Shown here: piece by piece, positions 1-64,000 of the stretch
How the letters are laid out: every line of letters starts with the position of its first letter
Numbering within the stretch: the stretch's first letter is position 1
NCBI RefSeq assembly: GCF_963921235.1
Contig: NC_086097.1
Location: forward strand, 125,242,001-125,306,000
DNA: 64,000 bases
Source: Mobula hypostoma
Taxonomy: Eukaryota
Direction of reading: 5' to 3'
Program-made: the position numbers and the translations under genes
The notes under the pieces: model-generated
Databases searched by the model: none
Told to the model about the DNA's origin: nothing
Seen by the model: only the letters and a program-made list of their open reading frames with translations

Positions 1-953
1 TCTTTGCATGTTAGCGTTACACCTATGAGAAATTATCAGTTCCACACAATTAGTTCCATTGATTTTGACAAGTGCATCCCATTGACAAACATAGAATATT
101 ACAGCACAGTACAGGCCCTTTGGCCCACAATGTTGTGCTAGCCTGTTAATCCACACTAAGATCAATCCAACCTCTCCTGTCCACAGTGATCTCTATTTTT
201 CTATCATCCATGTGCCACAGGCAATCATACCGTGAAATGTGTTATTTGTGCCAATGATCCACACAGTCCAAGGATTGCGTTAGGAGCTGCCTGCAAGTGT
301 CGTACTTCCAGCATCAACATAGCATGCCCACAACTCCCTAACCTTAACCCATGTGACCTTGGAATGTGGGAGGAAACCGGAGCACCTGGAGGAAACCTAT
401 GCAGATACAGGGAGAATGCACAAACTCCTTACAGACGGTGGTTGGAATTGAACCCCGATCTTACAGCTGGTGCTGTCCTAGTTAGGTCCAAGGAGTATGG
501 CAAAAATGAAAGATCGGGGTTCAAATGCTTTTTTATCACCACTACACTTTAATCAAGTAATTATAATTGAACATGGACGTACACCACCTCATCATCCTCT
601 GAGATTCTATCAACAACTGATGTCACTTGCTAATTTATAGGAGGCATTTGAGCTCTGCTTAGTTACACTGTCATACAAGTCATATAAGCTACTGAAATTT
701 GAACTCCACTCTATATTCCTGATTCCTTGACTCCTGATGAAGGATCTTAGCCTGTAATGTCAACTGTTTATTCCCCTCCATAGATGCTGCCTGACCTGCT
801 AAGTTCCTCCAGCAATTTATATCGGTTGCTCCGGATTTCCTGCATCTGCAGAATCTCTTCTGTTTTAGTGGTAATTGAAAGTAATTTACTTTGGATTAAT
901 TTTGGAAGTACATTTTCTGATAACTTGTTTTTGTCTCTCTCTTGTCTTATTAG

Positions 954-1368
954 AAATTGCCTCACGTCATCTGATAATCAGAGCAACCTGGAGGTTCAAG
1001 ATAATCGGGTGCAAGTTCTGAAGTCCCTCCCAGTGAATCTGTCGTTGCACCCAGAGCACGTGGACGTTTCAAAGAGAGAGAATTATGGTGCGAGTCTGGC
1101 TGAGAACATGCCCGTGTCAGTGGCAGGAGTGGCTGTGGTCAGCATCAAGACAGAGAGTTACCCAACCAGCTACCCGGGAGCAGCGAACCCCAACGTGCAC
1201 TACAGTAGAGCTGAGAGCGACGAACAGAGAGGGGTGATTTTTGAACAGAGCCTCAGCAGCAACCAATATGAAGTGCTCACCGTTACACACACCAACTACC
1301 TCAAGGATGACCAGCGAAGCACACCTGACAGCAGCTACAGTGAATCTTTCAAGGAAGGAGCTGCTGAA
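954..1368 (+). CDS. GRHL2: GRHL2 internal coding exon (probably equivalent to mammalian exon 4), N-terminal region
   Basis: Acceptor ttgtcttattAG at 952-953 and donor GTgagt at 1369. Translates (R)NCLTSSDNQSNLEVQDNRVQVLKSLPVNLSL...EQRGVIFEQ...YLKDDQRSTPDSSYSESFKEGAAE, which matches recalled GRHL2 motifs (ENRVQVLKTVPVNLSL, YLKDDQRSTPDSTYSESFK). 415 nt, ends in phase 0. Confidence 0.95.
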
Positions 1369-1626
1369 GTGAGTTCTAATTTATTTACTTTTATTTAGAG
1401 ATGCAGCACGGTAACAGGACCTTCTGGCCCAATGAGCCCGCAATACCGAATTACGTCAAGTCAGAATGAGAATCAGGTGTATTGTCACAGACATACGTCA
1501 TGAAATTTATTGTTTTGCAGCAGCAGTACAGGGCAATATATTAAAATATGCTGTAACTTATTAGAAATATATACTGTATTATATATTATATATTTTATAT
1601 AAGTCACAGAATATTTTATGTATTTA

Positions 1627-2153
1627 CACTCAGTGGCCGCTCTATTTCATACACCTACACACCTGCTCATTAATGCAAATATCTAGTCAGCCAATCATGT
1701 GGCAGCAACTCAATGCATAAAAGCATGCAGACATGGTCAAGAGGTTCAGTTGCTTTTCAGACCAAAATTCAGAATGGGGAAGAAATGTGATCAAAGTGGC
1801 TGACTGTGGAATAACTGTTGGGTGGTTTGAGCATCTCAGAAACTGCTGAGCTCCTGGGATTTTCATGCACAACAGTCTCTAGAGTTTACAGAGAGTGATG
1901 TGAAAAACATAAAATATCCAGTTGAGCAGCAGTTCTGTGGGCAAAAAACACCTTCTTAGTGAGAGAAGTTAGAGGAAAATGGCCAGACTGGTTGAAACTG
2001 ACAGGAAAGGTGGCAGCAACTCAAATAACCACGTCTTACAGCAGAAGAGCGTCCCTGAACACACACACTTCGAGCCTTGAAGTGGATGGGCTGCAGCAGC
2101 AGAAGGACCGCACCAGGTTCCACTCCTGTATCTGATAAAGTGCCCACTGACTG
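1627..2153 (+). mobile_element. Non-autonomous Tc1-like element (MITE)
   Basis: TA-flanked TIRs cactcagtggcc... and ...gataaagtgcccactgactg. Internal decayed Tc1 transposase N-terminus (atggggaagaaatgtgat = MGKKCD). Confidence 0.8.
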
Positions 2154-3534
2154 TACTTCATGAAATTCCTTGCAGCAGCAATACAGTGCAATATATGGAA
2201 TATATTATAAATTATAAGAAATATATATATATAGTACAGTTTGAGAATCCCTTATCTGAAATGCTTAAAACTAGAAGTATTTCAGATTTCAGGTTTTTCC
2301 AGATTTTGGAATATATAACGAGATAGGTTGGGATCACCAACATTTCCGACCATGAATTTATGTACCAACTTTAAGCAGTCTTTGTCTTGCACTTGTTCAT
2401 CACATATACAGTATGTACTGATGCAGCCATTCAGCATGTTAGATTTTCACCAGCGACCATCTTGGCAACCTCATCAATGAAATGCTCTGCTGCTTCATGA
2501 TCAGCAGGTGCTTTATCACCACAAGTCTTTAAAAATTGAATGCTCTGCCTTTTTAAAAATTTCTGCAACCAGCTTGCTGAATATTCACAATTACCTTCAA
2601 TTTTCAGTTCATCGTAATATACCTTTGCTTGTTTTGTGATTGGCATACCTTTAAGTGGCACATGTTCACCCTGCTGCAGCTGAATCCACTCTTTCAATAC
2701 ACAATGGAGATCTTCATTTCTCACTTCATCTCAGGGTACGTCCACACTACGCCAGATAATTTTGAAAACGAAGCCTTTTCTCTTCGTTTTGATCTTCGGC
2801 GTTTTCAACCCCCGAAAACGGAGATTTTCAGAAACAGTCTCCAGAGTGAATAAATCTGAAAATGCCAAATATCCGTTGTAGTGTGTACGGGGTAAACGGA
2901 GAGATTTAAAAATGCTGTCATGACAACACCACAACAATAATGCTTTTTCTGCTTCTGCTTGGTACTGCGCAAGCACTGCCGTACGGCTGTTATAACGCGC
3001 AGTCGGTGTGAACGGCGTGAGAGTTAAATTGTGAAGTGAGCTTTTTTGACTATTTAAAACCACTGTCATGGCGTGCTGGAACAGACAGTGGCAGCGCCAC
3101 ATTTCATTGTTTTCTTCTTATTATTCTTCTTCTTATTATTACTACTTTATTGTCGCCAAAGCATTGATACTAGAGTGTGCAATTATGACAGCAATATTTG
3201 ATTCTGCGCTTCGCAGAACCTAACAATTTCAGAACAGACAGCAATGAGACTGAAGCCAGAAGAGTTAGAAGTGTACTCACCAAATACTTTGACCCATAGC
3301 TTACTGAATAAATAAGTATACTCACTTTGCCCTGTTTTCTGTCCTTGCTTGTCTGAAGATGGTTTACCTATTTATGCAAGTACTTCTCTGACAATAGATG
3401 TGTAACAGCCTAATGTAACATTGTATGGAAATACAAAAACACGAGGAATTCTGCAGATGCTGGAAATTCAAGCAACACACATCAAAGTTGCTGGTGAACG
3501 CAGCAGGCCAGGCAGCATCTCTAGGAAGAGGTAC

Positions 3535-3570
3535 AGTCGACGTTTCGGGCCGAGACCCTTCGTCAGGACT
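3535..3570 (-). ncRNA. Minimal type I hammerhead ribozyme motif (PLE-associated), intact
   Basis: Reverse complement reads AGUC CUGACGA A GGGU CUCG GCCC GAAA CGUC GACU: both core boxes, stem II, palindromic ACGU stem III, GUC cleavage triplet and helix I AGUC/GACU. Confidence 0.8.
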
Positions 3571-4633
3571 AACTGAAGGGAGATTTGAAAGTGGGAGGGG
3601 GAGGGGGAGATCCAAAATGATAGGAGAAGACAGGAGGGGGAGGGATGAAGCCAAGAGCTGGACAGGTGATTGGCAAAAGGGATATGAGAGGATCATGGGA
3701 CAGGAGGCCCAGGGAGAAGGAAAAAGGGGGAGGGGGGAAAATAACCCAGAGGATGGGCAAGGGGTATAGTCAGAGGGACAGAGGGAGAAAAAGGAGAGAG
3801 GGAGAGAAACAATGTGTGTATATAGATAAATAACAGATGGGGTACGAGGGGGGAGGTGGGGCATTGTGGAAGTTAGAGAAGTCAATGTTCATGCCATCAG
3901 GTTGGAGGCTACCCAGACGGAATATAAGGTGTTGTTCCTCCAAACTGAGTGTGGCTACACTTACACTTCCTCCCTTACCACCATTCAGGGCCCCAGACAG
4001 TCCTTCCAGGTGAGGTGACACTTCACCTGTGAGTCGGCTGGGGTGATATACTGCGTCCGGTGCTCCCGATGTGGCCTTCTATATATTGGTGAGACCCGAC
4101 GCAGACTGGGAGATTGTTTTGCTGAACATCTACACTCTGTCTGCCAGAGAAAGCAGGATCTCCCAGTGGCCACTCATTTTAATTCCACGTCCCATTCCCA
4201 TTCTGATATGTCTATCCATGGCCTCCTCTACTGTAAAGATGAAGCCACACTTGGGTTGGAGGAACAACACCTGATATTCCGTCTGGGTAGCCTCCAACCT
4301 GATGGCATGAACATCGACTTCCCTAACTTCCGCCTATGCCCCACCGCCCCCTCGTAACCCATCCGTTATATATTTATATACACACATTCTTTCTCTCTCT
4401 CTCCTTTTTCTCCCTCTGTCCCTCAGACTATACTCCTTGCCCATCCTCTGGGTTTCCCGCGCCCCCCCCCTTCCTTCTCCCTGGACCTCCTGTCCCATGA
4501 TCCTCTCATTTCCCTTTTGCCAATCACCTGTCCAGCTCTTGGCTCCATCCCTCCTCCTCCTGTCTTCTCCTATCATTTTGGATCTCCCCCTCCCCTCCCA
4601 CTTTCAAATCTCTTACTAACTCTTCGTTCAGTT

Positions 4634-4669
4634 AGTCCTGACGAAGGGTCTCGGCCTGAAATGTCGACT
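4634..4669 (+). ncRNA. Minimal hammerhead ribozyme motif (PLE-associated)
   Basis: agtc ctgacga a gggtctcggcct gaaa tgtc gact. Core intact, with a C>T change in stem III. Confidence 0.7.
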
Positions 4670-5724
4670 GTACCTCTTCCTAGAGATGCCGCCTGGCCTG
4701 CTGTGTTCACCAGCAACTTTGTTGGAAATACAAGATAACACTGATGCAGACATATTTTATACATTTAACAAGGTGCTTTATTAATGCAACAGAGTTAGTC
4801 AGTTTTTCAATGTTCGTCGTCAGCCGGGTCATACTGTCCGTGAACTCCCTGTCTGTTGCGTCCATACGCTCCAGTATTTGTCTTTTTTTCAGTTTTAAGT
4901 CCTCCTGCGTGAGAGCCAAGAGCAATTCCTTTTAAGTTTTTCTGCTCTGTAACTGGACAAACGCGCACCAAGTATATTGTTTCCTCTTTGCTTGTTTTCT
5001 GTGTGTCCTGCGCGTGCCCAGTAGGAGGAGATTCGCCCAAATATCCACCTAATGTGGACAGAGATATTTTGAAAAATGCTTAGTGTGGACGCCTGTCGTT
5101 TTTACTCAAAACCGGCGTTTTCAAAATTATCCGGCGTAGTGTGGACGTAGCCTCAGAACTAACAGTCTGTGATGCGCAGAGGCCTGTACACTGCCTGGGA
5201 ATCTTCCCAGTGCCTTTTGGAGTTTTCCATTTGTGACATCACCTCAGCGCTCAAACAAAATGTCAGATTTTGGAGGTTTGGATAAGGGGTACTCAACCAG
5301 TACATAAAAATTAAACGTAGTATTGTCGTGATCACTCAAGTCGAGTATGATGTTCTCCTAAGGGGTTGTCTGTTGGTGGGTCTTTTGGTGGCTGTAGAGG
5401 CCAATCTGGGATCCACATGTTCCGTTGTAGTGTAGACAAGGATAAATGGTGGCTATGGTTAGTGGTGGGCCTTATGGTTGTTCAGTCTCTCCTTTTGCAG
5501 CTGCCACTTGCTCTTTGCGAAGCAGCATGGGTCGCTCTCATGTGGCTCAGTTTCATCTTGAACAGATTTCCTCCAGGTCTATCTGTTAACCAGGATCCAC
5601 TATCAGTGGGGCAAGAGGAGAGCAAAATATCGAGGTGGCGTTCATGGATTCATGGACTGTCTTATGCTTTTGTCAGAAGGCTAGCTTCTGAATCAATTGA
5701 ACAGTATATGGGATATAACTGTTT

Positions 5725-6410
5725 AGGTGAGGCGACACTTCACCTGTGAGTCTGTCAGGGTTGTCTAATGTATCTGGTACTCCTGCTGCAGCATGCTGTA
5801 CCTGAATGAGACCCAATGTAGATTGGGGTCCACTTGGTCGAACACCCTGCCTCCATCTGCCGCAAGAGGTTGACTTTGTTAGTGGTCATTCATTTCAATA
5901 TGACTTTACATTTTCATTGCGATATATCGGTCCATGGCCTCCTCCATTATCACGATGAGGCCACTCTCTGATTGGAGGAGCAACACCTCTTATTCTGTCT
6001 GGTTAGCCTCCAAACTGAAGGCGTAAACATTAATTGCTCAAACTCCAGCCTCCCTCTCTCTCTTTTTCCCCATTCTGGCTCCCATCTTACCCCTTCTCTT
6101 CTCCTCACTTACCCTTTTCCTTCCCTTTTTCCAATGGGCCACTCTCTTCTCCCATCAGATCCCTTATTCTTCAGCTCTTTACCTCTTCCACCTATCACCT
6201 TCCATCTTCTTACTTCATCACCCTCTTCCCCCTTACCTGGTCTCACCTATCACCTGCCAGCTTGCACTTTCCCCCTCCCCTCACCACCTTATTTTGGCTT
6301 CTTCCCCTTTCCTCTCCAGGTCTGATGAAGGATTTCGGCCCATAACAATGACCGTTTATTCCTCTGCATAGATGCTGCCTAACTAGCTGAGATCCCCCAG
6401 TATTATGTCT
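5725..6410 (+). mobile_element. Decayed Penelope-like element 3' fragment
   Basis: Degenerate match to 4005-4720 (ggtgaggcgacacttcacctgtgagtc..., ttggaggagcaacacc..., pyrimidine-rich tract). Decayed hammerhead at ~6318-6353. Confidence 0.75.
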
Positions 6411-7214
6411 GTGTCCCTAAGTGTTCATTCTCCTAATGTCTACCCATTATACAATCCCTTGGTCAGTTGGACAATTGCTGATTTAATGATTGCATTTCAA
6501 GTACTCATCAGTATTAACACTGAATAGGCCATTGGGTTTACTCTCAGTTCTATGCTTGTTTGAAGTTTTGGCTCTGTGAACTGGGTAATTGGTTTTTTTT
6601 GTAATTTATTTTTTATTGAAGTTCTAATTGTACCATGATTTTTGGAATTGTCCTTCACATTCCCAGCAAGGAGACTTCCTGAGTAATGTGAATTATTACA
6701 AGCCCAGCTGAAGACAGCGAGCAAATGTTAACCTATAAAGAAAGCTGTTCATAGCTGTGTGGACATGTAAACATTTAGTTGTGTGCACTAGGTGATTCTG
6801 ATAACTTGTAAACTGAAGCTTTCCCTCTGTTTATCCACTCCCTGAAAAGCAGCCAACGTCCGTTGGTTTGGAGGGCACATCTAGGAGGTACAGCTGCTCC
6901 CAGAATGGAAACTGCCCATCTTGGAGACAAATGGTTGCTGGCCCCTGTTTGTATAGGAATATGCACTTAGCAAATTCATGGCCTCTTTGATACAAAGTGA
7001 TCTTCAGTATGGTATGTAAGAAAGGCTTGTAACAGTCGACTGGGAAATCAAACTGAACTGGGAGGCTTGAAATCTGTATAACAAAATGGAGCAATATGGT
7101 TAAAAATTGGTGTAGCCCAGGAGTTTTGTGTGCTTGTGGGGTTCTTAAAGCCCTTCAAGAGATCTGGCACAAAGGAATCTTTGTTTGCTGGCATTCAACT
7201 CTCCTGAAAACTAT

Positions 7215-9387
7215 GTCTTAATTCAGCCCATTTTGTCCATGCCAACCTGGTCAACTGCCTAGTCCCATTTATCTGCACCCAAACCATAACCCTCCATGAC
7301 TCTCTTAAAATGTGTACCAATCCAAACTTCTCTTCAGTGTTGCAATCGAACCCACGTGCATCACTTCCACTGGTAACTTGTTCCATTCTCTCACCACCTC
7401 TGAGTCAAAAAGTTCCCACGCAGGTTTCCCTAAAACGTTTCATCTTTCACCCTTAACCCAAGACCTCTGGTTCCAGTCTCATCCAAACTCAGTTGAAAGA
7501 GTCTGCTTGTATTTTCTCCTAAACATACCTGTCACAATTTTGCATACCTTTATCAAATCTCCCTTCATTCTTCTACGGTCTAGAGATTAAAGCCCTAACC
7601 TATTCAACCTTTTTGTATAACTCAAGTCCTGAAGTCCTAGCAACATCCTTCTAAGTTTTCTGTGCACTCTTTCAATCTTACTTATATCTTTCCTGTGGGT
7701 AGCTGATCAAAACTGCACACAGTTCTCCAAATTAGGCCTTACCAGCGTCTTGTACAACTTCAACATAATAAACTAACTCCTGTACTCAGTATTTGATTTA
7801 TGAAAGTACTGTGCCAATGTGCCAAAAGCTTTCTTTACTACCTGTGATGCCACATTCAAGGAATTATGGTTCTGCATTCCCTGATCTCTCTATTCTAACG
7901 CACTCACCGTGCAAGTACTACCCAGGTTTGTCTTCCCAAAGTGCAACACCTCACACTTGTCTGCATTAAATTCCATCTACCATTTTTAGCCTATTTTTCG
8001 AACTGTTCTGGATCCCTCTGCAAGCATTGATAGCCTTCCTCACTATCCATTATGCCCCCAATCTTGGTGTCTTCTGCAAATTTGCTGATCCCATTTACTA
8101 CATTATCATCCAGATTGTTGACATAGATGGCAAACAACAATGGACCCAGCACTGGTCCCTGCAGCACATGACTAGTCACAGGCTCCAGTCAGAGAGGCAC
8201 CATCTACTACCATTGACTGGCTTCCTCCAAGAAGCCAACGTCCAATCCAATTCACTATCTTATCTTGAATGCCAAGTGTCTGAACTTCCTTGACAAACCT
8301 CCCTTGCAGGACCTTGTCAAAGACCTTACTAAAGTCCATGTAGACAACATGCTCTGCCTTGCTTTCATCAACTTTCTTGGTAACCTCCTTGTAAAACTCT
8401 ATAAGATTGGTTAGATACAACCTACCATGCGCAAACCCATATTGACTATCCCTAATCAGTTCCTGTCTATCCAAATACTTATGTATCTGGCCCCTTAGAA
8501 TACCTCCCAATAACTTTTCCATGACTGATGTCAGGCTCACTAGCCTATAAATTCCAAGCTTATTCTTAGAGCGTTTTTTAAACAAAGGAACACTAATCCT
8601 CCTCTAACCCTCTGGTACCTCACCTGCAGCAAAGGACGTTTTAAGTACCTCTGCCAGGGCCCCTGCAAATTCTGCACTAGCCTCCTACAAGGTCAGATGG
8701 GACACCTTGTCAGGCTGTGGGGAGTTATCTGCCTTAAGTTACCTTAAGAGAGCAAACACCTCTTCCTCTGTACCCTGAATAGGGTCCGTGACCTCACTTC
8801 TACTCTGTGTCTGTCTCCCAGTAAGTACAAACACAAAAAATCCATTTAAGATCTTCCCCATCTCTTTCAGCTCTGTGCATAGATGACCAGTTTGATCTTC
8901 TAAGGGACCAATTTTGTCCATCGCTATCCTTTTGCTCTTAACATATCAGTAGAACTCCTTAGGATTCTCCTCACCTTGCTTGCTACAGCAACTTCTATCA
9001 TTCTTTTAGCTCTCCTGATTTCCTTCTAAGGTGGTCTCTTGAATTATTTAAAAACATTCCTCAAGTATCTCATTTGCTCCTTCCTTCCTGTACCTGCTAT
9101 GCACCTCTTTCTTCTTAACCAGGGCCTCAATATCTCTTGAAAACCAAGGGGCACTTGACCTGTTATCCTTGCCTTTTATTCTGATAGGAACATACAAGCT
9201 CTGTACTGTCAAAATTTCACTTCTGAATGCCACTCACTTACCAAGTTCACCTTTGCCAGAAAACAATCTGTCCCAATCCACACTTGCCTGATCCTTCCTG
9301 ACACCATCAAAATGGACCTTTCTCCAATTTAGAATCTCAACATGAGGACCAGGCCTATCCTTTGCCATAATTATCTTGAAACTCATG
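7215..9387 (-). mobile_element. CR1-like LINE fragment (RT region and 3' end), decayed
   Basis: Minus-strand ORF remnants YRLVSLTSV, SQYGF, VVYMDFSKVFDKV, QGPVLGPLLF, SKFAEDTKIGG; multiple stops and frameshifts. Confidence 0.88.
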
Positions 9388-9620
9388 AGTGAGGGAAAGG
9401 AGTACAAACAGGAAGGTGATAGGTGAAGCCAGGTTAGGGGGAGGGGATGAAGTGAGAAACTGGAAGGCGATAGGTGGAAAAGGTAAAGGACTGAAGAAGA
9501 AGGAATCAAATAGGCGAGGAGAGTGGACTATGGGAGAAAGGAAGGTCTCCTGATGAAGGGTCTTGACCCGAAATGTTGACTGCTTACACACTGTAGGTGC
9601 AGCTTTCCCTGCTGAGTTCC
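9388..9620. mobile_element. PLE-derived inverted two-part insert with hammerhead core at ~9546-9581(+)
   Basis: Purine-rich antisense PLE tail followed by ctgatgaagggtcttgacccgaaatgttgact. Confidence 0.65.
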
Positions 9621-9627
9621 CATATAC

Positions 9628-9707
9628 CAGGGGTTCCCAACCTGGGGTCCATGGATCTCTTGCTTAAATGTATTGGTCCATGGCATAAAAAAAGTTGGGA
9701 ACCGCTG
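9628..9707. mobile_element. 80-bp hAT-like MITE
   Basis: TIRs caggggttcccaac and gttgggaaccgctg. An 8-bp TSD is not recognisable. Confidence 0.6.
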
Positions 9708-9744
9708 CTCTGCACAAATTTCTGTCTCACTCCCTGATAGATCT

Positions 9745-10545
9745 GATGCAGGGAAGGGTATGGTCATACACTTTGGTAGAAGAAATAAAGGTATGGACTA
9801 TTTTCTAAATGGGGAGAAACTCAGAAATCAAAGGTGCAAAGGGACTTGGGAGTCCTCATGCAGAATTCCCTAAAGATTAACTAGCAGGTTGAGTCATTGG
9901 TAAGGAAGGCAAATGCAATGTTAGCATTCATTTCAAGAGGTCTAGAATATATGTAAAGGCAAGGAGGCAGTGCTGAGGCTTTATAAGGCATTAGTCAGAC
10001 CACACTGGGAGTCTTGTGAGTAGTTTTTGACCCTTATCTAAGAAACGATGTGCAAGGATTGGAGAGGGTCCAGAAGAGATTCGTGAGAATGGTCCAGGAA
10101 GGAAAGGGTTAATGTATGTGAAGTGCTTGGTGGCTCACTGGGGTTTAGAAGATTGAGGGGGGATCTCATTGAACCCTTTCTAATATTGAAAGACCAAGAT
10201 GTAGTTGATGTGGAGGGGATGTTGCCCATAGTAAGTGACTGTAGGACTAGAGGGCAAAGCCTTAGAATACAAGGACACCCCTTTAGAACAGAGATATAGA
10301 GGAATTTCTTTAGCCGGAGGGAGTTGAATCTGTGGAATTCATTGCCACAGCTGGATGTTAAGGCCAAATCACTGGGTATATTTAAAGTGATGGTTGGATT
10401 ATTCAGAGTGTCAATGGTTACGGAGAGAATGCAGGAGACTGGGGTTGAGAGGGAAAATAAATCAGCCATGATGGAATGGTGGAGTGGACTCGATGGGCCA
10501 AATGACCTAATTCTGACCTATGTTTTATGGTCTAATGGTTTATAG
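9745..10545 (+). mobile_element. CR1-like LINE 3' fragment
   Basis: Remnants VIHFGRRNK and NLWNSLP; ends in a typical CR1 tail (gatgggccaaatgacctaattctg...tatggtct). Confidence 0.8.
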
Positions 10546-10704
10546 CCTTTTTATAAGGACATAATATACATTTATAGACCTATCTGCCCTTGGAAAAGAG
10601 CTTCTATTTTTTGCAGTCACTGATTTAACACATGCACAGTGCATCTTGTATTAAAGTTTAATCAGGAATCCAGGCAGCCAGAAGCCCAGCAGTGCTGATA
10701 GTTT

Positions 10705-11160
10705 CCAAAGCCACACAGACAAAATGCAGGATTAACTCAGCAGGTCTGGCAGCATCTGTGGAGAGGAATAAACAACCAACATTTTGGCCTGGACCCTCCA
10801 TCAGGAGTGGAAAGGAAGGGGGAAGGAGCCAGGATAAGGTGGGGGGAGAGAAAGGAATACAAGCTAGAAGGTGATAGGTGAAGCCAGGTTAGGGGGAGGG
10901 TGGGGGAAGTGAGAAACTGGAAGGCGATAGGTGGAAAAAGGTAAAGGGCTGAATAAGAAGGAATCAAATAGGCGAGAAGAATGGACCAGGGAGAAAGGGA
11001 AGGAGGAGGGGCAGGTGAGGAGAGGGGAAGGACTCCTGATGAAGGGTCTGGGCCCGAAATGTCAACTGTTTACATAGATGCTGCTTGACCTGTTGTGTTC
11101 CTCCAGCATTTTGTGTGCATTGCTCTGGATTACCAGCATCTGCAGAATCTCTTGTGTTCA
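10705..11160. mobile_element. PLE-derived inverted two-part insert with hammerhead core at ~11032-11067(+)
   Basis: Antisense module at 10705-11030, then ctgatgaagggtctgggcccgaaatgtcaact...agatgctg...ccagcatctgcagaatctc. Confidence 0.7.
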
Positions 11161-11904
11161 TGTCTATGATCGTCTTCAGCCAGTTTACATTCAGAATTCT
11201 CACCTGCTAGTCACCGGGTGACGGCTGAAACGTAAGCTCATCTGTAGCTTGCTCATAGGTTGTTTTAAGAGACCTGTGGGAAGGACTATTATTAATTGAA
11301 TTTATTTTAGAACACTGAGTAATCTTCCACTAGTGTACTAATTTGTAATCATTTAAGATGTTTAGATAAATAAAGGTATATCTTACTCTATGCTTTAGCA
11401 CATTTATAATTTTAAAAACCTGTAAATGACAAAGTTTTATAGTTGTAAAACGCTCCTATATAACTATGGCATTTAATATTATATTATATGTTGGATTTAA
11501 AGATGTGCATTCTTGCACTCTTCTCCTGAGGCTGGGCTTGGTAGATCAGCTACATGTATGTTGGGGCTCACTGGTGATCAACACGTGAGGAGCTGGCGAG
11601 TGTGAACTATGGACAGCCTTCGGCATGTGGGAAGAACAGCTGCATTCAAGTTAGGATTAGGGTTTGATTGTTGGTGGAACAGGCTTTGACCCAAGGATTT
11701 GGATAGTTTTTCACTTATTTGCAAGGTGTCCCAAGTCAGAGGCATGTTGGATTAAGACCATTTTGTCCAGTATAGGTGAATCAAAGACAATGTGGAAAAC
11801 AGGAATGTTGCATAGGGGACAACACGATCTTCTGTATTTCCTCACATGGGAACTGCTTTTAGCAGTCAGTAAAATCCCGTCTTCCCCAGAACATACCCAG
11901 AATC

Positions 11905-12520
11905 ATATGACATCACTGACATATGTTGTGTAATAGGTTATTTTGTAGCAGCAGAACAGTCAATATATAATAATAAAAAGCTACAAATTACAATAAGAAA
12001 TATATATAAAAAGTTAAATTAAATAAGTAGAGCAAAAAAGAAAAAAAAGTACTGAGGTAGTGTACATGTGCTTATTGTCCATTCAGAAATCTGAAGGTGG
12101 ACCGTGTGTCTTTGGGCTCCTATACCTTCTCCTGATGGTAGCAATGAGAAGAGGGCATGTCCTGGGTAATAGGGACCTTAAATGCAGACTTTTTGAGGTG
12201 TCGCCCTTTGAAGGTGTCCTCGATGCAGGAGAGGCTAGTATCCATGATGGACCTGGCAGTGTTTTCAACTTTCTGCAGCTTTTTTTCAATCCTGTGCAGT
12301 CGCCCCTCCATACCAGACAGTAATTCAACCAGTTAGAACGCTGTCCATGGTCCAACTGTAGAAATTTGGGAGAGTCCTCAAACTCCTAATGAAATATAGC
12401 CACTGCCTTGTCTTCTTTGTAATTGCATCAATATGTTGGGCTGGGAATAGATCCTCAGAGATCTTGACACCCAGGAGCTTGAATCTGCTCACTGTTTGCA
12501 CTGCTGATCCCTCGATGATT
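11905..12520 (-). mobile_element. Rex1/Babar-like LINE 3' fragment
   Basis: Minus-strand remnants KKLQKVENTARSIM and RRRYRS. Similar to other copies at 27430, 39510, 44495 and 61170. Confidence 0.65.
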
Positions 12521-13439
12521 GCAATCTGGCGCGATTCTACACTATCATAGACATTACTGTTCCTCTCAAAACGTATAAAAAACTACATCAAAATGTCAGG
12601 TCATTGTCTGCAGCCTGCCATCCCTGCAGGATTTGTACGTGTCCAGGCCAAAGAAGCAGGCAGGAAAAATCATTGTAGACGCTACCCACCTTGCAAACTG
12701 CCTCTTCCAAAAGCTCCCATCTAGAAAATGCTGTAGGGCTATTAAAACAAAAACTTCATGCTGTGTTAAAAGTTGCTTTCCCCCGGCAGTTAATCTGATC
12801 AGCCATTCTACTGAGCAATCCCCCCCCCCCGCCCCACCCCATCTATTACTCCTGTTACTGCACTGTAAACACTCTTTATAACACTGTTTTCATCGTAACT
12901 ACAAGCTGTTATTTATGCATTAGTGCACATTTAATTCCATATCCATTACTTTAGCCTCTAACTTTAAATTATTCTTTATTCTTTATAGTTTGTGAACGTT
13001 TTTTGTTGCATGTCATCACAGCAAATTCCTGATACATGTAAGTGCATATGGCGATTAAAACTGATCCTTGATAATGCCTCACACCATCTACGGTCTGTCA
13101 AATTCCAGACTTGATATGATCAGACTTGGAAACAGGCATGAATACAATTTGGCTTCCTGGTTAAGTCAATGTTCATTCAGTTGGTGCTGAGAAAGCCAGT
13201 ACGGTACAGTCCAATTTCAGTGCATGCAACCTGTCTCCTGGGTACTGACTCATTGGTTCATCAGCTGCTGCTGATGTGATTCATGAACAAAACCAGAAAG
13301 TCACTTTGGCTTAGAAACTCCCTCGCACACCAATGTTAAATGGTGTCCTGCAGCTGTAAATCAGTTTAACATGCATTAGAGCAATCAGTTTTAGGTGTTT
13401 TTGAGCATTCCTGAAAATTTGACTCACAGCTGTGGGTCA

Positions 13440-14030
13440 TAATAACATAGAACACTACGGCACAGTATAGGCCCTTCAGCCCACAATGTGGTACTGACCT
13501 TTTAACCTACTCTAAGATCAATCTAACCCTTCCCTCCTATATAGCTCTCCTTTTTCCTTTCATCTTTGTGCCTATCTAAGAGTTTCTTAAAAGTCTCTGT
13601 CTCTACCACTACCTCTGGCAGAGCATTGTACGCACACACCACTTTTTATGTAAAAATAAAAGAGCTTACTTCTGACACAGCTCCTGTATTTCCCTCCAAT
13701 CACCTTAAAATTATGCAACACACACACAAAATGCTGGTGGAACGTAGCAGGCCAGGCAGCATCTATAAGAAGAGGTACAGTTGATGTTTCAGGCCGAGAC
13801 CCTTCATCAGGACTAACTGAAAGAAGAGATAGTAAGAGATTTGAAAGTGGGAGGGGGAGGGGGAGATCCGAAATGATGGGAAAAGACAGGAGGGGGAGGG
13901 ATATGCCCTGAAGAAGTCTCTGCCTATTCGGGTGATCTATGCCTCTTATCATCTTGTACACCTCTATCAAGTCACGTCTCATCCTCCTCCTCCTCTTCAA
14001 AGAGCAAAGCACTGGCTCGCTCACCCTATC
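13440..14030 (-). mobile_element. CR1-like 3' fragment interrupted by a PLE module (~13717-13900; hammerhead 13779-13814, - strand)
   Basis: Remnant RRRMRRDLIEVYKMIRGID. The insert reads agtcctgatgaagggtctcggcctgaaacatcaact on the minus strand. Confidence 0.75.
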
Positions 14031-14089
14031 ATCATTCTCCTGGCAAGAATCTCTCCCAGATGACGTAGTTGGCTCAGTAGCATATAGGG

Positions 14090-14405
14090 AGGCACCATAG
14101 CATAGTGGTTAGTGCAATCACTTTACAGCTCCACTGATCAACGATCTGGGTTTGTTTCCTGCCACTGTCTGTAAGGAGTTTGTGCATCCTCCTTGTGACT
14201 GCATGGGTTACTTCCAGGTGCTTCGATTCCCTCCCACATTGCACAGGTGTATGGCTAGGGTTAGGATTACTGAGTTGTGGGCAACTTATGTTGGTACTGG
14301 GAGGGTGGTGATACTTACGGGCTGCCTCGGACTGTGTTGCTTGTTGACACAAAACGGCACATTGCACTATGTATTTCAATGTATATGCGACAAATAAAGC
14401 TAAAC
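14090..14405 (+). mobile_element. tRNA-derived SINE (V-SINE/HE1-like head, 'gacaaataaagc' tail)
   Basis: A-box-like tagcatagtggttag and B-box-like gggtttgtttcc. Related copies at ~220-480(-), 22385-22510(-), 23150-23570, 30960-31200, 45598-45895, 46280-46555, 47130-47420(-) and 55360-55745. Confidence 0.75.
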
Positions 14406-15249
14406 TTCTCTAGACTGTGATGCGATGGTCAAAATTCATCTTCCACTTGTTTTTGAACTTCAACGGAATGCCATAAAAATGAACTTGTAGACCATCTAGA
14501 TACCTATACCTATAGACCGTCTACCATTCCGCTTAAGCTGTACAGTTTGAAGAACTAACACGCCAATGACATTCTATGCCGTCACTCAGTGCAATCACTT
14601 CCTGTGAGCTCAGGCACGGGCTCTATCACATCTTCCCGTTCCCACTTCATTGCTTCATTCAGGGGTTCATCTGAAGTCCATAATGATAAGAGTGCACGTC
14701 CACTTTTTTCATCAGCCTTGACGAAGCAGGCGTGGGTATTTAAGAATCATAGAGCAATACAGGCCTTTCGGCCCACCCAGTTCATGCTGTTCACTTTGCC
14801 TACCCAACTCGTCCATCTGTCTCGCAGGGCTATCCAAAACGCAGGCACTTATTGAGTAGGGTATTGCCTCCTTCCGGGATCTCCCTGGTGTCCTCAAGTT
14901 CTGACAGCATTCTTGGAGTTTGTAGATATCCGTACTTGCCTTTGGGATCATTGCCTGGCCTATTCCCCTGAGAGGACACTCCCACTTGGCTCCTGACTGA
15001 GCTGGCTGCCACTGTTTTAGGTGCTCCCATTCTTCTTTATATTGTGTGATTAAATATGAGCTTGCCATCAAACTCATGGATTACTTGTGAAGTACTCATG
15101 AATATTAGAGGATTTATCACCAAAGCTGCTTCTGACTGAGAGCAATGGTGCTGGCTGGAAAACGTGCATCTCCAGGAGATATAGATGTAAACACTCAGGC
15201 ACTCTAGTACCCTGGAGATGCCAAGGTTTCCATACTTCTCTCCTGGCAA

Positions 15250-17115
15250 TCTGCCTTCCAAATGTCCACTGCCTTACAATTAAGATGGACGAGTTGTCAT
15301 CAGGACTAACAAGGATTATGCCCATATTTCTGCCTTTTGTTTTGTTGAAACGTGGCTTAACTCAGACATACCAACTAGTTTGAGTGGATTGTAAAAGAGC
15401 ACTATGGGGCAAGTCATGTTTATAAATAACAGATGGCGCAGGGACATGTCCATCATTCTTTTCCTCTGCTAACCTAGAGGCTCATTTCATTCGCTGTAAA
15501 CCACTCTACCTACCCAGGGAATTTCACTCTGTTCTCCTGGCTGTTACGAACACTCAATCGTGCAAACACTCAATGTACACAACAGCTGATGGCTGCTAAC
15601 ATTTATAATTTTGAACATACATTTCCCAATACTGTCATTTTCATTATGGAGGATTTCAACCATTGTAACAGGAAGCATGATCTGCCCAAACACCACCGGA
15701 TGATTCGCTGCCTCACACATGAGGACAGAACTTTGGAACCATTTCTACACCGCCATTCAAAGGGCATTCTGCCATTTTCCCCGGGGCACCCCTTGGCATC
15801 CCTGACCATGCCATGACCATACTTGTTCCCTGCCATAAATGAAAATTGGAGCAGTCTAAACCACCCAGGACCATCAGACGTTATTGGGACTCCTGAGGCT
15901 GTAGGAAGGCTGAGAGACTGCTGAGGCACCACAGATTGGAAGGTTGGTGTAGCAGTATAGATGAATATGCTGACACTGTAACATCCTACGTATCCTTCGG
16001 TGAAGATGTGTGTCTTCCTAAAAGGATCATTGTGAGGTATAACAACGACAAGCCATGGTTCACCCAGGAGTTGGGGACTCTCAGGTCTGCAAAGGATTAT
16101 GCCTACAGATCTGGAAACAGAGAGGAGTATAGCTCTGCAAGACACCAGTTTAATAAAGCTCTGAAAGTAGCGAAAAACACTTACAAGGATGGGCTAGAGA
16201 GAGACTTCAGACTGCCCAGCTATTGTTGGAGTTCCCTGCAGAATATTATTAACTTTGAACTGAAGTGCTCTCAAGTCTCCCCTCCCCTGTCTTGGCCAAT
16301 CAACTCAATTAATTTTATTGCTGGTTTGATAAGGACAATCAATATCCATCTCACTTCCTCTGACCCTGATATGCTGAACCCACCCCTTTCCTTTCACAAT
16401 CACTGCAATGTTACCATCCCCCCTTCATCCCAGCCCGATTTACCTTCTTCAGCCTCCTCCTCCACTTGACTCCTCCCTCCATCCCACCCTAAACTTTCTA
16501 CGAAGCAAGAAGACATTTGTAAACGATATGGAAAACAGAACATTAGGAAAGCTGCTGGTGTCTCACCCGGTTCACTAAGGTTCTGTGTGGATCAGCTAGC
16601 ACCTGCCTTCACTCAGATATTTAGCTCATCCTTGTAATTATGTGGGGCTCCGGACTGCTTAAAATTTGCTACAATCGTTCCAGTTCCCTAGAAGACAAGA
16701 TCACTGGAGTGACTATAGCCCAGTCAGTCTGACTTCAGTAGTTATGAAAACTCTGAACGTGTGATGTTGGCCTACCTTAACTCCATACTCATCCTCTTCT
16801 TGACCCACTACAGTTTGCTTCAAAAGCAAATCACTCACTTGAGGATGCAGTTAAATTGCACCTTCCTTGCATTCTTCAACATTTGGACTCCTCCAACACC
16901 TATGTGAGGAACTTGTTTGTGGATTTTAGTTTTGCCTTCAACACTCTTGTTCTGGAGCTGCTCCACAGCAAGATAACCCAGAGCTATACCCTATTTGACA
17001 GTGGAATACAAACTTACTGACCAGAAGAAGACAGGTTGGGCTCCTACTTGTCTGATCCAATGTCTATAAGCACAGGCACACCCCAGGGTTATGATCTTTC
17101 ACCCCTCCTGTTTTC
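15250..17115 (+). mobile_element. Rex1/Babar-like LINE fragment (APE and RT), decayed
   Basis: Remnants KMDEL, FVETWLN, YLPREF, DFNH, NNDKPWFT, DPLQFA, LFVDFSFAFNT, TGTPQG; frameshifted. Confidence 0.8.
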
Positions 17116-17360
17116 TAAGTTCAGGAAGTTCAAAGGGTAAATTTGTTATCAGAGTACATACATGTCACCACATACATGTCACCACATACAACCCTGAGAT
17201 TGCTTTTCCGTGTGCGTACTCAGTAAATCTGTAGAATAGTGACTGTAAACAGGATCAATGAAAGAGCAACAGCATAGTAGACAACTAACTGTGCAAATGA
17301 AAATATAAATAAATAGCAATAAATAATGAGAGCATGAAAGAACAAGATAAAGAATCTGTA

Positions 17361-18834
17361 AAATTAGATCATCGAAAGGCAGCACGCGATAAAAGGCAGC
17401 GCACGTCCCGAGCAGCCGCTCTCCCCCGGATTCGGAACGGCATTGCTTAAACACATGCCTGTGAGCAGCCGTTTGCAAGATGAGTTCTGAGGTACTGTAT
17501 CAGAAAAGCCTAACAGAGCTCGTAAGGGTGTTACACTCAGCGTAAAACTAGACATAATTAAGCATTTCGATCGTGGTGAATGAAGCAAGGACAAAGTGAG
17601 TTTGGCTTGTGGAAGCTGACGAAGATGATGTTGAAGAGGTTTTGGCATCCCATGACCAAGAACTGATAGATGAAGAGCTGATGCAATTTGAAGAGGAAAG
17701 GATAACAATCGAAACCGAATGCAGTAGCGAACGGACCAAAAGTGACTGCATGAGATTTTTGCTGCAATGATAAAGTACGACTTTAATTTTGAAAGGGTAC
17801 GTAGGTTTAGGGGATATTTGCAGGATGGTTTGAGTCCTTACAAACAACTGTATGATAGAAAAATGCGCGAGGCTCAGCAGTCAAGCAGGCCTTCCACATC
17901 AGCCACAGCAGACGATGAACCTCGATCTTTGACATCGAGGCGGGCAGTTATAGGAGAAGATGAGCTGCCTGCCCTGATCAACGATGAGAAGACACCCCCG
18001 TATCCCACCACCCCAACACCCGGGTCCCGGACAGGTACTGTACCGATTCGCAGAGAATGCAGCAGTAGCCGTGAGGCACACAGCACATCTTTAAGAAAAA
18101 AGCCGAAATAAACAAGCTAATTAATTAGGTGCCGCCGACACGTAATTGTCGGCCCATATCAGTGCCGATTTCCGATTGCATCGCCTCTGATCTGGGCCGA
18201 CAATTATGTGTCAGTGGCACCTAATTAATTAGCATTTTTATTTTGGCTTTTTTTTTAAAGATGTGCTGTGTGCCTCCCGGCTACTGCTGCATTCTTCGCG
18301 GCAATGTACCGGGTCAGCGGCCCGGAGGGTGGGGGCCACTGCACCACCCAGCCTGCGACGACTCAGTCTAACACACCATCATCAGTTTGCTCGGCAAGCT
18401 GTCTTCCTGATTCCGGTAAGTGATACACACTGTACATACATTATTTCTACTTTATATAGGCTGTGTATTTTTACATGTTATTTGGTAGATTTGGCAGCCT
18501 CATAGCTTAAAGGTTACTGGAGAGAGTGTTTCTGCCAACAGCGCTGGCGTGAGATTTTCACTACGGAGATCTGTGCAGGCAATCGTTGTAGAGAAGTATT
18601 TCTACTTTATATAGGCTGTGTATTTATCCTATCATTCCTGCTTTTACTATATGTTACTGTTATTTTAGGTTTTATATGTTATTTGTCATGATTTGGTAGG
18701 TTATTTTTGGGTCTGCGAAAGCTCACAAAATTTTCCCATATAAATAAATGGTAATTGCTTCTTCACTTTACGGCATTTCGGCGTACGAACCGTTTCATAG
18801 GAACGCTCTACCTTCAGATGGCGGGGGAAATCTG
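17361..18834 (+). mobile_element. Tigger/pogo-like transposon 3' part with long internal palindrome
   Basis: Acidic transposase C-terminal remnant (EDDVEEVLASHDQELIDEELMQFEEE; YKQLYDRK). Right end ...ggcgggggaaatctg|TA. The left TIR was not found. Confidence 0.6.
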
Positions 18835-19688
18835 TAATGCAAAAAGAGAGCAAAATAGTAACGTGGTATTTGTGGGTTCGTTGGACATTCAGAAATTTGA
18901 TGGCAGAAGGGAAAAATCTGCTCCTAAAATGTTGAGTGAGTGTCTTCAGGCTTCTATACCTCCACCCTGGTGGAATTAATGAGAAAATGGCATATTCTGG
19001 GTGGTGGGGGGTCCTTAATATGAGTGCTTCATCGTCTGAAGATGTCCTTGCTGGTGAGGAGATTTGTGCGCACAATGGAGCAGGTTGAGTTTACAACCCT
19101 CAGCAGCTTTTTTTCTGATCCTCTGCAGTGGCCCCTCTGTATCAGATATCTGTGTTTGGACTGGAAATATGAAAACTTTTTCCTCTGGTAGGAGATATTT
19201 TTTTCCCCTCCCTGCCTCCACCTACCCCTAAAGCCACTGACTCATTATGGGCTATAATATGTCATCATCTCTGGAAGCCAAGATGGTGCTATGTGATGGG
19301 AGGCACAGCATAGCTCACTCCCGTTTACGTCACGTCCTGCACTCATTCAAGTTCTGCAGCAAGAGCACCAGATAGTGTTTGAACTTGGTGCTGTGGCTGA
19401 TTTAGTTATCTTCTTTTGGCTCAGAATCTGAGCTAATTGCTCACTCTTTTTATAAGTGTAAGGGCCCGTCAGGCCCTCGAGCCCATTTAGTCAGGTTGTG
19501 ATCTCTCATCGTGATCTGATTTCCCAGTTTAAAAAAAAGTGGTAACTATTCTCTGAGTAATTGGTGTAAACGTGCATTTTGAAAGCTAGTACAGCTCAGC
19601 TGGGAGTTTGAACATCAAGAAGAGTAGGCTTGTGACCGGAAAGAGCGATTCACTGCTTAGGCAATCAGTAAAAAAAAATTACAATATA

Positions 19689-20200
19689 CACTCAGTGGCC
19701 ACTTTATTAGGTAGAGGAGGTTCCTAATAAATGGGCACTTAATGTATTTATATATGTTCGTAATGCTGTGGCTCGTCCTCTTCAAGGTTCAACATGTTGC
19801 CCTTTCAGAGCTGTTGTAACACGTAGTTATTTGAGTTACTGTCACTTTCCTGTCAGCTTGAACCAGTCTGGCCATTCTCCTCTGACCTCTCATTAAAAAG
19901 ACATTTTCGCCCACAGAACTGCAGTTCATTAGACGTTTTTTGCACCATGTAAACTCTACAGACTATTAAGAGATCAGCAGTTTCTGCGATACTGAAACAC
20001 CCCGTCTGGCACCAACAATCATTCCACAGTCAAAATCATATAGATCTCATTTCTTCCCCATTCTGATGTTTGGTCTGAATAACAACTGAACCTCTTGACC
20101 ACGACTGCATGCTTTTCTGCATTGAGTTGCTGCCACATGATTGGCTGATTAGATGTTTGCATTAACGAGCAGGTGTGCCTAATAAAGTGGCTGCTGAATG
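19689..20200 (-). mobile_element. Non-autonomous Tc1-like element
   Basis: TA-flanked TIRs cactcagtggccactttattagg and cctaataaagtggctgctgaatg; same family as 1627-2153. Confidence 0.8.
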
Positions 20201-20743
20201 TAATGAAGTGTTTCTCTACAGTGATGCTGCACATGTCCTGATGTTTGTGGTATTGGGGGGGGAGGGATGAATTGTGTTAGAAAGGAGGGGAGGGTGGATT
20301 GGGAGTGAGCTATCACAGTTGAAGATATTTGCCAAATGGGTTTGAGTTTCCCTTGAAAGCATGTTCACAAAGTCAGGGATCACTGCTGGACAAAAGCATT
20401 TTGTTTCAAAGCAGCCTACCTCGAGATAACTAATCTCATCATTCTTACTTTTGCTGCAAAGAGCATTGTGTGTTTCTGACTTCCCGAGCGTAACTAACGC
20501 TTTGTACTTCCTAACTCTGCTTGCTTTAGTCTGATTTGACCGGACTGCAAGAAAGGATGAAAACTGTGTTTAGCTAATTGTGGAGCAGGAGTGAGGAGTG
20601 TCACAAGAATGAGATTGATTTTAAATAAATTGATCAGTTTTCTTGTTGGGCAGTTTGAAACTGTTTTAATTCGATTAATTTTATTGAAATGTCTTTTTTT
20701 TCCACCTACATCATGCAACTTCCCGTCTGATACTGGAATTTTT

Positions 20744-20840
20744 AGTCCTGACGAAGGGTCTCGGCCTGAAACGTCGACTGCGCCTCTTCCTATAGATGCT
20801 GCTTGGCCTGCTGCGTTCACCAGCAACTTTGATGTGTGTA
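20744..20840 (+). mobile_element. 97-bp PLE-derived mini insertion starting with an intact hammerhead motif (20744-20779)
   Basis: agtcctgacgaagggtctcggcctgaaacgtcgact. 12-bp TSD actggaattttt at 20732-20743 and 20841-20852. Confidence 0.85.
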
Positions 20841-21151
20841 ACTGGAATTTTTGCCTGTTCTTAGAGTTCCTTCCTGATAGGTTGATGTCAGCCAAACCCG
20901 AATCCAACCTCAATGTTTGAATGTACAGTGTGGTTAGATACTCCACAGTAAGAGTAAGAGCTTGCATTATCTCACTGTGGCCAGATATACCTTTTGTTCA
21001 AACCAGATGACCTCTGTTAACTTGTCTCAGACCAGTGGCCAACACTTGGACTTTGAACTGTATGCCATTTGGTGCCCTGCTCATTCTCTATTTGAGGCAA
21101 AGATTTAAAAGATTCAAAGATTAGCTTTATTTGCCCCATGTAGAGCAAAAC

Positions 21152-21447
21152 GTGGCCAAGTGGTTAAGGCATTGGGCTAGCTACCTGAAGGTCGTGAGTT
21201 TGAGCCCCAGCCGAGGGGACATGTTGTGTTCTTGAGCAAGGCACCTAATCACACATTGCTCTGCGATGACACTGGTGCCAAGCTGTATGGGTCCTAATGC
21301 CCTTCCCTTGGACAACATTGGTGTCGTGGAGAGGGGAGACTTGCAGCATGGGCAACTGCTGGTCTTCCATACAACCTTGCCCAGGCCTGTGCCCTGGAGA
21401 GTGAAGACTTTCCAGGCGCAGATCCATGGTCTCACAAGATGCCTTAA
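21152..21447 (+). mobile_element. tRNA-derived SINE (second family)
   Basis: Head gtggccaagtggttaaggc...gagtttgagcccc. 10-bp TSD agagcaaaac at 21142-21151 and 21448-21457; inserted into another SINE tail. Confidence 0.8.
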
Positions 21448-21744
21448 AGAGCAAAACATACAGTGAAATGCGTTGTTTTGTGTTGACAACCAACGCAGTT
21501 TGCTGATTATGCTGGGGGCAGCCCCCAAGTGTCACTACACTTCCGGTGCCAACATAGCGTGCTCACCACAGGCCAGTAAGACATGGGAGCAGAAATTAGG
21601 CCATTCCATCATGGCTGATTTATTACCCCTCTCAACACCATTTTCCTGCCCTTATCCCCGTAACCTTTGATACCCTGACTAATCAAGAACCCATCAACCC
21701 TGCTAAAGAAATTCCTCCTCATCTCTGTTCTGAAAGGACGTCTG

Positions 21745-22245
21745 TGTATGTCTATCCACAGCCTCCTCTGCTGTTGTGATGGGGCCACACTCAGGTTGTT
21801 GGAGCAACACCTTATGGGTAGCCTCCAACCTGATGGCATGAACATCGATTTCTCAAACTTCTGGTAATGCCTCCCTTCCCCCCCCCCCTTCACTCCCCAT
21901 CCCCTTTTCCCTCTCTCACTTTATCTCCTTATCTGCCCATCGCCTCCCTCTGGTGCTCTCCCGGCTTTTCTTTCTTCCATGGCCTTCTGTCCTCTCCTAT
22001 TATTCCCCCTTCTCCAGCCCTTTATCTCCTTCATGGATCAACTTCCCAGCTCTTTACATCACCCCTCCCCCTCCCAGTTTCACCTATCACCTTGCGTTTG
22101 TGTTTCTCCACACCCCCCCCCCCCACACTTTTTCTTCGGCCCGAAACATTGACTGTACTCTTTACCGTAGATGCTGCCTGGCCTGTTGAGTTCCTCCAGC
22201 ATATTGTGTGGGTTGCTTAGATTTCCAGCACCTAAAAATATTCTC
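21745..22245 (+). mobile_element. PLE 3' fragment nested in a CR1 3' fragment (CR1 ~21575-22355, - strand)
   Basis: ttggagcaacacc...ctccaacctgatggcatgaacatcg, pyrimidine tract, partial hammerhead cggcccgaaacattgact. Confidence 0.7.
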
Positions 22246-24384
22246 TTATCTACGTATTCTGAGGCTGTGCACGCTGATCCTAGACTCCTCCACTATAGGA
22301 AACATCCTCTCCACTTTCACTCTATCTAGGCCTTTCAATACTTGACAGGCTTCATTAACAGCTCATTAACCCTCTCTGGAAAGTCTTTTGGAATGTGGGA
22401 GGGAAACCGGAACACCTGGAGAAGAACCACAGGGAGAATGTCCAAACTCCTTACAGAGAGTGGCGGGAATCAAAACCTGAGTGGTGATTGCTGCTGCTGT
22501 TAAGCGAATGCACTAACTGCTATGCTACCTGTATTTCGATAAAATTTATGAAAAAAAATTCCAAGAAAATCAAGTGATAAATTGAACCTCTTGTTTATCC
22601 TGTGGCTGCATTTGCCACTTCTGAGTGTTTAATGTTGTTTACATAGTTGTGTTTGCAGCTGAAGCATTTGACTACCTCCAGATATTTGCACTGATAGGGG
22701 GAGCAAATACTAAACCCAGCTCTCATCAGTTCAACGCTGGGTTCAAATGAAGGAAAGGACATTCTAAAATCAATATTTTTGGTGCAATTGGGAATTGTAA
22801 TTAATGCATCCTAAATTGAATTGATTAGATTACAACTCAAACTTTAACACAACCATAAATGTAAAACCTTTTGTGAGTCAGTGTACGAACCAGTCTGATA
22901 AAAATGCCATTACACTGTAACCTTTCTTCCTGTCACAATGTGTTCCTATGATATATTTAAAAATCCAGACGTACTGCACTTTTATCGGTATAGCTGAGTA
23001 TGTACTCTACAAAAAAAAAAGCGGATTTTCAGTTCTCCACCTGTGAAATATTTGATTTCAAAATCACTGAATAACATTACACATTCAGTCTGGTTTTTCA
23101 TAGTTTCACAATACGCTCAAGTTAGGTTTTTGGATAAATTGATTAGTTGGGCGGGGTGCTAACATAGTGGTTGGTGCAATCACTTTATGGCACCAGTGAT
23201 TACCAATTGAATTTAGATTCCTGGTGCTGTCTGGGGGAAGTTTGTACATTTTTTCTCCATGTGCTCTGGTGTCCTCCCACATTCCATGGATATACTAGAG
23301 TTAGTCGGTTATGGGCACGCTATGTTGGCGCCAGATGTGTGACAACACTTGCGGGTTGCCCCCTGGGACGATCCTTGGACTGCGTTGGTCATTGGCGCAA
23401 AATGACGCGTATCATTATTTTGTGAATGTATGTGCTGTATGCACTGTGTTTCACACCTTTGCCCGGGAGGAACATTTTCGTTTAGCTGTATACATGTCTA
23501 TGGTTGAATGTCAATTCAACTTGAACTTCACCGAATGTTTCTATTGTAGATGTGACAAATAAAGTTAATTCTTTAATCTACTTCTTTGAAATAGAATTTT
23601 GGCAAAGAGGCCAGTTTTCACAAGTGGCAAACTGAATATCATTTTTAAAAAGAAAGAAGTATAAACACTGTTGTGAGTAACTCAATTAGTTTAAAATTAG
23701 CTTGTCTTTACACAGTCTGGGCTGATTTAGCCTTGTCTGTGTTAATGTGAAGCAGCACAAACTGTATTCCCCTTCTTAACACGGTAGTTGCTCTTGACCT
23801 GATAGCCTGAGCAGAGGACCAAACAGCCAACCAGAGCATTAATGAACCTGCTGCAACAAAGCTTTACACATTAGCGATGTTGGATGTGTGTGGGACAGAG
23901 GCAGTAAAGAGGCTTGTTTTGCTGCTGTTTAACTGCTTGTTGTTTTCTGTTTTGTTGTGCGTTGTGCTCTGTGTTCTGCCGAGCATTGTGGGCATCTCTG
24001 TTGATGCCGTCATGTGCGGCTCCCGGCACATCCTTGGGTGTGTTGATTGTTAACGCAGATAATACATTTCACTGTACGTTGATGTACATGTGATAAATAA
24101 ATCCGAATGTGAAACCTTTCACACTCTTAATGTTGACTGCATTATATGGACAATTAATGTGTGTATATTGAGTGCCCCTCCAGAATGCAGATTTAAGTGG
24201 GTGGGACATGAGCTTTCATTGCTGGTCAGAATGAGTCTGGATAGCAGGAAGCAAGTTGTGAACTGAAATTTATTAGTGTACCATGAATGTGGCATCAGGG
24301 TATGACTATCTGGTTTTAGTAGCTATGAATGCCACTAAAACTCTAAGCCACTATTTGACAATTTGAAAATCCTGCTTGTTCAGC

Positions 24385-24925
24385 AGATGCAAAATGCTGG
24401 ATGAACTCAGCAAGTCAGGCAGCATCAATAGATAGTTATACTTAGTTTTAACAGTATGTACGAACAGTTGACATTCCAGCTGAGATCCTCCATCAGAACT
24501 TCCCCTTCCTCTCCTATCCTGATGAAGGATCTGCTATGCAGACACACAGCAGGAAAAGAATATGGAGCAATAGAAGGTGCCCTTCCTCCTGCCCTTTCTC
24601 CCATGGCCTACTCTCCTCTCCTATTAGATTCCTTCTTCAGCCCTTTACCTCTTCTACCAGATTATCACTTCTTCCCCCCTCCCCCACATGCTTCCCTTCC
24701 AATCCCCCCCACCTCTCTTCACCTATCAGAATCCAGCTCGTGCTCCTTCCCCTCCCTCCACCTGCTTACTCTGGCTTCTTCCCCCTTCCCTTCCAGTCCT
24801 GGCGAGCAGTCTCAGGCCACAACATCGATACTTCTTCCCTCTCCTGGATGCTGTCTGACCTGTTGAGTTCCCTCCAGTGTGCGTTGCTCAAGATTTCCAG
24901 CATCTGCAGAACCTCTTGTGTCTCC
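24385..24925. mobile_element. Decayed PLE-derived inverted insert
   Basis: Antisense module aaaatgctggatgaactcagc..., then sense pyrimidine tract ending tttccagcatctgcagaacctc. Confidence 0.65.
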
Positions 24926-25109
24926 GGTTCAGCAGATAATGCCTGCTGCATTTCCTTTGCATTTGCCAGGTCTCTGCTTCCCCCACACCCTCTGCATTCA
25001 CCTGGTTCACTAGAAAATTTATCACGGTACTGTTTAACATCAAAAAAGTGAATCAATGGTGTGTCTGGAAGATCCAGTTCAGCTTGTTTTTAATATGTCG
25101 CTTTATTGG

Positions 25110-26255
25110 AATTGAATTGAATTGACTTTATTACTTACATCCTTCACATACATGAGGAGTAAAAATCTTCACGTTACGTCTCCGTCTAAATGTGCAATGT
25201 GCAATTTATAGTAATTTATAATAAATAGTATGTACAACAGGAAAGTCAATATAGCATAGAAATACAACTGTATCAGCATGAATTAATCAGTCTGGTGGCC
25301 TGGTGGAAGAAGCTGTCCTGGAGCCTGTTGGTCCTGGCTTTTATGCTGTGGTACTGTTTCCTGGATGGTAGCAGCTGGAACAGTTTCTGGTTGGGGTGAT
25401 TCAGGTCCCCAGTGATCCTTCGGGCCCTTTTTACACACCTGTCTTTGTAAGTGTCCTGAATAGTGGGAAGTTCACATCTACAGATGTGCTGGGCTATCCA
25501 CACCACTCTCTGCAGAGTCCTGCGATTGAGGGAGGTACAGTTCCCATATCAGGCAATCAGGCAGTGATACAGCCAGTCAGGATGCTCTCAATTGTGCCCC
25601 TGTAGAAAATTCTTAGGATATTGGGGCCCATACCAAACTTCTTCAACCGTCTGAAGTGAAAGAGGTGCTGTTGTGTTTTTGTCACCACACAGCTGGTTTG
25701 TACAGACCATGTAAGATCCTCGGTGATGTGGATGCTGAGGAACTTAAAGCTGTTCACCCTCTCAACCCCAGATCCATTGATGTCAATAGGGGCTAGCCCT
25801 TCTCCATTACTCCTGTAGTCCACAACCAGCTCCTTTGATTTTGCAACATTGAGGGAGAGGTTGTTTTCTTGACACCACTGTGTCAGGGTGATAGAAACGT
25901 AGAAACATAGAAAACCTACAGCACAATACAAGCCCTTCGGCCCACAAAGCTGTGCCAAACATGTCCTTACCTTAGAACTACCTAGGCTTACCCATAGCTC
26001 TCTATTTTTCTATGCTCCATGTACCTATCCAGGAGTCTCTTAAAAGACCCTATCGTTTCTGCCTCCACCGCCGCCGCCAGCAGCCCATTCCACGCACTCA
26101 CCACTCTCTGCGTAAAAACAACTTACCCCTGACCTCTTCTCTGTAGGCAGCCTCATTATTATTTGAGATTAGGCCAATCAATGTAGTATCGTCAGCAAAT
26201 TTAATTAGCAGATTGGAGTTGTGGGTGATGACACAGTCACAGGTATGCAGAGAGT
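25110..26255 (-). mobile_element. Rex1/Babar-like LINE 3' fragment with nested CR1 tail (~25891-26146)
   Basis: ORF 25557-25958(-) contains WCQENNLSLNVAKSKELVVDYR...VERVNSFKFL...FYRGTIESILTGCIT; (aattg)n tail at 25110. Confidence 0.85.
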
Positions 26256-28464
26256 AAAGGAATGTTACTGAAAGACGTTATTGATAATTTATTAGCAATT
26301 CCTTACATTCTCAATGGCTTCTACAATATGGTTGGCATGTCTAAAAAAAGTTATTAGTCACATCAAATCACTAGAGGGCATAGGTTAAGAGTGAGAGGTG
26401 AAATATTTCAGAGAAACCTGAGAGGGGACAACTTCACTCAGAGGGTGGTGCGAATGTGGAAAGAACTGTCAGTGAAAGAGGTGGACAGGGGTTCGATATC
26501 AACATTTAAGAGAAGTTTGGATAAGTTGGTCTCCCCTCTCACTGTGGAGGGGGATGACATCGCTCTCTCCCTTACGGGTGAGAGAAAGAGAGTCTGTGGC
26601 ATGTCGACCTGTTGGGTGAACAATGGATTTTGTTGGACTGCAGATCATGGTCTTTCTTTGGGGCTTTGCTGTTGCTTGCTCGGTAGGTGGTGGGCACTGA
26701 TGCATCCTGCTGGAGCGAGTGGGGGGAGTGGGAGGGAAGAGGGTTGATGCTTTGCTGCTGCTCGTGCGTGGGAGGGGGAGGGGGCTTGGGGGTTCTAATG
26801 CTTTTCTGTCATCCACTCTTTGTGGCTTTCTTCTGTTTCGTGGATGTCTGTGAAGAGTAAGAATTTCTGGTTGTATACTGTATATTAAATGGAACCACTG
26901 AAGCACATGGATGGGAGGGTATGGAGGGTTATGGTTCAGATGGAACTAGGCACAATAATAGTTTGACATGGACTAGATGGGCCACGGAGCCTGTAACTGT
27001 GCTGTAGTAATCCATGACTCTAGGACTGATGCTGTATTGTTTGTGTCCGCACAGTTCACAACCACTGCAGGCCAATACATCACTGAAAAGAAGTTCTGGG
27101 TCTCCACATTAACTGCACCCCTTTGGGCGGTATAAACTCTTGTCAGTTTTTTTATGGCTTTGCAGGGTAACATTGATTGTCTTTTTTTCTGTTATAGCCA
27201 CAATTTCAGGTTATTATTGTTTCAGCTGATTACAATAATGTTTGATATTGTATTATCTATGTTTGTTTAGCAATTCCCTTGATATATTTACTTTCATTAT
27301 CTTTGAGCAATAGCTGAAAATTGTGCTTGCTGAAAATTGGCTGACTGCTTTTGAAAATTAGCATTAGTACTGCAGCTTTTATTGTGGTGATGCAATATAC
27401 AAATGTAATAAACTCATTAATGTAAAGTCAAGTTAATTTTATTGTCACAGTACGTATATGCCACTGTGTACTACCTTGCGATTCATTTTCTTGCAGGCTT
27501 ATACAGGAAAATAAAGAAATACAATAGAATTTATGAAAAAAAATTATACATAAACATGGAATGACAAACAGCCAATGTGCAAAAGAAGACAAACTGGGCA
27601 ATTAAAAAGTAAATAATACCGAATACATGAGTTTCAGAAGCCTTAAGCATGAGACTATAGGTTGTGGAATCAGGTCAGAGTTGAGAGTGAAGTTTTCCAC
27701 ACTGGTTCAGGAGCCTGATGCTTGAAGGTTAATAACCGTTCCTGAATCTAGTGCTGGGAGACCTGAGCCTGATGGTAGTATGAGAAGAAAGCATGGTCTG
27801 AATAGGGAGGAGTCCTTGATGATGAATGCTTCTTTCTTGTGGCAGTACTCCATGTAAATGTTCTCAGTGGTGTGGAGGGCTGTTCCTGTGATGGACTGGC
27901 CATATCCACCACTTTCTGTAGTTCTGCATGATTGCCCATTGATACTATTTTGTTGGTTTGACTAAATGTCCATTGAATTTATTCATTCACCAATCGTCTC
28001 TGTACAATGTTCATCAAATGGATACAGTAATGTATTGAGTACGCACCACATTAGATCTGTTACTGTATTTACACCGCTGATCTGCAAAAGGCAACAAGAA
28101 CTGAAGAACTATTGTGTGATTATAATTACTAACCACGCTTGTTTGATCTAATGATAGAAGTAGCTGCAAAAGCTCTCCAGTAAGTCACCACTATACAAAG
28201 AAAACTCGTTCAGGGTGTGGTTCTGTGAAAGAAAAAGACAAAATGTTGGAGTTCTCACCACCATCCTGCTGTTGGTGAGAACAACAACAGCCATTTGCTG
28301 TTGTGAAACTACTGAACACAGTACAAACAACTATGATGCATGGGGAAATCGCCATTTATAGAAACTGAAAAATACCCGTCGTTCTTGTGCACAGGGTCAG
28401 ATTCAGAATCCAAACCTCTTCTGAGGGAAATTCAAAAGAAGTTCATTTTTGTTTAAGGTGATGG

Positions 28465-30840
28465 AGCACTACAGTACTGAATGGCCTTCGTCCATTCCAA
28501 TCTGTTATTTCCATGGTCCCATTGACCTGCACCTGGACCAAATCCCTCCATACCCCTCCCATCCATGTACTAATCCAAACTACTCTTAAATGTTGAAATT
28601 GAACCTGCGCTCAATTCTCTTGGCAGTCCATTCCACACTCGCTCCACCCTCTGAGTGAAGAAGCTGCCCCTCAGGTTCCTCTTAAATATTTCACCTTTCA
28701 CCCTTAACCAATGATTTCTAGTTGTGGCCTCACCCACCCTCAGTGGGAAAAACCTGCTTACATTTACCCCATCAGAACCCCTCTTAACTTGTATACCTCT
28801 ATCAAATTCTCCTCATTCTCCTACACTACATACTCCTAACCTATTCAACCTTTCCCCGTAACTCAGGTCCTCAAGTCCCAGCAACATCCTTGTAAAATTT
28901 CTCCCTACTCTTTCAGACTTGTTGATATCTTTCCTGTTAGTAGGTGACCAGAACTGAACACACTGCTCCAAATTTGTCCTCCCAATGCTTATATAAATCT
29001 TAATATAACATCCCAACTTAGCACTCTGATTATGAAAGCCTACATGGCAAAAGCTCTCTTTATGACCCTATCTACCTGTGACACCACTTTCAAGGAATTA
29101 TGGATCTGTATTCCCAGATCCCTTTGTTCTACTGCACTCCTCAGTGCCGTAGAGCTGACCATGGAAGAGTTATGGATCTGTACCTGACCATGGAAGAGTT
29201 ATGGATCTGTATCTGACCATGGAAGAGGTATGGATCTGTATCTGACCATGGAAGAGTTAATGGATCTGTATCTGACCATGGAAGAGTTATGACTCTGTAT
29301 CTGACCATGGAAGAGTTATGGATCTGTAGCTGACCGTGGAAGAGTTATGGATCTGTACCTGACCATGGAAGAGTTAATGGATCTGTATCTGACCATGGAA
29401 GAGTTAATGGATCTGTATCTGACCATGGAAGAGTTATGACTCTGTATCTGACCATGGAAGAGTTATGACTCTGTATCTGACCATGGAAGAGGTATGGATC
29501 TGTATCTGACCATGGAAGAGTTAATGGATCTGTATCTGACCATGGAAGAGTTATGACTCTGTATCTGACCATGGAAGAGTTAATGGATCTGTATCTGACC
29601 ATGGAAGAGTTATGACTCTGTATCTGACCATGGAAGAGTTATGACTCTGTATCTGACCATGGAAGAGTCATGGATCTGTAGCTGACCGTGGAAGAGCACT
29701 CCTCAGTGCTGTAGAGCTGACCACGGAAGTCCTACCCTGGTGTGTTCTCCCGAAGTACAACCCCTCGCAATTGTTTGCATTAAATTCTATCTTCCATTTT
29801 TCAGTCCATTTTTCCAGCTGGTCCGGACAGAAACATAGAAACACAGAAATCCTAGAGCACAATACAGGCCCTTTGGCCCACAATGCTGTGCCAAACATGT
29901 ACTTACTTTAGAAATTACCTAGGGTTACCTATAGCCCTCTATTTTTCTAAGCTCCATGTACCTATCCAGGAATCTCTTAAAAGACCCTATCGTTGCTGCC
30001 TCCACCACCATCACTGGCAGCCTATTCCATGCACTCACTACTCTCTGCGTAAAAAAACTTATCCCTGACATCTCCTCTGTACCTGCTTCCAAGCACTTTA
30101 AAACTGTACCATCTCATGTTAGCCATAACACGATCCTGCTGCAAGCACTGATAGCCTTCCTCACTATCTATTACGCCCCCAATCTTGGTGTCATCCAAAA
30201 ATTTGCTGATCCAGTTTACTACATTATCATCCAGATCTTTGATATAGATGACAAACACAGACCCTGTGACACACCACTGGTCACATACCTTCGGTCAGAG
30301 AAACAACCATCTACTACCACTTTCTGGCTTCTCCCGCTAAGCCAGAGTTGAATCCAGTTTACTCCCTCATCCTGATTACCATACCAACCTCCCATGAGGG
30401 ATTTTGTCAAAGGCCTTGCTAATATCCATGTGGACAATGTCCATTGCCTTTCCTTCATCAACTTTCCTGTTAACCATCTCAAAAGACTCCATAGGATGAG
30501 CTAGATGTGACCTACTACACACAAAGCATGCTGATTATCCCTAATCAAGCCCTATTTATCCAAATACTTATATATCCTGTCCTCTTGAATATCTTCCAAT
30601 AACTTACCCACTATTGACGTTAGGCTCACCAGCTTATTCTTAGACCCTTTCGTGAAAGGCAAAACGTTAGCCTTCCTCCAATCCTCCACAACCTCACCCA
30701 TAGTTACAAAAATGTTTTAAATTCCTCTGCCAGAGCGCCTACAATTCCTGCACGAATCTTTCCATAGGGTCCAAGGGGGCTCCTTCTCAGGTCTTGGAGA
30801 CTTGTTCACCCTTATTTACCAGAAGACAACAAACACTTCC
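28465..30840 (-). mobile_element. CR1-like LINE fragment containing a minisatellite and a nested CR1 tail (~29828-30128)
   Basis: Remnants LEQCVQFWSP, RNFTRMLLGL, SKFLDDTKIGG, WIQLWLSGRSQKVVVDG. Confidence 0.85.
29155..29696. repeat. Minisatellite, 19 units of 29/30 bp
   Basis: Unit ctgaccatggaagagtta(a)tg(ga/ac)tctgtat; ctgacc recurs at 29155, 29184, 29213, 29242, 29272 ... 29682. Confidence 0.97.
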
Positions 30841-31704
30841 AAGACCTCACTACTGTTTGGTTTAACTGGAAACTGCAACTTTTGGTTGTGTTTGAAGACA
30901 TAGGTACTGGTCTCCCTGTTGCTCCACATGTTAGAGCAGTTTAAGCATCAGTTTTAAGATGGAGGTTCAATTCCCCATAAGGAGCTTTTACGCTCGCCCT
31001 GTAACTGTGTGGATTTCCTCTGGGTGGTCCAGTTTCCAAAGACGTAGGGTTAGGGTTAGTGAGCTGTGGGTGTGCTATATGGGTTCCAGAAGCACGGTGA
31101 CACGTGTGGGCTGCCGAACACAATCCTTACTGATTTGATGCGATGCAAGCGACGTATTTTACTCTATGTTTTGATGTACAGGTGACAAATAGAGCTAATC
31201 TTTTAGCAACCCACAAATGCTGGAGGAGCTCAGCAGGTTAAGATAGAAAGGAATAAGCAGGTGATGCTTCAGGAGATCCTTCATCAGAAAGGTCTTGAAG
31301 GGTTTCGCCTGAGACATCAACTGTTTAATCCACTCTATAGATGCTGAGTTCCTTCAGTATTCTGCATGTGTCTTACACTGGATTTCCAGCATTCTCGGAA
31401 TCTCTAGTGATTATAATCTTATCCCTTCACTCCGCTCTCTCTTTGTCTCATCGCTGTCCCATTCACTGCTTCACTTTTTTTTCTCCATTTCCTCACCTCC
31501 TTGTCTTTCCCTCACTGTCCCACTGATCACATATCCTTTTCACCTTGTTCTATTTGTATTAGTGTTTTACAGTGAGACACTTGCACTTTGTAGTACTGCT
31601 CTTGTATGAAGAAGACCCTTGCCCATCAGTTCCTATGCCTAAGTATTGAATTGGATATGGACCAGGGTTGAAGTGGGTCAGATATGGTCCCAGAGCATTT
31701 GATC

Positions 31705-32145
31705 CTCAGCAACGCACACAAAGATAATAAGAGGAATAGATAGAGTGGACAGCCAGCGCCTCTTCCCCAGGGCACCACTGCTCAATAAAAGAGGACATGG
31801 CTTTAAGGTAAGGGGTGGGAAGTTCAAGGGGGATATTAGAGTAAGATTTTTTTACTCAGAGAGTGGTTGGTGCCAGGAATGCACTGCCTGAGTCAGTGGT
31901 GGAGGCAGATACACTCGTGAAGTTTAAGAGAGTACTAGACAGGTATATGGAGGAATTTAAGGTGGGGGGTTATATGGGAGGCAGGGTTTGAGGGTCATTG
32001 TGGGTCGTAGGGCCTGTAATGTGCTGTACTATTCTATGTTCTATGTTTGATGTAAAACACTGAAGGAAGTCAGTAGGTCAGGCAGCATCTATGGAAGAGA
32101 AAAAACACCCAACGTTTCAGGCTGAGACCCTTCATCAGGACACAG
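31705..32145. mobile_element. Antisense PLE module split by a CR1 3' fragment (+, ~31720-32050); hammerhead core at ~32108-32142(-)
   Basis: CR1 tail ...gggcctgtaatgtgctgtactattctatgttctatg. Minus strand reads gtcctgatgaagggtctcagcctgaaacgtt. Confidence 0.7.
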
Positions 32146-32965
32146 ATGTTTCATGCTTGATCCCTGGCTGCAGGGCCCATTGCCTCTGGCAATCGATGTC
32201 CAGGGACCCCAGCGGGGATTGTTGGGGGCGGGGTGCCGTGATGAGTCCTAGTTAGAGTGTTCAGCTGGTCCAGGTCTCCTTGCACTTAAGCATCAAAAGA
32301 TTTCTGAAGACTGTTGGCAAAGCCACAGAGGAACAGTGGTGTGTTAAGCCGCAGATGGTAGAGAAGGAGGGGGCTGTGAGGAATGGTGAGGGCAGCAAGG
32401 AGGGACTGTGCAGACTAACCCATCCTGGCTTTCAGTTATTGGATAAAAATTCTAAGCTAGTGGTCTTTTCCTCAGTTTGCGTAACACAATTACAGTGCCA
32501 GTAACGTGGCTTCAATTCCCGTCGCTGTCTGTGAAGGGGTTTGTGTATTCTCTCCATGAGCGTGTGGGCTTCCTCCGCGTGCTCTGGTTTCCTCCCACAG
32601 TCCAAAGAATTATGGGTTAGTAGGCTAATTGATCACGTGGGTGTAATCGGACAGCACAAGATCATTGGGCCAGAAGGGTCTGTTGGCATGCTGAGTCACT
32701 AAATAAAATCAAAGACAGACAATGCAACTAGAGATGGAGGGAATCTGCTTTATAGGGTACAGATTTGATTAATGTGTCAGAACTGGACCATTTGTTCACG
32801 TATTGGGAAAACACTTCAGAATGCAAAACCCATGATCGTCTGAAAAGGAGGAGTGGTCAGAAGTTCTATCACTTTGCAATCAGAAATTAGGGAGAGAAAC
32901 AAGACTGAATAATTAAACACTCAGATTACAAGAAATATGTGCAGTGAAATCTCAGTTGTCTTGTA

Positions 32966-33433
32966 CGAGGGGTGATTGATAAGTTCATGGCCTAAGGTAG
33001 AAGGAGTCAATTTTAGAAAACCTAGCACATATCTTTTTTCTACATTTACACACTTGGTCCAGCGGTCATGGAGCATACGGATCCCTTCTTTGTAGAAGTT
33101 AGCGTCTTGGACCTCCAGAAAGTGGTCCACGGCAGGGGTGATGGATAAGTTCATGGCCTAAGGTAGAAGGAGATGAGTTATTAACTTCAAACTTTCTGCA
33201 TTTTCACTCAAAGAGTTGAACTGCACGTGCATGTAACGAGAGCTGTATAACTCATCTCCTTCTACCTTAGGCCACATACTTGGCGATCACCCCTGCTACG
33301 GACCACTTGGAGGTCCAAGACGCTCTCGTTACATGCACATGCAGTTCAACTCTTTGAATGATTATGCAGAAAGTTTGAAGTTAATAACTCATCTCTTTCT
33401 ACCTTAGGCCACGAACTTATCAATTACCCCTCG
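32966..33433 (-). mobile_element. Mariner-derived non-autonomous element
   Basis: TA-flanked TIRs cgaggggtgattgataagttc and gaacttatcaattacccctcg. Minus-strand remnant FYKEGIRMLHDRWTKCVNV resembles a mariner transposase C-terminus. Confidence 0.8.
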
Positions 33434-33585
33434 TAAATTCAGTTGATAAGATTTACATAACAGAAATGGGAAAAATGGCCCTCAAACTTTTCAGAATGTG
33501 CTTTTACTTTGATCTACTTTATATTATCATGAAACTCGTTGCTGAATTCTAATGCATGTCTTTTTAATCCCTGATTTAACTGCAG

Positions 33586-33641
33586 AAATACCGCAGCCCT
33601 TCATTAGGAGAAGAGGAATTCATCTACGAACAGACAGGAGG
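33586..33641 (+). CDS. GRHL2: GRHL2 short internal coding exon (56 nt; not in the ORF track in this frame)
   Basis: Acceptor ttaactgcAG at 33584-33585 and donor GTaagg at 33642. Encodes KYRSPSLGEEEFIYEQTG(G), similar to recalled GRHL2 KFRSASVGAEEYMYDQTSS. Phase 0 in and phase 2 out, which fits both neighbouring exons. Confidence 0.9.
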
Positions 33642-33933
33642 GTAAGGCACTGGAATCCCTTGGGGAAGGTGAGGTGGGTGGCGGGGGGGATTGAGGGAAG
33701 AAATCTAAACACACACAAAATGCTTGAGAACTCAACAGGTCAGGCAGCATCCATGGAGATGAATAAAGAGTCGACTTTTTGGGTTGAGACCCTTTTTCAG
33801 GAGTAGATTTCCAGCATCTACAGAATATCTTGTATTTTTGAATTCTAGCACTCTGTTATGGGAAAAATTCAGATGCCTTGGTTACACAGAGAGTGCCTTG
33901 GATCCTGTTCATCCACTTTTTTGTCCTAGAGCT

Positions 33934-34513
33934 TTACAATGGTCACTTCATTAGGTACACCTCCTGTACCTAATAAAAGTGGACACTGAGTGTACACGAC
34001 GTTCGTGGTCCTTTGCTGCTATAGCACATCCACTTCAAGGTTCTATGTGTTGTGCTTTCGCAGATGCACTTCTGCACAGCACTGGTATATCATGTGATTA
34101 TTTGAGTTATTGTTACCTTCATGTCAGCTTGAACCAGCCTGGCCATTCTCCTCTGACCTCTCTCATTAACAAGGCATTTTCACCCACAGAACTACCACTC
34201 ACTGGATATGTTTTTTTTTTGCTTTTCGCACTATTCTCTCTAAACTCTTGACATGGTTATGCATGAAAATCCCAGGAGATCAGCAGTTTCTGAGATACAG
34301 TACTCAAACAACGACAGCTGGTACCAACGATTATCCCACACTCAAAGTCAACTTAGGTCACATTTCTCCCTCATTCTGTTGTTTGGTCTAAACAACAACT
34401 GAACCTCTTGACCATGTCTGCATGCTTTTATGCTTTGAATTGTTGCCACATGGTTGGCTGATTAGATGCTTGCATTAAAGAGCAGGTGTATCTAATATAG
34501 TGGCCATTGAGTG
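33934..34513 (-). mobile_element. Non-autonomous Tc1-like element
   Basis: Same family as 19689-20200, with an internal TIR copy (cctaataaaagtggacactgagtgta) and right end tagtggccattgagtg. Confidence 0.75.
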
Positions 34514-35114
34514 TCTGTCAGGGGTTGGCCTCTGTGAAGGGTCCTCAAGTGTGAACATCACAGGGGCCGTTATGGAACTAGATGTCGTTTCCCCTGTTCA
34601 CAACACTCCCCCTACATGGGCTCTGCTTTGATTTGTGAATATCAGGCACATGAAATATTGAAGAGTTCTTAGTGTTGAAAAACAACATCCCAAGTTAATG
34701 GCCTGGAAAAAGGAAGAGAGAGATAATTTATAAACTCAATAGATTCTGTAGGTGCTGGAAATCCAGAACTGCACACAAAATGCTAGAGGAACTCAGCAGT
34801 CTAGGCACCAACTACGGACTGGAATAAATAGTTGAAATTTTGAGTCAAGATCCTTCATTGGGACTGGGGAGGAAGGGGGCAGAAGCTAGAATAAGAATGT
34901 GGGAGAAGGGAAGGAGTACAAGCTGACAGGTAATATGTGAAATATGTGAGAGGGAGTGGGGGTGGATAAAGCGAGAAATTGGGAAGTGATAAGTGGAAAA
35001 GGCTGAATTGAGTTGAGGGCTGTCACCTTTGAACTATCACCTGTGGAACCAGAGGATCTAATACACTTGACCACTGTTATGCCACCATTAAGAATCCTTA
35101 CCATGCCATCTGAC

Positions 35115-36530
35115 GCCCACACTTGGAAAGTCAGATCTTCTGGTTATATATCTGCTCACAGAAGATAGGCAGAGACAAAAGACCACAGCACCAGTGGTGA
35201 GGACCAAGACAGTATGGTCAATGGAGGCAGAGGAGTCCTTACAAATCTGCTTTGAGTCAGTGAACTGGACAATGTTCAGGGATTCATCTTTGAGTCTGAA
35301 TGAATACATCACAGTTATAACTGACTTCATCAAGACCCATGTGGATAAGTGTGTGCCTTCGAGAGCATACCAGACATACCCAAACCAAAAGCCATGGATG
35401 AACCAGGAGATTCGTAATCTGCTGAAGGCCAGGCCTGTAGCACTCAAGACTGGTGACCCAGAACTTTACAAAACGTCCAGGTACGGCTTACGGAAGGCTA
35501 TTTTTAAGAGCAAAAAAGACAATTCTGATTGAAGGTTAGAGACAGAATTGGATGCAAACCAGCTCTGGCAGGATTTGCAGGCCATTACTTCCTACAAGAC
35601 AAAACCTAACGTCATGGATGGCAGTGATGCTTCACTTCCAGAGGAGCACAACAGCTTTTATGCTCACTTTGAAAGGGAGAATAAAGGTACACCTATGCAA
35701 ATCCCTGCAGCATCTGGTGACACTCTGCTTCCTGTCTCGGAGGCCGACATCAGAATATCTTTCAAGAGGGTGAATGCTTACAAGGTGTCGGGCCCTGATG
35801 GTGTACCTAGTAGAGCACTGAAAACCCGTGCCAATCAACTGGTGGGAGTGTTCAAGGACATCTTCAGTCTCTAACTGCTGCAATCAGAGTTTCCCGCCTG
35901 CTTGAGAAGGGAAACAATCATACCAGTGCCCAAGAAGAGCAGGGTAAGCAGCCTCAGCCACTATCACCCAGTGGCACTCGCGTCTTCTGTGAAGGAGTGC
36001 TTTGAGAGATTGGTCACGGCCAGAGTCATCTCCTGCCTAAGCAAGGACCAGGACCCACGGCAATGTGCCTACTGCCACAACAGGTCTACAGTGGATGCAA
36101 TCTCACTGGCTCTCACTCAGCCTTGAATCGCCTGGACAGTAGTAATACTTAGATCAGGCTGCTGTTTTCTGACCACAGCTCAGCGTTCAACACAGTCATA
36201 CTCTCAGTTCTAATCAAAAAGCTCCAAAACCTGGATCTCTACCTCTCTCAGCAACTGGATCCTTGACTTCCTCAGCGGGAGACCACAGTCAGTACTGATT
36301 GGAAATAGCATCTCCTCCTCGCTGGCAATCAACACGGGCAGACCCCAAAGGATGTGTGCTTAGCCCACTGCTCTACTCTCTCTACATCCACAGCTGTGTG
36401 GCTAGGCACAACTCAAATACCATCTATAAATTTGCCAGTGTCGCAACTATTGTTGGCAGAATTTCAGATGGTGATGGTGATGGTGATGAGATATCGGCTG
36501 ATCGAGTGGTGTTGCAACAACAATCATGAG
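35115..36530 (+). mobile_element. Rex1/Babar-like LINE fragment (RT region), decayed
   Basis: Remnants [53 protein letters not shown]. Confidence 0.88.
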
Positions 36531-37233
36531 TTGTAGAGTCTTGAAAGTGAGCCTATGGGTTGTGTTCAGTAATCAGTTCAGTGTTGTGGTGAGTGAAGCT
36601 ATCACTAGTTCAGAAGCCTGATGGTTGAAGCATAATAACTGTTCATGAACCTGGTGGGATGGAAAGTATGGTGAGGTGGTTAATGGGTAGAGATGTTGAT
36701 CAGCCTGATGGCTCGCGGGAAGTAATTGCTTTTGTGTCTGGTGGTCCTGGCTAGGATACTGTGTAGCCAGTTCTCTGATAGGAGTGGAAGCGACTCATGC
36801 CTTAACACCAAGAAGAAGATGGTGTTAGTTATTACTGGAACAGCTGTTGTGGAGGTTGTTGTGATCACTGAATACTACCTTTGGATTGATTTTCAATGAC
36901 ATTATTATTATTATTATTTGATTTTTTTGTATCTGCATAGTATATTTTTTGCATATTGGTTGCTTGTCAGCCTTCATGTGTTGTTTCTCATTGCCTTTAT
37001 TGTATTTCTTTGTTCTACTATGAATGCTGGCAAGAAAATGAATCTCAGGGTAGTACATGGTGACATATATGTACTTTGATAATAAATTCACTTTGCACTA
37101 TAACCTTAAGGATTGAATAGAAATTAAATGTGATATGTAATGAATCTATTTGCTGACATAGTCTTTTGCTAAGTCCTGCATACGTTTCCTTGGGCTGCTT
37201 ATGGATGCATCATTAATTCTTGTTTTGCTCTAG

Positions 37234-37390
37234 AGAGTCTTTCCATTACATGTTGGAAGCAACAAAGTCCTTGCGTCAAAAGCAAGGGGAGGGGCCGATG
37301 ACGTACTTGAATAAAGGGCAGTTTTACGCCATAACCCTCAGGGAGACTGGAGCCAACAAGTGCCTTCGTCATCCAATCAGCAAAGTTAGG
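37234..37390 (+). CDS. GRHL2: GRHL2 coding exon, start of CP2/Grainyhead DNA-binding domain
   Basis: Acceptor ttttgctctAG at 37232-37233 and donor GTaagc at 37391. Encodes (G)[65 protein letters not shown] and FYAITL are GRHL2-type rather than GRHL1-type. 157 nt. Confidence 0.97.
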
Positions 37391-37825
37391 GTAAGCTGTT
37401 GTGTTTCCCTTCAACTTAAGTGGGACTTTTTAAGTAAACACAACAGTGCATTTATAAAGAAGTTTTGATTACGTCCAAAGGAAATTGCCTTGGTGTTTTC
37501 ACATTATAGGTATAGAATTGGATTCCTATCTAATTGATGAGATCTATGGAAATACTTCCAAAGCTTCAACTTTCTGTGTGGTTGGGGATCATTTGGTATT
37601 GGGGCAACTTTACAGTTTTTGGGTTGAGGGGGTGTGGCTGTGATAAAATGACCCATTCTTGGAGAACGTTCAGACTGGGTATGTGTCATCCTGATCGCTC
37701 TCAAGTGGTGTCTGCTCACAAGTGTATGTAGCTATAATTCCTTGAAGGTGATGTCACAGTTAGATGGGGTCATAAAAAGAGACTTTGGCATATCGACTTT
37801 CATCAATTAAAGTATTAAGAACAGG

Positions 37826-38045
37826 ACAACACACACGCACGCAATATGCTGGTGGAACTCTCAGTGGGTCAGGTAGCATGTATAGAAATGAATAAACAGT
37901 TGATGTTTTGGGTCGAGAAACTTCATGAGCCCAACACATCGACTGTTTATTCCTGTCCATAGATGCTGCCTGACTTGCTGAGTTCCTCCAGCATTTTGTG
38001 TGTGATGCCTCTGGACTTGCAGCATCTGCAGAATCTCTTGTATTT
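37826..38045. mobile_element. PLE-derived fold-back insert (decayed)
   Basis: Antisense module then sense module, with the junction near 37925 inside decayed hammerhead sequence. Confidence 0.7.
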
Positions 38046-38849
38046 ACAGGAATTGCGATGTTATATTAAAGTTGTGGGAGACATGGGTGAGGCCAGATTT
38101 GGTGTATATGACTGTGCAGTATGAATAGGATTGGGATTGGCTGTGAAGTTCCCCACACAATTGATAATCAGATTTATTATCACTGACAAATGACGTAAAA
38201 TTTGTTGTTTTACAGTACAAAGACATAAAATCTGTAAATTACAAAAATGACTAAGTAAAGCAATAAAAAAGGAATAACAAGGTATTGTTCATTATCCATT
38301 TAGAAATCATAGCATCTTATTGAACATCACAAATAACCTCTCCTGGTCCAACCTCGTAGACAACATGATCAAAAAATCTCAGCTCTACTTCGTCAGGAGG
38401 CTAAAGGAACTTGTTATGTCCCTCTCTTATCAATCTTCCTTGATGCACTATAGAGTTGTGGATACAGGTCAGCACTTTGCAGAAGCCTGCCTTTTCCCTA
38501 TGAACTCCGTGTGTGCTCACTGCTGATTCCATAAGGCAGGCAGCACAAGTAAAGACCCCACTCACCCCTCTTCCAATGGGCAGGAGGTACAAAAGCAGCA
38601 AGTAAGTACCACCAGGCTTAAGGACCTCACTCTTATGACCATTGAATGGCTGCCTAGTACAATAAGACAGACTCTTGACCTCGCAATTTATCTCGTTATG
38701 ATCTTGCACCTTATTGTTTACCCCACACTGCCTTTCCTCTGTGGCTGTTGCACTTTATTCTGCATCTGTTAATATTTTCTCTTGTACCACCTCAATGCAT
38801 TGTGTAATGGATAACATGCAAGACTAGCTTTTCACTGGATACCAGTACA

Positions 38850-39498
38850 CACTAAGTGGCCACTTTATTAGGTACCTCCTGTAGCCCATCCACTTCAAGG
38901 TTCAACATGTTGTGCATGCAGCCATGCTCTTTTGCACACCATTGTTGTATCACATGATTATTTGAGTTACTGTCACCTTCCTATCAGCTTGAACCAGTCT
39001 GGCCATTCTCCTCTGATCTCTCTCAATTACAAGGCACTTTTTCCCTCAGAACTGCCACTCACTGGATGTTTTTCATTTTCCACACCATTCTCTGTAAACT
39101 CTAGAGACTACTCAGATTTCAAATCTACTCCTCAAATTTTTTTCTCCAGTCCTGCCGAAGGGTTTCAGCCCAAGACGTCGACTGTACTTTTTTCTATAGA
39201 TGCTGCCTGGCCTGCTGAGTTCCTCCAGCATTTTGTGTGTGGAACTCTAGAGAATGTTGTGCATGAAAATCCCAGATCAACAGTTTCTGAGATCCTCAAA
39301 CCACCCTGTCTGGCACCAACAATTATTCCACGGTCAAAGTCACTGAGATCACATTTCTTCCTCATTCTGACATTTGGTCTGAACAGCAGCTGAACTTCTT
39401 GACCATGTCTGAATGTTTTTATGCATGGAGTGGCTGATTAGATTATTTACGTTAAGGAGTAGATGTACAGGTGTACCTAATAAAGTGGCCACTGAGTG
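38850..39498 (-). mobile_element. Non-autonomous Tc1-like element with nested PLE mini insert (39108-39242)
   Basis: TIRs cactaagtggccactttattagg and cctaataaagtggccactgagtg|TA. ORF 39165-39365(-) MRKKCDLSDFDRGIIVGARQGGLRISET is a Tc1 N-terminus. Insert TSD aactctagaga at 39097-39107 and 39243-39253. Confidence 0.85.
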
Positions 39499-41839
39499 TA
39501 TATGACAATAATAAGTTCAAGATATGATTGCAGAGGGGAAGAAGCTGTCCCTGTATCACTGAGTGTGGGAGTTCAACCTCCTTCCTGATTTTAGTAACAA
39601 AAGAAGGACATGTTCGAGGTAACGAAGGTTCTTTGTTATCTAGACATTACCTCCTGAAGATGACCTCGATGGTGGGGAGCATTGACTGAGGCTATAGCCC
39701 TCTACAGCCTCTTGTGATCCTCTGCATTGAAGGCTCTGTCCCAGGCTGTTCTGCAACCAGTCAGAATGCTCTGCGCCGTACATCTATAGAAATTTACAAG
39801 AACCTTTGGTGATAAACCAAATCTCCTCAAACTCCTAAGGAAGTAGTGCTGCCTTCATAATTTTGCATGATCCGAGACTCAAGTTCCTTTATAGTGCGTA
39901 CATCGAAGCGTGCAGTGAAAAGCGTCATTTGCGTTAACAACCAACACACCTGAGAGTGGACTGGGAGCAGCCACAGTGTCACCACACATTCCAGCACCAG
40001 CATAGCACACTCACCACACTTGATAGAACGACACAGAACACAACCAGCAACAAAGGCGCAACAGCAAAACAAGCCCAATTCCTCCCTTGCACGTACACAG
40101 TCCTTTAACCCCAAACACGAGGAAATTTGCAAATGTTGGAAATTCAAGCAATTCCTTTAGATGCTGCCTGGCCTGCTGCGTTCACCTTTAACCCTAAGGC
40201 GGGCCTCCAGTGTCCAGTGGAGTCAGGCCTGCAGACCATCATTGTGTTGGAAGCAAGAATATCACCACTTACCCGTAATGTCTTGAAAACATCTGAAATC
40301 CATTTTGAAGTCTACGATTCCAGAGAACTGGTCTCAAACTGTCATTTCTTCCCTCAAGTTTAGAAGAATGGTGGGGGGGGGGCGTGCGGGGAGGGACTCA
40401 TTAAAACCTATGGAACAGGCCGAGACAGAGAGTGGATGATGGAGGGGAGGCTTCCAAATTAAGATTCAGGTTGTATATTGTTATTCCTCAGTACACAAGT
40501 GTAAAGGAGAGCAAACTGATTGTTATGCCAGATGTGATGCAGCATAAACAAAAACACAGCAATCATAAAGAACGCAAGTTTAAAGATAAAGAAATACAAT
40601 AAATGTAAAAACAATCCTATAAGATATAATGTATATTTCCACGCTGACAGGAAATGATAAAGTGACAAAGTGACTCTTGTTTGGCAAGCGGAACTCTTCT
40701 GGGCAGCAGCAGTGACCGTGACTGTGTCACTGTAGGTATAAGGTGTGGAGTGTAACTGTGAAGTGGCAGTGCATAGGGGATGAAGGGTGCTGGGGGCAGT
40801 TGAGCACCAGAGGGCACAGCCTTCGAATAAGAGGACGTCCCTTTAGAACAGAGGTGAGGAGGGATACATGCAGCCAGGGGGTAGTGAATCTGTGAATTCA
40901 TTACCACAGACAACTGTAGAGGCCAAGTCACTGGGTATATTTAAAGCAGAGATTGATAGGTTCTTGATTAGTTAGGGCAGCAAATATAACGGGGAGAAGG
41001 CTGGGGAATGGAGTTGAAAGAAATAATAAATCAGCATTGATTAAATGGCAGAGCAGACTTAATTGGCTGAATGGCCTAGTTATGCTCCCATGTCTTGTCT
41101 TATGTCTTATTTCCACTGTTCATAATGTATCTTAACTCATCCAATACACAGTTTCATACATAGTAGCTCTCTCTTCCCTATATTTACAGTGTTACTTATG
41201 TAAATTTGACTTTGAATAGTGGAAATATTTTACCATTTTGATTTCCCCTGTTAGGCTGAATTGAGTATTGAATCATAACTTCTGCACTCTGCCCAACATA
41301 ATGCTTCAATAACCATATAAACAAAACCACGGCCATTATTGTACCAGCCCCATTTTTGTACCACGTCATTTTTGCGACCTCTCAGACCTGAAGCACGGTT
41401 TGTACCTTACTGTAGAATGGTGGTCAGTAAGAATCTTATTTGAATTTTCACAACTGTGCAATTTCTTTTGGGGCAACTTCTATTCTGAAGGTGACGGCAC
41501 ACATTAAGCTTGCCATTCATAGAAATAATTGACGTTCATTTGGTAGTGACTTGGTTGCTTTTCTGCTCTGTAATATAAAACTTGCAAAACTGAGCAAAAA
41601 CTATCTGCAGAAGGAATTGGCTACCTAGTAAAATAAATACATTGCATTTACACTGGAGACTTTCTACTGATAGAGACAGTCTCCAATTAAGTAATGAGGA
41701 AAAACTGCTGTGGTGTTTAAAGGCATGTATTCAGTCTCAATTTATTTCAGGTGTCGTTTAACTGGATGCTATTTTCTCTTAAAACTGTTTCGTGCATGTT
41801 TTTAATAGAACTCCCTTCCATTAATGTGCAAAGTGCCTA

Positions 41840-42915
41840 GAGCACACAATACAGGCCCTTCTGCCCACGATGTTGAGTCACCCTTTTAAGCTACTCTTAA
41901 GATCAATTTAACCCTTTCCCCTGACATAACCCTCAAGTTTTCTATCATCCATGTGCCTGAGTGTTTCTAAAACGTCCCTGATATATCTGCCTCTACCACT
42001 ACCACCGGCAGGACTTTACATGCACTCACTACTCTCTGTGTTAAAAAAAAAACCCTCCTGACAACCTACTATACTTTCTCCGATCACCTTAAGATTATGT
42101 CACCTTTTATTAGCCATTTCCACCCTGGGGAAAGTTTCTGGCCATCCACTCGATATATGACTCTTGTTATCCTGTGCATGGCCGGTTGGTGACGCCATGG
42201 CATCAGCGCCAGACTCCAGAGTGAAGGCTCCCGAGTTCGAATCCAAGTCAGGCCACCCCCCCACCGAGCACGCTTTCCATCCATGCTGGGTTGAGCGTCG
42301 AGCTAGCCACTCGGCCTTGTTAAAAAAAAGGTCAGGAACGTTCATATCGTGACCCGGTTAATCCGAAAGGAGACCGATCCTGACACCATGCGCCAGACAA
42401 GAATAGCTGACTGTCTGGTGGGACGTGCAAAAAAAAATCTTGTGCATCTCTATCAAGGCACTTCTCATCCTCCTTTTCTCCAAGGAGAAAAGCCCAAGCT
42501 TGTTCAACCTATCCTCATAAGACATGCTCTCTAATCCAGGCAGCATCTTACTAAATCTCCTCAGCACCCTCTCTAAAGGTTTCAGATCCTTCCTATTTAA
42601 TGTGACAACTGGAACTGAAAACAGTATTTCCAATGTGGTCTATCCAGGGCTTTATAGAGCTGCAACATTACCTTGTGCTTCTTAAACTCAGTCCCCTGAC
42701 TAATGAAGGCCAACACACCATAAGCCTTCTTAGCCCCAAGATGCCTCTGTTCCTCCACACTGCTAAGAAACCTGCCATTAACCCTATATTCTGCCTTCAA
42801 ATCCGATTTCCAACGTGTATCACTGCATAAATTCCCAGTGGAAATTCATCTGCCACTCCCCAGCCCAGCTCTGCGTCTTGTAACCTGCAGCAACCTTCTA
42901 CACTGTCCACAACTC
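41840..42915 (-). mobile_element. CR1-like LINE 3' fragment
   Basis: Remnants LQLYKALDRPH, LERVLRRFSKMLPGL, LGLFSLEKRRMR. Confidence 0.8.
42180..42436 (+). mobile_element. tRNA-derived SINE (third family) with structured 3' part and A-tail
   Basis: tRNA-like head with B box gagttcgaatcc and an A9 tail. TSD atcctgtgcat (42169-42179) / atcttgtgcat (42437-42447). Confidence 0.8.
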
Positions 42916-43280
42916 CGCCTGCCTACATACAGAAAATATTTAAAGGGCTGTAATTTTGTTTTTGTTGTAGGATTAGAATTAGAAGCAATGATCAACAGTG
43001 TAAAGGAAATAAATGCTGATATGAAGTTGTATAATTAGTCTTTAATTGTCCCATGATAATTTTTACTTCTTGCAAAGTTTTCTTGAAAAAATTGCTGGCA
43101 TGAGCCTACTAAGAGTAAGAGACTGTGGCTGGCTACAGAGTAATATTGATACCAATATAGAAGTGTAAAACATGCTCATATGCTAATCTTCAAATGAGGA
43201 ATAACAGGATAATGTGAGCCAGATAAAGGTTCAAAACTTTGTAATTTTTTGGAAAATATAATCTTAACAAATCTGACTAA

Positions 43281-43409
<129 letters not shown>

Positions 43410-43487
43410 TGACTGTGTAAATGCAGCTTCTCTGAGGTGAGCTACAATGACAAAACAGGAATTTCCAATGGCAATGGCCTTGATTTG

Positions 43488-43750
43488 GGGCGGCACGGCA
43501 GCATAGCAGCTAGTGTAACGCTGTTGAGGTGCCAGCAACCCAGGTTCAATTCTGTCCACTACCTGTAAAGTGTTTATATATTCTCTCCGAGACCATGTGG
43601 GTTTCCTCCGAGTGCTCTAGTTTCCTCCAGCGTTGCAAAGATGTAAGGGTTATGAGGTTAATTGGTCACATGGGTGTAATAGGGTGATGCAGAGTCATTA
43701 AGCCGGAGGGGCCTGTTACTGCGCTGTATCTCTAAATAAATAAATGAATA
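43488..43750 (+). mobile_element. tRNA-derived SINE (V-SINE/HE1-like) with CR1-like tail
   Basis: Head gggcggcacggcagcatagc...caggttcaattc; tail gggcctgttactgcgctgtatctctaaataaa. Related copies at 32460-32705, 50790-51090, 51215-51440(-), 57560-57720 and 63855-64000. Confidence 0.75.
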
Positions 43751-44274
43751 AATACTATAAAAACATTAATTATTATAGATGTGTATTTTAGTTTTCACTA
43801 GCTGGATAGACTAGAGGTTTATGTTCCTTTGTATAGAGTTTTAGGGTAATTATGTTTTGATATTTTTTGGGTTCTCATCCACTTTAGGCTGCTGCTCTGT
43901 GAACCAAAACAGTTTCACATGCCTGTGCTTGAGGAGAAAACCCAGAAGTGATGGCTTTGATTGTCATCATCAAATCCAATTCTCCACTTCACAGAAATGA
44001 TCAGTGGATTGAAATGAGTAGTAAAACTGTTCCCAGCTCGTGGCTGAAATTTCTTCTCGCATCTAAAAATCAATAGGTTGAGCGAGCTAGGGCTTTTCTC
44101 TCTGGAACGGAAGAGGACGAGCGGTGACTTGATAAAAATGTACAAGATGATAAGAGAATGGATACCCAGAGACTTTTTTCCCAGGACAGAAATGGTTAAT
44201 ACTGTATGAGGAGGTATAATTTTAATTTTGGACCAGAGTATTGGGGGGAATGTCAGATAAGTGCACAGAGAGGG

Positions 44275-44301
44275 GTGTGTGTGTGTGTGTGTGTGTGTGT
44301 G
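44275..44301. repeat. (GT)n microsatellite inside a CR1 3' fragment (~44075-44470, +)
   Basis: Direct reading. Confidence 0.9.
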
Positions 44302-44494
44302 AGAAACATCAACAGGAGTGGTGGAAGAGGCAGATACATTAGGGGCATTTAAGAAATTCTTAGGTAGGCAGATGAACATTAGAGAAATAGAGGGCTATGT
44401 AGGAGAGAAAAGTTAGATTGATCTTAGAGCAGGTTTAAAGGTTGACACAACATCATGGGCTGAAGGACCTATATTGATTAAACTTATTAAGATT

Positions 44495-45370
44495 AAAGTA
44501 AATTTATTATTAAAGTATGTACTTGTTACTATATATTACCCTGAGATTCATTTTCTTGCTGCATTTACAGGAAAATAAAGAAATACAATAGAATTTATGA
44601 AAAACTTTATACATAAGCAAAGATTGACAAACAGCCAATGTGCAAAAGAAGATAAATTGTGCAAATAGAAAATAAGTAAAACCGAGAATGTGAGTTTTCG
44701 CGTCCTTGAACGTGAGACTGTGGGTTGTGGAGTCAATTCAGAGTTGAGGTGAGTGAAGTTATCCTCACTGGTTCAGGAGCCTGATGGTTGAAGGATAATA
44801 ACCGTTCCTGAACCTGGTGGTGTGGAACCTAAGGTTGCAGTACTTCTTGCCTAACGGTAGTAGCGAGAAGAGAGAACAGCCTGGGTAGTGGGGGGTGTCC
44901 TTGATGATGGATGCTGCTTTCTTTTGACAACAGTCCACGTAAGTAAGCTCAATGGTGAGGAGAGCTTTGCCTATGATAGAGTGGGCTGTATCTACCACTT
45001 TCTGTAGACTTTTCTGTCCCCTGGCCCTTGGTGTTTCCGTACCAAGCCATTATGCAACCAGTTATGATGCTCTCCACTATGCATCTATAGAGGTTCGTCA
45101 AAGTTTCAGGTGACATTATGAATCTACACAGATTTCTATTAAAGTAGAAGTTTTGTTGTGCGTTCTTTGTGATGGCATTTATGTGCTGGTCCCAGCACAG
45201 GTCCTCTGATATGATGACGCCGAGCAATTTAACGTCACTGACCTTCTCCAGCTCCTGATGCCCTCATGAGACTGGCTCATGGACCTCTACTTTCCTCCTC
45301 CTGTAGTCAATGATCAGCTGTTTGGTTTTGCTGACATTGAGTGAGATGTTGTTATGGTGCCAACCAACCA
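44495..45370 (-). mobile_element. Rex1/Babar-like LINE 3' fragment
   Basis: Remnants LGVIISEDLCW, LYRCIVESIITGCIMAWYG, FSLLPLGKKY, TTRFRNGYYP. Confidence 0.8.
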
Positions 45371-47593
45371 AATTTTCACATGGTGAGGAACAACGTGGTA
45401 CAAAGATTGATTTACAGTGACCATGAAAGCATTAGATTGGAAAAAGATATTGATGATTTGCTGAGCACAGCAGAAATGTAGCACACTTCATTACCACACA
45501 CTATACTTTTGGGAAGGTGGTATATACAACAAATGGAGGATAATAAGTAATGTAGAACAAAGGGACTTTTGGAGTGTTTGTCACCAACCCTTAAGGGCAT
45601 GGTAATGTAACAGTTAACACCATCACCTTACAGCACCAGTGATCACCCATTGGGGTTTAATTCCCACCGGTGTTGGTAAGGAATTTGTATGTTTTCTCCC
45701 AAGACCGCTTGGGTTTCTTCCCGTTTCCTTCCACTTTCCAAAGGTGTACAGTTAGGGATAGTAAGTTGTGTGCGTGTTATGTCGGCGTCGGAAGTGCAGT
45801 GACACCTGTGGGCTGCCCCCAGCACAACACTCGCTGGTTTGATTTGACACAAACACTCTGTTTTGGTGTATATGTGACAAATAAAGCTGATCGTTAATCT
45901 TTATCAGGACAGGTCAATAAACTGGTTACAGAAGCTTTCCTTCATTAGAATGCAGGAGTAGAAAAGCTAAACTAGAAGTATGCTTGATGGTAATTAGACC
46001 ACAATTTATGTACTACTTCGAACTTCGATCAGCATATTATAGAAATGATGTGACTGTACTGGAGAGGGTGAAGAGTATGTCGGTGCTGTGAGGAAGGATT
46101 AGATGAGCTTGGGTTGTTTACCTTCCTAAGGGAAGACTTAATTGAAGTGTACACAATAACGAGGGGTTGAGTTAGGCACAGCCCATTTTACGCCTTTTCC
46201 CCTCTGTAAAGGCACTAGAGACCAAACGGCATGGAATTGAAGGAATTGTTAAGGAGGTCATGGGGAAATGAGTGTGGCACAGAGGTGTAGTAGTGACTTT
46301 ACAGTGACAGCGATCACTGATCACGGCTTCATTTCTGCCTGTGTCTCAAAGGAGTTTGTACCTTCTCCCCGTGACTACGTGGATTTCTTCCAGGTGCACC
46401 AGCTACAAAGGGTTGGGAAGTTGTGCCATGCTATGTTGATGCTGAAAGCATGGCAACACTTGCGGGCTGGCTCTGGCGCAATCATTGGGCCATGTTGGTC
46501 AATGATGTAAAACACCCATTTCATTGTATGTTTCAATGTACAAGTGACAAATGAAGTTCATTTTTATCTTTAATTGTTTCTCAATCAGAGGATGGTGAGT
46601 GTCTGGAACTTGCTGCCATCACATTTAAATGCGTTTGGATGTTTATGTAGAGTTCTGATCTGCAGGTCTGGAAATCTATGTTCGATTAGGCTTGTTACAG
46701 TCTTGCACAGATTCAATGGACCAAGTGGTAATCTAGTGTGTGTAATAAATTCTCCATAGGCTTACCCATTATAAATTTGTTTTCATCTATGGGGTTATTG
46801 TATATGGGATTTACACATCACTAATGATTCTAAGGAATTTAGGTTTAAGTATGTGGGATTTTAGCTTTAGTGCATGGGATTGCATGGGATTTTATGTATA
46901 TGGAATATTAAATTTAAGTATATAGGATTTTAATTTCATTAATGATTTTAAGGATTTTAACCTCACTAATAATGACTTTTGCTGGCCATTAGTGTGCATC
47001 ATGGTTCTCTTATGAAAAGTAACAAATGACTGAATGAAATATTAGTATTTGTACATGAGGCTCCTTTTTGGAAATGTTCATGTTTCCTCTCACAACAGTC
47101 AGTTTGTTCATGATTAGATAAGGATTAACTTTATTTGTTGCATGTACATCGAACATACAGTGAAATGCATCAAATCAGCAAGGGTGTGCTGGGGGCAGCC
47201 CACAAGTGTCACCATGCTTCCGATGCCAACTCAACATGCCCACAACGTAGTAAACCTAACCCAGACGTCTGTGGAATGTGGAGGGAATCTAGAGTAACCA
47301 GAGGAAAGCCAAGCGGTCACGTAGAGAATATAAACAGCAGTGGGAATTGAACCCCAATTGGTGATTGCTGGCTGGCACTGTAAAGTGATGCACTAACCCC
47401 GCCGCTTCAATGCCGCCCCAATGGTGTCTTGTCTCTGAGGGAAACAAATCATCAGCCGCTGCTTTTGTTTTGCAGCCAGTTTTCCAAAGCACACTGAAGT
47501 GCTCCAACATAAACATCACATGAATTGTTGACATTGATTTTTGTCTTTCTTTATGTGAAGAAAACCGTCTTGAAAACGTTCTGTGGTCATTTC

Positions 47594-47595
<2 letters not shown>

Positions 47596-47624
<29 letters not shown>
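47596..47624. repeat. (TG)n microsatellite
   Basis: Direct reading. Confidence 0.9.
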
Positions 47625-47628
<4 letters not shown>

Positions 47629-47629
47629 G

Positions 47630-48320
47630 TTTAACCTTTAAACACCAAAAACAAATCAAGAAAATAGCCAGAATTCCCTTCGTTTATTTGGGACTCTATG
47701 CCGCTTAATTGGGACAGGAGTCTGTTGCCGGACAGTTTCTGACTAGCGTCAGTCGTGTGTACATCATGTGGCCGTTAGTCATTACACCGTGCTTAGAACA
47801 GTTTTTAAATAGCGTTGCTTGCGTGTTTGTGTTCAAAAAGCAGTGATTTTTGTCACTGATGGCTGGCAAGTCATAATCAGTATTCAGAACCGTTTTGCTC
47901 ACTGCAGTTTCAAGCATTCAGGATTGGAGATGCCAGAAATGGCCAGGAGTGGAAATGAAACAATTTCACTTCTTCATCAGTGAAAGGACTGCTTGAAGAC
48001 AGTCCAATATCTGCTCTAATTGTTTGTGCTGATTTTGTTCATTTACAGTCAATCAAAAAACACATCAGTGTGCACTGCATGAATTCCTCTGTCGATAACT
48101 ATTAGGAACTAATGCACAGTTTTGTAGTACTGTAATAGGTTTGGTAGTGTTCTAATTTGTTCTATATTTTTAACTATGTCATTTATTACTCAGTTCATCA
48201 GTAGTTTGTCTTTGTTATACCTTTTTAACTATTTCCATGAAATTTTGGCTCATTGGGACAGCCAGTTAATTGTGTCATAATGTACTGGTCCCGATGTGTT
48301 CCAATCAACTGGAATCCTGT
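47630..48320 (+). mobile_element. Tigger/pogo-like non-autonomous element, copy A
   Basis: Reverse-complement similarity to 58349-59172; end ...ctggtcccgatgtgttccaatcaactggaatcc. Confidence 0.6.
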
Positions 48321-50139
48321 GTGTGTGTGACAGAACAGGTTGGCAATGCTAATTCTCCCGTTAACCTTGCCCCTTTGCCCGGTTAGTCACTCCTCCTTGT
48401 CCTGTCCCTGCTCTGGTTTCCCCAGTAGTTCACACACTTTGCCCTCCCATTCTGAAGTTCTTGAGAGTTCACCATTTATACACCCCAGCAGTAAAACAGT
48501 CACCAGCTTGGCTAATCAAAACAATCCCTTCAGTTAGCGTGTTCTACTGGTTTGTAGCTCATAAAAATAAGGATTCTAGACACAGGCATTCCAGTTCATT
48601 TATTTTCACTCACACCATTACATCAGTTTGTAGACAGAACAGTTTCAAAGGTCCGAGGGACAGTTTGGGTGTCCTAAAATAATGCCAGGGTTAGTGGGAG
48701 CAGGCACACTACACCCTACTCAAGCAACACCACCAGTGGGGTGATATTATTTATTTTACGTACAGTATATACAACTGAACATGAGGAGACTGATCTATGG
48801 GTCTAACTAAGGTACTTGTTGTGGAATAAAACTGTAGGATGTTAGAATCACTATTTAAAATGTTCCATTTCTGCATCTGAAATAGTTACTATGGTCTGAT
48901 CATGTGATTTCACCCCCCCCCCCCACACACACACACCCAGACCAACATGTTCCTTCTAGACTGGGCAGAGCCAGATTGAAGCCTTCAGTCTGGCTTTGCT
49001 AGAGAGGTGCTGAGGTTGGATTTGACAGTTGGTGAATAGTTATATTGGAAAGTTAACGACAAAGTGTACGTTTGTTTTCATTTGTCTATTTGCAAATACT
49101 GTTTTTCTTCACAGCGTTTGGCAGCTTTTGCATTTTTTTTTTCACCTGCGCTAAATAAAACCCCTTTGCATTAATGTACCATTGTGACTTAGCATCTGTA
49201 TTATTTTCAACTGGTGACCTTTGTCAGGCATGTTCCCCACGCCTTATTGATAGCGAGGTGTGACTCTGTGTGTGTGTGTGTGTATGTATACACACATACA
49301 TACACATATACTGTTGTTGACTTCAATACATAAGTATCAAAGTGCATTTTTCTGTGCTCCTCTGCTATATGTCAGGGTTCGGGTACTGAGGAAACAACTG
49401 TTTGGATAATGGGGTTGGATGGATACATTTTTTGTCAACAGCTGTTTTAAAATAATTTTCAGAGATTTTGGTTCCCATTCCTCCTTTGATAATAAAAGTT
49501 TTTCCACTGAATGTTGAAATAACTGTAGTGCTGGCCTGCAAGGTGCGTTGCATGATACTACAAGGGACCAGGGAAGCATCGCTTCCAGTTTCCTTGAGTT
49601 CATTGAGTCACGGAATGCCGTGTTCCAACTTGTTGGAATCTGAGCTTCAACATTTTCCACAGTACTGTATCAGATCGCAGCAAAAAGTTCTTTTTTTGTA
49701 GTTAGTCTTGCTACGCGTCACCTCACTGTGTAGTTACTAAATGCAGGAAAGCCCAAGATACGTTTACTGCATTGCCTTGATCCCTTAGTCCAAGAATTCA
49801 ATGAATTTAGTCAAACCTGATCATTCAGTTTGCATTTGATTTCTTTTGTTCATTCACCAATATTTCTCTATTACATTTTTGTAAAGATTTCTTTATATTT
49901 TTAACCCATTGTTGTCAAATAAATTGGAATTCTCAAGGACAATGGTCTTTTTTTAATAATGCAGAGAAGTACCACATTTATCTTTAAATCAGTTTTTTGA
50001 TGAACTTTTATAGATATGCAATAGTAAATCCATCTCTCCTGCAATTTCAGTCGGTGCTGATGCAGTCTCTCTGAATCAGGAGACCTTCTTTGTCCAATTT
50101 TGCCTTTTTGTAAACTCCACCCTTTTAGGTTCCCTGAGA

Positions 50140-50685
50140 ACATAGAAACCTACAGCACATTACAGGCCCTTCAGCCCACAATGTTGTGCCAACCATGTAA
50201 CCTACTCTAGAAACTGCCTAGAATTACCCTACTGCATAGCCCTCTATTTTTCTAAGCTCCATGTACCTGTCTAAGAGTCTCTTAAAAGACCCGATTGTAT
50301 CCGCCTCCACCACTGTCACCAACAGTGCATTCCACACACCCACCACTCTCTGCGTGAAAAACTTATCTCTGACATTCTCCTTGTACCTACTTCTAAGCAC
50401 CTTAAAACTATGCCCTCTTGTGTTAGCTACTTGAGCCCTGGGAAAAAGCCTCTGACTATCCACATGATCAATGCCTCTCATCATCTTAAATACCTCCATC
50501 AGGTCACCTCTCATCCTCCATCACTCCAAGGAGAAAAGGACAAGTTCACCCAACCTATAAGGCATGCTCTCCAATCCGAGCAACATCCTTGTAAATCTCC
50601 TCCACAATCTTTTTAGGGTGTCCACATCCTTCCTGTAGTGAGGTGACCAGAAGTGAACACAGTACTCCAAGTGGGGTCTGACCAA
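50140..50685 (-). mobile_element. CR1-like LINE 3' end
   Basis: ORF 50224-50514(-) MRGDLMEVFKMMRGID...TRGHSFK...FFTQRVVGVWNAL; terminal (ttctatgt) tail. Confidence 0.88.
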
Positions 50686-52044
50686 GAAATCCCAAAGTTA
50701 TTTTTCCCTGATGGATTGGAAGGTTCAATTGTGAATTTATTCATAGAACAGGGAGTTCCTCTTTATTTATCATCTTGGAAAGAGCTATAGGGTGGCTCAG
50801 TGATGCAGCCAGTGCCACATGTTCCATCCTGACCTTTATTTACACATTCCTCCTGTGACCATGTGGGTTTCCTCCAGTCATGCAATACAGTACCTTCCCA
50901 CATCCCAAAGATGTGTCGGTTGGTCGGTTAATTGGCACTGCAAATAGTCCCTAGTGTGCAGGTGAGTGGTAGAATCTTGGGAAAGGGGTTGTGGAGAGAG
51001 GTAATAAGATCTGGGGGAGAATAAAATGGGTTCAGTGTAAATGGGAGTGTGATTATTGTGGCCAGGAAGGCCTTTTCCTGTGCTGTAACACCCCGTGTTT
51101 GTGCCAAACGACAGCACTCATGCATATTGTGGTTTTGAAACCTGAAGGTTTTTCTCAGTATGTCAAACAATACCTTCTTGTATGAATTTGACAACAGTAT
51201 CAGAATAATAAATCTTATTTAGCGATATTGCATGGTAGCAGGCTGTTCCAGCCCAACAAGTCCACGCCACCCAAGTACACTCATGAGACCAATTAGCCTA
51301 CTATCCCATGCATCTTTGGAATGTGGGAGCACCCAGTGGACAGCCACAGGGAGAACATTCAAACTCCTTACAGACAGTGGCACGAATTGAGCCCGGGTCA
51401 CTGGCACTGTAGTAGTGTTACACCAACCACTATGCTGCCACATCACCCACAGTTCACAAAATCCATGTCCCCACCTGCTCCTGATCAGCATCGCATTAGT
51501 TCTAATTACCTGCGAAAGATTCGGTGCCCTTTGACATTTGCAATTTAGTCGTTTCTGTTTTGTAACTATGTTGCTTGTTTTAAAGATTAATTTAGTAGCA
51601 TGAACCAGAGAAGTTTGGAGAGATTTTATCTCTAATGTTTTTTTTCCCTTCTTTAGAGACACTTCAACATGAGCTCTTGTATAACACAGAGATTATTTTG
51701 GATTAGATCTGGTTTTGATGCCCTTCGCATTTGTCCCTGCCACTGACATGACTTGCACTGGGTTGAATGTGAAGCTTGTGACACTGTGTCCCAAAAAGGA
51801 GAATATAGAAAGAAAGTTTGAAGTTGTGTGGGTGGGTGGTGGGTAATGCCAAAAGGAACTCCTTGTGTGGGGCCTCATTCTGCTAAAACAGCATCTCTAG
51901 ATTTTATTTTTAAGGGTTAGCTGTGTCTCTACATGTTGTAGATAAATACTTAACAGCAAGTTTCAACAAGTTATTGTCATTAGGAGATACCTTGGTCTGC
52001 TGTGGGTTCAACAGTCAAAAATATTTGTACGTACATGTCATAAA

Positions 52045-52410
52045 CATAAGGTTCTGCAGATGCTGGAAATACAGATTAACACACACACAAAATGTTGGAG
52101 GAATTCAGCAGGTCAGGCAGCATCAATGGAGGGAAATAAACAGTCTACATTTTGGGCTGACATCTTTCATCATGTCTGGAAAGGAAGTGGGCAGAAGCCA
52201 CAATAAGAAGGTTGGGGAGAAGGGGAAGCGTAAAAAGGTGGCAGGTGATAGGTGAGACCATTTAAGGGTGGAGGGGGGTGATGAGGTAAGAAGCTGGGAG
52301 GTGATAGGTGGAAGAGGTAAAGGGCTGGAGAAGAAGGAATCTGATAGGAGAGGAAAGTAGACCATGAGAGAAAGGGAAGGAAGAGAGACACCAGAGGGAG
52401 GCGATGGGTA
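52045..52410 (-). mobile_element. Decayed PLE 3' module
   Basis: ctgcagatgctggaaat...aaaatgttggaggaattcagcaggtcaggcagcatc followed by the purine-rich tract. Confidence 0.7.
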
Positions 52411-52891
52411 GTTGCAGGATATTTGAGGCCATTGAAACTGTATCTTCAAAGAGAAACCGCAGGGTTGTGAAGACTGCAGAAATCATAATACCCCCTATTA
52501 CATTTAAACAAAATTGGAAGAATAAATTTAGAGTAAGGGATAAGAGATTTGAGGAGGCTTTTCTGGAGACTTTTCTGTGTCTGGACATTGGTATTTCCGT
52601 ACCAGGCCATGATACATCAGTTAGGATATTCTGCACTGTGTGTCTGTAGAAGTCTATCAGAGTTTTAGTCTCTCAGAAAGTAGAGGTGCTGTTCTGCCTT
52701 CTTTGTGATGACACTTATGTGCTGGTCCAAGGACAGATCATCTGATATAAAGGCAGGAAGCTTAAAGTTACTCACCCTCTCTGCCTCATATGGCGGACTG
52801 GCTCACGGACCTCATCCCTATCACTGTGCACAACTTCAGAAAAGAGCTTTCTTACCATGGCCTATAAGCATCTTCCAAGGAATAGAGTTAT

Positions 52892-52987
52892 GTCCTGATG
52901 AAGGGTCTCGGCCTGAAACGTCGACTGTGCTTCTTCCTATGGATGCTGCCTGGCCTGCTGCGTTCCACCAGCATTTTGTGTGTGTTG
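52892..52987 (+). mobile_element. 96-bp PLE-derived mini insertion starting with an intact hammerhead motif (52892-52925)
   Basis: gtcctgatgaagggtctcggcctgaaacgtcgac. 15-bp TSD aaggaatagagttat at 52877-52891 and 52988-53002. Confidence 0.88.
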
Positions 52988-53104
52988 AAGGAATAGAGTT
53001 ATTCTGTTGCACCTTCTCCTTTAGCCTCTAACCCCTCAGATTACATGCCTCTTTGTCCTGAACAGATGAGGGATGAGAGTCGTTGATCATAACATGTCTG
53101 AAAT

Positions 53105-55150
53105 AGAAGACCATAATAAGACATAGGAGCAGAATTAGGCCATTCAGCCCATTGAGTCTGCTTTGCCATTCCATCAGGGCTGATCCATTCTCTTTCTCAA
53201 ACCCATTCTCCTGCCTTCTCCCCCATAACCTTTGACTCCCTGACTAAACAAGAACCTATCAACCTCTGCTTTAAATATACTCAATGACTTGGCCTTCGCA
53301 TCTGTCTGGCAATGAATTCCACAGATTTAGCTCCCCCTGGCTAAAGAAATTCCTCCTAATCTGTGTTCTAAATGGATGTCCCTCTGGCCCTAGACTCATT
53401 CACTAGAGGAAACATCATCTTCATATCCACTCCATCTCGGCCTTTCAATATTTGATAGGTTTCAATAAGATTTCCCCCCCCCCACCCCCATTCTTCTCGA
53501 GTACAGGCCCAAAGCCATCAAACATGCCTCACACATTAACCCTTTCATTCCCAGGATCATTCTCTTGTGTTTTATCTGGACCCTCTCTAATGCCGGCACA
53601 TCTTTTCTTAGATCAGGTGCCCAAAACTGCTCACAATATTCCAGACCAATGCCTTATAAAGCCTCAGTATTACATCCTTGCTTTTATATTCTGATCTTTA
53701 GAAATGAATGCTAACATTGTATTTGCCTTCCTTACCACCAAATGAGTGAAACTGTAAGTTAATCTTTAGGGAAAACTGCATAAATACTTCCAAGTCCCTG
53801 TATACCTCTGATTTTTTAAATTCTCTCCCTGTTTAGAAAACCTCATTCCTTCTACCAAATGCATGACTATACACTTCGTTACACTATATTTCATCTGCTT
53901 CTTATTTGTCCATTCTCCTAATCTATCAGAGTTCTCTGTAGACTCCCTGCTTCCCCAACACTATCTGCCCCTCCATCTACCTTCATATCATCTGCAAACA
54001 TGGCCACAAAGCCATCAATTCTGTCATCCAAATCATTGATATCTAATGTGAAAAGAAGCTGTCCCAATACTAACCCCTGTAGAATACCATTACTTACCAG
54101 CAGTCAACCAGAAAAGCCCCCCTTTATTCCTATTCTGTGCCTCCTGCCAGTCAGCCAATTTTCTATCCATGGTAGTATCTTTCCTTTAAAGCAGCCTTAC
54201 GTGCAGCAAGGGCTTTCTGAAACAACATTCACTGACTATCCTTTGTCTATCCTGCCTGTTATTTCCTCAGAGAGTTCCAACAGATCCTTAAGGTGCAAGA
54301 ATTCCCCTTAAGGAAACCATGCTGGCTTTGGCCTATTTAATCATGCATCTCCAAGTACTCTGAAATCTCATCATTAATAATGGACTCCGACATCATCCCA
54401 ACCACTGAGGTCAGGCTAACTGACCTATAATTTCCTTTCTTCTGCTTCCCTCCCTTCTTAAAGAGTGGAGTGATATTTGCAATTTTCCAGTCCTCCGGAA
54501 CCATTCCAGACTCTAGTGATTCTTGAAAGATCATTACTAACGTTTCCACAATTACTTCAGCAACCCCTTTCAGAACTCTGGGGTGTAGTCCATCTCGTCC
54601 AGGTGGCTTGTCTATCTTCAGACCTTCCAGCTTCCCAAGCACTTTGTTCTTAGTAATAGCAACTACACTCACTTCTACCCCCTGACACACTTGAACCTCT
54701 GGCATACTGCTAGTGTCCTCCACAGTGAAGACTGATGCAAAATATTTATTAAGTTTGTCCGCTGTTTCTTTGTCTCACTTTACTACCTCTCCAGCATCAT
54801 TTTCCAACAGTCTGATATCCACTCTAGCCTCTCTTTATGTATCTGAAAAAACTGTTGGTATCCACTTTTATATAATGGGCTAGCTTACCTTCGTATTTCA
54901 TCTTTTCTGTCAGAAAGCTTTTTTTTAAGTTGCCTTCTGTTAGTTGTTAAAAGTGCCCCAATCCTCTAACTTCCCACCAATTTTTGCTATATTATGTACC
55001 TTCTCTTTTGCTTTTATGCTGCCTTGGACTTTCCTTGTCACCCACAGTGGCCTTACCCTCCCTTTAGAATACTTCTTCATCTGTGGGATGTATCTATCCT
55101 GTGCCTTCCGAATTGGCCCCAGAAACTCCAACCACTGCTGTTCTGCCGTC
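53105..55150 (-). mobile_element. CR1-like LINE fragment (RT region to 3' end)
   Basis: ORF 54337-54723(-) contains KPPGRDGLHPRVLK...VPEDWKIANITPLFKKG...NYRSVSLTSVVG; tail ataagacataggagc. Confidence 0.88.
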
Positions 55151-56030
55151 ATCTCTCAAAGATGCCTCTGTTTCTCCACACTGCCATTAACCTTGTATTT
55201 TGCCTTCAAATTAACTTTCCAAAGTGATTCACTTCAATATTTTCTCAGCAGATTCACTTCTAAAGCAACTGCTGGCTTCTTCTCCAACTGCAATCCACCA
55301 CTGTCACCTCTCCCACCCCTGCACAGCTCACTCAACTGGTGCAGACTCCTGTTTTGCAGGGATAGTGTAGCATAGCGGTTTGCGCAGAATTTTACAGTGC
55401 ACGAGCCTGGAGATCAGGGTTAGATTCCTGTCGCTGTCTGTAAGGAGTTTTTACGTTTTCCCCATTACACCGTGGGTTTCCTCTGGGTGCTCTGGTTTCT
55501 TCCCATATTCCAAAGATGTACAGGTTAGGGTTACTAAGTTGTGGGCGGGCTGTGTTGGCACAGAAAGCTTGCTGGAAGAACTCACAGGTCAGGCAGCATC
55601 GATGGAAAAGAATAAAGACCTGGCGTTTCAGGCCAAGATCCTTTATCAGGGCTGCCTCCAACACATCCTCGCTGATCTGATTTGATGCAAATGCTGCATT
55701 TCATCCTATGTTTTGATGTTTCAATGTACATGTGTTAAATAAGCAGTGACAGCTTATTTTAACTCATAATGTCAGGGACCCCCTGACGTGTTCAGCAAAT
55801 GAACGGAGTGAATTTTCACTTAGAGCTGGCCGGTTTCTTGAATGATCTAAACGAGGTAGAAGCAGGAAGCTGGTGCACTGTCTGGGTGGGAATGAATCAT
55901 CCTGGGTCAAAAATACACTTCTATTTTTGTACCCATTTCAAGAACTCCCGGGCCAAGTGGAGACTCTTAATGCAATTAATAAAAATTCTTGTCAGGTCAC
56001 TATATCTCCACAGACAAGTGGAGCGTTCTC

Positions 56031-56255
56031 AAACAACACACAAAAAATGCTGGAGGAACTCAGCAGGCCAGGCAGCATCTATGGAGAAAAGTATTGTCAA
56101 CATTTCAGCCTGAAACATTGACTGTACTTTTTTCCATAGATGCTGCCTGGCCTGCTGAGTTCCTCCAGCATTTTGTGTGTGTTGCTGTTTTCCATAGATG
56201 CTGCCTGGCTGACTGTACTCTTTTCCAGCATCTGCAGATTTTCTCATTTGTGATG
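56031..56255. mobile_element. PLE-derived near-perfect fold-back insert
   Basis: Arms ~56033-56108 and ~56110-56184 are reverse complements centred on tttcag-c-ctgaaa; a partial third module follows. Confidence 0.85.
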
Positions 56256-57724
56256 GGGTGTTCTCTAAGAACAGGAAAAAAATATTGGTTACAGTCTGAG
56301 GGGTGATGAGAAAGAAAAAGATTGAATTTTAGTTTAAGTCTTGTCATAAGGTGTCCTTTTAAACTGAGCCTGCTCTTTTTTTTGGATCAGTCTGAGGTTA
56401 TCTGAAAGGGCTTAAAGTGCACTGAATTTGTTTACCTGTGTTTGTCCCTTTTATTATTCAGGAACTCTATTCAGTCCCAATGATCAGAACTGTGCCAACT
56501 GTTTAACAACCAATTAATTATATCTTTCTTTATTTACCCAGCCACTAGCCAATCCATCATGTCCTTGCAGCCAGAGTCTTTGAGTCTTTCATTGGTTATA
56601 TACTTCCAAATGATCATTGTGAAGCACAGTCAGATGCCGCTAATGCTTGATTAATGTTTATTCAGTACTCTTTTCACTGAACCAGTTTTAATTAGTTAAA
56701 ACAGATAAATAGATATTTAATCCACACATCAAATCCTGATGAACAGAGGTGCAGATTCTTATTATGTAAAATTTCTCAGTGAATATATAAACATCACGAA
56801 CATACATTTCATAAAATTAGGATATTGCCCCTAATGAATTAGCTTTGGGAGAGAGACACCAACTTCACTCACCTCAACTCTGAAATGATTCCACAACCTA
56901 TGGACTCACTTTTAAGGACTCTTACAAATTATGTTCTCAGTATTATTTTTTTTATTTATTTTGCACAGTGTGTCTGCCTGTGCACATTTGTTGTTTGTCA
57001 GTCTTTGTGTGTAGTTTTTCATCGATTCTATTGTATTTCTTTGTTCTACAATGAATGTCTGTAAGAAAATGAATCTCGGGGTAGTGTATGGTGACATATA
57101 CAGACTGTGATAATAGATTTACTTTAACTCTGAGGGTTTGGTGTCAGAATAAGGTGACACCAATTAAGATTGAGATGAGAAAGAACAGCTTCTCTCAGAG
57201 GATTGTGAGTGGCACACCTTTCCACAGGTCGCTTATGCATATTTAAGGAATGGATTGCAGGAAATGTCTGCAAGTAAATGAATCAAGGTAGTTTATGGTG
57301 ACGTATATGTACTTTGGTAATAAATCACGTTGACTTTGACATTCAGGGTGTTCACAGGGAGCACAGATAGCACAGGGGATGAGTTAAATAAACTAAAACA
57401 CTATTCAATAGTGTTTTCCCTTGTGAGATGTCTGATCTCACACCCCTCAGTCAAGACCTTTGTGTCCCCAGGTTGCTTCTTAAACATCATTAACACCCCG
57501 GATGGAAAACAATACCTATTGGAAGTCTAAAAGTGTGTAAAACAACAAAACTGCTGGAAGTAGGTAGTAGATTGGACGTTCTCCCCATGACCATGTGGGT
57601 TTCCTCTGGGTGCTCCGGGTTCCTCCCACATCCCAAAGACGTACTGGTTAGTGGGTAAATCGGTCACATGGGTGTAGTTGAAGAGTGTGGGCTCATTGGA
57701 CAGGAAGGGCCTATTATTGTACTA

Positions 57725-57938
57725 CACTCAGAGGTCACTGAGTCTGGCACCAACAATTATCCCATGGTCAAAGTCACTTGGATAACATTTCTTCCTCACT
57801 CTGATGTTTGGTCTGAACAACAACTGAACCTCTTGACCACGTCTGCATGCTTTTATGCATTGACTTGCTGCCACATGATTGACTGATTAGATATTTGCAT
57901 TAATGAGCAGGTGCACCTAATGAAGTGGTCACTGAGTG
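57725..57938 (-). mobile_element. Internally deleted Tc1-like MITE
   Basis: TA|cactcagaggtcact ... gaagtggtcactgagtg|TA. Confidence 0.75.
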
Positions 57939-58348
57939 TATACGTACTTTATAAGAAAGGTTGCATAAGTTGGGACTTTAAGAGCATAGAAGAATGAGAC
58001 AAGATTTGACAGCAGTACGCAGAATTATGGTGGGTATAGATACAATAAACACAAGCAGGCATTTTCCACTGAGGTTGGGTGGGTCTAGAACTAAAGGTCA
58101 TAGGTTAAGGGTGAAAGGTGAAATATTTAAAGGGAACCCGAGGAGGAACTTCTTCACTCAGAGGGTGGTGCGAGCTGCCAATGGATGTGGTGGGTATGAT
58201 TTCAATTGCAACAAGTTTGGCTAAGTACGTGTATAGGAGGTATATGGATGACTGTGGTTCTCTAAGACTAGGCAGAATAACAGTTCGGCACAGACAAGAT
58301 GGGCCAAAGGGCCTATTTTTGTGCTGCAGTGCACCATGACTCTGTCAG

Positions 58349-59172
58349 CTGTGGAGTCTGGTTATCTGGGACACATCAGGACCAGGAAATTTTGGCTCAA
58401 TTAACTGGCTGCTTCAATTAGCCAAAATTTCATGGAAATATTTAAAAAGGTATAAAGATAACAAATTACCACTTAACTGAATAGCAAATAATGTACTTAA
58501 ATGAAATTAAAAACAAATTTGAACACTACCAGTACTACTACAGTACTATAAAAATGTGTATTAGTTCCTAATAATTTCCAACAGAGGAATTCATGCAGGG
58601 CACAGTGCTGGGTTCCTTTGATTGACAGTAAATGAGCAAAATCAGCACAGACACCTAGTGCAGATAATGGACTGCCTTCATATAATGCTTTTGACAATTT
58701 CATCCTCCCAATTTTAATTTACATTATAAATTTCAAGATGGTTATCAATACCTTCAAATCCTTCGTAGTTCCTAACTTGTTGAAGTAGTGAAATCATTTC
58801 ATTTTCACTCCCGGCTGTTTCTGGCATCTCCAAGCCTGAAAGCTTCAAACCACAGTGAGCAAAACAGTTTTGAATTGTCTTACTGCTTAGTTCTCATCAA
58901 CTATCAGTAACAAAATTAATTACTGTTTGAACACAAGCACACACAAATGATGCTGTTTAAAAACTATTCACTCTAAGCATGGTGTAGTGTCTAATGGTCA
59001 TACAGGTGCACGTGACTGGCGCTAGTTAGAAACTGTCTGGCAATAGACTTCTGTCCCAATTAACCAGCATGATGTCCCAAATAAAAGAAGGGAATCCCGC
59101 CTATTTTTTTGAGTAGTTTTTCTTCTTTAAGAGTTGTCCCAAATAGATGGTGGCCCTGATTAACCAATGGCC
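58349..59172 (-). mobile_element. Tigger/pogo-like non-autonomous element, copy B
   Basis: Inverted relative to 47630-48320; acidic remnant EFEGIDNHL on the minus strand. Confidence 0.6.
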
Positions 59173-59261
59173 AGGAACATTTATCACCCCTGTAACCATC
59201 AGATTCCTGAACCAGCGTGGATAAATTCACTCACCTCAACACAACTGATTTCACAACCTAT

Positions 59262-59342
59262 GGCCCGAAACGTCGACTGTATCTCTTCCTAGAGATGCTG
59301 CCTGGCCTGCTGCGTTCCACCAGCAATTTTTATGTGTGTTGC
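59262..59342 (+). mobile_element. 81-bp PLE-derived mini insertion (3' half of hammerhead only)
   Basis: ggcccgaaacgtcgactgt...; 11-bp TSD tcacaacctat at 59251-59261 and 59343-59353. Confidence 0.85.
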
Positions 59343-61169
59343 TCACAACCTATACACTCATTTTCAATGACTCAATAACTCACGTTGTCAGTAATATTTA
59401 TTTATTTATTCATTCATTTATCATTATTATCTGTTTCTTTGTAGTTTGTCTTCTTTTGCACATTGGTTGTTTGTTAGCCTTTGTAGTTTTCCATTGATTC
59501 TGTTGTTTTTCTTTGTTCTACTGTGAATGCCTGCAAGAAAATGCATCTCAGGGTAGTATATGGTGACATATATGTACTTTGATAATAAATCACTTTGAAC
59601 TTTGTCTGGTTTTCACTTCTCTATTTTGCTAGTGGTATGTTCAACATCTCGTGGGGTAGGAGGTACAGGAGGCTGAGGTCCCACACCACCAGGTTACAAC
59701 CCACAGGCCCCTGACCCAGTGTGGGTAGCTTCAGTCACCTCAACTCTGAAATGATTCTTCAAACCTACACTTCTAAGAACTTTCTGCAGTTCAGGTTTTC
59801 AGTATTTTAAAACAATTATTTACTCAGTAAGTCTTCTTTTGTACATTGGTTATTGTTCAATCTTTGTTCATGTTGTGAAGTTTTTCGAAAACTCTGTTTC
59901 AATTTTTCTGTAAATGCCTGCAAGAAAATGAACCTCAAGGAAGTATATGACAACATATAGTGTACTTTGTTAATAAATTTTACGTTAACTTTGTTACTTT
60001 CAAGAATTCACCATTTTGTATTCTCCCCAGCACTTGAATGGGATTGCCTTTAGATTCTGAGGACCCTGTTTGCTTTGAATCTTGTTTTCTGTTCAGAACA
60101 TCTTCCTAATTTGCATTAAATTAATGATTTTGCACAGAAAATTACTGTTTTAAGGAAATGTTATTCACAACTTTCTCTGCTAGTAATTGGAGTATGTAAA
60201 TCATAATGTTTATGGCCTTGGCATTACTATTGCTCTCCTCAATAGACTTTCCTGCCACCCTAAGTCTGTTCTCAGTCTTTTTCTAGTTCAGATTTACTAC
60301 TTTCAATCTTACGTATCAACTTCTCATGTTTCACAATATCCTCCTGATCTGTGGAAATCTCACAGAAATCTCCATGACCTTCACCCACATTTGGTGATCT
60401 GCTGCCCTATAGATTTGGGATTCCTACAAGGATTAAGACTTTCCTTTCTAGTTTAAAAGCTCCCTCTTCAGCTAAGCTTCTGGTCATCATGCAATCTTGC
60501 TGTACCTTTTTAGTTTTCAAGTCTTTTAACCACTTCCTTACTATTTAAATTACAGAGATAATTTCTTAGACACAAACACAAACTGATGTAGGATTTCAAC
60601 CTGGAATGTCGGCTTATATTCCTTCCATAGATGCTGCCTGAGTTCCTCAGCATTTTATATTTGTTGCTCTGGATTCCCAGCATCTGCAGAATCTCCTGTG
60701 TTGCTGACAATTTCTTAGTATTAGCTTGTATCTACATATTGTCATGGATTCAGTCTATTGTCAACACAATAGACAATAGGTGCAGGAGTAGGCCATTCAG
60801 CCCTACGAGCCCTACTGTGATCATGGCTGATCGTCCACAATCAGTACCCTTTTCCTGCCTTCTCCCCATATCCCTTGACTCCGCTATCTTTAAGAGCTCT
60901 ATCTAACTCTTTCTTGAAAGAATCTAGAGAATTGGCCTCCACTGCCTTTTGAGACAGAGCATTCCAATGACACAGAATTATTTATCTTTTTAGAGTATCA
61001 GTAAGGATGTGTTTTATTCATTTTCACCACTCCTGTAACTCCTGAAGGCATTGACTCCTTCCTGAGCATATAGTTCAAGGTATTCCCCAATTCTTTATCC
61101 CAGTGATGATGGATATTTTCACTAGATAGCAGGTAACAACCAAAATGAGCCAATTAACCAATGTTAACT

Positions 61170-62050
61170 TCAGAATCAGGTTTATTGTGAGTGAAGTAAG
61201 CCGTGAAATTTGATGTTTTGTGGCAGCAGGTCAATGCAGTCGTAACTAACTACCATAAGTTACCATAAAAAATAAATAGTGCAATAGAGGAATAGAGAGA
61301 CAAGGTTCATTATTTCATGGACTGTTCAGAAATCTGATGGCAGAGGGGAAGAAACTGCTCATTAAATACTGAGAGTGCGTCGTTAGGCTCCTGTAGCTCT
61401 TCCCTGGTAGTGGCAATGAGTAGAGGACGTAATGCAGATGGTGAATGCCCTTCATGTAGGACACCACCTTCTTGAGGCACGGCCTTTTGAAGTTGTTCTC
61501 AATGGTGGGGTATCTTGTGCCCATGATGGAGCTAAATGAGTCCACAACCATCTGAAGCCTCTAATGATACAGTCCATTGGTGGCATCATACCAGACAATG
61601 ATGCAACGGGTCAGAATGTTCTCCGCAATACATCTGCAGAAGTTTGCTAGAACCTTTGGTGCAAGTCTCCTCAAACGTCTAATGAAGTACAGCCACTGGT
61701 GTGCCTTTGCTGTGATTGCATCGATATGTTGGTCCTCTGAGATGCTGTCGCCCAGGAACTGGAAACTGCCCACCCTTTCCACTGCGGCCCCTCAGCTGAG
61801 GATAGGTGCATGTTTTCCAAACCTCCCCTTTCTGAAGTCCACAGTCAGTTGTTGGATCTTGCTGATGTTGAGTGCTAGGTTGCTGTTGCAGCACCTCTCA
61901 ATCAGCCAAAGTGTTTTGCTCTAATACACCTCCTGACCACCTTTTGATTCTGCAATGTCGGCAAATTTACACATGGCATTTGAGCTGTGGTTAGTCACAC
62001 AGTTTTGAACACATAGAGAGTAGAGCAGTGGGCTAAACGTGCATCATTGA
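61170..62050 (-). mobile_element. Rex1/Babar-like LINE 3' fragment
   Basis: Remnants VERVGSFQFLG, WLYFIRRLRR, SSFFPSAIRFLN; tail aataaacctgattctga on the minus strand. Confidence 0.8.
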
Positions 62051-63077
62051 GGGGTCTGTACCTCAGTATTGTCTTCATGCCAACATAGTAGTGGAGATAC
62101 TCTCCGTCACATAGTTCAGCCTCTGAGCAGGAAGTGCTGTGAAGAAAGCACACTGGATATGGGAGCTGGATGCTGGATCATATCTAGTTTGTTTGTTTTC
62201 CAGCCAAAACAAATGGTTGGCTTCAGATAAGCTTTATTTGCGTTGCACTGAGTAAACACCAAAGAAAATGTACTCAGGAAGTTGTAGTCCATGGGAATTA
62301 GTAAGTAGCTTTGCCTTTTTCCAGGGTTAATGGAACCAGGTTCAGGACCAGCTATTACCCTGAAACTTCCTGAACCTGTGTGGATAACCTCACTCCACTT
62401 CAGTGATGAATTGATTCCATGACCTATGGACTAACTTTCAAGGATTCGACCCCCATGTTCTCAGTATTATTTATTTATTGTTGTTTATGATGTGCACAAT
62501 TTATCTTCCTTTGCACATTGTTTTTGTCAGTCTTTGTCTATGTATTGCTTTTAATAAGTTCTATTGTATTTCTTTATTTTCCTGTAAATGCCTGCAAGAA
62601 AATGAATCTCAAGATTACATATAGTAACATATGCATACTTTGATGAATTGACTTTAAATGTTGAACTTTTCCTGGCCTAAATTCAGCTGACATACTGTTA
62701 TCCAGGGACAGGCTGCTTTGTTTGATCATAGGCTCATTCAACCATGGCTAATTTGGTTCAGGTCACTGCCAGAGGTTTCCATTTTTCTTATTTTAAATTG
62801 ATTTTATGGTTACACCTTCCTGACTGTATTTACTCAGTCAGGTATTTTTGTAATTAGTTGACTTCAATTTTTGTTCCGTAGGACTAGCTGTACGATATAT
62901 CAGAGACTGGGTGTAGATTAAACTATCTCTTGTTTTCAGAATACAGTTTTATTATGGGATGAGCAGAGCCAATTGGTTTATGCATAAATTGGCACAGTAT
63001 TCAACTTGTAACTCATTGCTTTAATTATTACTGATCGTTTAAAATCCATCACAGTTGGTGATCGGTAGCCGGCATCT

Positions 63078-63670
63078 AGAGTCATGGAACACTACAGCAC
63101 AGAAACAGGCCCTTCAGCCCATCTAGTCCATGCCAAACTATTACTCTGCCTAGTTCCATCAATCTGCACCCATACCATAGCCCTCCATACCCTGTCCCAT
63201 CCATGTAGTTATCCAATCTCCTTTTAAACGTTGATATCAAACCCGCGTCCAGCACTTCTGCTGGCAGTTCATTTTACACTTACACCACCTCAGGTTCCCC
63301 TTAAATATTTCATCTTTCACCCTTAACCTATAAGCTCTAGCTCTTGTTTCGCCCAACCTCAGTGGAAAAAAAATCTGCTTGTATTTACCCTATCTATATC
63401 CCTCATAACTTTGCATCAAATCTATCAAATCTCTCCTTATTCTCTTATGCTCCAGGGTATGAAGTCCTAACCTACTCAATCTTTCCATATAACTCGGGTC
63501 CTCAAGATCCAACAACACCCTTGTAAATTTTTCTCTGTACTCTTTCGATCTTATTGATATCTTCCCTGTAGGTAGGTGACCAGAACTGCACACAATACCC
63601 CAGATTAGGCCTCACCAATGTAACACCCCAACTCTTATGCTCAATGCATTAATTAATGAAGGCCAATCTA
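63078..63670 (-). mobile_element. CR1-like LINE 3' fragment
   Basis: Remnant FTRVLLDLEDPSYMERLSRLGL; same family as 28465-29100. Confidence 0.8.
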
Positions 63671-64000
63671 GAATTGTTTCTTACAAAAATAAAGTCATAT
63701 TCACTACATATATTAGCTGATCCCTGTGTTACTACAAACGTTTGTAGATATTTTGTGTAAAGCAGATGACAAGTCTTAATGTTTGCAGTTATATGGCCAG
63801 ACACTTAGAGTTTTAAAATGCCAGCAGAGTTAACGCCACTGAGATTATGATGTGTGGCCTGTTAACGTAGTGGTTAGCGTATTGCTTTACAGCACCAGTA
63901 ACCTGGGTTCAATTACTGTCATTGTCCGTAAGGAGTTTGTATGTTCTCCCCGTGACCATGTGAGTTTCTTCTGGGTGGTCTGGTTTCCTCCCTTGTTCGT

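Follow-up and report, generated by a model that had tools for sequence, protein, structure and literature searches.

What is the short, hammerhead-like motif that recurs through the introns of GRHL2 in the ray Mobula hypostoma, where does it come from, and does it still cleave RNA? The question arises from a 64-kb stretch of contig NC_086097.1 (the window, 64,000 nt). With a probability of about 0.88, the motif is a minimal type I hammerhead carried in the pseudo-LTR of a Penelope-like element (PLE) that is very abundant and likely of the Neptune type, and its copies in the GRHL2 introns are 5'-truncated, mostly mutated and likely not cleaving RNA. The motif is the PLE minimal hammerhead that has already been described, ordinary in kind apart from the many short copies that start exactly at its front edge. 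It is known in kind, and hence of small general weight.

Density and preservation of the motif

A single repeat accounts for 29 arms in the window, spread over about 22 insertion sites, which amounts to about one site per 2.9 kb and about 10% of the sequence, with arm extents placed by hand. A sequence-only reading had proposed about 20 copies, roughly one per 3 kb. The family and its spacing are as proposed, but the number was an undercount; arms beyond that list are 24519+, 24799+, 31292+, 37913+, 59247+, the pair 56092+/56126-, and 40113+, which has no hammerhead part. A strict hammerhead descriptor, applied to both strands, matches 4 of the 29 arms, those at 3535, 4634, 20744 and 52892 (100 shuffles gave a mean of 0.01 and a maximum of 1). 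These are the motifs previously singled out as best preserved, and they occupy the positions given for them: 3535-3570 (-), 4634-4669 (+), 20744-20779 (+) and 52892-52926 (+), the last 1 base longer than claimed. A profile-HMM scan of the window yields 30 matches at E<=1, with 0 in the reversed-window control, and every one of the 4 sites called damaged and the 13 called decayed coincides with a match.

The core (CUGANGA, GAAA and UH) is complete at 12/12 positions in 8 of the 29 arms. The extra A after CUGANGA is indeed recurrent, being present in 22 of 23 covering arms and in 19/19 aligned motifs. Helix III consists of a palindrome, ACGU in intact copies, whose C15.2 and G16.2 each persist in 17 of 27 covering arms (CpG decay); it reads ATAT in the distant locus L019. 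Adjacent same-strand complete motifs, which could form a tandem pair or supply a dimer partner, are absent among the 29 arms. To call the repeats a family of ribozymes was thus an overstatement: the descriptor rejects 25/29 arms, no arm lies next to an intact one on the same strand with which it could form a dimer, and the core is not favoured over the block downstream of it. A 25-nt pattern taken from this downstream block matched 0 times in contigs, whether from genomes, viruses or metagenomes.

The GRHL2 locus

Four GRHL2 coding exons, all on the + strand with AG/GT ends, frame the copies. The exon at 954..1369 encodes residues 93-231 of sawfish GRHL2 (90% identity), and those at 33586..33642, 37235..37390 and 43293..43404 correspond to approximately residues 231-250, 251-302 and 302-339; a search of the 64-kb window for the exon that follows found none. 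On the exon evidence all arms are intronic, as had been claimed, although the copy at 734 and the copies beyond 43404 are placed in introns by inference, their flanking exons being outside the window. Relative to GRHL2, 17 arms are sense and 12 antisense (p=0.46, 29 arms), so that depletion of sense-strand copies was looked for and not seen among these arms. A host function is unlikely because there is no intact tandem pair, the strands are mixed in this way, and old copies decay freely.

Origin from a Penelope-like element

The most complete insertion, at 3426-4733, displays the anatomy of the repeat. An exact 11-bp target-site duplication (3426..3436) precedes an inverted 5'-truncated arm (3437..3960, -) that holds the last 30 endonuclease codons, 3' UTR, hammerhead, downstream block and a tail of about 45 nt. 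Its hammerhead, 3535..3570 (-, antisense to GRHL2), is intact (core 12/12, helix I 4/4, helix II 4/4, ACGU palindrome). The + arm, 89% identical to it over 493 columns, carries a 5'-truncated GIY-YIG endonuclease frame at 3962..4357 (most other copies stop at 4334-4336) and a near-intact hammerhead at 4634..4669 with C15.2 changed to U and a predicted cut between 4665 and 4666; it ends without a tail at the right duplication (4723..4733). In any through-transcript this second hammerhead would pair with its inverted partner. Inverted arm, tail and 11-bp duplication together make up the insertion pattern described for PLEs in 10.1101/2021.04.23.441226. An inverted 5'-truncated partner with a tail on one end is found at 3437-4722 and at least 7 further sites, and target duplications of 10-15 bp are clear at 8 sites.

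The endonuclease frame, previously placed at 4043-4357 just 5' of the motif, is genuine, but it ends about 280 nt upstream and does not adjoin the motif. It is 93% identical to a Mobula hypostoma protein (P0001) that matches PF01541 at E 5e-4, below the cut-off, while a Pfam scan of the window's own 112-aa endonuclease frame gave no match. Seven of 9 homologs scanned match Pfam GIY-YIG at E 1e-5 to 0.05, only 3 of them at or above the cut-off. The homologs have a YIDD-type RT end, and P0001, P0002, P0004, P0006 and P0013 contain a C-x4-C-x2-C linker before the endonuclease (fitting CX2-5CxxC) that is truncated away in the window. Neither an RT gene nor a full-length element is present in the 64 kb, and an endonuclease search of viral contigs returned 0 loci. 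A hammerhead-like motif follows the endonuclease in 12/20 distant loci, or 12/17 with enough downstream DNA (L004, L015 and L018 have <=21 nt). The repeat is identified as the 3' end (pseudo-LTR) of a PLE because of the GIY-YIG remnant, the inverted 5'-truncated partners, the one-sided tail and the 10-15 bp duplications; judged from sequence, its assignment to the Neptune type is likely. Four of the earlier proposals are borne out: descent from a PLE, a minimal type I architecture, a helix III that is palindromic and has no loop, and a very high copy number.

Relation to known elements

As in the PLE minimal hammerheads characterized in PMC4209133 (Cervera and De la Pena 2014), the ray motif has type I topology, a CUGANGA/GAAA/UH core, a helix I of 4-5 bp, an unpaired base between A9 and 10.1, a G10.1-C11.1 pair, and a palindromic 15.2-16.2 with no loop 3; it lies in a terminal repeat, mostly in solo truncated copies with some close opposite-strand pairs. 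Neither the extra A nor the palindromic helix III is new, because both have been listed as PLE-motif features since that 2014 work. The ray helix II of 4 bp differs from the 7-8 bp of the Schistosoma minimal hammerhead in the same paper. Density is far higher here, with about 22 sites (4 descriptor matches) in 64 kb versus about 4,000 coelacanth and 9,000 Xenopus descriptor matches per genome. The searched parts of PMC4209133 and two of its supplement files contained no mention of sharks or rays. Cartilaginous fishes seem to hold far more such motifs than the genomes counted in 2014, and are therefore good material for probing the role of the PLE hammerhead.

The repeat resembles EN+ PLEs of the Neptune/Nematis type, as these are presented in Craig et al. 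2021 (10.1101/2021.04.23.441226), in its C-terminal GIY-YIG, the CX2-5CxxC linker of close homologs, 5' truncation, an adjacent inverted truncated copy, and a tail at one end only. Unlike the elements in that account, those in the window include no full element or RT and show clear 10-15 bp duplications at 8 sites. Like Poseidon_Ac of Anolis (Frangieh et al. 2024, PMC11167929), the ray element has two alternative 3' ends downstream of the hammerhead, with and without a tail, and no sign of cleaved RNA as template; unlike it, the ray element likely belongs to a different clade, and the Poseidon_Ac ORF starts at helix II.

Hammerhead structure and activity

Stems I and II both covary against distant relatives (0/500 shuffles), as the check proposed for them had asked. 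Over 19 aligned motifs 86.2% of cells pair, 7/8 pairs vary on both sides, and the covariation score is 0.579 versus 0.258 when shuffled and <=0.161 when slid. The alignment was hand-picked (9/29 ray arms and 10/12 distant motifs, L001 and L020 being left out), and relatedness among its sequences inflates the shuffle result. Run contigs match over a block with loose ends at 4634 (3/4 runs) and 4671 (4/4), which are the motif's own borders. These data bear on whether the motif is a chance hairpin in the repeat and no hammerhead at all. Such a reading could draw on an Rfam search of the window at E<=1, whose 7 matches include no hammerhead and are hairpin look-alikes under the gathering score, and on the predicted minimum-energy monomer fold, which pairs core bases. 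It deserves almost no credence, given the descriptor enrichment over shuffles, the covariation of both helices around an invariant-rich core across distant families, and the presence of all four published minimal-hammerhead traits listed in PMC4209133.

Conservation is less specific. Young and old copies are 0.69 identical in the motif and 0.54 on either flank; the downstream block (+44..+79) reaches 0.70 between subfamilies, level with the motif, so conservation is not unique to the hammerhead. Between old copies identity is 0.60 in the motif versus 0.78 upstream and 0.73 downstream. The motif holds 5 CpGs in 36 nt. Preferential conservation of the core, anticipated earlier, thus appears only between subfamilies and species: within the window the core (239/269) is not favoured over the downstream block (767/896; p=0.19).

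Might some sense-strand copies nevertheless be working ribozymes that cut GRHL2 pre-mRNA, or copies retained by the host? The near-intact copies at 4634, 20744 and 52892 are sense to GRHL2, and the copy at 52892/52895 is predicted to fold both helices in context (P 0.86-0.98, versus <=0.15 for three others), a prediction that counts against its inertness. However, helix III is impossible in a monomer, the three copies lie 16 and 32 kb apart, the one at 4634 has its 89%-identical inverted partner, strand bias is absent, the motif decays faster than its flanks in older copies, and the intact copies are simply the youngest. Working copies are therefore very improbable. Published single PLE motifs did not cleave, and dimers cleaved weakly, in the assays reported in PMC4209133; in an Anolis PLE, cleavage by the hammerhead required protein, and the template was predominantly uncleaved RNA (PMC11167929). 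In cofolding predictions the cut-site palindrome pairs between two copies.

The 5' ends of copies

Many copies are little more than the motif and what follows it. With -4 as the first base of helix I, the 97-bp insertion at 20744..20840 (+) starts at -4 with the intact hammerhead 20744-20779, between 12-bp duplications (20732-20743 / 20841-20852), and the 96-bp insertion at 52892..52987 (+) starts at -3 with the hammerhead 52892-52926, whose helix I has 3 bp, between 15-bp duplications (52877-52891 / 52988-53002). The copy at 32066..32141 (-; core 12/12, helix I damaged) also starts at -3. Between -60 and +1 there are 14 copy 5' ends, and 12 of them lie at -5..+1, the edge of helix I (p ~3e-10), with the mode at -4/-3; restricted to ends fixed by a duplication or inverted partner, the split is 9 versus 2 (p 1e-7). 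No 5' end out of 19 lies at the cut site (+25..+31). Ends were hand-assigned from local alignments in one 64-kb window; 22123+ (internal deletion) was omitted from both counts and 24519+ (a fragment) from the 0/19 count. The short copies are not false truncations carrying the UTR of another subfamily, as upstream scores are 6-18 in 12 arms versus 46-72 in 8 long copies (background 95th percentile 22). This clustering appears to be new to the literature and is not among the features given for EN+ PLEs in 10.1101/2021.04.23.441226. Because many cDNAs terminate in the first bases of helix I but none does so at the cut site, it suggests that uncleaved RNA served as template and had a discrete end, or a block, at the 5' edge of the motif. 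A precise RNA or cDNA boundary is recorded in the 5' ends of these fossil copies, at the edge of helix I and in no case at the cut site, so that hammerhead function and pseudo-LTR formation become testable questions.

One tentative explanation, short of an even chance, is that element RNA starts at the A of helix I, in which case the short copies would be run-off ("strong-stop") cDNAs and the long ones products of read-through or tandem transcripts. The mode of the ends agrees with this, and YYANWYY, the initiator consensus, with its A at -4 occurs in 7/10 arms that keep upstream DNA, at a window frequency of 0.012 per position; yet helix I requires AGUC regardless, so the initiator match is not independent, and the junctions lack a consistent extra G. 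In other PLEs, internal RT initiation occurs downstream of the Anolis hammerhead (PMC11167929) and the Penelope promoter sits in the pseudo-LTR (PMC2377424), but in Drosophila Penelope the RNA starts 46 nt upstream of an intron, and it is the end of that intron, rather than the start site, that maps to helix I (PMC4209133, PMC2377424).

A second explanation, held just as tentatively, is that reverse transcriptase stalls or joins the target here, through a bound protein, the helix I boundary, or a pyrimidine tract resembling a 3' splice site. Of the arms with upstream DNA, 8/10 have such a tract before the motif, with AG at -4 as its end, and Drosophila virilis Penelope has a splice acceptor at the 5' end of helix I, as noted in PMC4209133. 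Against it, arms 734, 11036 and 33800 have ACTC in place of AGTC and still start at -4/-5, no GT..AG skip to the site appears among the 15 of 557 run-contig joints listed, and distant relatives have no AG there.

The short copies could instead form a non-autonomous family of their own, SINE- or retrozyme-like and about 90-140 nt long, derived from one or a few masters beginning at helix I. Twelve arms start at -5..+1, including two clean 96-97 bp units with target duplications, and non-LTR retrozymes from PLE pseudo-LTRs have been reported, also in one chondrichthyan (10.64898/2026.07.22.740005). The ray copies share with these a type I hammerhead, a PLE pseudo-LTR origin and short non-coding units, but retrozymes form tandem arrays with >=2 complete motifs, whereas in the ray the copies are scattered or inverted, many of them extend into endonuclease sequence, and the window has no tandem array of complete motifs. 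Moreover, young and old subfamilies have the same start, the copies are of graded length, reaching as far as -677 and including endonuclease sequence, and in the older inverted pair at 10719..11163 the + arm (motif 11032-11067) ends at -4 while the - arm (motif ~10773-10808) reaches -206. A separate family is accordingly quite unlikely.

As a separate observation, use of AG|TC before the core as a splice acceptor is unsupported among the 15 of 557 joints listed and is weakened by the ACTC arms.

A possible life cycle and the decay of copies

For truncated PLE copies as the source, published work would supply most of the steps. In an active parent element, two motifs would pair through ACGU to form helix III; their cleavage after GUC would be slow and probably assisted by the element's protein. 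The endonuclease would make a staggered break, and reverse transcription would begin 85-135 nt downstream of the motif, most products terminating early; here, many cDNAs would stop at the first bases of helix I on the uncleaved template. A more speculative idea, which we regard as doubtful, is that transcripts of Neptune-type elements in sharks and rays start with the hammerhead's first base, making the ribozyme a 5'-end (decapping) switch and not a unit-length excision device. Run-off cDNA from the internal tail site would then integrate as 90-140 bp stubs or could jump to the matching hammerhead of the 3' repeat, and such a jump, if real, would explain pseudo-LTR regeneration.

Once inserted, the motif would decay without constraint, and the remaining copies represent various stages and forms. 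The young solo copy at 13720..13902 (-; motif 13779-13814) keeps a 12/12 core with helix I and palindrome damaged. Three other insertions have clear duplications: 59262..59342 (+; 81 bp, starting within helix II at +15; 11 bp), 39108..39242 (+; starting at about -44, core 9/12; 11 bp) and the tiny inverted insertion 40112..40184 (inverted tail and downstream block, no hammerhead; 10 bp). Short decayed copies start at about -4 (728..869, +, old, with tail, boundary not fixed by a duplication), about -2 (55565..55653, -), about -5 (33708..33844, -, old, inverted tail directly before it) and C3 (60570..60705, +, old, with tail and a 13-bp flanking duplication with 1 mismatch). Old long copies include 5687..6416 (+), with a decayed endonuclease remnant and hammerhead (6318-6353), and 21724..22258 (+), which has the endonuclease end and has lost the 5' half of the hammerhead; those at 34725..35060 (-; motif 34830-34865) and 52025..52480 (-; motif 52142-52177) keep upstream UTR to approximate boundaries, with decayed motifs.

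Inverted arrangements recur as well, most of them in old copies. At 9330..9625, whose left boundary is approximate, the + arm begins at about -3 (motif 9546-9581), and the composite at 24389..24926 joins 24496-, the 24519+ fragment and 24799+ within an 11-bp flanking duplication. The joint of the pair falls at the 5' edge of the hammerhead at 31209..31414 (31287-, 31292+), within it at 37833..38046 (37929-, 37913+), and in helix II at 56029..56260, which also has a partial duplicate of the downstream block. The Rfam match to Plastid-psbJ-4 at this last site is a chance hairpin produced by the inverted pair.

The hammerhead motif

The repeated motif is of a known kind, the minimal type I hammerhead ribozyme (min-HHR) of Penelope-like element (PLE) terminal repeats, and was correctly caught by the sequence-only reading. 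Copies were located by a core-heptamer scan and by a profile HMM made from nine window copies, which gives 30 matches at E≤1 over both strands of the window and 0 in the reversed window. With boundaries drawn by hand after merging of fragments, 29 arms (single repeat copies or half-copies) occupy about 22 insertion sites and ~6.5 kb (~10% of the window); they include every one of the 21 positions previously picked out by eye. Offsets in this text take C3 of CUGA as 0, which puts the first base of helix I at -4 and the predicted cleavage point between +27 and +28. The complete core (12 positions) is present in 8 of the 29 arms. A strict descriptor, consisting of the core and 3-bp helices I and II with the extra base optional, finds four matches, at 3566(-), 4638(+), 20748(+), and 52895(+); 100 shuffles yield 0.01 on average. 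Among the 7 Rfam matches in the window at E≤1, there is no hammerhead.

All four published traits of metazoan min-HHRs (Cervera and De la Pena, in the available text of PMC4209133) are found here, including a base between positions 9 and 10.1. The extra A that the sequence-only reading had singled out is present in 22 of the 23 arms covering it, and it is an already published trait of min-HHRs rather than a special one. In one subfamily (734+, 10804-, 11036+, 33800-; position and strand), ACTC replaces AGTC in the 5' arm of helix I, and the 3' arm is uncompensated. The young of the two ray-repeat subfamilies has a branch-point-like TACTAAC, a pyrimidine tract, and two AGs immediately before the core (4614-4637, + strand); positions 4619 and 4626 (+) frequently differ in other contigs.

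Identity of the motif comes from outside the window as well. Endonuclease alignment retrieved 20 distant loci, whose best segments are 33-71% identical. In 12 of them, the motif follows the endonuclease match by no more than about 300 nt; a pattern search picked it up in 10, and L001 and L005 were recognized by eye. Three others have almost no downstream DNA, and in five the motif is deleted, partial, or absent. In a hand-picked alignment of 9 ray arms and 10 distant motifs, 86.2% of cells pair and both sides have changed in 7 of 8 pairs. The covariation score is 0.579, versus 0.258 when shuffled (0/500) and at most 0.161 with slid partners; relatedness inflates the shuffle test, and the slid control agrees. 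Judged by sequence comparison, the motif is kept between the ray subfamilies while neighbouring sequence changes, with a young-old identity of 0.69 in the motif and 0.54 both directly upstream and directly downstream. Loose ends of sequencing-run contigs, among 24 of about 2,800 rows, fall at 4634 in 3 of 4 runs and at 4671 in 4 of 4.

Three distant loci (L013, L014, L017) carry one and the same deleted hammerhead ~100-180 nt behind the endonuclease match, with the core halves lost and helix II retained; they seem to represent a single locus, seen in three assemblies. The contig of L001, with a PLE endonuclease and a decayed hammerhead at 1501-1880, belongs to a bacterial metagenome-assembled genome and is probably a contaminant of animal origin.

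The parent element

A Mobula protein shares 93% identity with the frame at 3962-4357. A search for endonuclease homologs gave 17 of 66 candidates at E≤0.001. Pfam GIY-YIG matches 7 of the 9 homologs scanned, weakly, with 3 at or above the cut-off; the window frame by itself gives no match to this model. The homologs have a YIDD-type reverse transcriptase (RT) end and a C-x4-C-x2-C linker preceding the endonuclease; such a linker is a hallmark of Neptune and Nematis elements in the available text of 10.1101/2021.04.23.441226.

The region 3437-4722 is a single insertion between 11-bp direct repeats. Its two arms are 89% alike: the inverted arm (-) extends to -394 and has a tail of ~45 nt, and the forward arm (+) extends to -677 without a tail. 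This matches the PLE pattern described in that same source, an inverted 5'-truncated partner with a one-sided tail. Direct repeats of 10-15 bp also border the sites at 20744, 24389, 39108, 40112, 52892, 59262, and 60570. The repeat family is, on sequence data, very abundant; contig records on the 785-bp arm at 85% likeness, which are not copy numbers, amount to 188,519 in run X1, from which the window DNA possibly derives, and 73,170 in run X9.

As far as the available text of PMC4209133 goes, min-HHR motifs are known in fish Neptune elements and reach into the thousands in the genomes of coelacanth and Xenopus, and the accessible parts of two reviews agree (PMC6155905, PMC6765202). PLE-derived tandem retrozymes, one chondrichthyan among them, appear in the available part of a 2026 preprint (10.64898/2026.07.22.740005); the window copies differ from them in lacking the tandem arrangement. 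A literature search, covering listings and the papers cited here, returned nothing about min-HHR motifs of rays, nor about the clustering of 5' ends discussed below.

Activity of the window copies

The window copies are probably not active. Inside the window, preferential conservation of the core is not seen: it scores 239/269, against 767/896 for the downstream block (p=0.19). Five old copies have a mutual identity of 0.60 in the motif, 0.78 upstream, and 0.73 downstream; the lower value in the motif is expected because the 36-mer holds 5 CpGs. Distances of 16 and 32 kb separate the three near-intact sense copies. Predicted local folding leaves the helices unformed in three of the four best copies (P at most 0.15), 52895 being the exception (P 0.86-0.98). 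In the tests reported in the available text of PMC4209133, a single min-HHR was not cleaved and dimers were cleaved weakly. For an Anolis element, the part of PMC11167929 at hand describes cleavage as protein-dependent and uncleaved RNA as the main template.

A cluster of 5' ends at helix I

The sole lead here worth bench testing is where the arms begin. Each 5' end was placed by hand, with local alignments, duplications, and inverted junctions as guides. Between -60 and +45 there are 19 ends, with 12 at -5 to +1 and 0 at +25 to +31. Restricting the count to the upstream side, where the poorer detection of very short copies introduces no bias, places 12 of 14 ends in the cluster (p = 3e-10); if the only ends admitted are those that a duplication or inverted partner fixes, the counts are 9 versus 2 (p = 1e-7). 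The DNA upstream of the 12 clustered arms is unlike the UTR of either subfamily (scores of 6-18 versus 46-72). The initiator consensus served for the motif test at the cluster.

Descent from a master copy would account for a shared end. However, the cluster is present in both subfamilies, and in one inverted pair (two opposite-strand arms at one site) the arms end at -4 and at -206; therefore, a mechanism is favoured over a single master copy, which is unlikely and shares the remaining probability with other causes. On the reading proposed here, the RNA that served as template was not cleaved and had a discrete end, or a block, at helix I. Two explanations are about equally likely, at roughly one chance in three each: transcription may start at helix I, or helix I may be a place of stalling or of preferred joining. 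In Drosophila Penelope, an intron end maps to helix I (available text of PMC4209133), and the start is 46 nt upstream of the intron that ends there (available text of PMC2377424). Among 15 of the 557 run-contig joints, none is a GT..AG skip to the helix I site.

The downstream block

The block at +44 to +79 (e.g., 4682-4717, + strand) has an identity of 0.70 between subfamilies. Because it is kept as well as the motif, a second functional element may sit there. The block folds into small hairpins and may be where RT binds or initiates. An ATG within it opens, in older copies (784-, 60631-), a frame running through the tail, a possible ORF start.

Other repeats and the host gene

Other repeats include a fragment of a Tc5/Tigger-type transposase DNA-binding domain (2434-2730, -; PF03221, E 5e-9) and LINE-type fragments at 8175-8603 (-; RVT_1, E 2e-10), at 25560-26009 (-; ALKBH8_N-like, E 5e-9), and, from ORF, Pfam, and protein comparison, at 30219-30500 and 54337-54774 (both -). 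Two short near-perfect inverted repeats (18114-18238 and 19684-19749), with sub-threshold Rfam microRNA matches, are likely MITEs, and 29345-29638 is a short-period tandem repeat, which shows among the listed ORFs as a series of repeated peptide units.

Sawfish GRHL2 matches the frame at 952-1368 with 90% identity, and three further exons with AG/GT ends lie at about 33586, 37235, and 43293 (+). The nearest named proteins come from rays (Mobula, Hypanus, Pristis), which makes a ray the likely host. The hammerhead repeats fall outside these four exons, with 17 arms sense and 12 antisense to the gene (p=0.46). The inverted arms at 3437-4722, 89% alike over ~490 nt and lying in a GRHL2 intron, would let the pre-mRNA fold into a long double-stranded hairpin that might be a substrate for editing.

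What the first reader, a model, noticed from the sequence alone, without database searches (positions are those of the whole stretch)
20744..20840. 'Ribozyme-only' ~96-bp insertions with their own TSDs and near-identical boundaries
Seen: two independent insertions, 20744-20840 (12-bp TSD) and 52892-52987 (15-bp TSD). Both begin within one base of the 5' strand of hammerhead helix I and end in the same tgtgtgt tract. Related TSD-flanked inserts are 59262-59342 (81 bp, starts in stem II), 39108-39242 (135 bp) and 40112-40184 (73 bp, two inverted pieces). Inference: either a minimal non-autonomous PLE-mobilised unit made of little more than the ribozyme plus a 3' hairpin (tgctg-N7/8-cagca), or reverse transcription that stalls at the folded ribozyme. 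The inserts span the cleavage site, so their templates were uncleaved there.
Basis: partly seen in the sequence, partly recalled or inferred. Interest (0 to 1): 0.7.

Follow-up and report, generated by a model that had tools for sequence, protein, structure and literature searches.

The report
Penelope stubs start at hammerhead edge
These ~96-base insertions are short end-copies of a very abundant Penelope-type jumping gene, likely not a mobile mini-ribozyme of their own, and across the genome their front ends pile up sharply at the first bases of the ribozyme motif, likely because the copying enzyme runs off the start of a short RNA there, which would be a testable clue to how these elements move.

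Summary
All five insertions and their TSDs (10-15 bp) are as described. They are end-copies of a ~3.5-kb Neptune-type Penelope-like element (PLE; 45,139 exact core matches).

The 3' boundary is the upstream of two clustered end sites (~+95, ~+133), the known PLE 'tail'. There is no peak at the cleavage site or the helices' 3' edges, so stalling at the folded ribozyme is unsupported. Short copies share haplotypes with long ones, so a separate SINE-like unit is unsupported. The peak persists in copies lacking core base A6.

Also: 77 of 80 head-to-head inserts pair one short-site arm with one long-site arm, and 15 copies show one-off end-to-end re-copying of an RNA fragment. Best reading: run-off at a frequent RNA 5' end; its cause is untested and no cap-G excess was found. 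This scan noted the peak before, here and in other genomes; I did not find it in print.

The parts
20732..20743 (+). left target-site duplication, 12 bp
20744..20840 (+). 97-bp PLE stub, element positions -1..~+95, young subfamily
20744..20780 (+). minimal type I hammerhead motif: helix I 5' strand 20744-20747, core CTGACGA 20748-20754, stem II 20756-20767, GAAA 20768-20771, palindromic ACGT in place of helix III, predicted cut 20775|20776, helix I 3' strand 20776-20780
   Evidence: sequence read against the min-HHR description in PMC4209133; activity not tested; no Rfam hit
20841..20852 (+). right target-site duplication
52877..52891 (+). left TSD, 15 bp
52892..52987 (+). 96-bp PLE stub, positions 0..~+96, different subfamily variants
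52988..53002 (+). right TSD
59262..59342 (+). 81-bp stub starting at +18 (off the peak), 11-bp TSD at 59251-59261 and 59343-59353
39108..39242 (+). 135-bp stub of the older CTGCCGA (A6 to C) subfamily, starts ~40 bp upstream of the core; 11-bp TSD at 39097-39107 and 39243-39253
40112..40184 (.). head-to-head stub without ribozyme: inverted long-site arm (+133 to +95) plus forward arm +43..+76; 10-bp TSD at 40102-40111 and 40185-40194
4019..4715 (+). longer copy of the parent element: GIY-YIG endonuclease remnant (4019-4357), pyrimidine-rich pLTR, then the same hammerhead unit from 4635
   Evidence: GIY-YIG motif read by eye, no Pfam hit
3473..3569 (-). hammerhead unit of a longer copy with pLTR upstream and tail downstream, oriented head-to-head with the 4019-4715 copy
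   Evidence: TSD of the pair not tested
13720..13813 (-). hammerhead unit of a longer copy with pLTR upstream, short-site 3' end

Best explanation
The inserts are end-copies of a Neptune-type Penelope-like retrotransposon whose 3' ends fall at one of two clustered sites and whose 5' ends peak at the front of the hammerhead motif, likely because the element's reverse transcriptase starts inside the RNA at those sites and runs off a frequent RNA 5' end lying at about -2..-1. SHOWN: family membership; two 3' end clusters (~+95, ~+133); the -1/0 peak; pairing of one short with one long arm in head-to-head inserts; one-off permuted repeats. INFERRED: (1) the protein binds RNA spanning the pLTR-ORF junction and makes staggered nicks ~14 bp apart; (2) each nick primes one cDNA, one at each start site, probably on the same RNA; (3) both arms kept gives a head-to-head insert, while one arm lost or aborted gives a simple TSD-flanked stub such as these; (4) the cDNA ends where the template ends, with a few bases lost or microhomology used on joining; (5) the RNA end at -2..-1 most likely arises by 5' trimming of longer transcripts down to the folded or protein-covered ribozyme domain, with a transcription start at the YYAGTCC initiator-like motif a close second. 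The stubs lack the downstream ORF-start sequence and are likely dead on arrival.
For: Parent: two copies with a ~3.5-kb hammerhead-to-hammerhead period (L251, L252), RT hit, CX4CxxC linker in 13 of 14 distinct natural translations. Peak: 21 of 267 sampled young copies at -1/0 vs 1.8 expected, p=1e-15; 10 of 30 simple TSD-flanked copies at -2..0. Genome-wide junction estimates: +16 ~380, +1 ~1,360, 0 ~3,050, -1 ~3,380, -2 ~1,120, -7 ~490 (counts; junction share from 30 loci each; intervals). The excess shoulder lies downstream (+1..+12: 39 in 12 nt), as expected for end trimming. RNA-end evidence: 15 of 19 ORF-start loci show a junction from an upstream point X back to an ORF point Y (+207..+1557); all 15 junctions differ; 3 of 15 have X at -1/-2; in 4 of 15 the last pass ends again at X+-1; both arms share one junction in 2 loci; it is crossed twice identically in 3. 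If one arm ends at -2..+1, its partner passes -12 in 3 of 39 pairs vs 18 of 74 other arms, p=0.04. 77 of 80 TSD-flanked inverted inserts pair short with long (51 of 54 without tail-selected loci). Peak kept without core A6: 11 of 40 at -3..+1 by eye. In vitro precedent for two internal start sites, both-strand extension and uncleaved template in PMC11167929.
Against: 156 of 267 sampled copies read past -5, so this is not an obligatory end; templates must be mixed. Of the ORF-start copies that retain the ribozyme front, most continue into the pLTR; 1 starts at -2 and 2 at +4/+5. Arm ends are uncorrelated overall (Spearman -0.04, 51 pairs). No RNA end was observed directly. No cap-G excess: G precedes -1 in 6 of 21 simple inserts and 4 of 8 where the base lies outside the TSD. 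52 of 96 class -1 loci are inverted, where the GTC/GAC and TCAG/CTGA self-complementarity can steer junctions. The in vitro precedent is a Poseidon element, not Neptune. Identical repeated junctions fit a circular template or a pre-existing tandem as well. All inspected loci come from contig C1.
Confidence: 0.6

Rival explanations
1. The RNA continues upstream, but RT is blocked or released just after copying helix I: by proteins on the 3'-splice-site-like AG and pyrimidine tract, or by the new cDNA folding once both helix strands are copied.
For: Upstream reads branch-point-like TACT(A/C)AC, pyrimidine tract, then AG at -1/0; all subfamilies keep a pyrimidine tract plus AG there. In D. virilis the intron ends at the 5' end of helix I (PMC4209133). 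Most copies read through, as a leaky barrier would allow. A hairpin with its loop at -3..+2 is predicted in the young subfamily.
Against: An equal AG four bases upstream gets few ends (-6..-4: 7 vs 2.7 expected, against 21 at -1/0). No branch-point peak (5 vs 4.6). It does not explain last passes ending exactly at heterogeneous X points. No spliced copy was seen among inspected junction loci.
Confidence: 0.2
2. The peak is a joining artefact: cDNAs end at random and are trimmed back to microhomology at the self-complementary AGTC/GTCCTGAC stretch.
For: Many junctions show 1-5 nt microhomology; inverted junctions often join through GTC or TCAG.
Against: The peak is strongest in simple TSD-flanked copies joined to unrelated targets (10 of 30), several with no microhomology; the same AGT four bases upstream is little used.
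Confidence: 0.08
3. A self-propagating ~96-nt non-autonomous ribozyme element (SINE- or retrozyme-like) mobilised by the PLE.
For: About 6,400 exact-core copies start at -1/0; mild haplotype skew toward the youngest variants at positions 37 and 48 (p=0.02, 0.01, uncorrected). Short tandem arrays with a ribozyme per unit exist (L285, L253).
Against: No private variants; shared haplotypes with long copies; two different 3' ends; the two window inserts belong to different subfamilies; the peak recurs in a separate subfamily. By analogy with PMC11167929 the stub lacks downstream RNA needed for priming.
Confidence: 0.06
4. RT stalls on the folded hammerhead itself, or stops at the self-cleavage site.
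For: The peak does lie at the ribozyme; a modest shoulder covers +1..+12.
Against: No excess at the helices' 3' edges or at +31; the inserts fold no better than shuffles (z +1.3, +0.8); the peak survives loss of core A6.
Confidence: 0.04

Closest known systems
EN+ Penelope-like elements, Neptune type: 5'-truncated copies, pLTR, inverted 5' partner, 30-40 bp tail often on one end only (PMC8557442, passages; PMC3846280, passages)
   Same: Domain order RT, CX2-5CxxC linker, GIY-YIG; partial tandems; head-to-head partners; optional tail; TSDs; heavy 5' truncation.
   Different: The passages I saw treat truncation as variable and give no preferred 5' end; they do not count the short-with-long pairing (77 of 80 here) or describe end-to-end re-copied fragments. 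PMC3846280 explains head-to-head structures by self-priming on an antisense template; the paired start sites here fit priming from both nicks better.
Anolis Poseidon PAc in vitro (PMC11167929; parts 1-2 of 4 read, the whole main text)
   Same: Two internal RT start sites bounding the tail, both target strands extended, uncleaved RNA as main template, product length set by the template's 5' end.
   Different: Poseidon clade; reports no difference in start site between strands and no pairing within one event; no genomic 5'-end histogram.
Minimal hammerheads of metazoan PLEs (PMC4209133; parts 1-2 of 4 read)
   Same: Type I core, short helix I, extra base before stem II, palindrome in place of helix III, mostly solo copies ascribed to truncated PLEs.
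   Different: Proposes self-cleavage and circularisation; here no ends collect at the cut site, and a subfamily lacking core A6 spread with the same boundary.
Non-LTR retrozymes (bioRxiv 10.64898/2026.07.22.740005; parts 1 and 3 of 5 read)
   Same: Short PLE-pLTR-derived units with a type I hammerhead; rare 2-3-unit arrays here (L285, L253) look like them at birth.
   Different: Retrozymes are defined as tandem arrays forming families; the inserts in question are solo, and each array junction seen here is unique.
L1 twin priming (recalled) and R2 template jumping (PMC8857657, abstract and outline only)
   Same: Two nicks priming two cDNAs; RT continuing from one template end onto another.
   Different: In L1 (recalled) the two arms copy non-overlapping RNA parts; here they overlap and start at two fixed sites.

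Membership tests
EN+ PLE, Neptune type (parent element) | Reverse transcriptase ORF | tested here: met
   Pfam RVT_1 E=1.7e-6, 28.4 bits, just under the 29.6 cutoff, in L251; DKG and YIDD motifs; the two other pieces scanned had no hit
EN+ PLE, Neptune type (parent element) | C-terminal GIY-YIG endonuclease | tested here: inconclusive
   GVIYC...LYIGET motif seen downstream of RT; Pfam gave no hit on the fragments
EN+ PLE, Neptune type (parent element) | CX2-5CxxC linker before the endonuclease (shared with Nematis) | tested here: met
   13 of 14 distinct natural translations; definition from PMC8557442 passages
EN+ PLE, Neptune type (parent element) | pLTR from partial tandem, hammerhead in pLTR | tested here: met
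   L251 and L252: pLTR-ORF-pLTR, period ~3.46-3.52 kb
EN+ PLE, Neptune type (parent element) | Optional 30-40 bp tail and inverted 5' partner | tested here: met
   3' ends cluster at ~+95 and ~+133; 80 TSD-flanked inverted inserts
EN+ PLE, Neptune type (parent element) | Placement in the Neptune group by RT phylogeny | not tested
   no tree built; Neptune versus Nematis rests on the linker and host group only
Minimal type I hammerhead (min-HHR) | CUGAnGA and GAAA core, helices I and II, palindrome instead of helix III | tested here: met
   sequence; Rfam no hit; 39108 has CTGCCGA and fails the core
Minimal type I hammerhead (min-HHR) | Self-cleavage (as dimer or protein-assisted) | not testable with these tools
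   no genomic end excess at the cut site
Non-LTR retrozyme | Tandem array with a hammerhead in each unit | tested here: not met
   the five window inserts are solo between TSDs; only rare loci elsewhere are arrays
Non-autonomous SINE-like family | Own lineage with diagnostic variants | tested here: not met
   no private variant in 75 peak copies versus 60 long copies; shared top haplotypes
Non-autonomous SINE-like family | Own fixed ends | tested here: not met
   both 3' sites used (14 and 10); 5' ends spread over -2..+1 within a continuum
Non-autonomous SINE-like family | Own promoter and transcript | not testable with these tools
   no RNA holder listed; contigs only

The most novel reading that the evidence does not exclude
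The PLE hammerhead fold works not as a cutter but as the 5' boundary of a protected RNA template. A dimeric PLE protein copies one short RNA fragment twice, from two fixed start sites and two nicks, and can jump from the fragment's 5' end to its own 3' end (or copy it as a circle). That single cycle would account for the ribozyme-only stubs, one-sided tails, head-to-head pLTRs, partial tandems and newborn retrozyme-like arrays.
Probability: 0.3. Interest if true: 0.75.

Novelty: new variant of a known kind. Interest (0 to 1): 0.5.

Why it matters
How PLEs integrate, how they regenerate pLTRs and what their hammerheads do are open questions, and cleavage was dispensable in the one in vitro system. 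This genome holds tens of thousands of recent insertions that record the reaction. They give three sharp predictions: an RNA 5' end at -2..0, use of both start sites in one event, and re-copying of one RNA molecule. The inserts themselves are ordinary dead transposon stubs, not a new mobile ribozyme.

Tried and rejected
DNA search of the own genome with the insert returned nothing because common words are skipped. Rfam: no hammerhead hit. Cap-derived G: inconclusive to negative. Spliced copies or a recurring exon 1 upstream of AG: none in the junction loci inspected. Branch-point stall, suggested by three early loci: no excess. First extension script stopped at low-complexity indels and was replaced; 27 of 47 calls at -354..-57 still lack a TSD and may be alignment stops. 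Sequencing runs: no RNA holder listed. Four contig sets of two other organisms were laid: no GT..AG joint among the 15 shown (97 not shown); listed loose left ends include -1 in all four and 0 in two, but -1 is confounded by older subfamilies and the runs may be DNA, so I give it little weight. Overall arm-end correlation: absent. Orthologous empty sites: no relatives of this genome are held. Literature: 8 searches found no report of a 5'-end peak at the PLE hammerhead or of paired start sites; subscription journals are mostly missing, and no supplements were read (those of PMC11167929 map genomic ends and may bear on this).

Full report
Observation. All five inserts have the stated coordinates and exact abutting TSDs of 12, 15, 11, 11 and 10 bp. 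I number the element from 0 = G of GTCCTGA (window 20745). The two main inserts start at -1 (ambiguous to -3 by microhomology) and 0, end at ~+95, are 89.6% identical, and span the predicted cut at +30|+31. The window holds 27 hits to this unit. The hammerhead is read by eye against the minimal motif of PMC4209133; Rfam has no hit.

Parent element. In the window the same unit follows a GIY-YIG remnant and a pyrimidine-rich pLTR. The genome (3.48 Gb) has 45,139 exact matches to a 34-base core and 76,845 to a 35-base 3' anchor. Searching past the tail (1,314 matches) gave two full-length copies with a ~3.5-kb period, an RT hit just under the Pfam cutoff and a CX4CxxC linker in 13 of 14 translations. 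This fits the Neptune type as defined in PMC8557442; I built no tree.

3' ends. They form two clusters, ~+94-100 and ~+131-137. That is the PLE tail, shown in vitro to lie between two RT start sites (PMC11167929). The shared tgtgtgt end is therefore a family property. Simple TSD-flanked copies use both sites equally (19 and 19).

5' ends, sample. I collected 388 young copies and kept 267 not selected on their 5' side: the census of anchor matches at the start of C1, neighbours in 10-kb stretches, and tail-selected copies. One 10-kb stretch was placed to include a 5'-selected site as well. Positions -1 and 0 hold 21 copies against 1.8 expected from a background of 0.91 per base. The cut site, the 3' edges of helix I and stem II, and the branch-point-like A show no excess. 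A shoulder covers +1..+12 (39 copies). 156 of 267 read past -5. Among 30 simple TSD-flanked copies, 10 start at -2..0.

5' ends, genome-wide. I counted copies matching from a given base onward but differing at the base before, then checked 30 loci per class to separate junctions from substitutions: +16, 876 with 13 of 30 junctions; +1, 1,851 with 22 of 30; 0, 3,664 with 25 of 30; -1, 3,616 with 28 of 30; -2, 1,162 with 29 of 30; -7, 614 with 24 of 30. Estimated junctions are about 380, 1,360, 3,050, 3,380, 1,120 and 490. The patterns differ in 3' extent, so denominators differ somewhat, but the 6-9-fold peak is far larger than that. Roughly 14% of exact-core copies start at -1/0.

Not a separate unit. 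75 peak-class and 60 long copies share their commonest haplotypes with no private variant; two positions are mildly skewed toward younger variants. Copies with core A6 changed to C (2,006 matches) show the same boundary: 11 of 40 at -3..+1, 4 at -9..-11, 25 longer, scored by eye; 2 of the 11 are point mutants of the young subfamily. That A6 matters for catalysis is recalled, not looked up.

Both nicks, both start sites. Of 80 de-duplicated TSD-flanked head-to-head inserts, 77 have one short-site and one long-site arm (51 of 54 without tail-selected loci); the modal TSD is 14 bp. Several simple inserts carry 6-19 extra bases that match the start of the missing arm (L008, L123, L161, L197). Window 40112-40184 is such a pair with two short arms. 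I infer that simple stubs are events where one arm failed. A one-sided tail is described in PMC8557442 and PMC3846280; the near-strict pairing was not in the passages I saw.

Why -1/0. Of 19 loci carrying the ORF start, 2 are full length and 15 run from a start site up to a point X and then continue from a point Y inside the ORF. Every junction is different. X is -1 or -2 in 3 of 15 and -25 to -233 in the rest. The last pass ends again at X+-1 in 4 loci (L257, L295, L270, L285). Both arms share the junction in L256 and L262; it is crossed twice identically in L285, L253 and L293. The simplest reading is that X and Y are the ends of an RNA fragment, copied end to end or as a circle, so 5' breakpoints are often RNA ends and -1 is the commonest. 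Partner arms of peak-ending arms rarely pass -12 (3 of 39 vs 18 of 74, p=0.04), but arm ends are otherwise uncorrelated. YYAGTCC fits the initiator consensus (recalled), yet helix I pairing constrains the same bases, and no cap-G excess appeared (6 of 21; 4 of 8). With heterogeneous fragment ends and no G, trimming to a protected domain is slightly ahead of a start site. In D. virilis the start site lies upstream in the pLTR, before a 75-bp intron (PMC2377424, parts 2-3 of 4 read). A leaky barrier at the splice-site-like AG remains the main rival.

Comparison and novelty. It works like, and on the features tested belongs to, canonical EN+ PLE insertion. It is not a retrozyme array or a SINE-like lineage. 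Eight library searches did not find the 5'-end peak, the paired sites or the re-copied fragments in print; PMC6155905 (passages) only restates minimal hammerheads in PLEs. I reached this reading before consulting the scan's notes. They report the same peak in this and other genomes; these are unchecked AI notes and not independent support. One reports a cap-like G in another genome, which I did not reproduce here.

Limits. No RNA data; all inspected loci are from one contig; 30 loci per class; folds are predictions; no empty sites; supplements not read.

Verdict. Real feature, known kind of element, with an apparently undescribed and directly testable mechanistic footprint. Interest 0.5.

Noticed in passing
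L285 (G000:C1:133861001-133871000) and L253 (G000:C1:46041001-46051000): TSD-flanked arrays of three hammerhead units with 285-bp and ~440-bp periods and unique junctions; they look like retrozyme-type arrays at birth.
   Followed up: partly
window 39149-39160; 2,006 genome matches: An older subfamily reads CTGCYGA instead of CTGAnGA in the ribozyme core and still spread widely.
   Followed up: partly
L252:2521-2700 and all young copies: A short reading frame through the ribozyme stops at +99; the long ORF follows in the same frame with a first ATG near +171. The core ATG of older copies is ACG in the young subfamily.
   Followed up: no
element +64..+111 (L244, L248): A predicted long stem-loop holds the short start site in its 3' arm, recalling the stem-loop start site of the anole element.
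   Followed up: partly
L005 and L021: Two copies share ~750 further bases upstream of element position -795 that differ from the other long copies; possibly a rearranged sub-lineage.
   Followed up: no
window 56034-56184 and 37835-38007: Older head-to-head pairs of the same unit; the first scores weakly as a hairpin RNA family in Rfam.
   Followed up: no
window 18114-18238 and 19684-19749: Palindromes with sub-threshold microRNA-model hits, probably MITE-like inverted repeats; the 19684 arm motif recurs at 38850-38880 and 39475-39500.
   Followed up: no
window 8172-8603, 15478-16469, 25557-26009, 35092-35874, 54337-54774: Decayed reading frames that resemble LINE reverse transcriptases (resemblance recalled, not searched).
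   Followed up: no
L146 and L147: The same ribozyme-only insert with identical TSD occurs twice 4 kb apart, so a local duplication followed the insertion.
   Followed up: no
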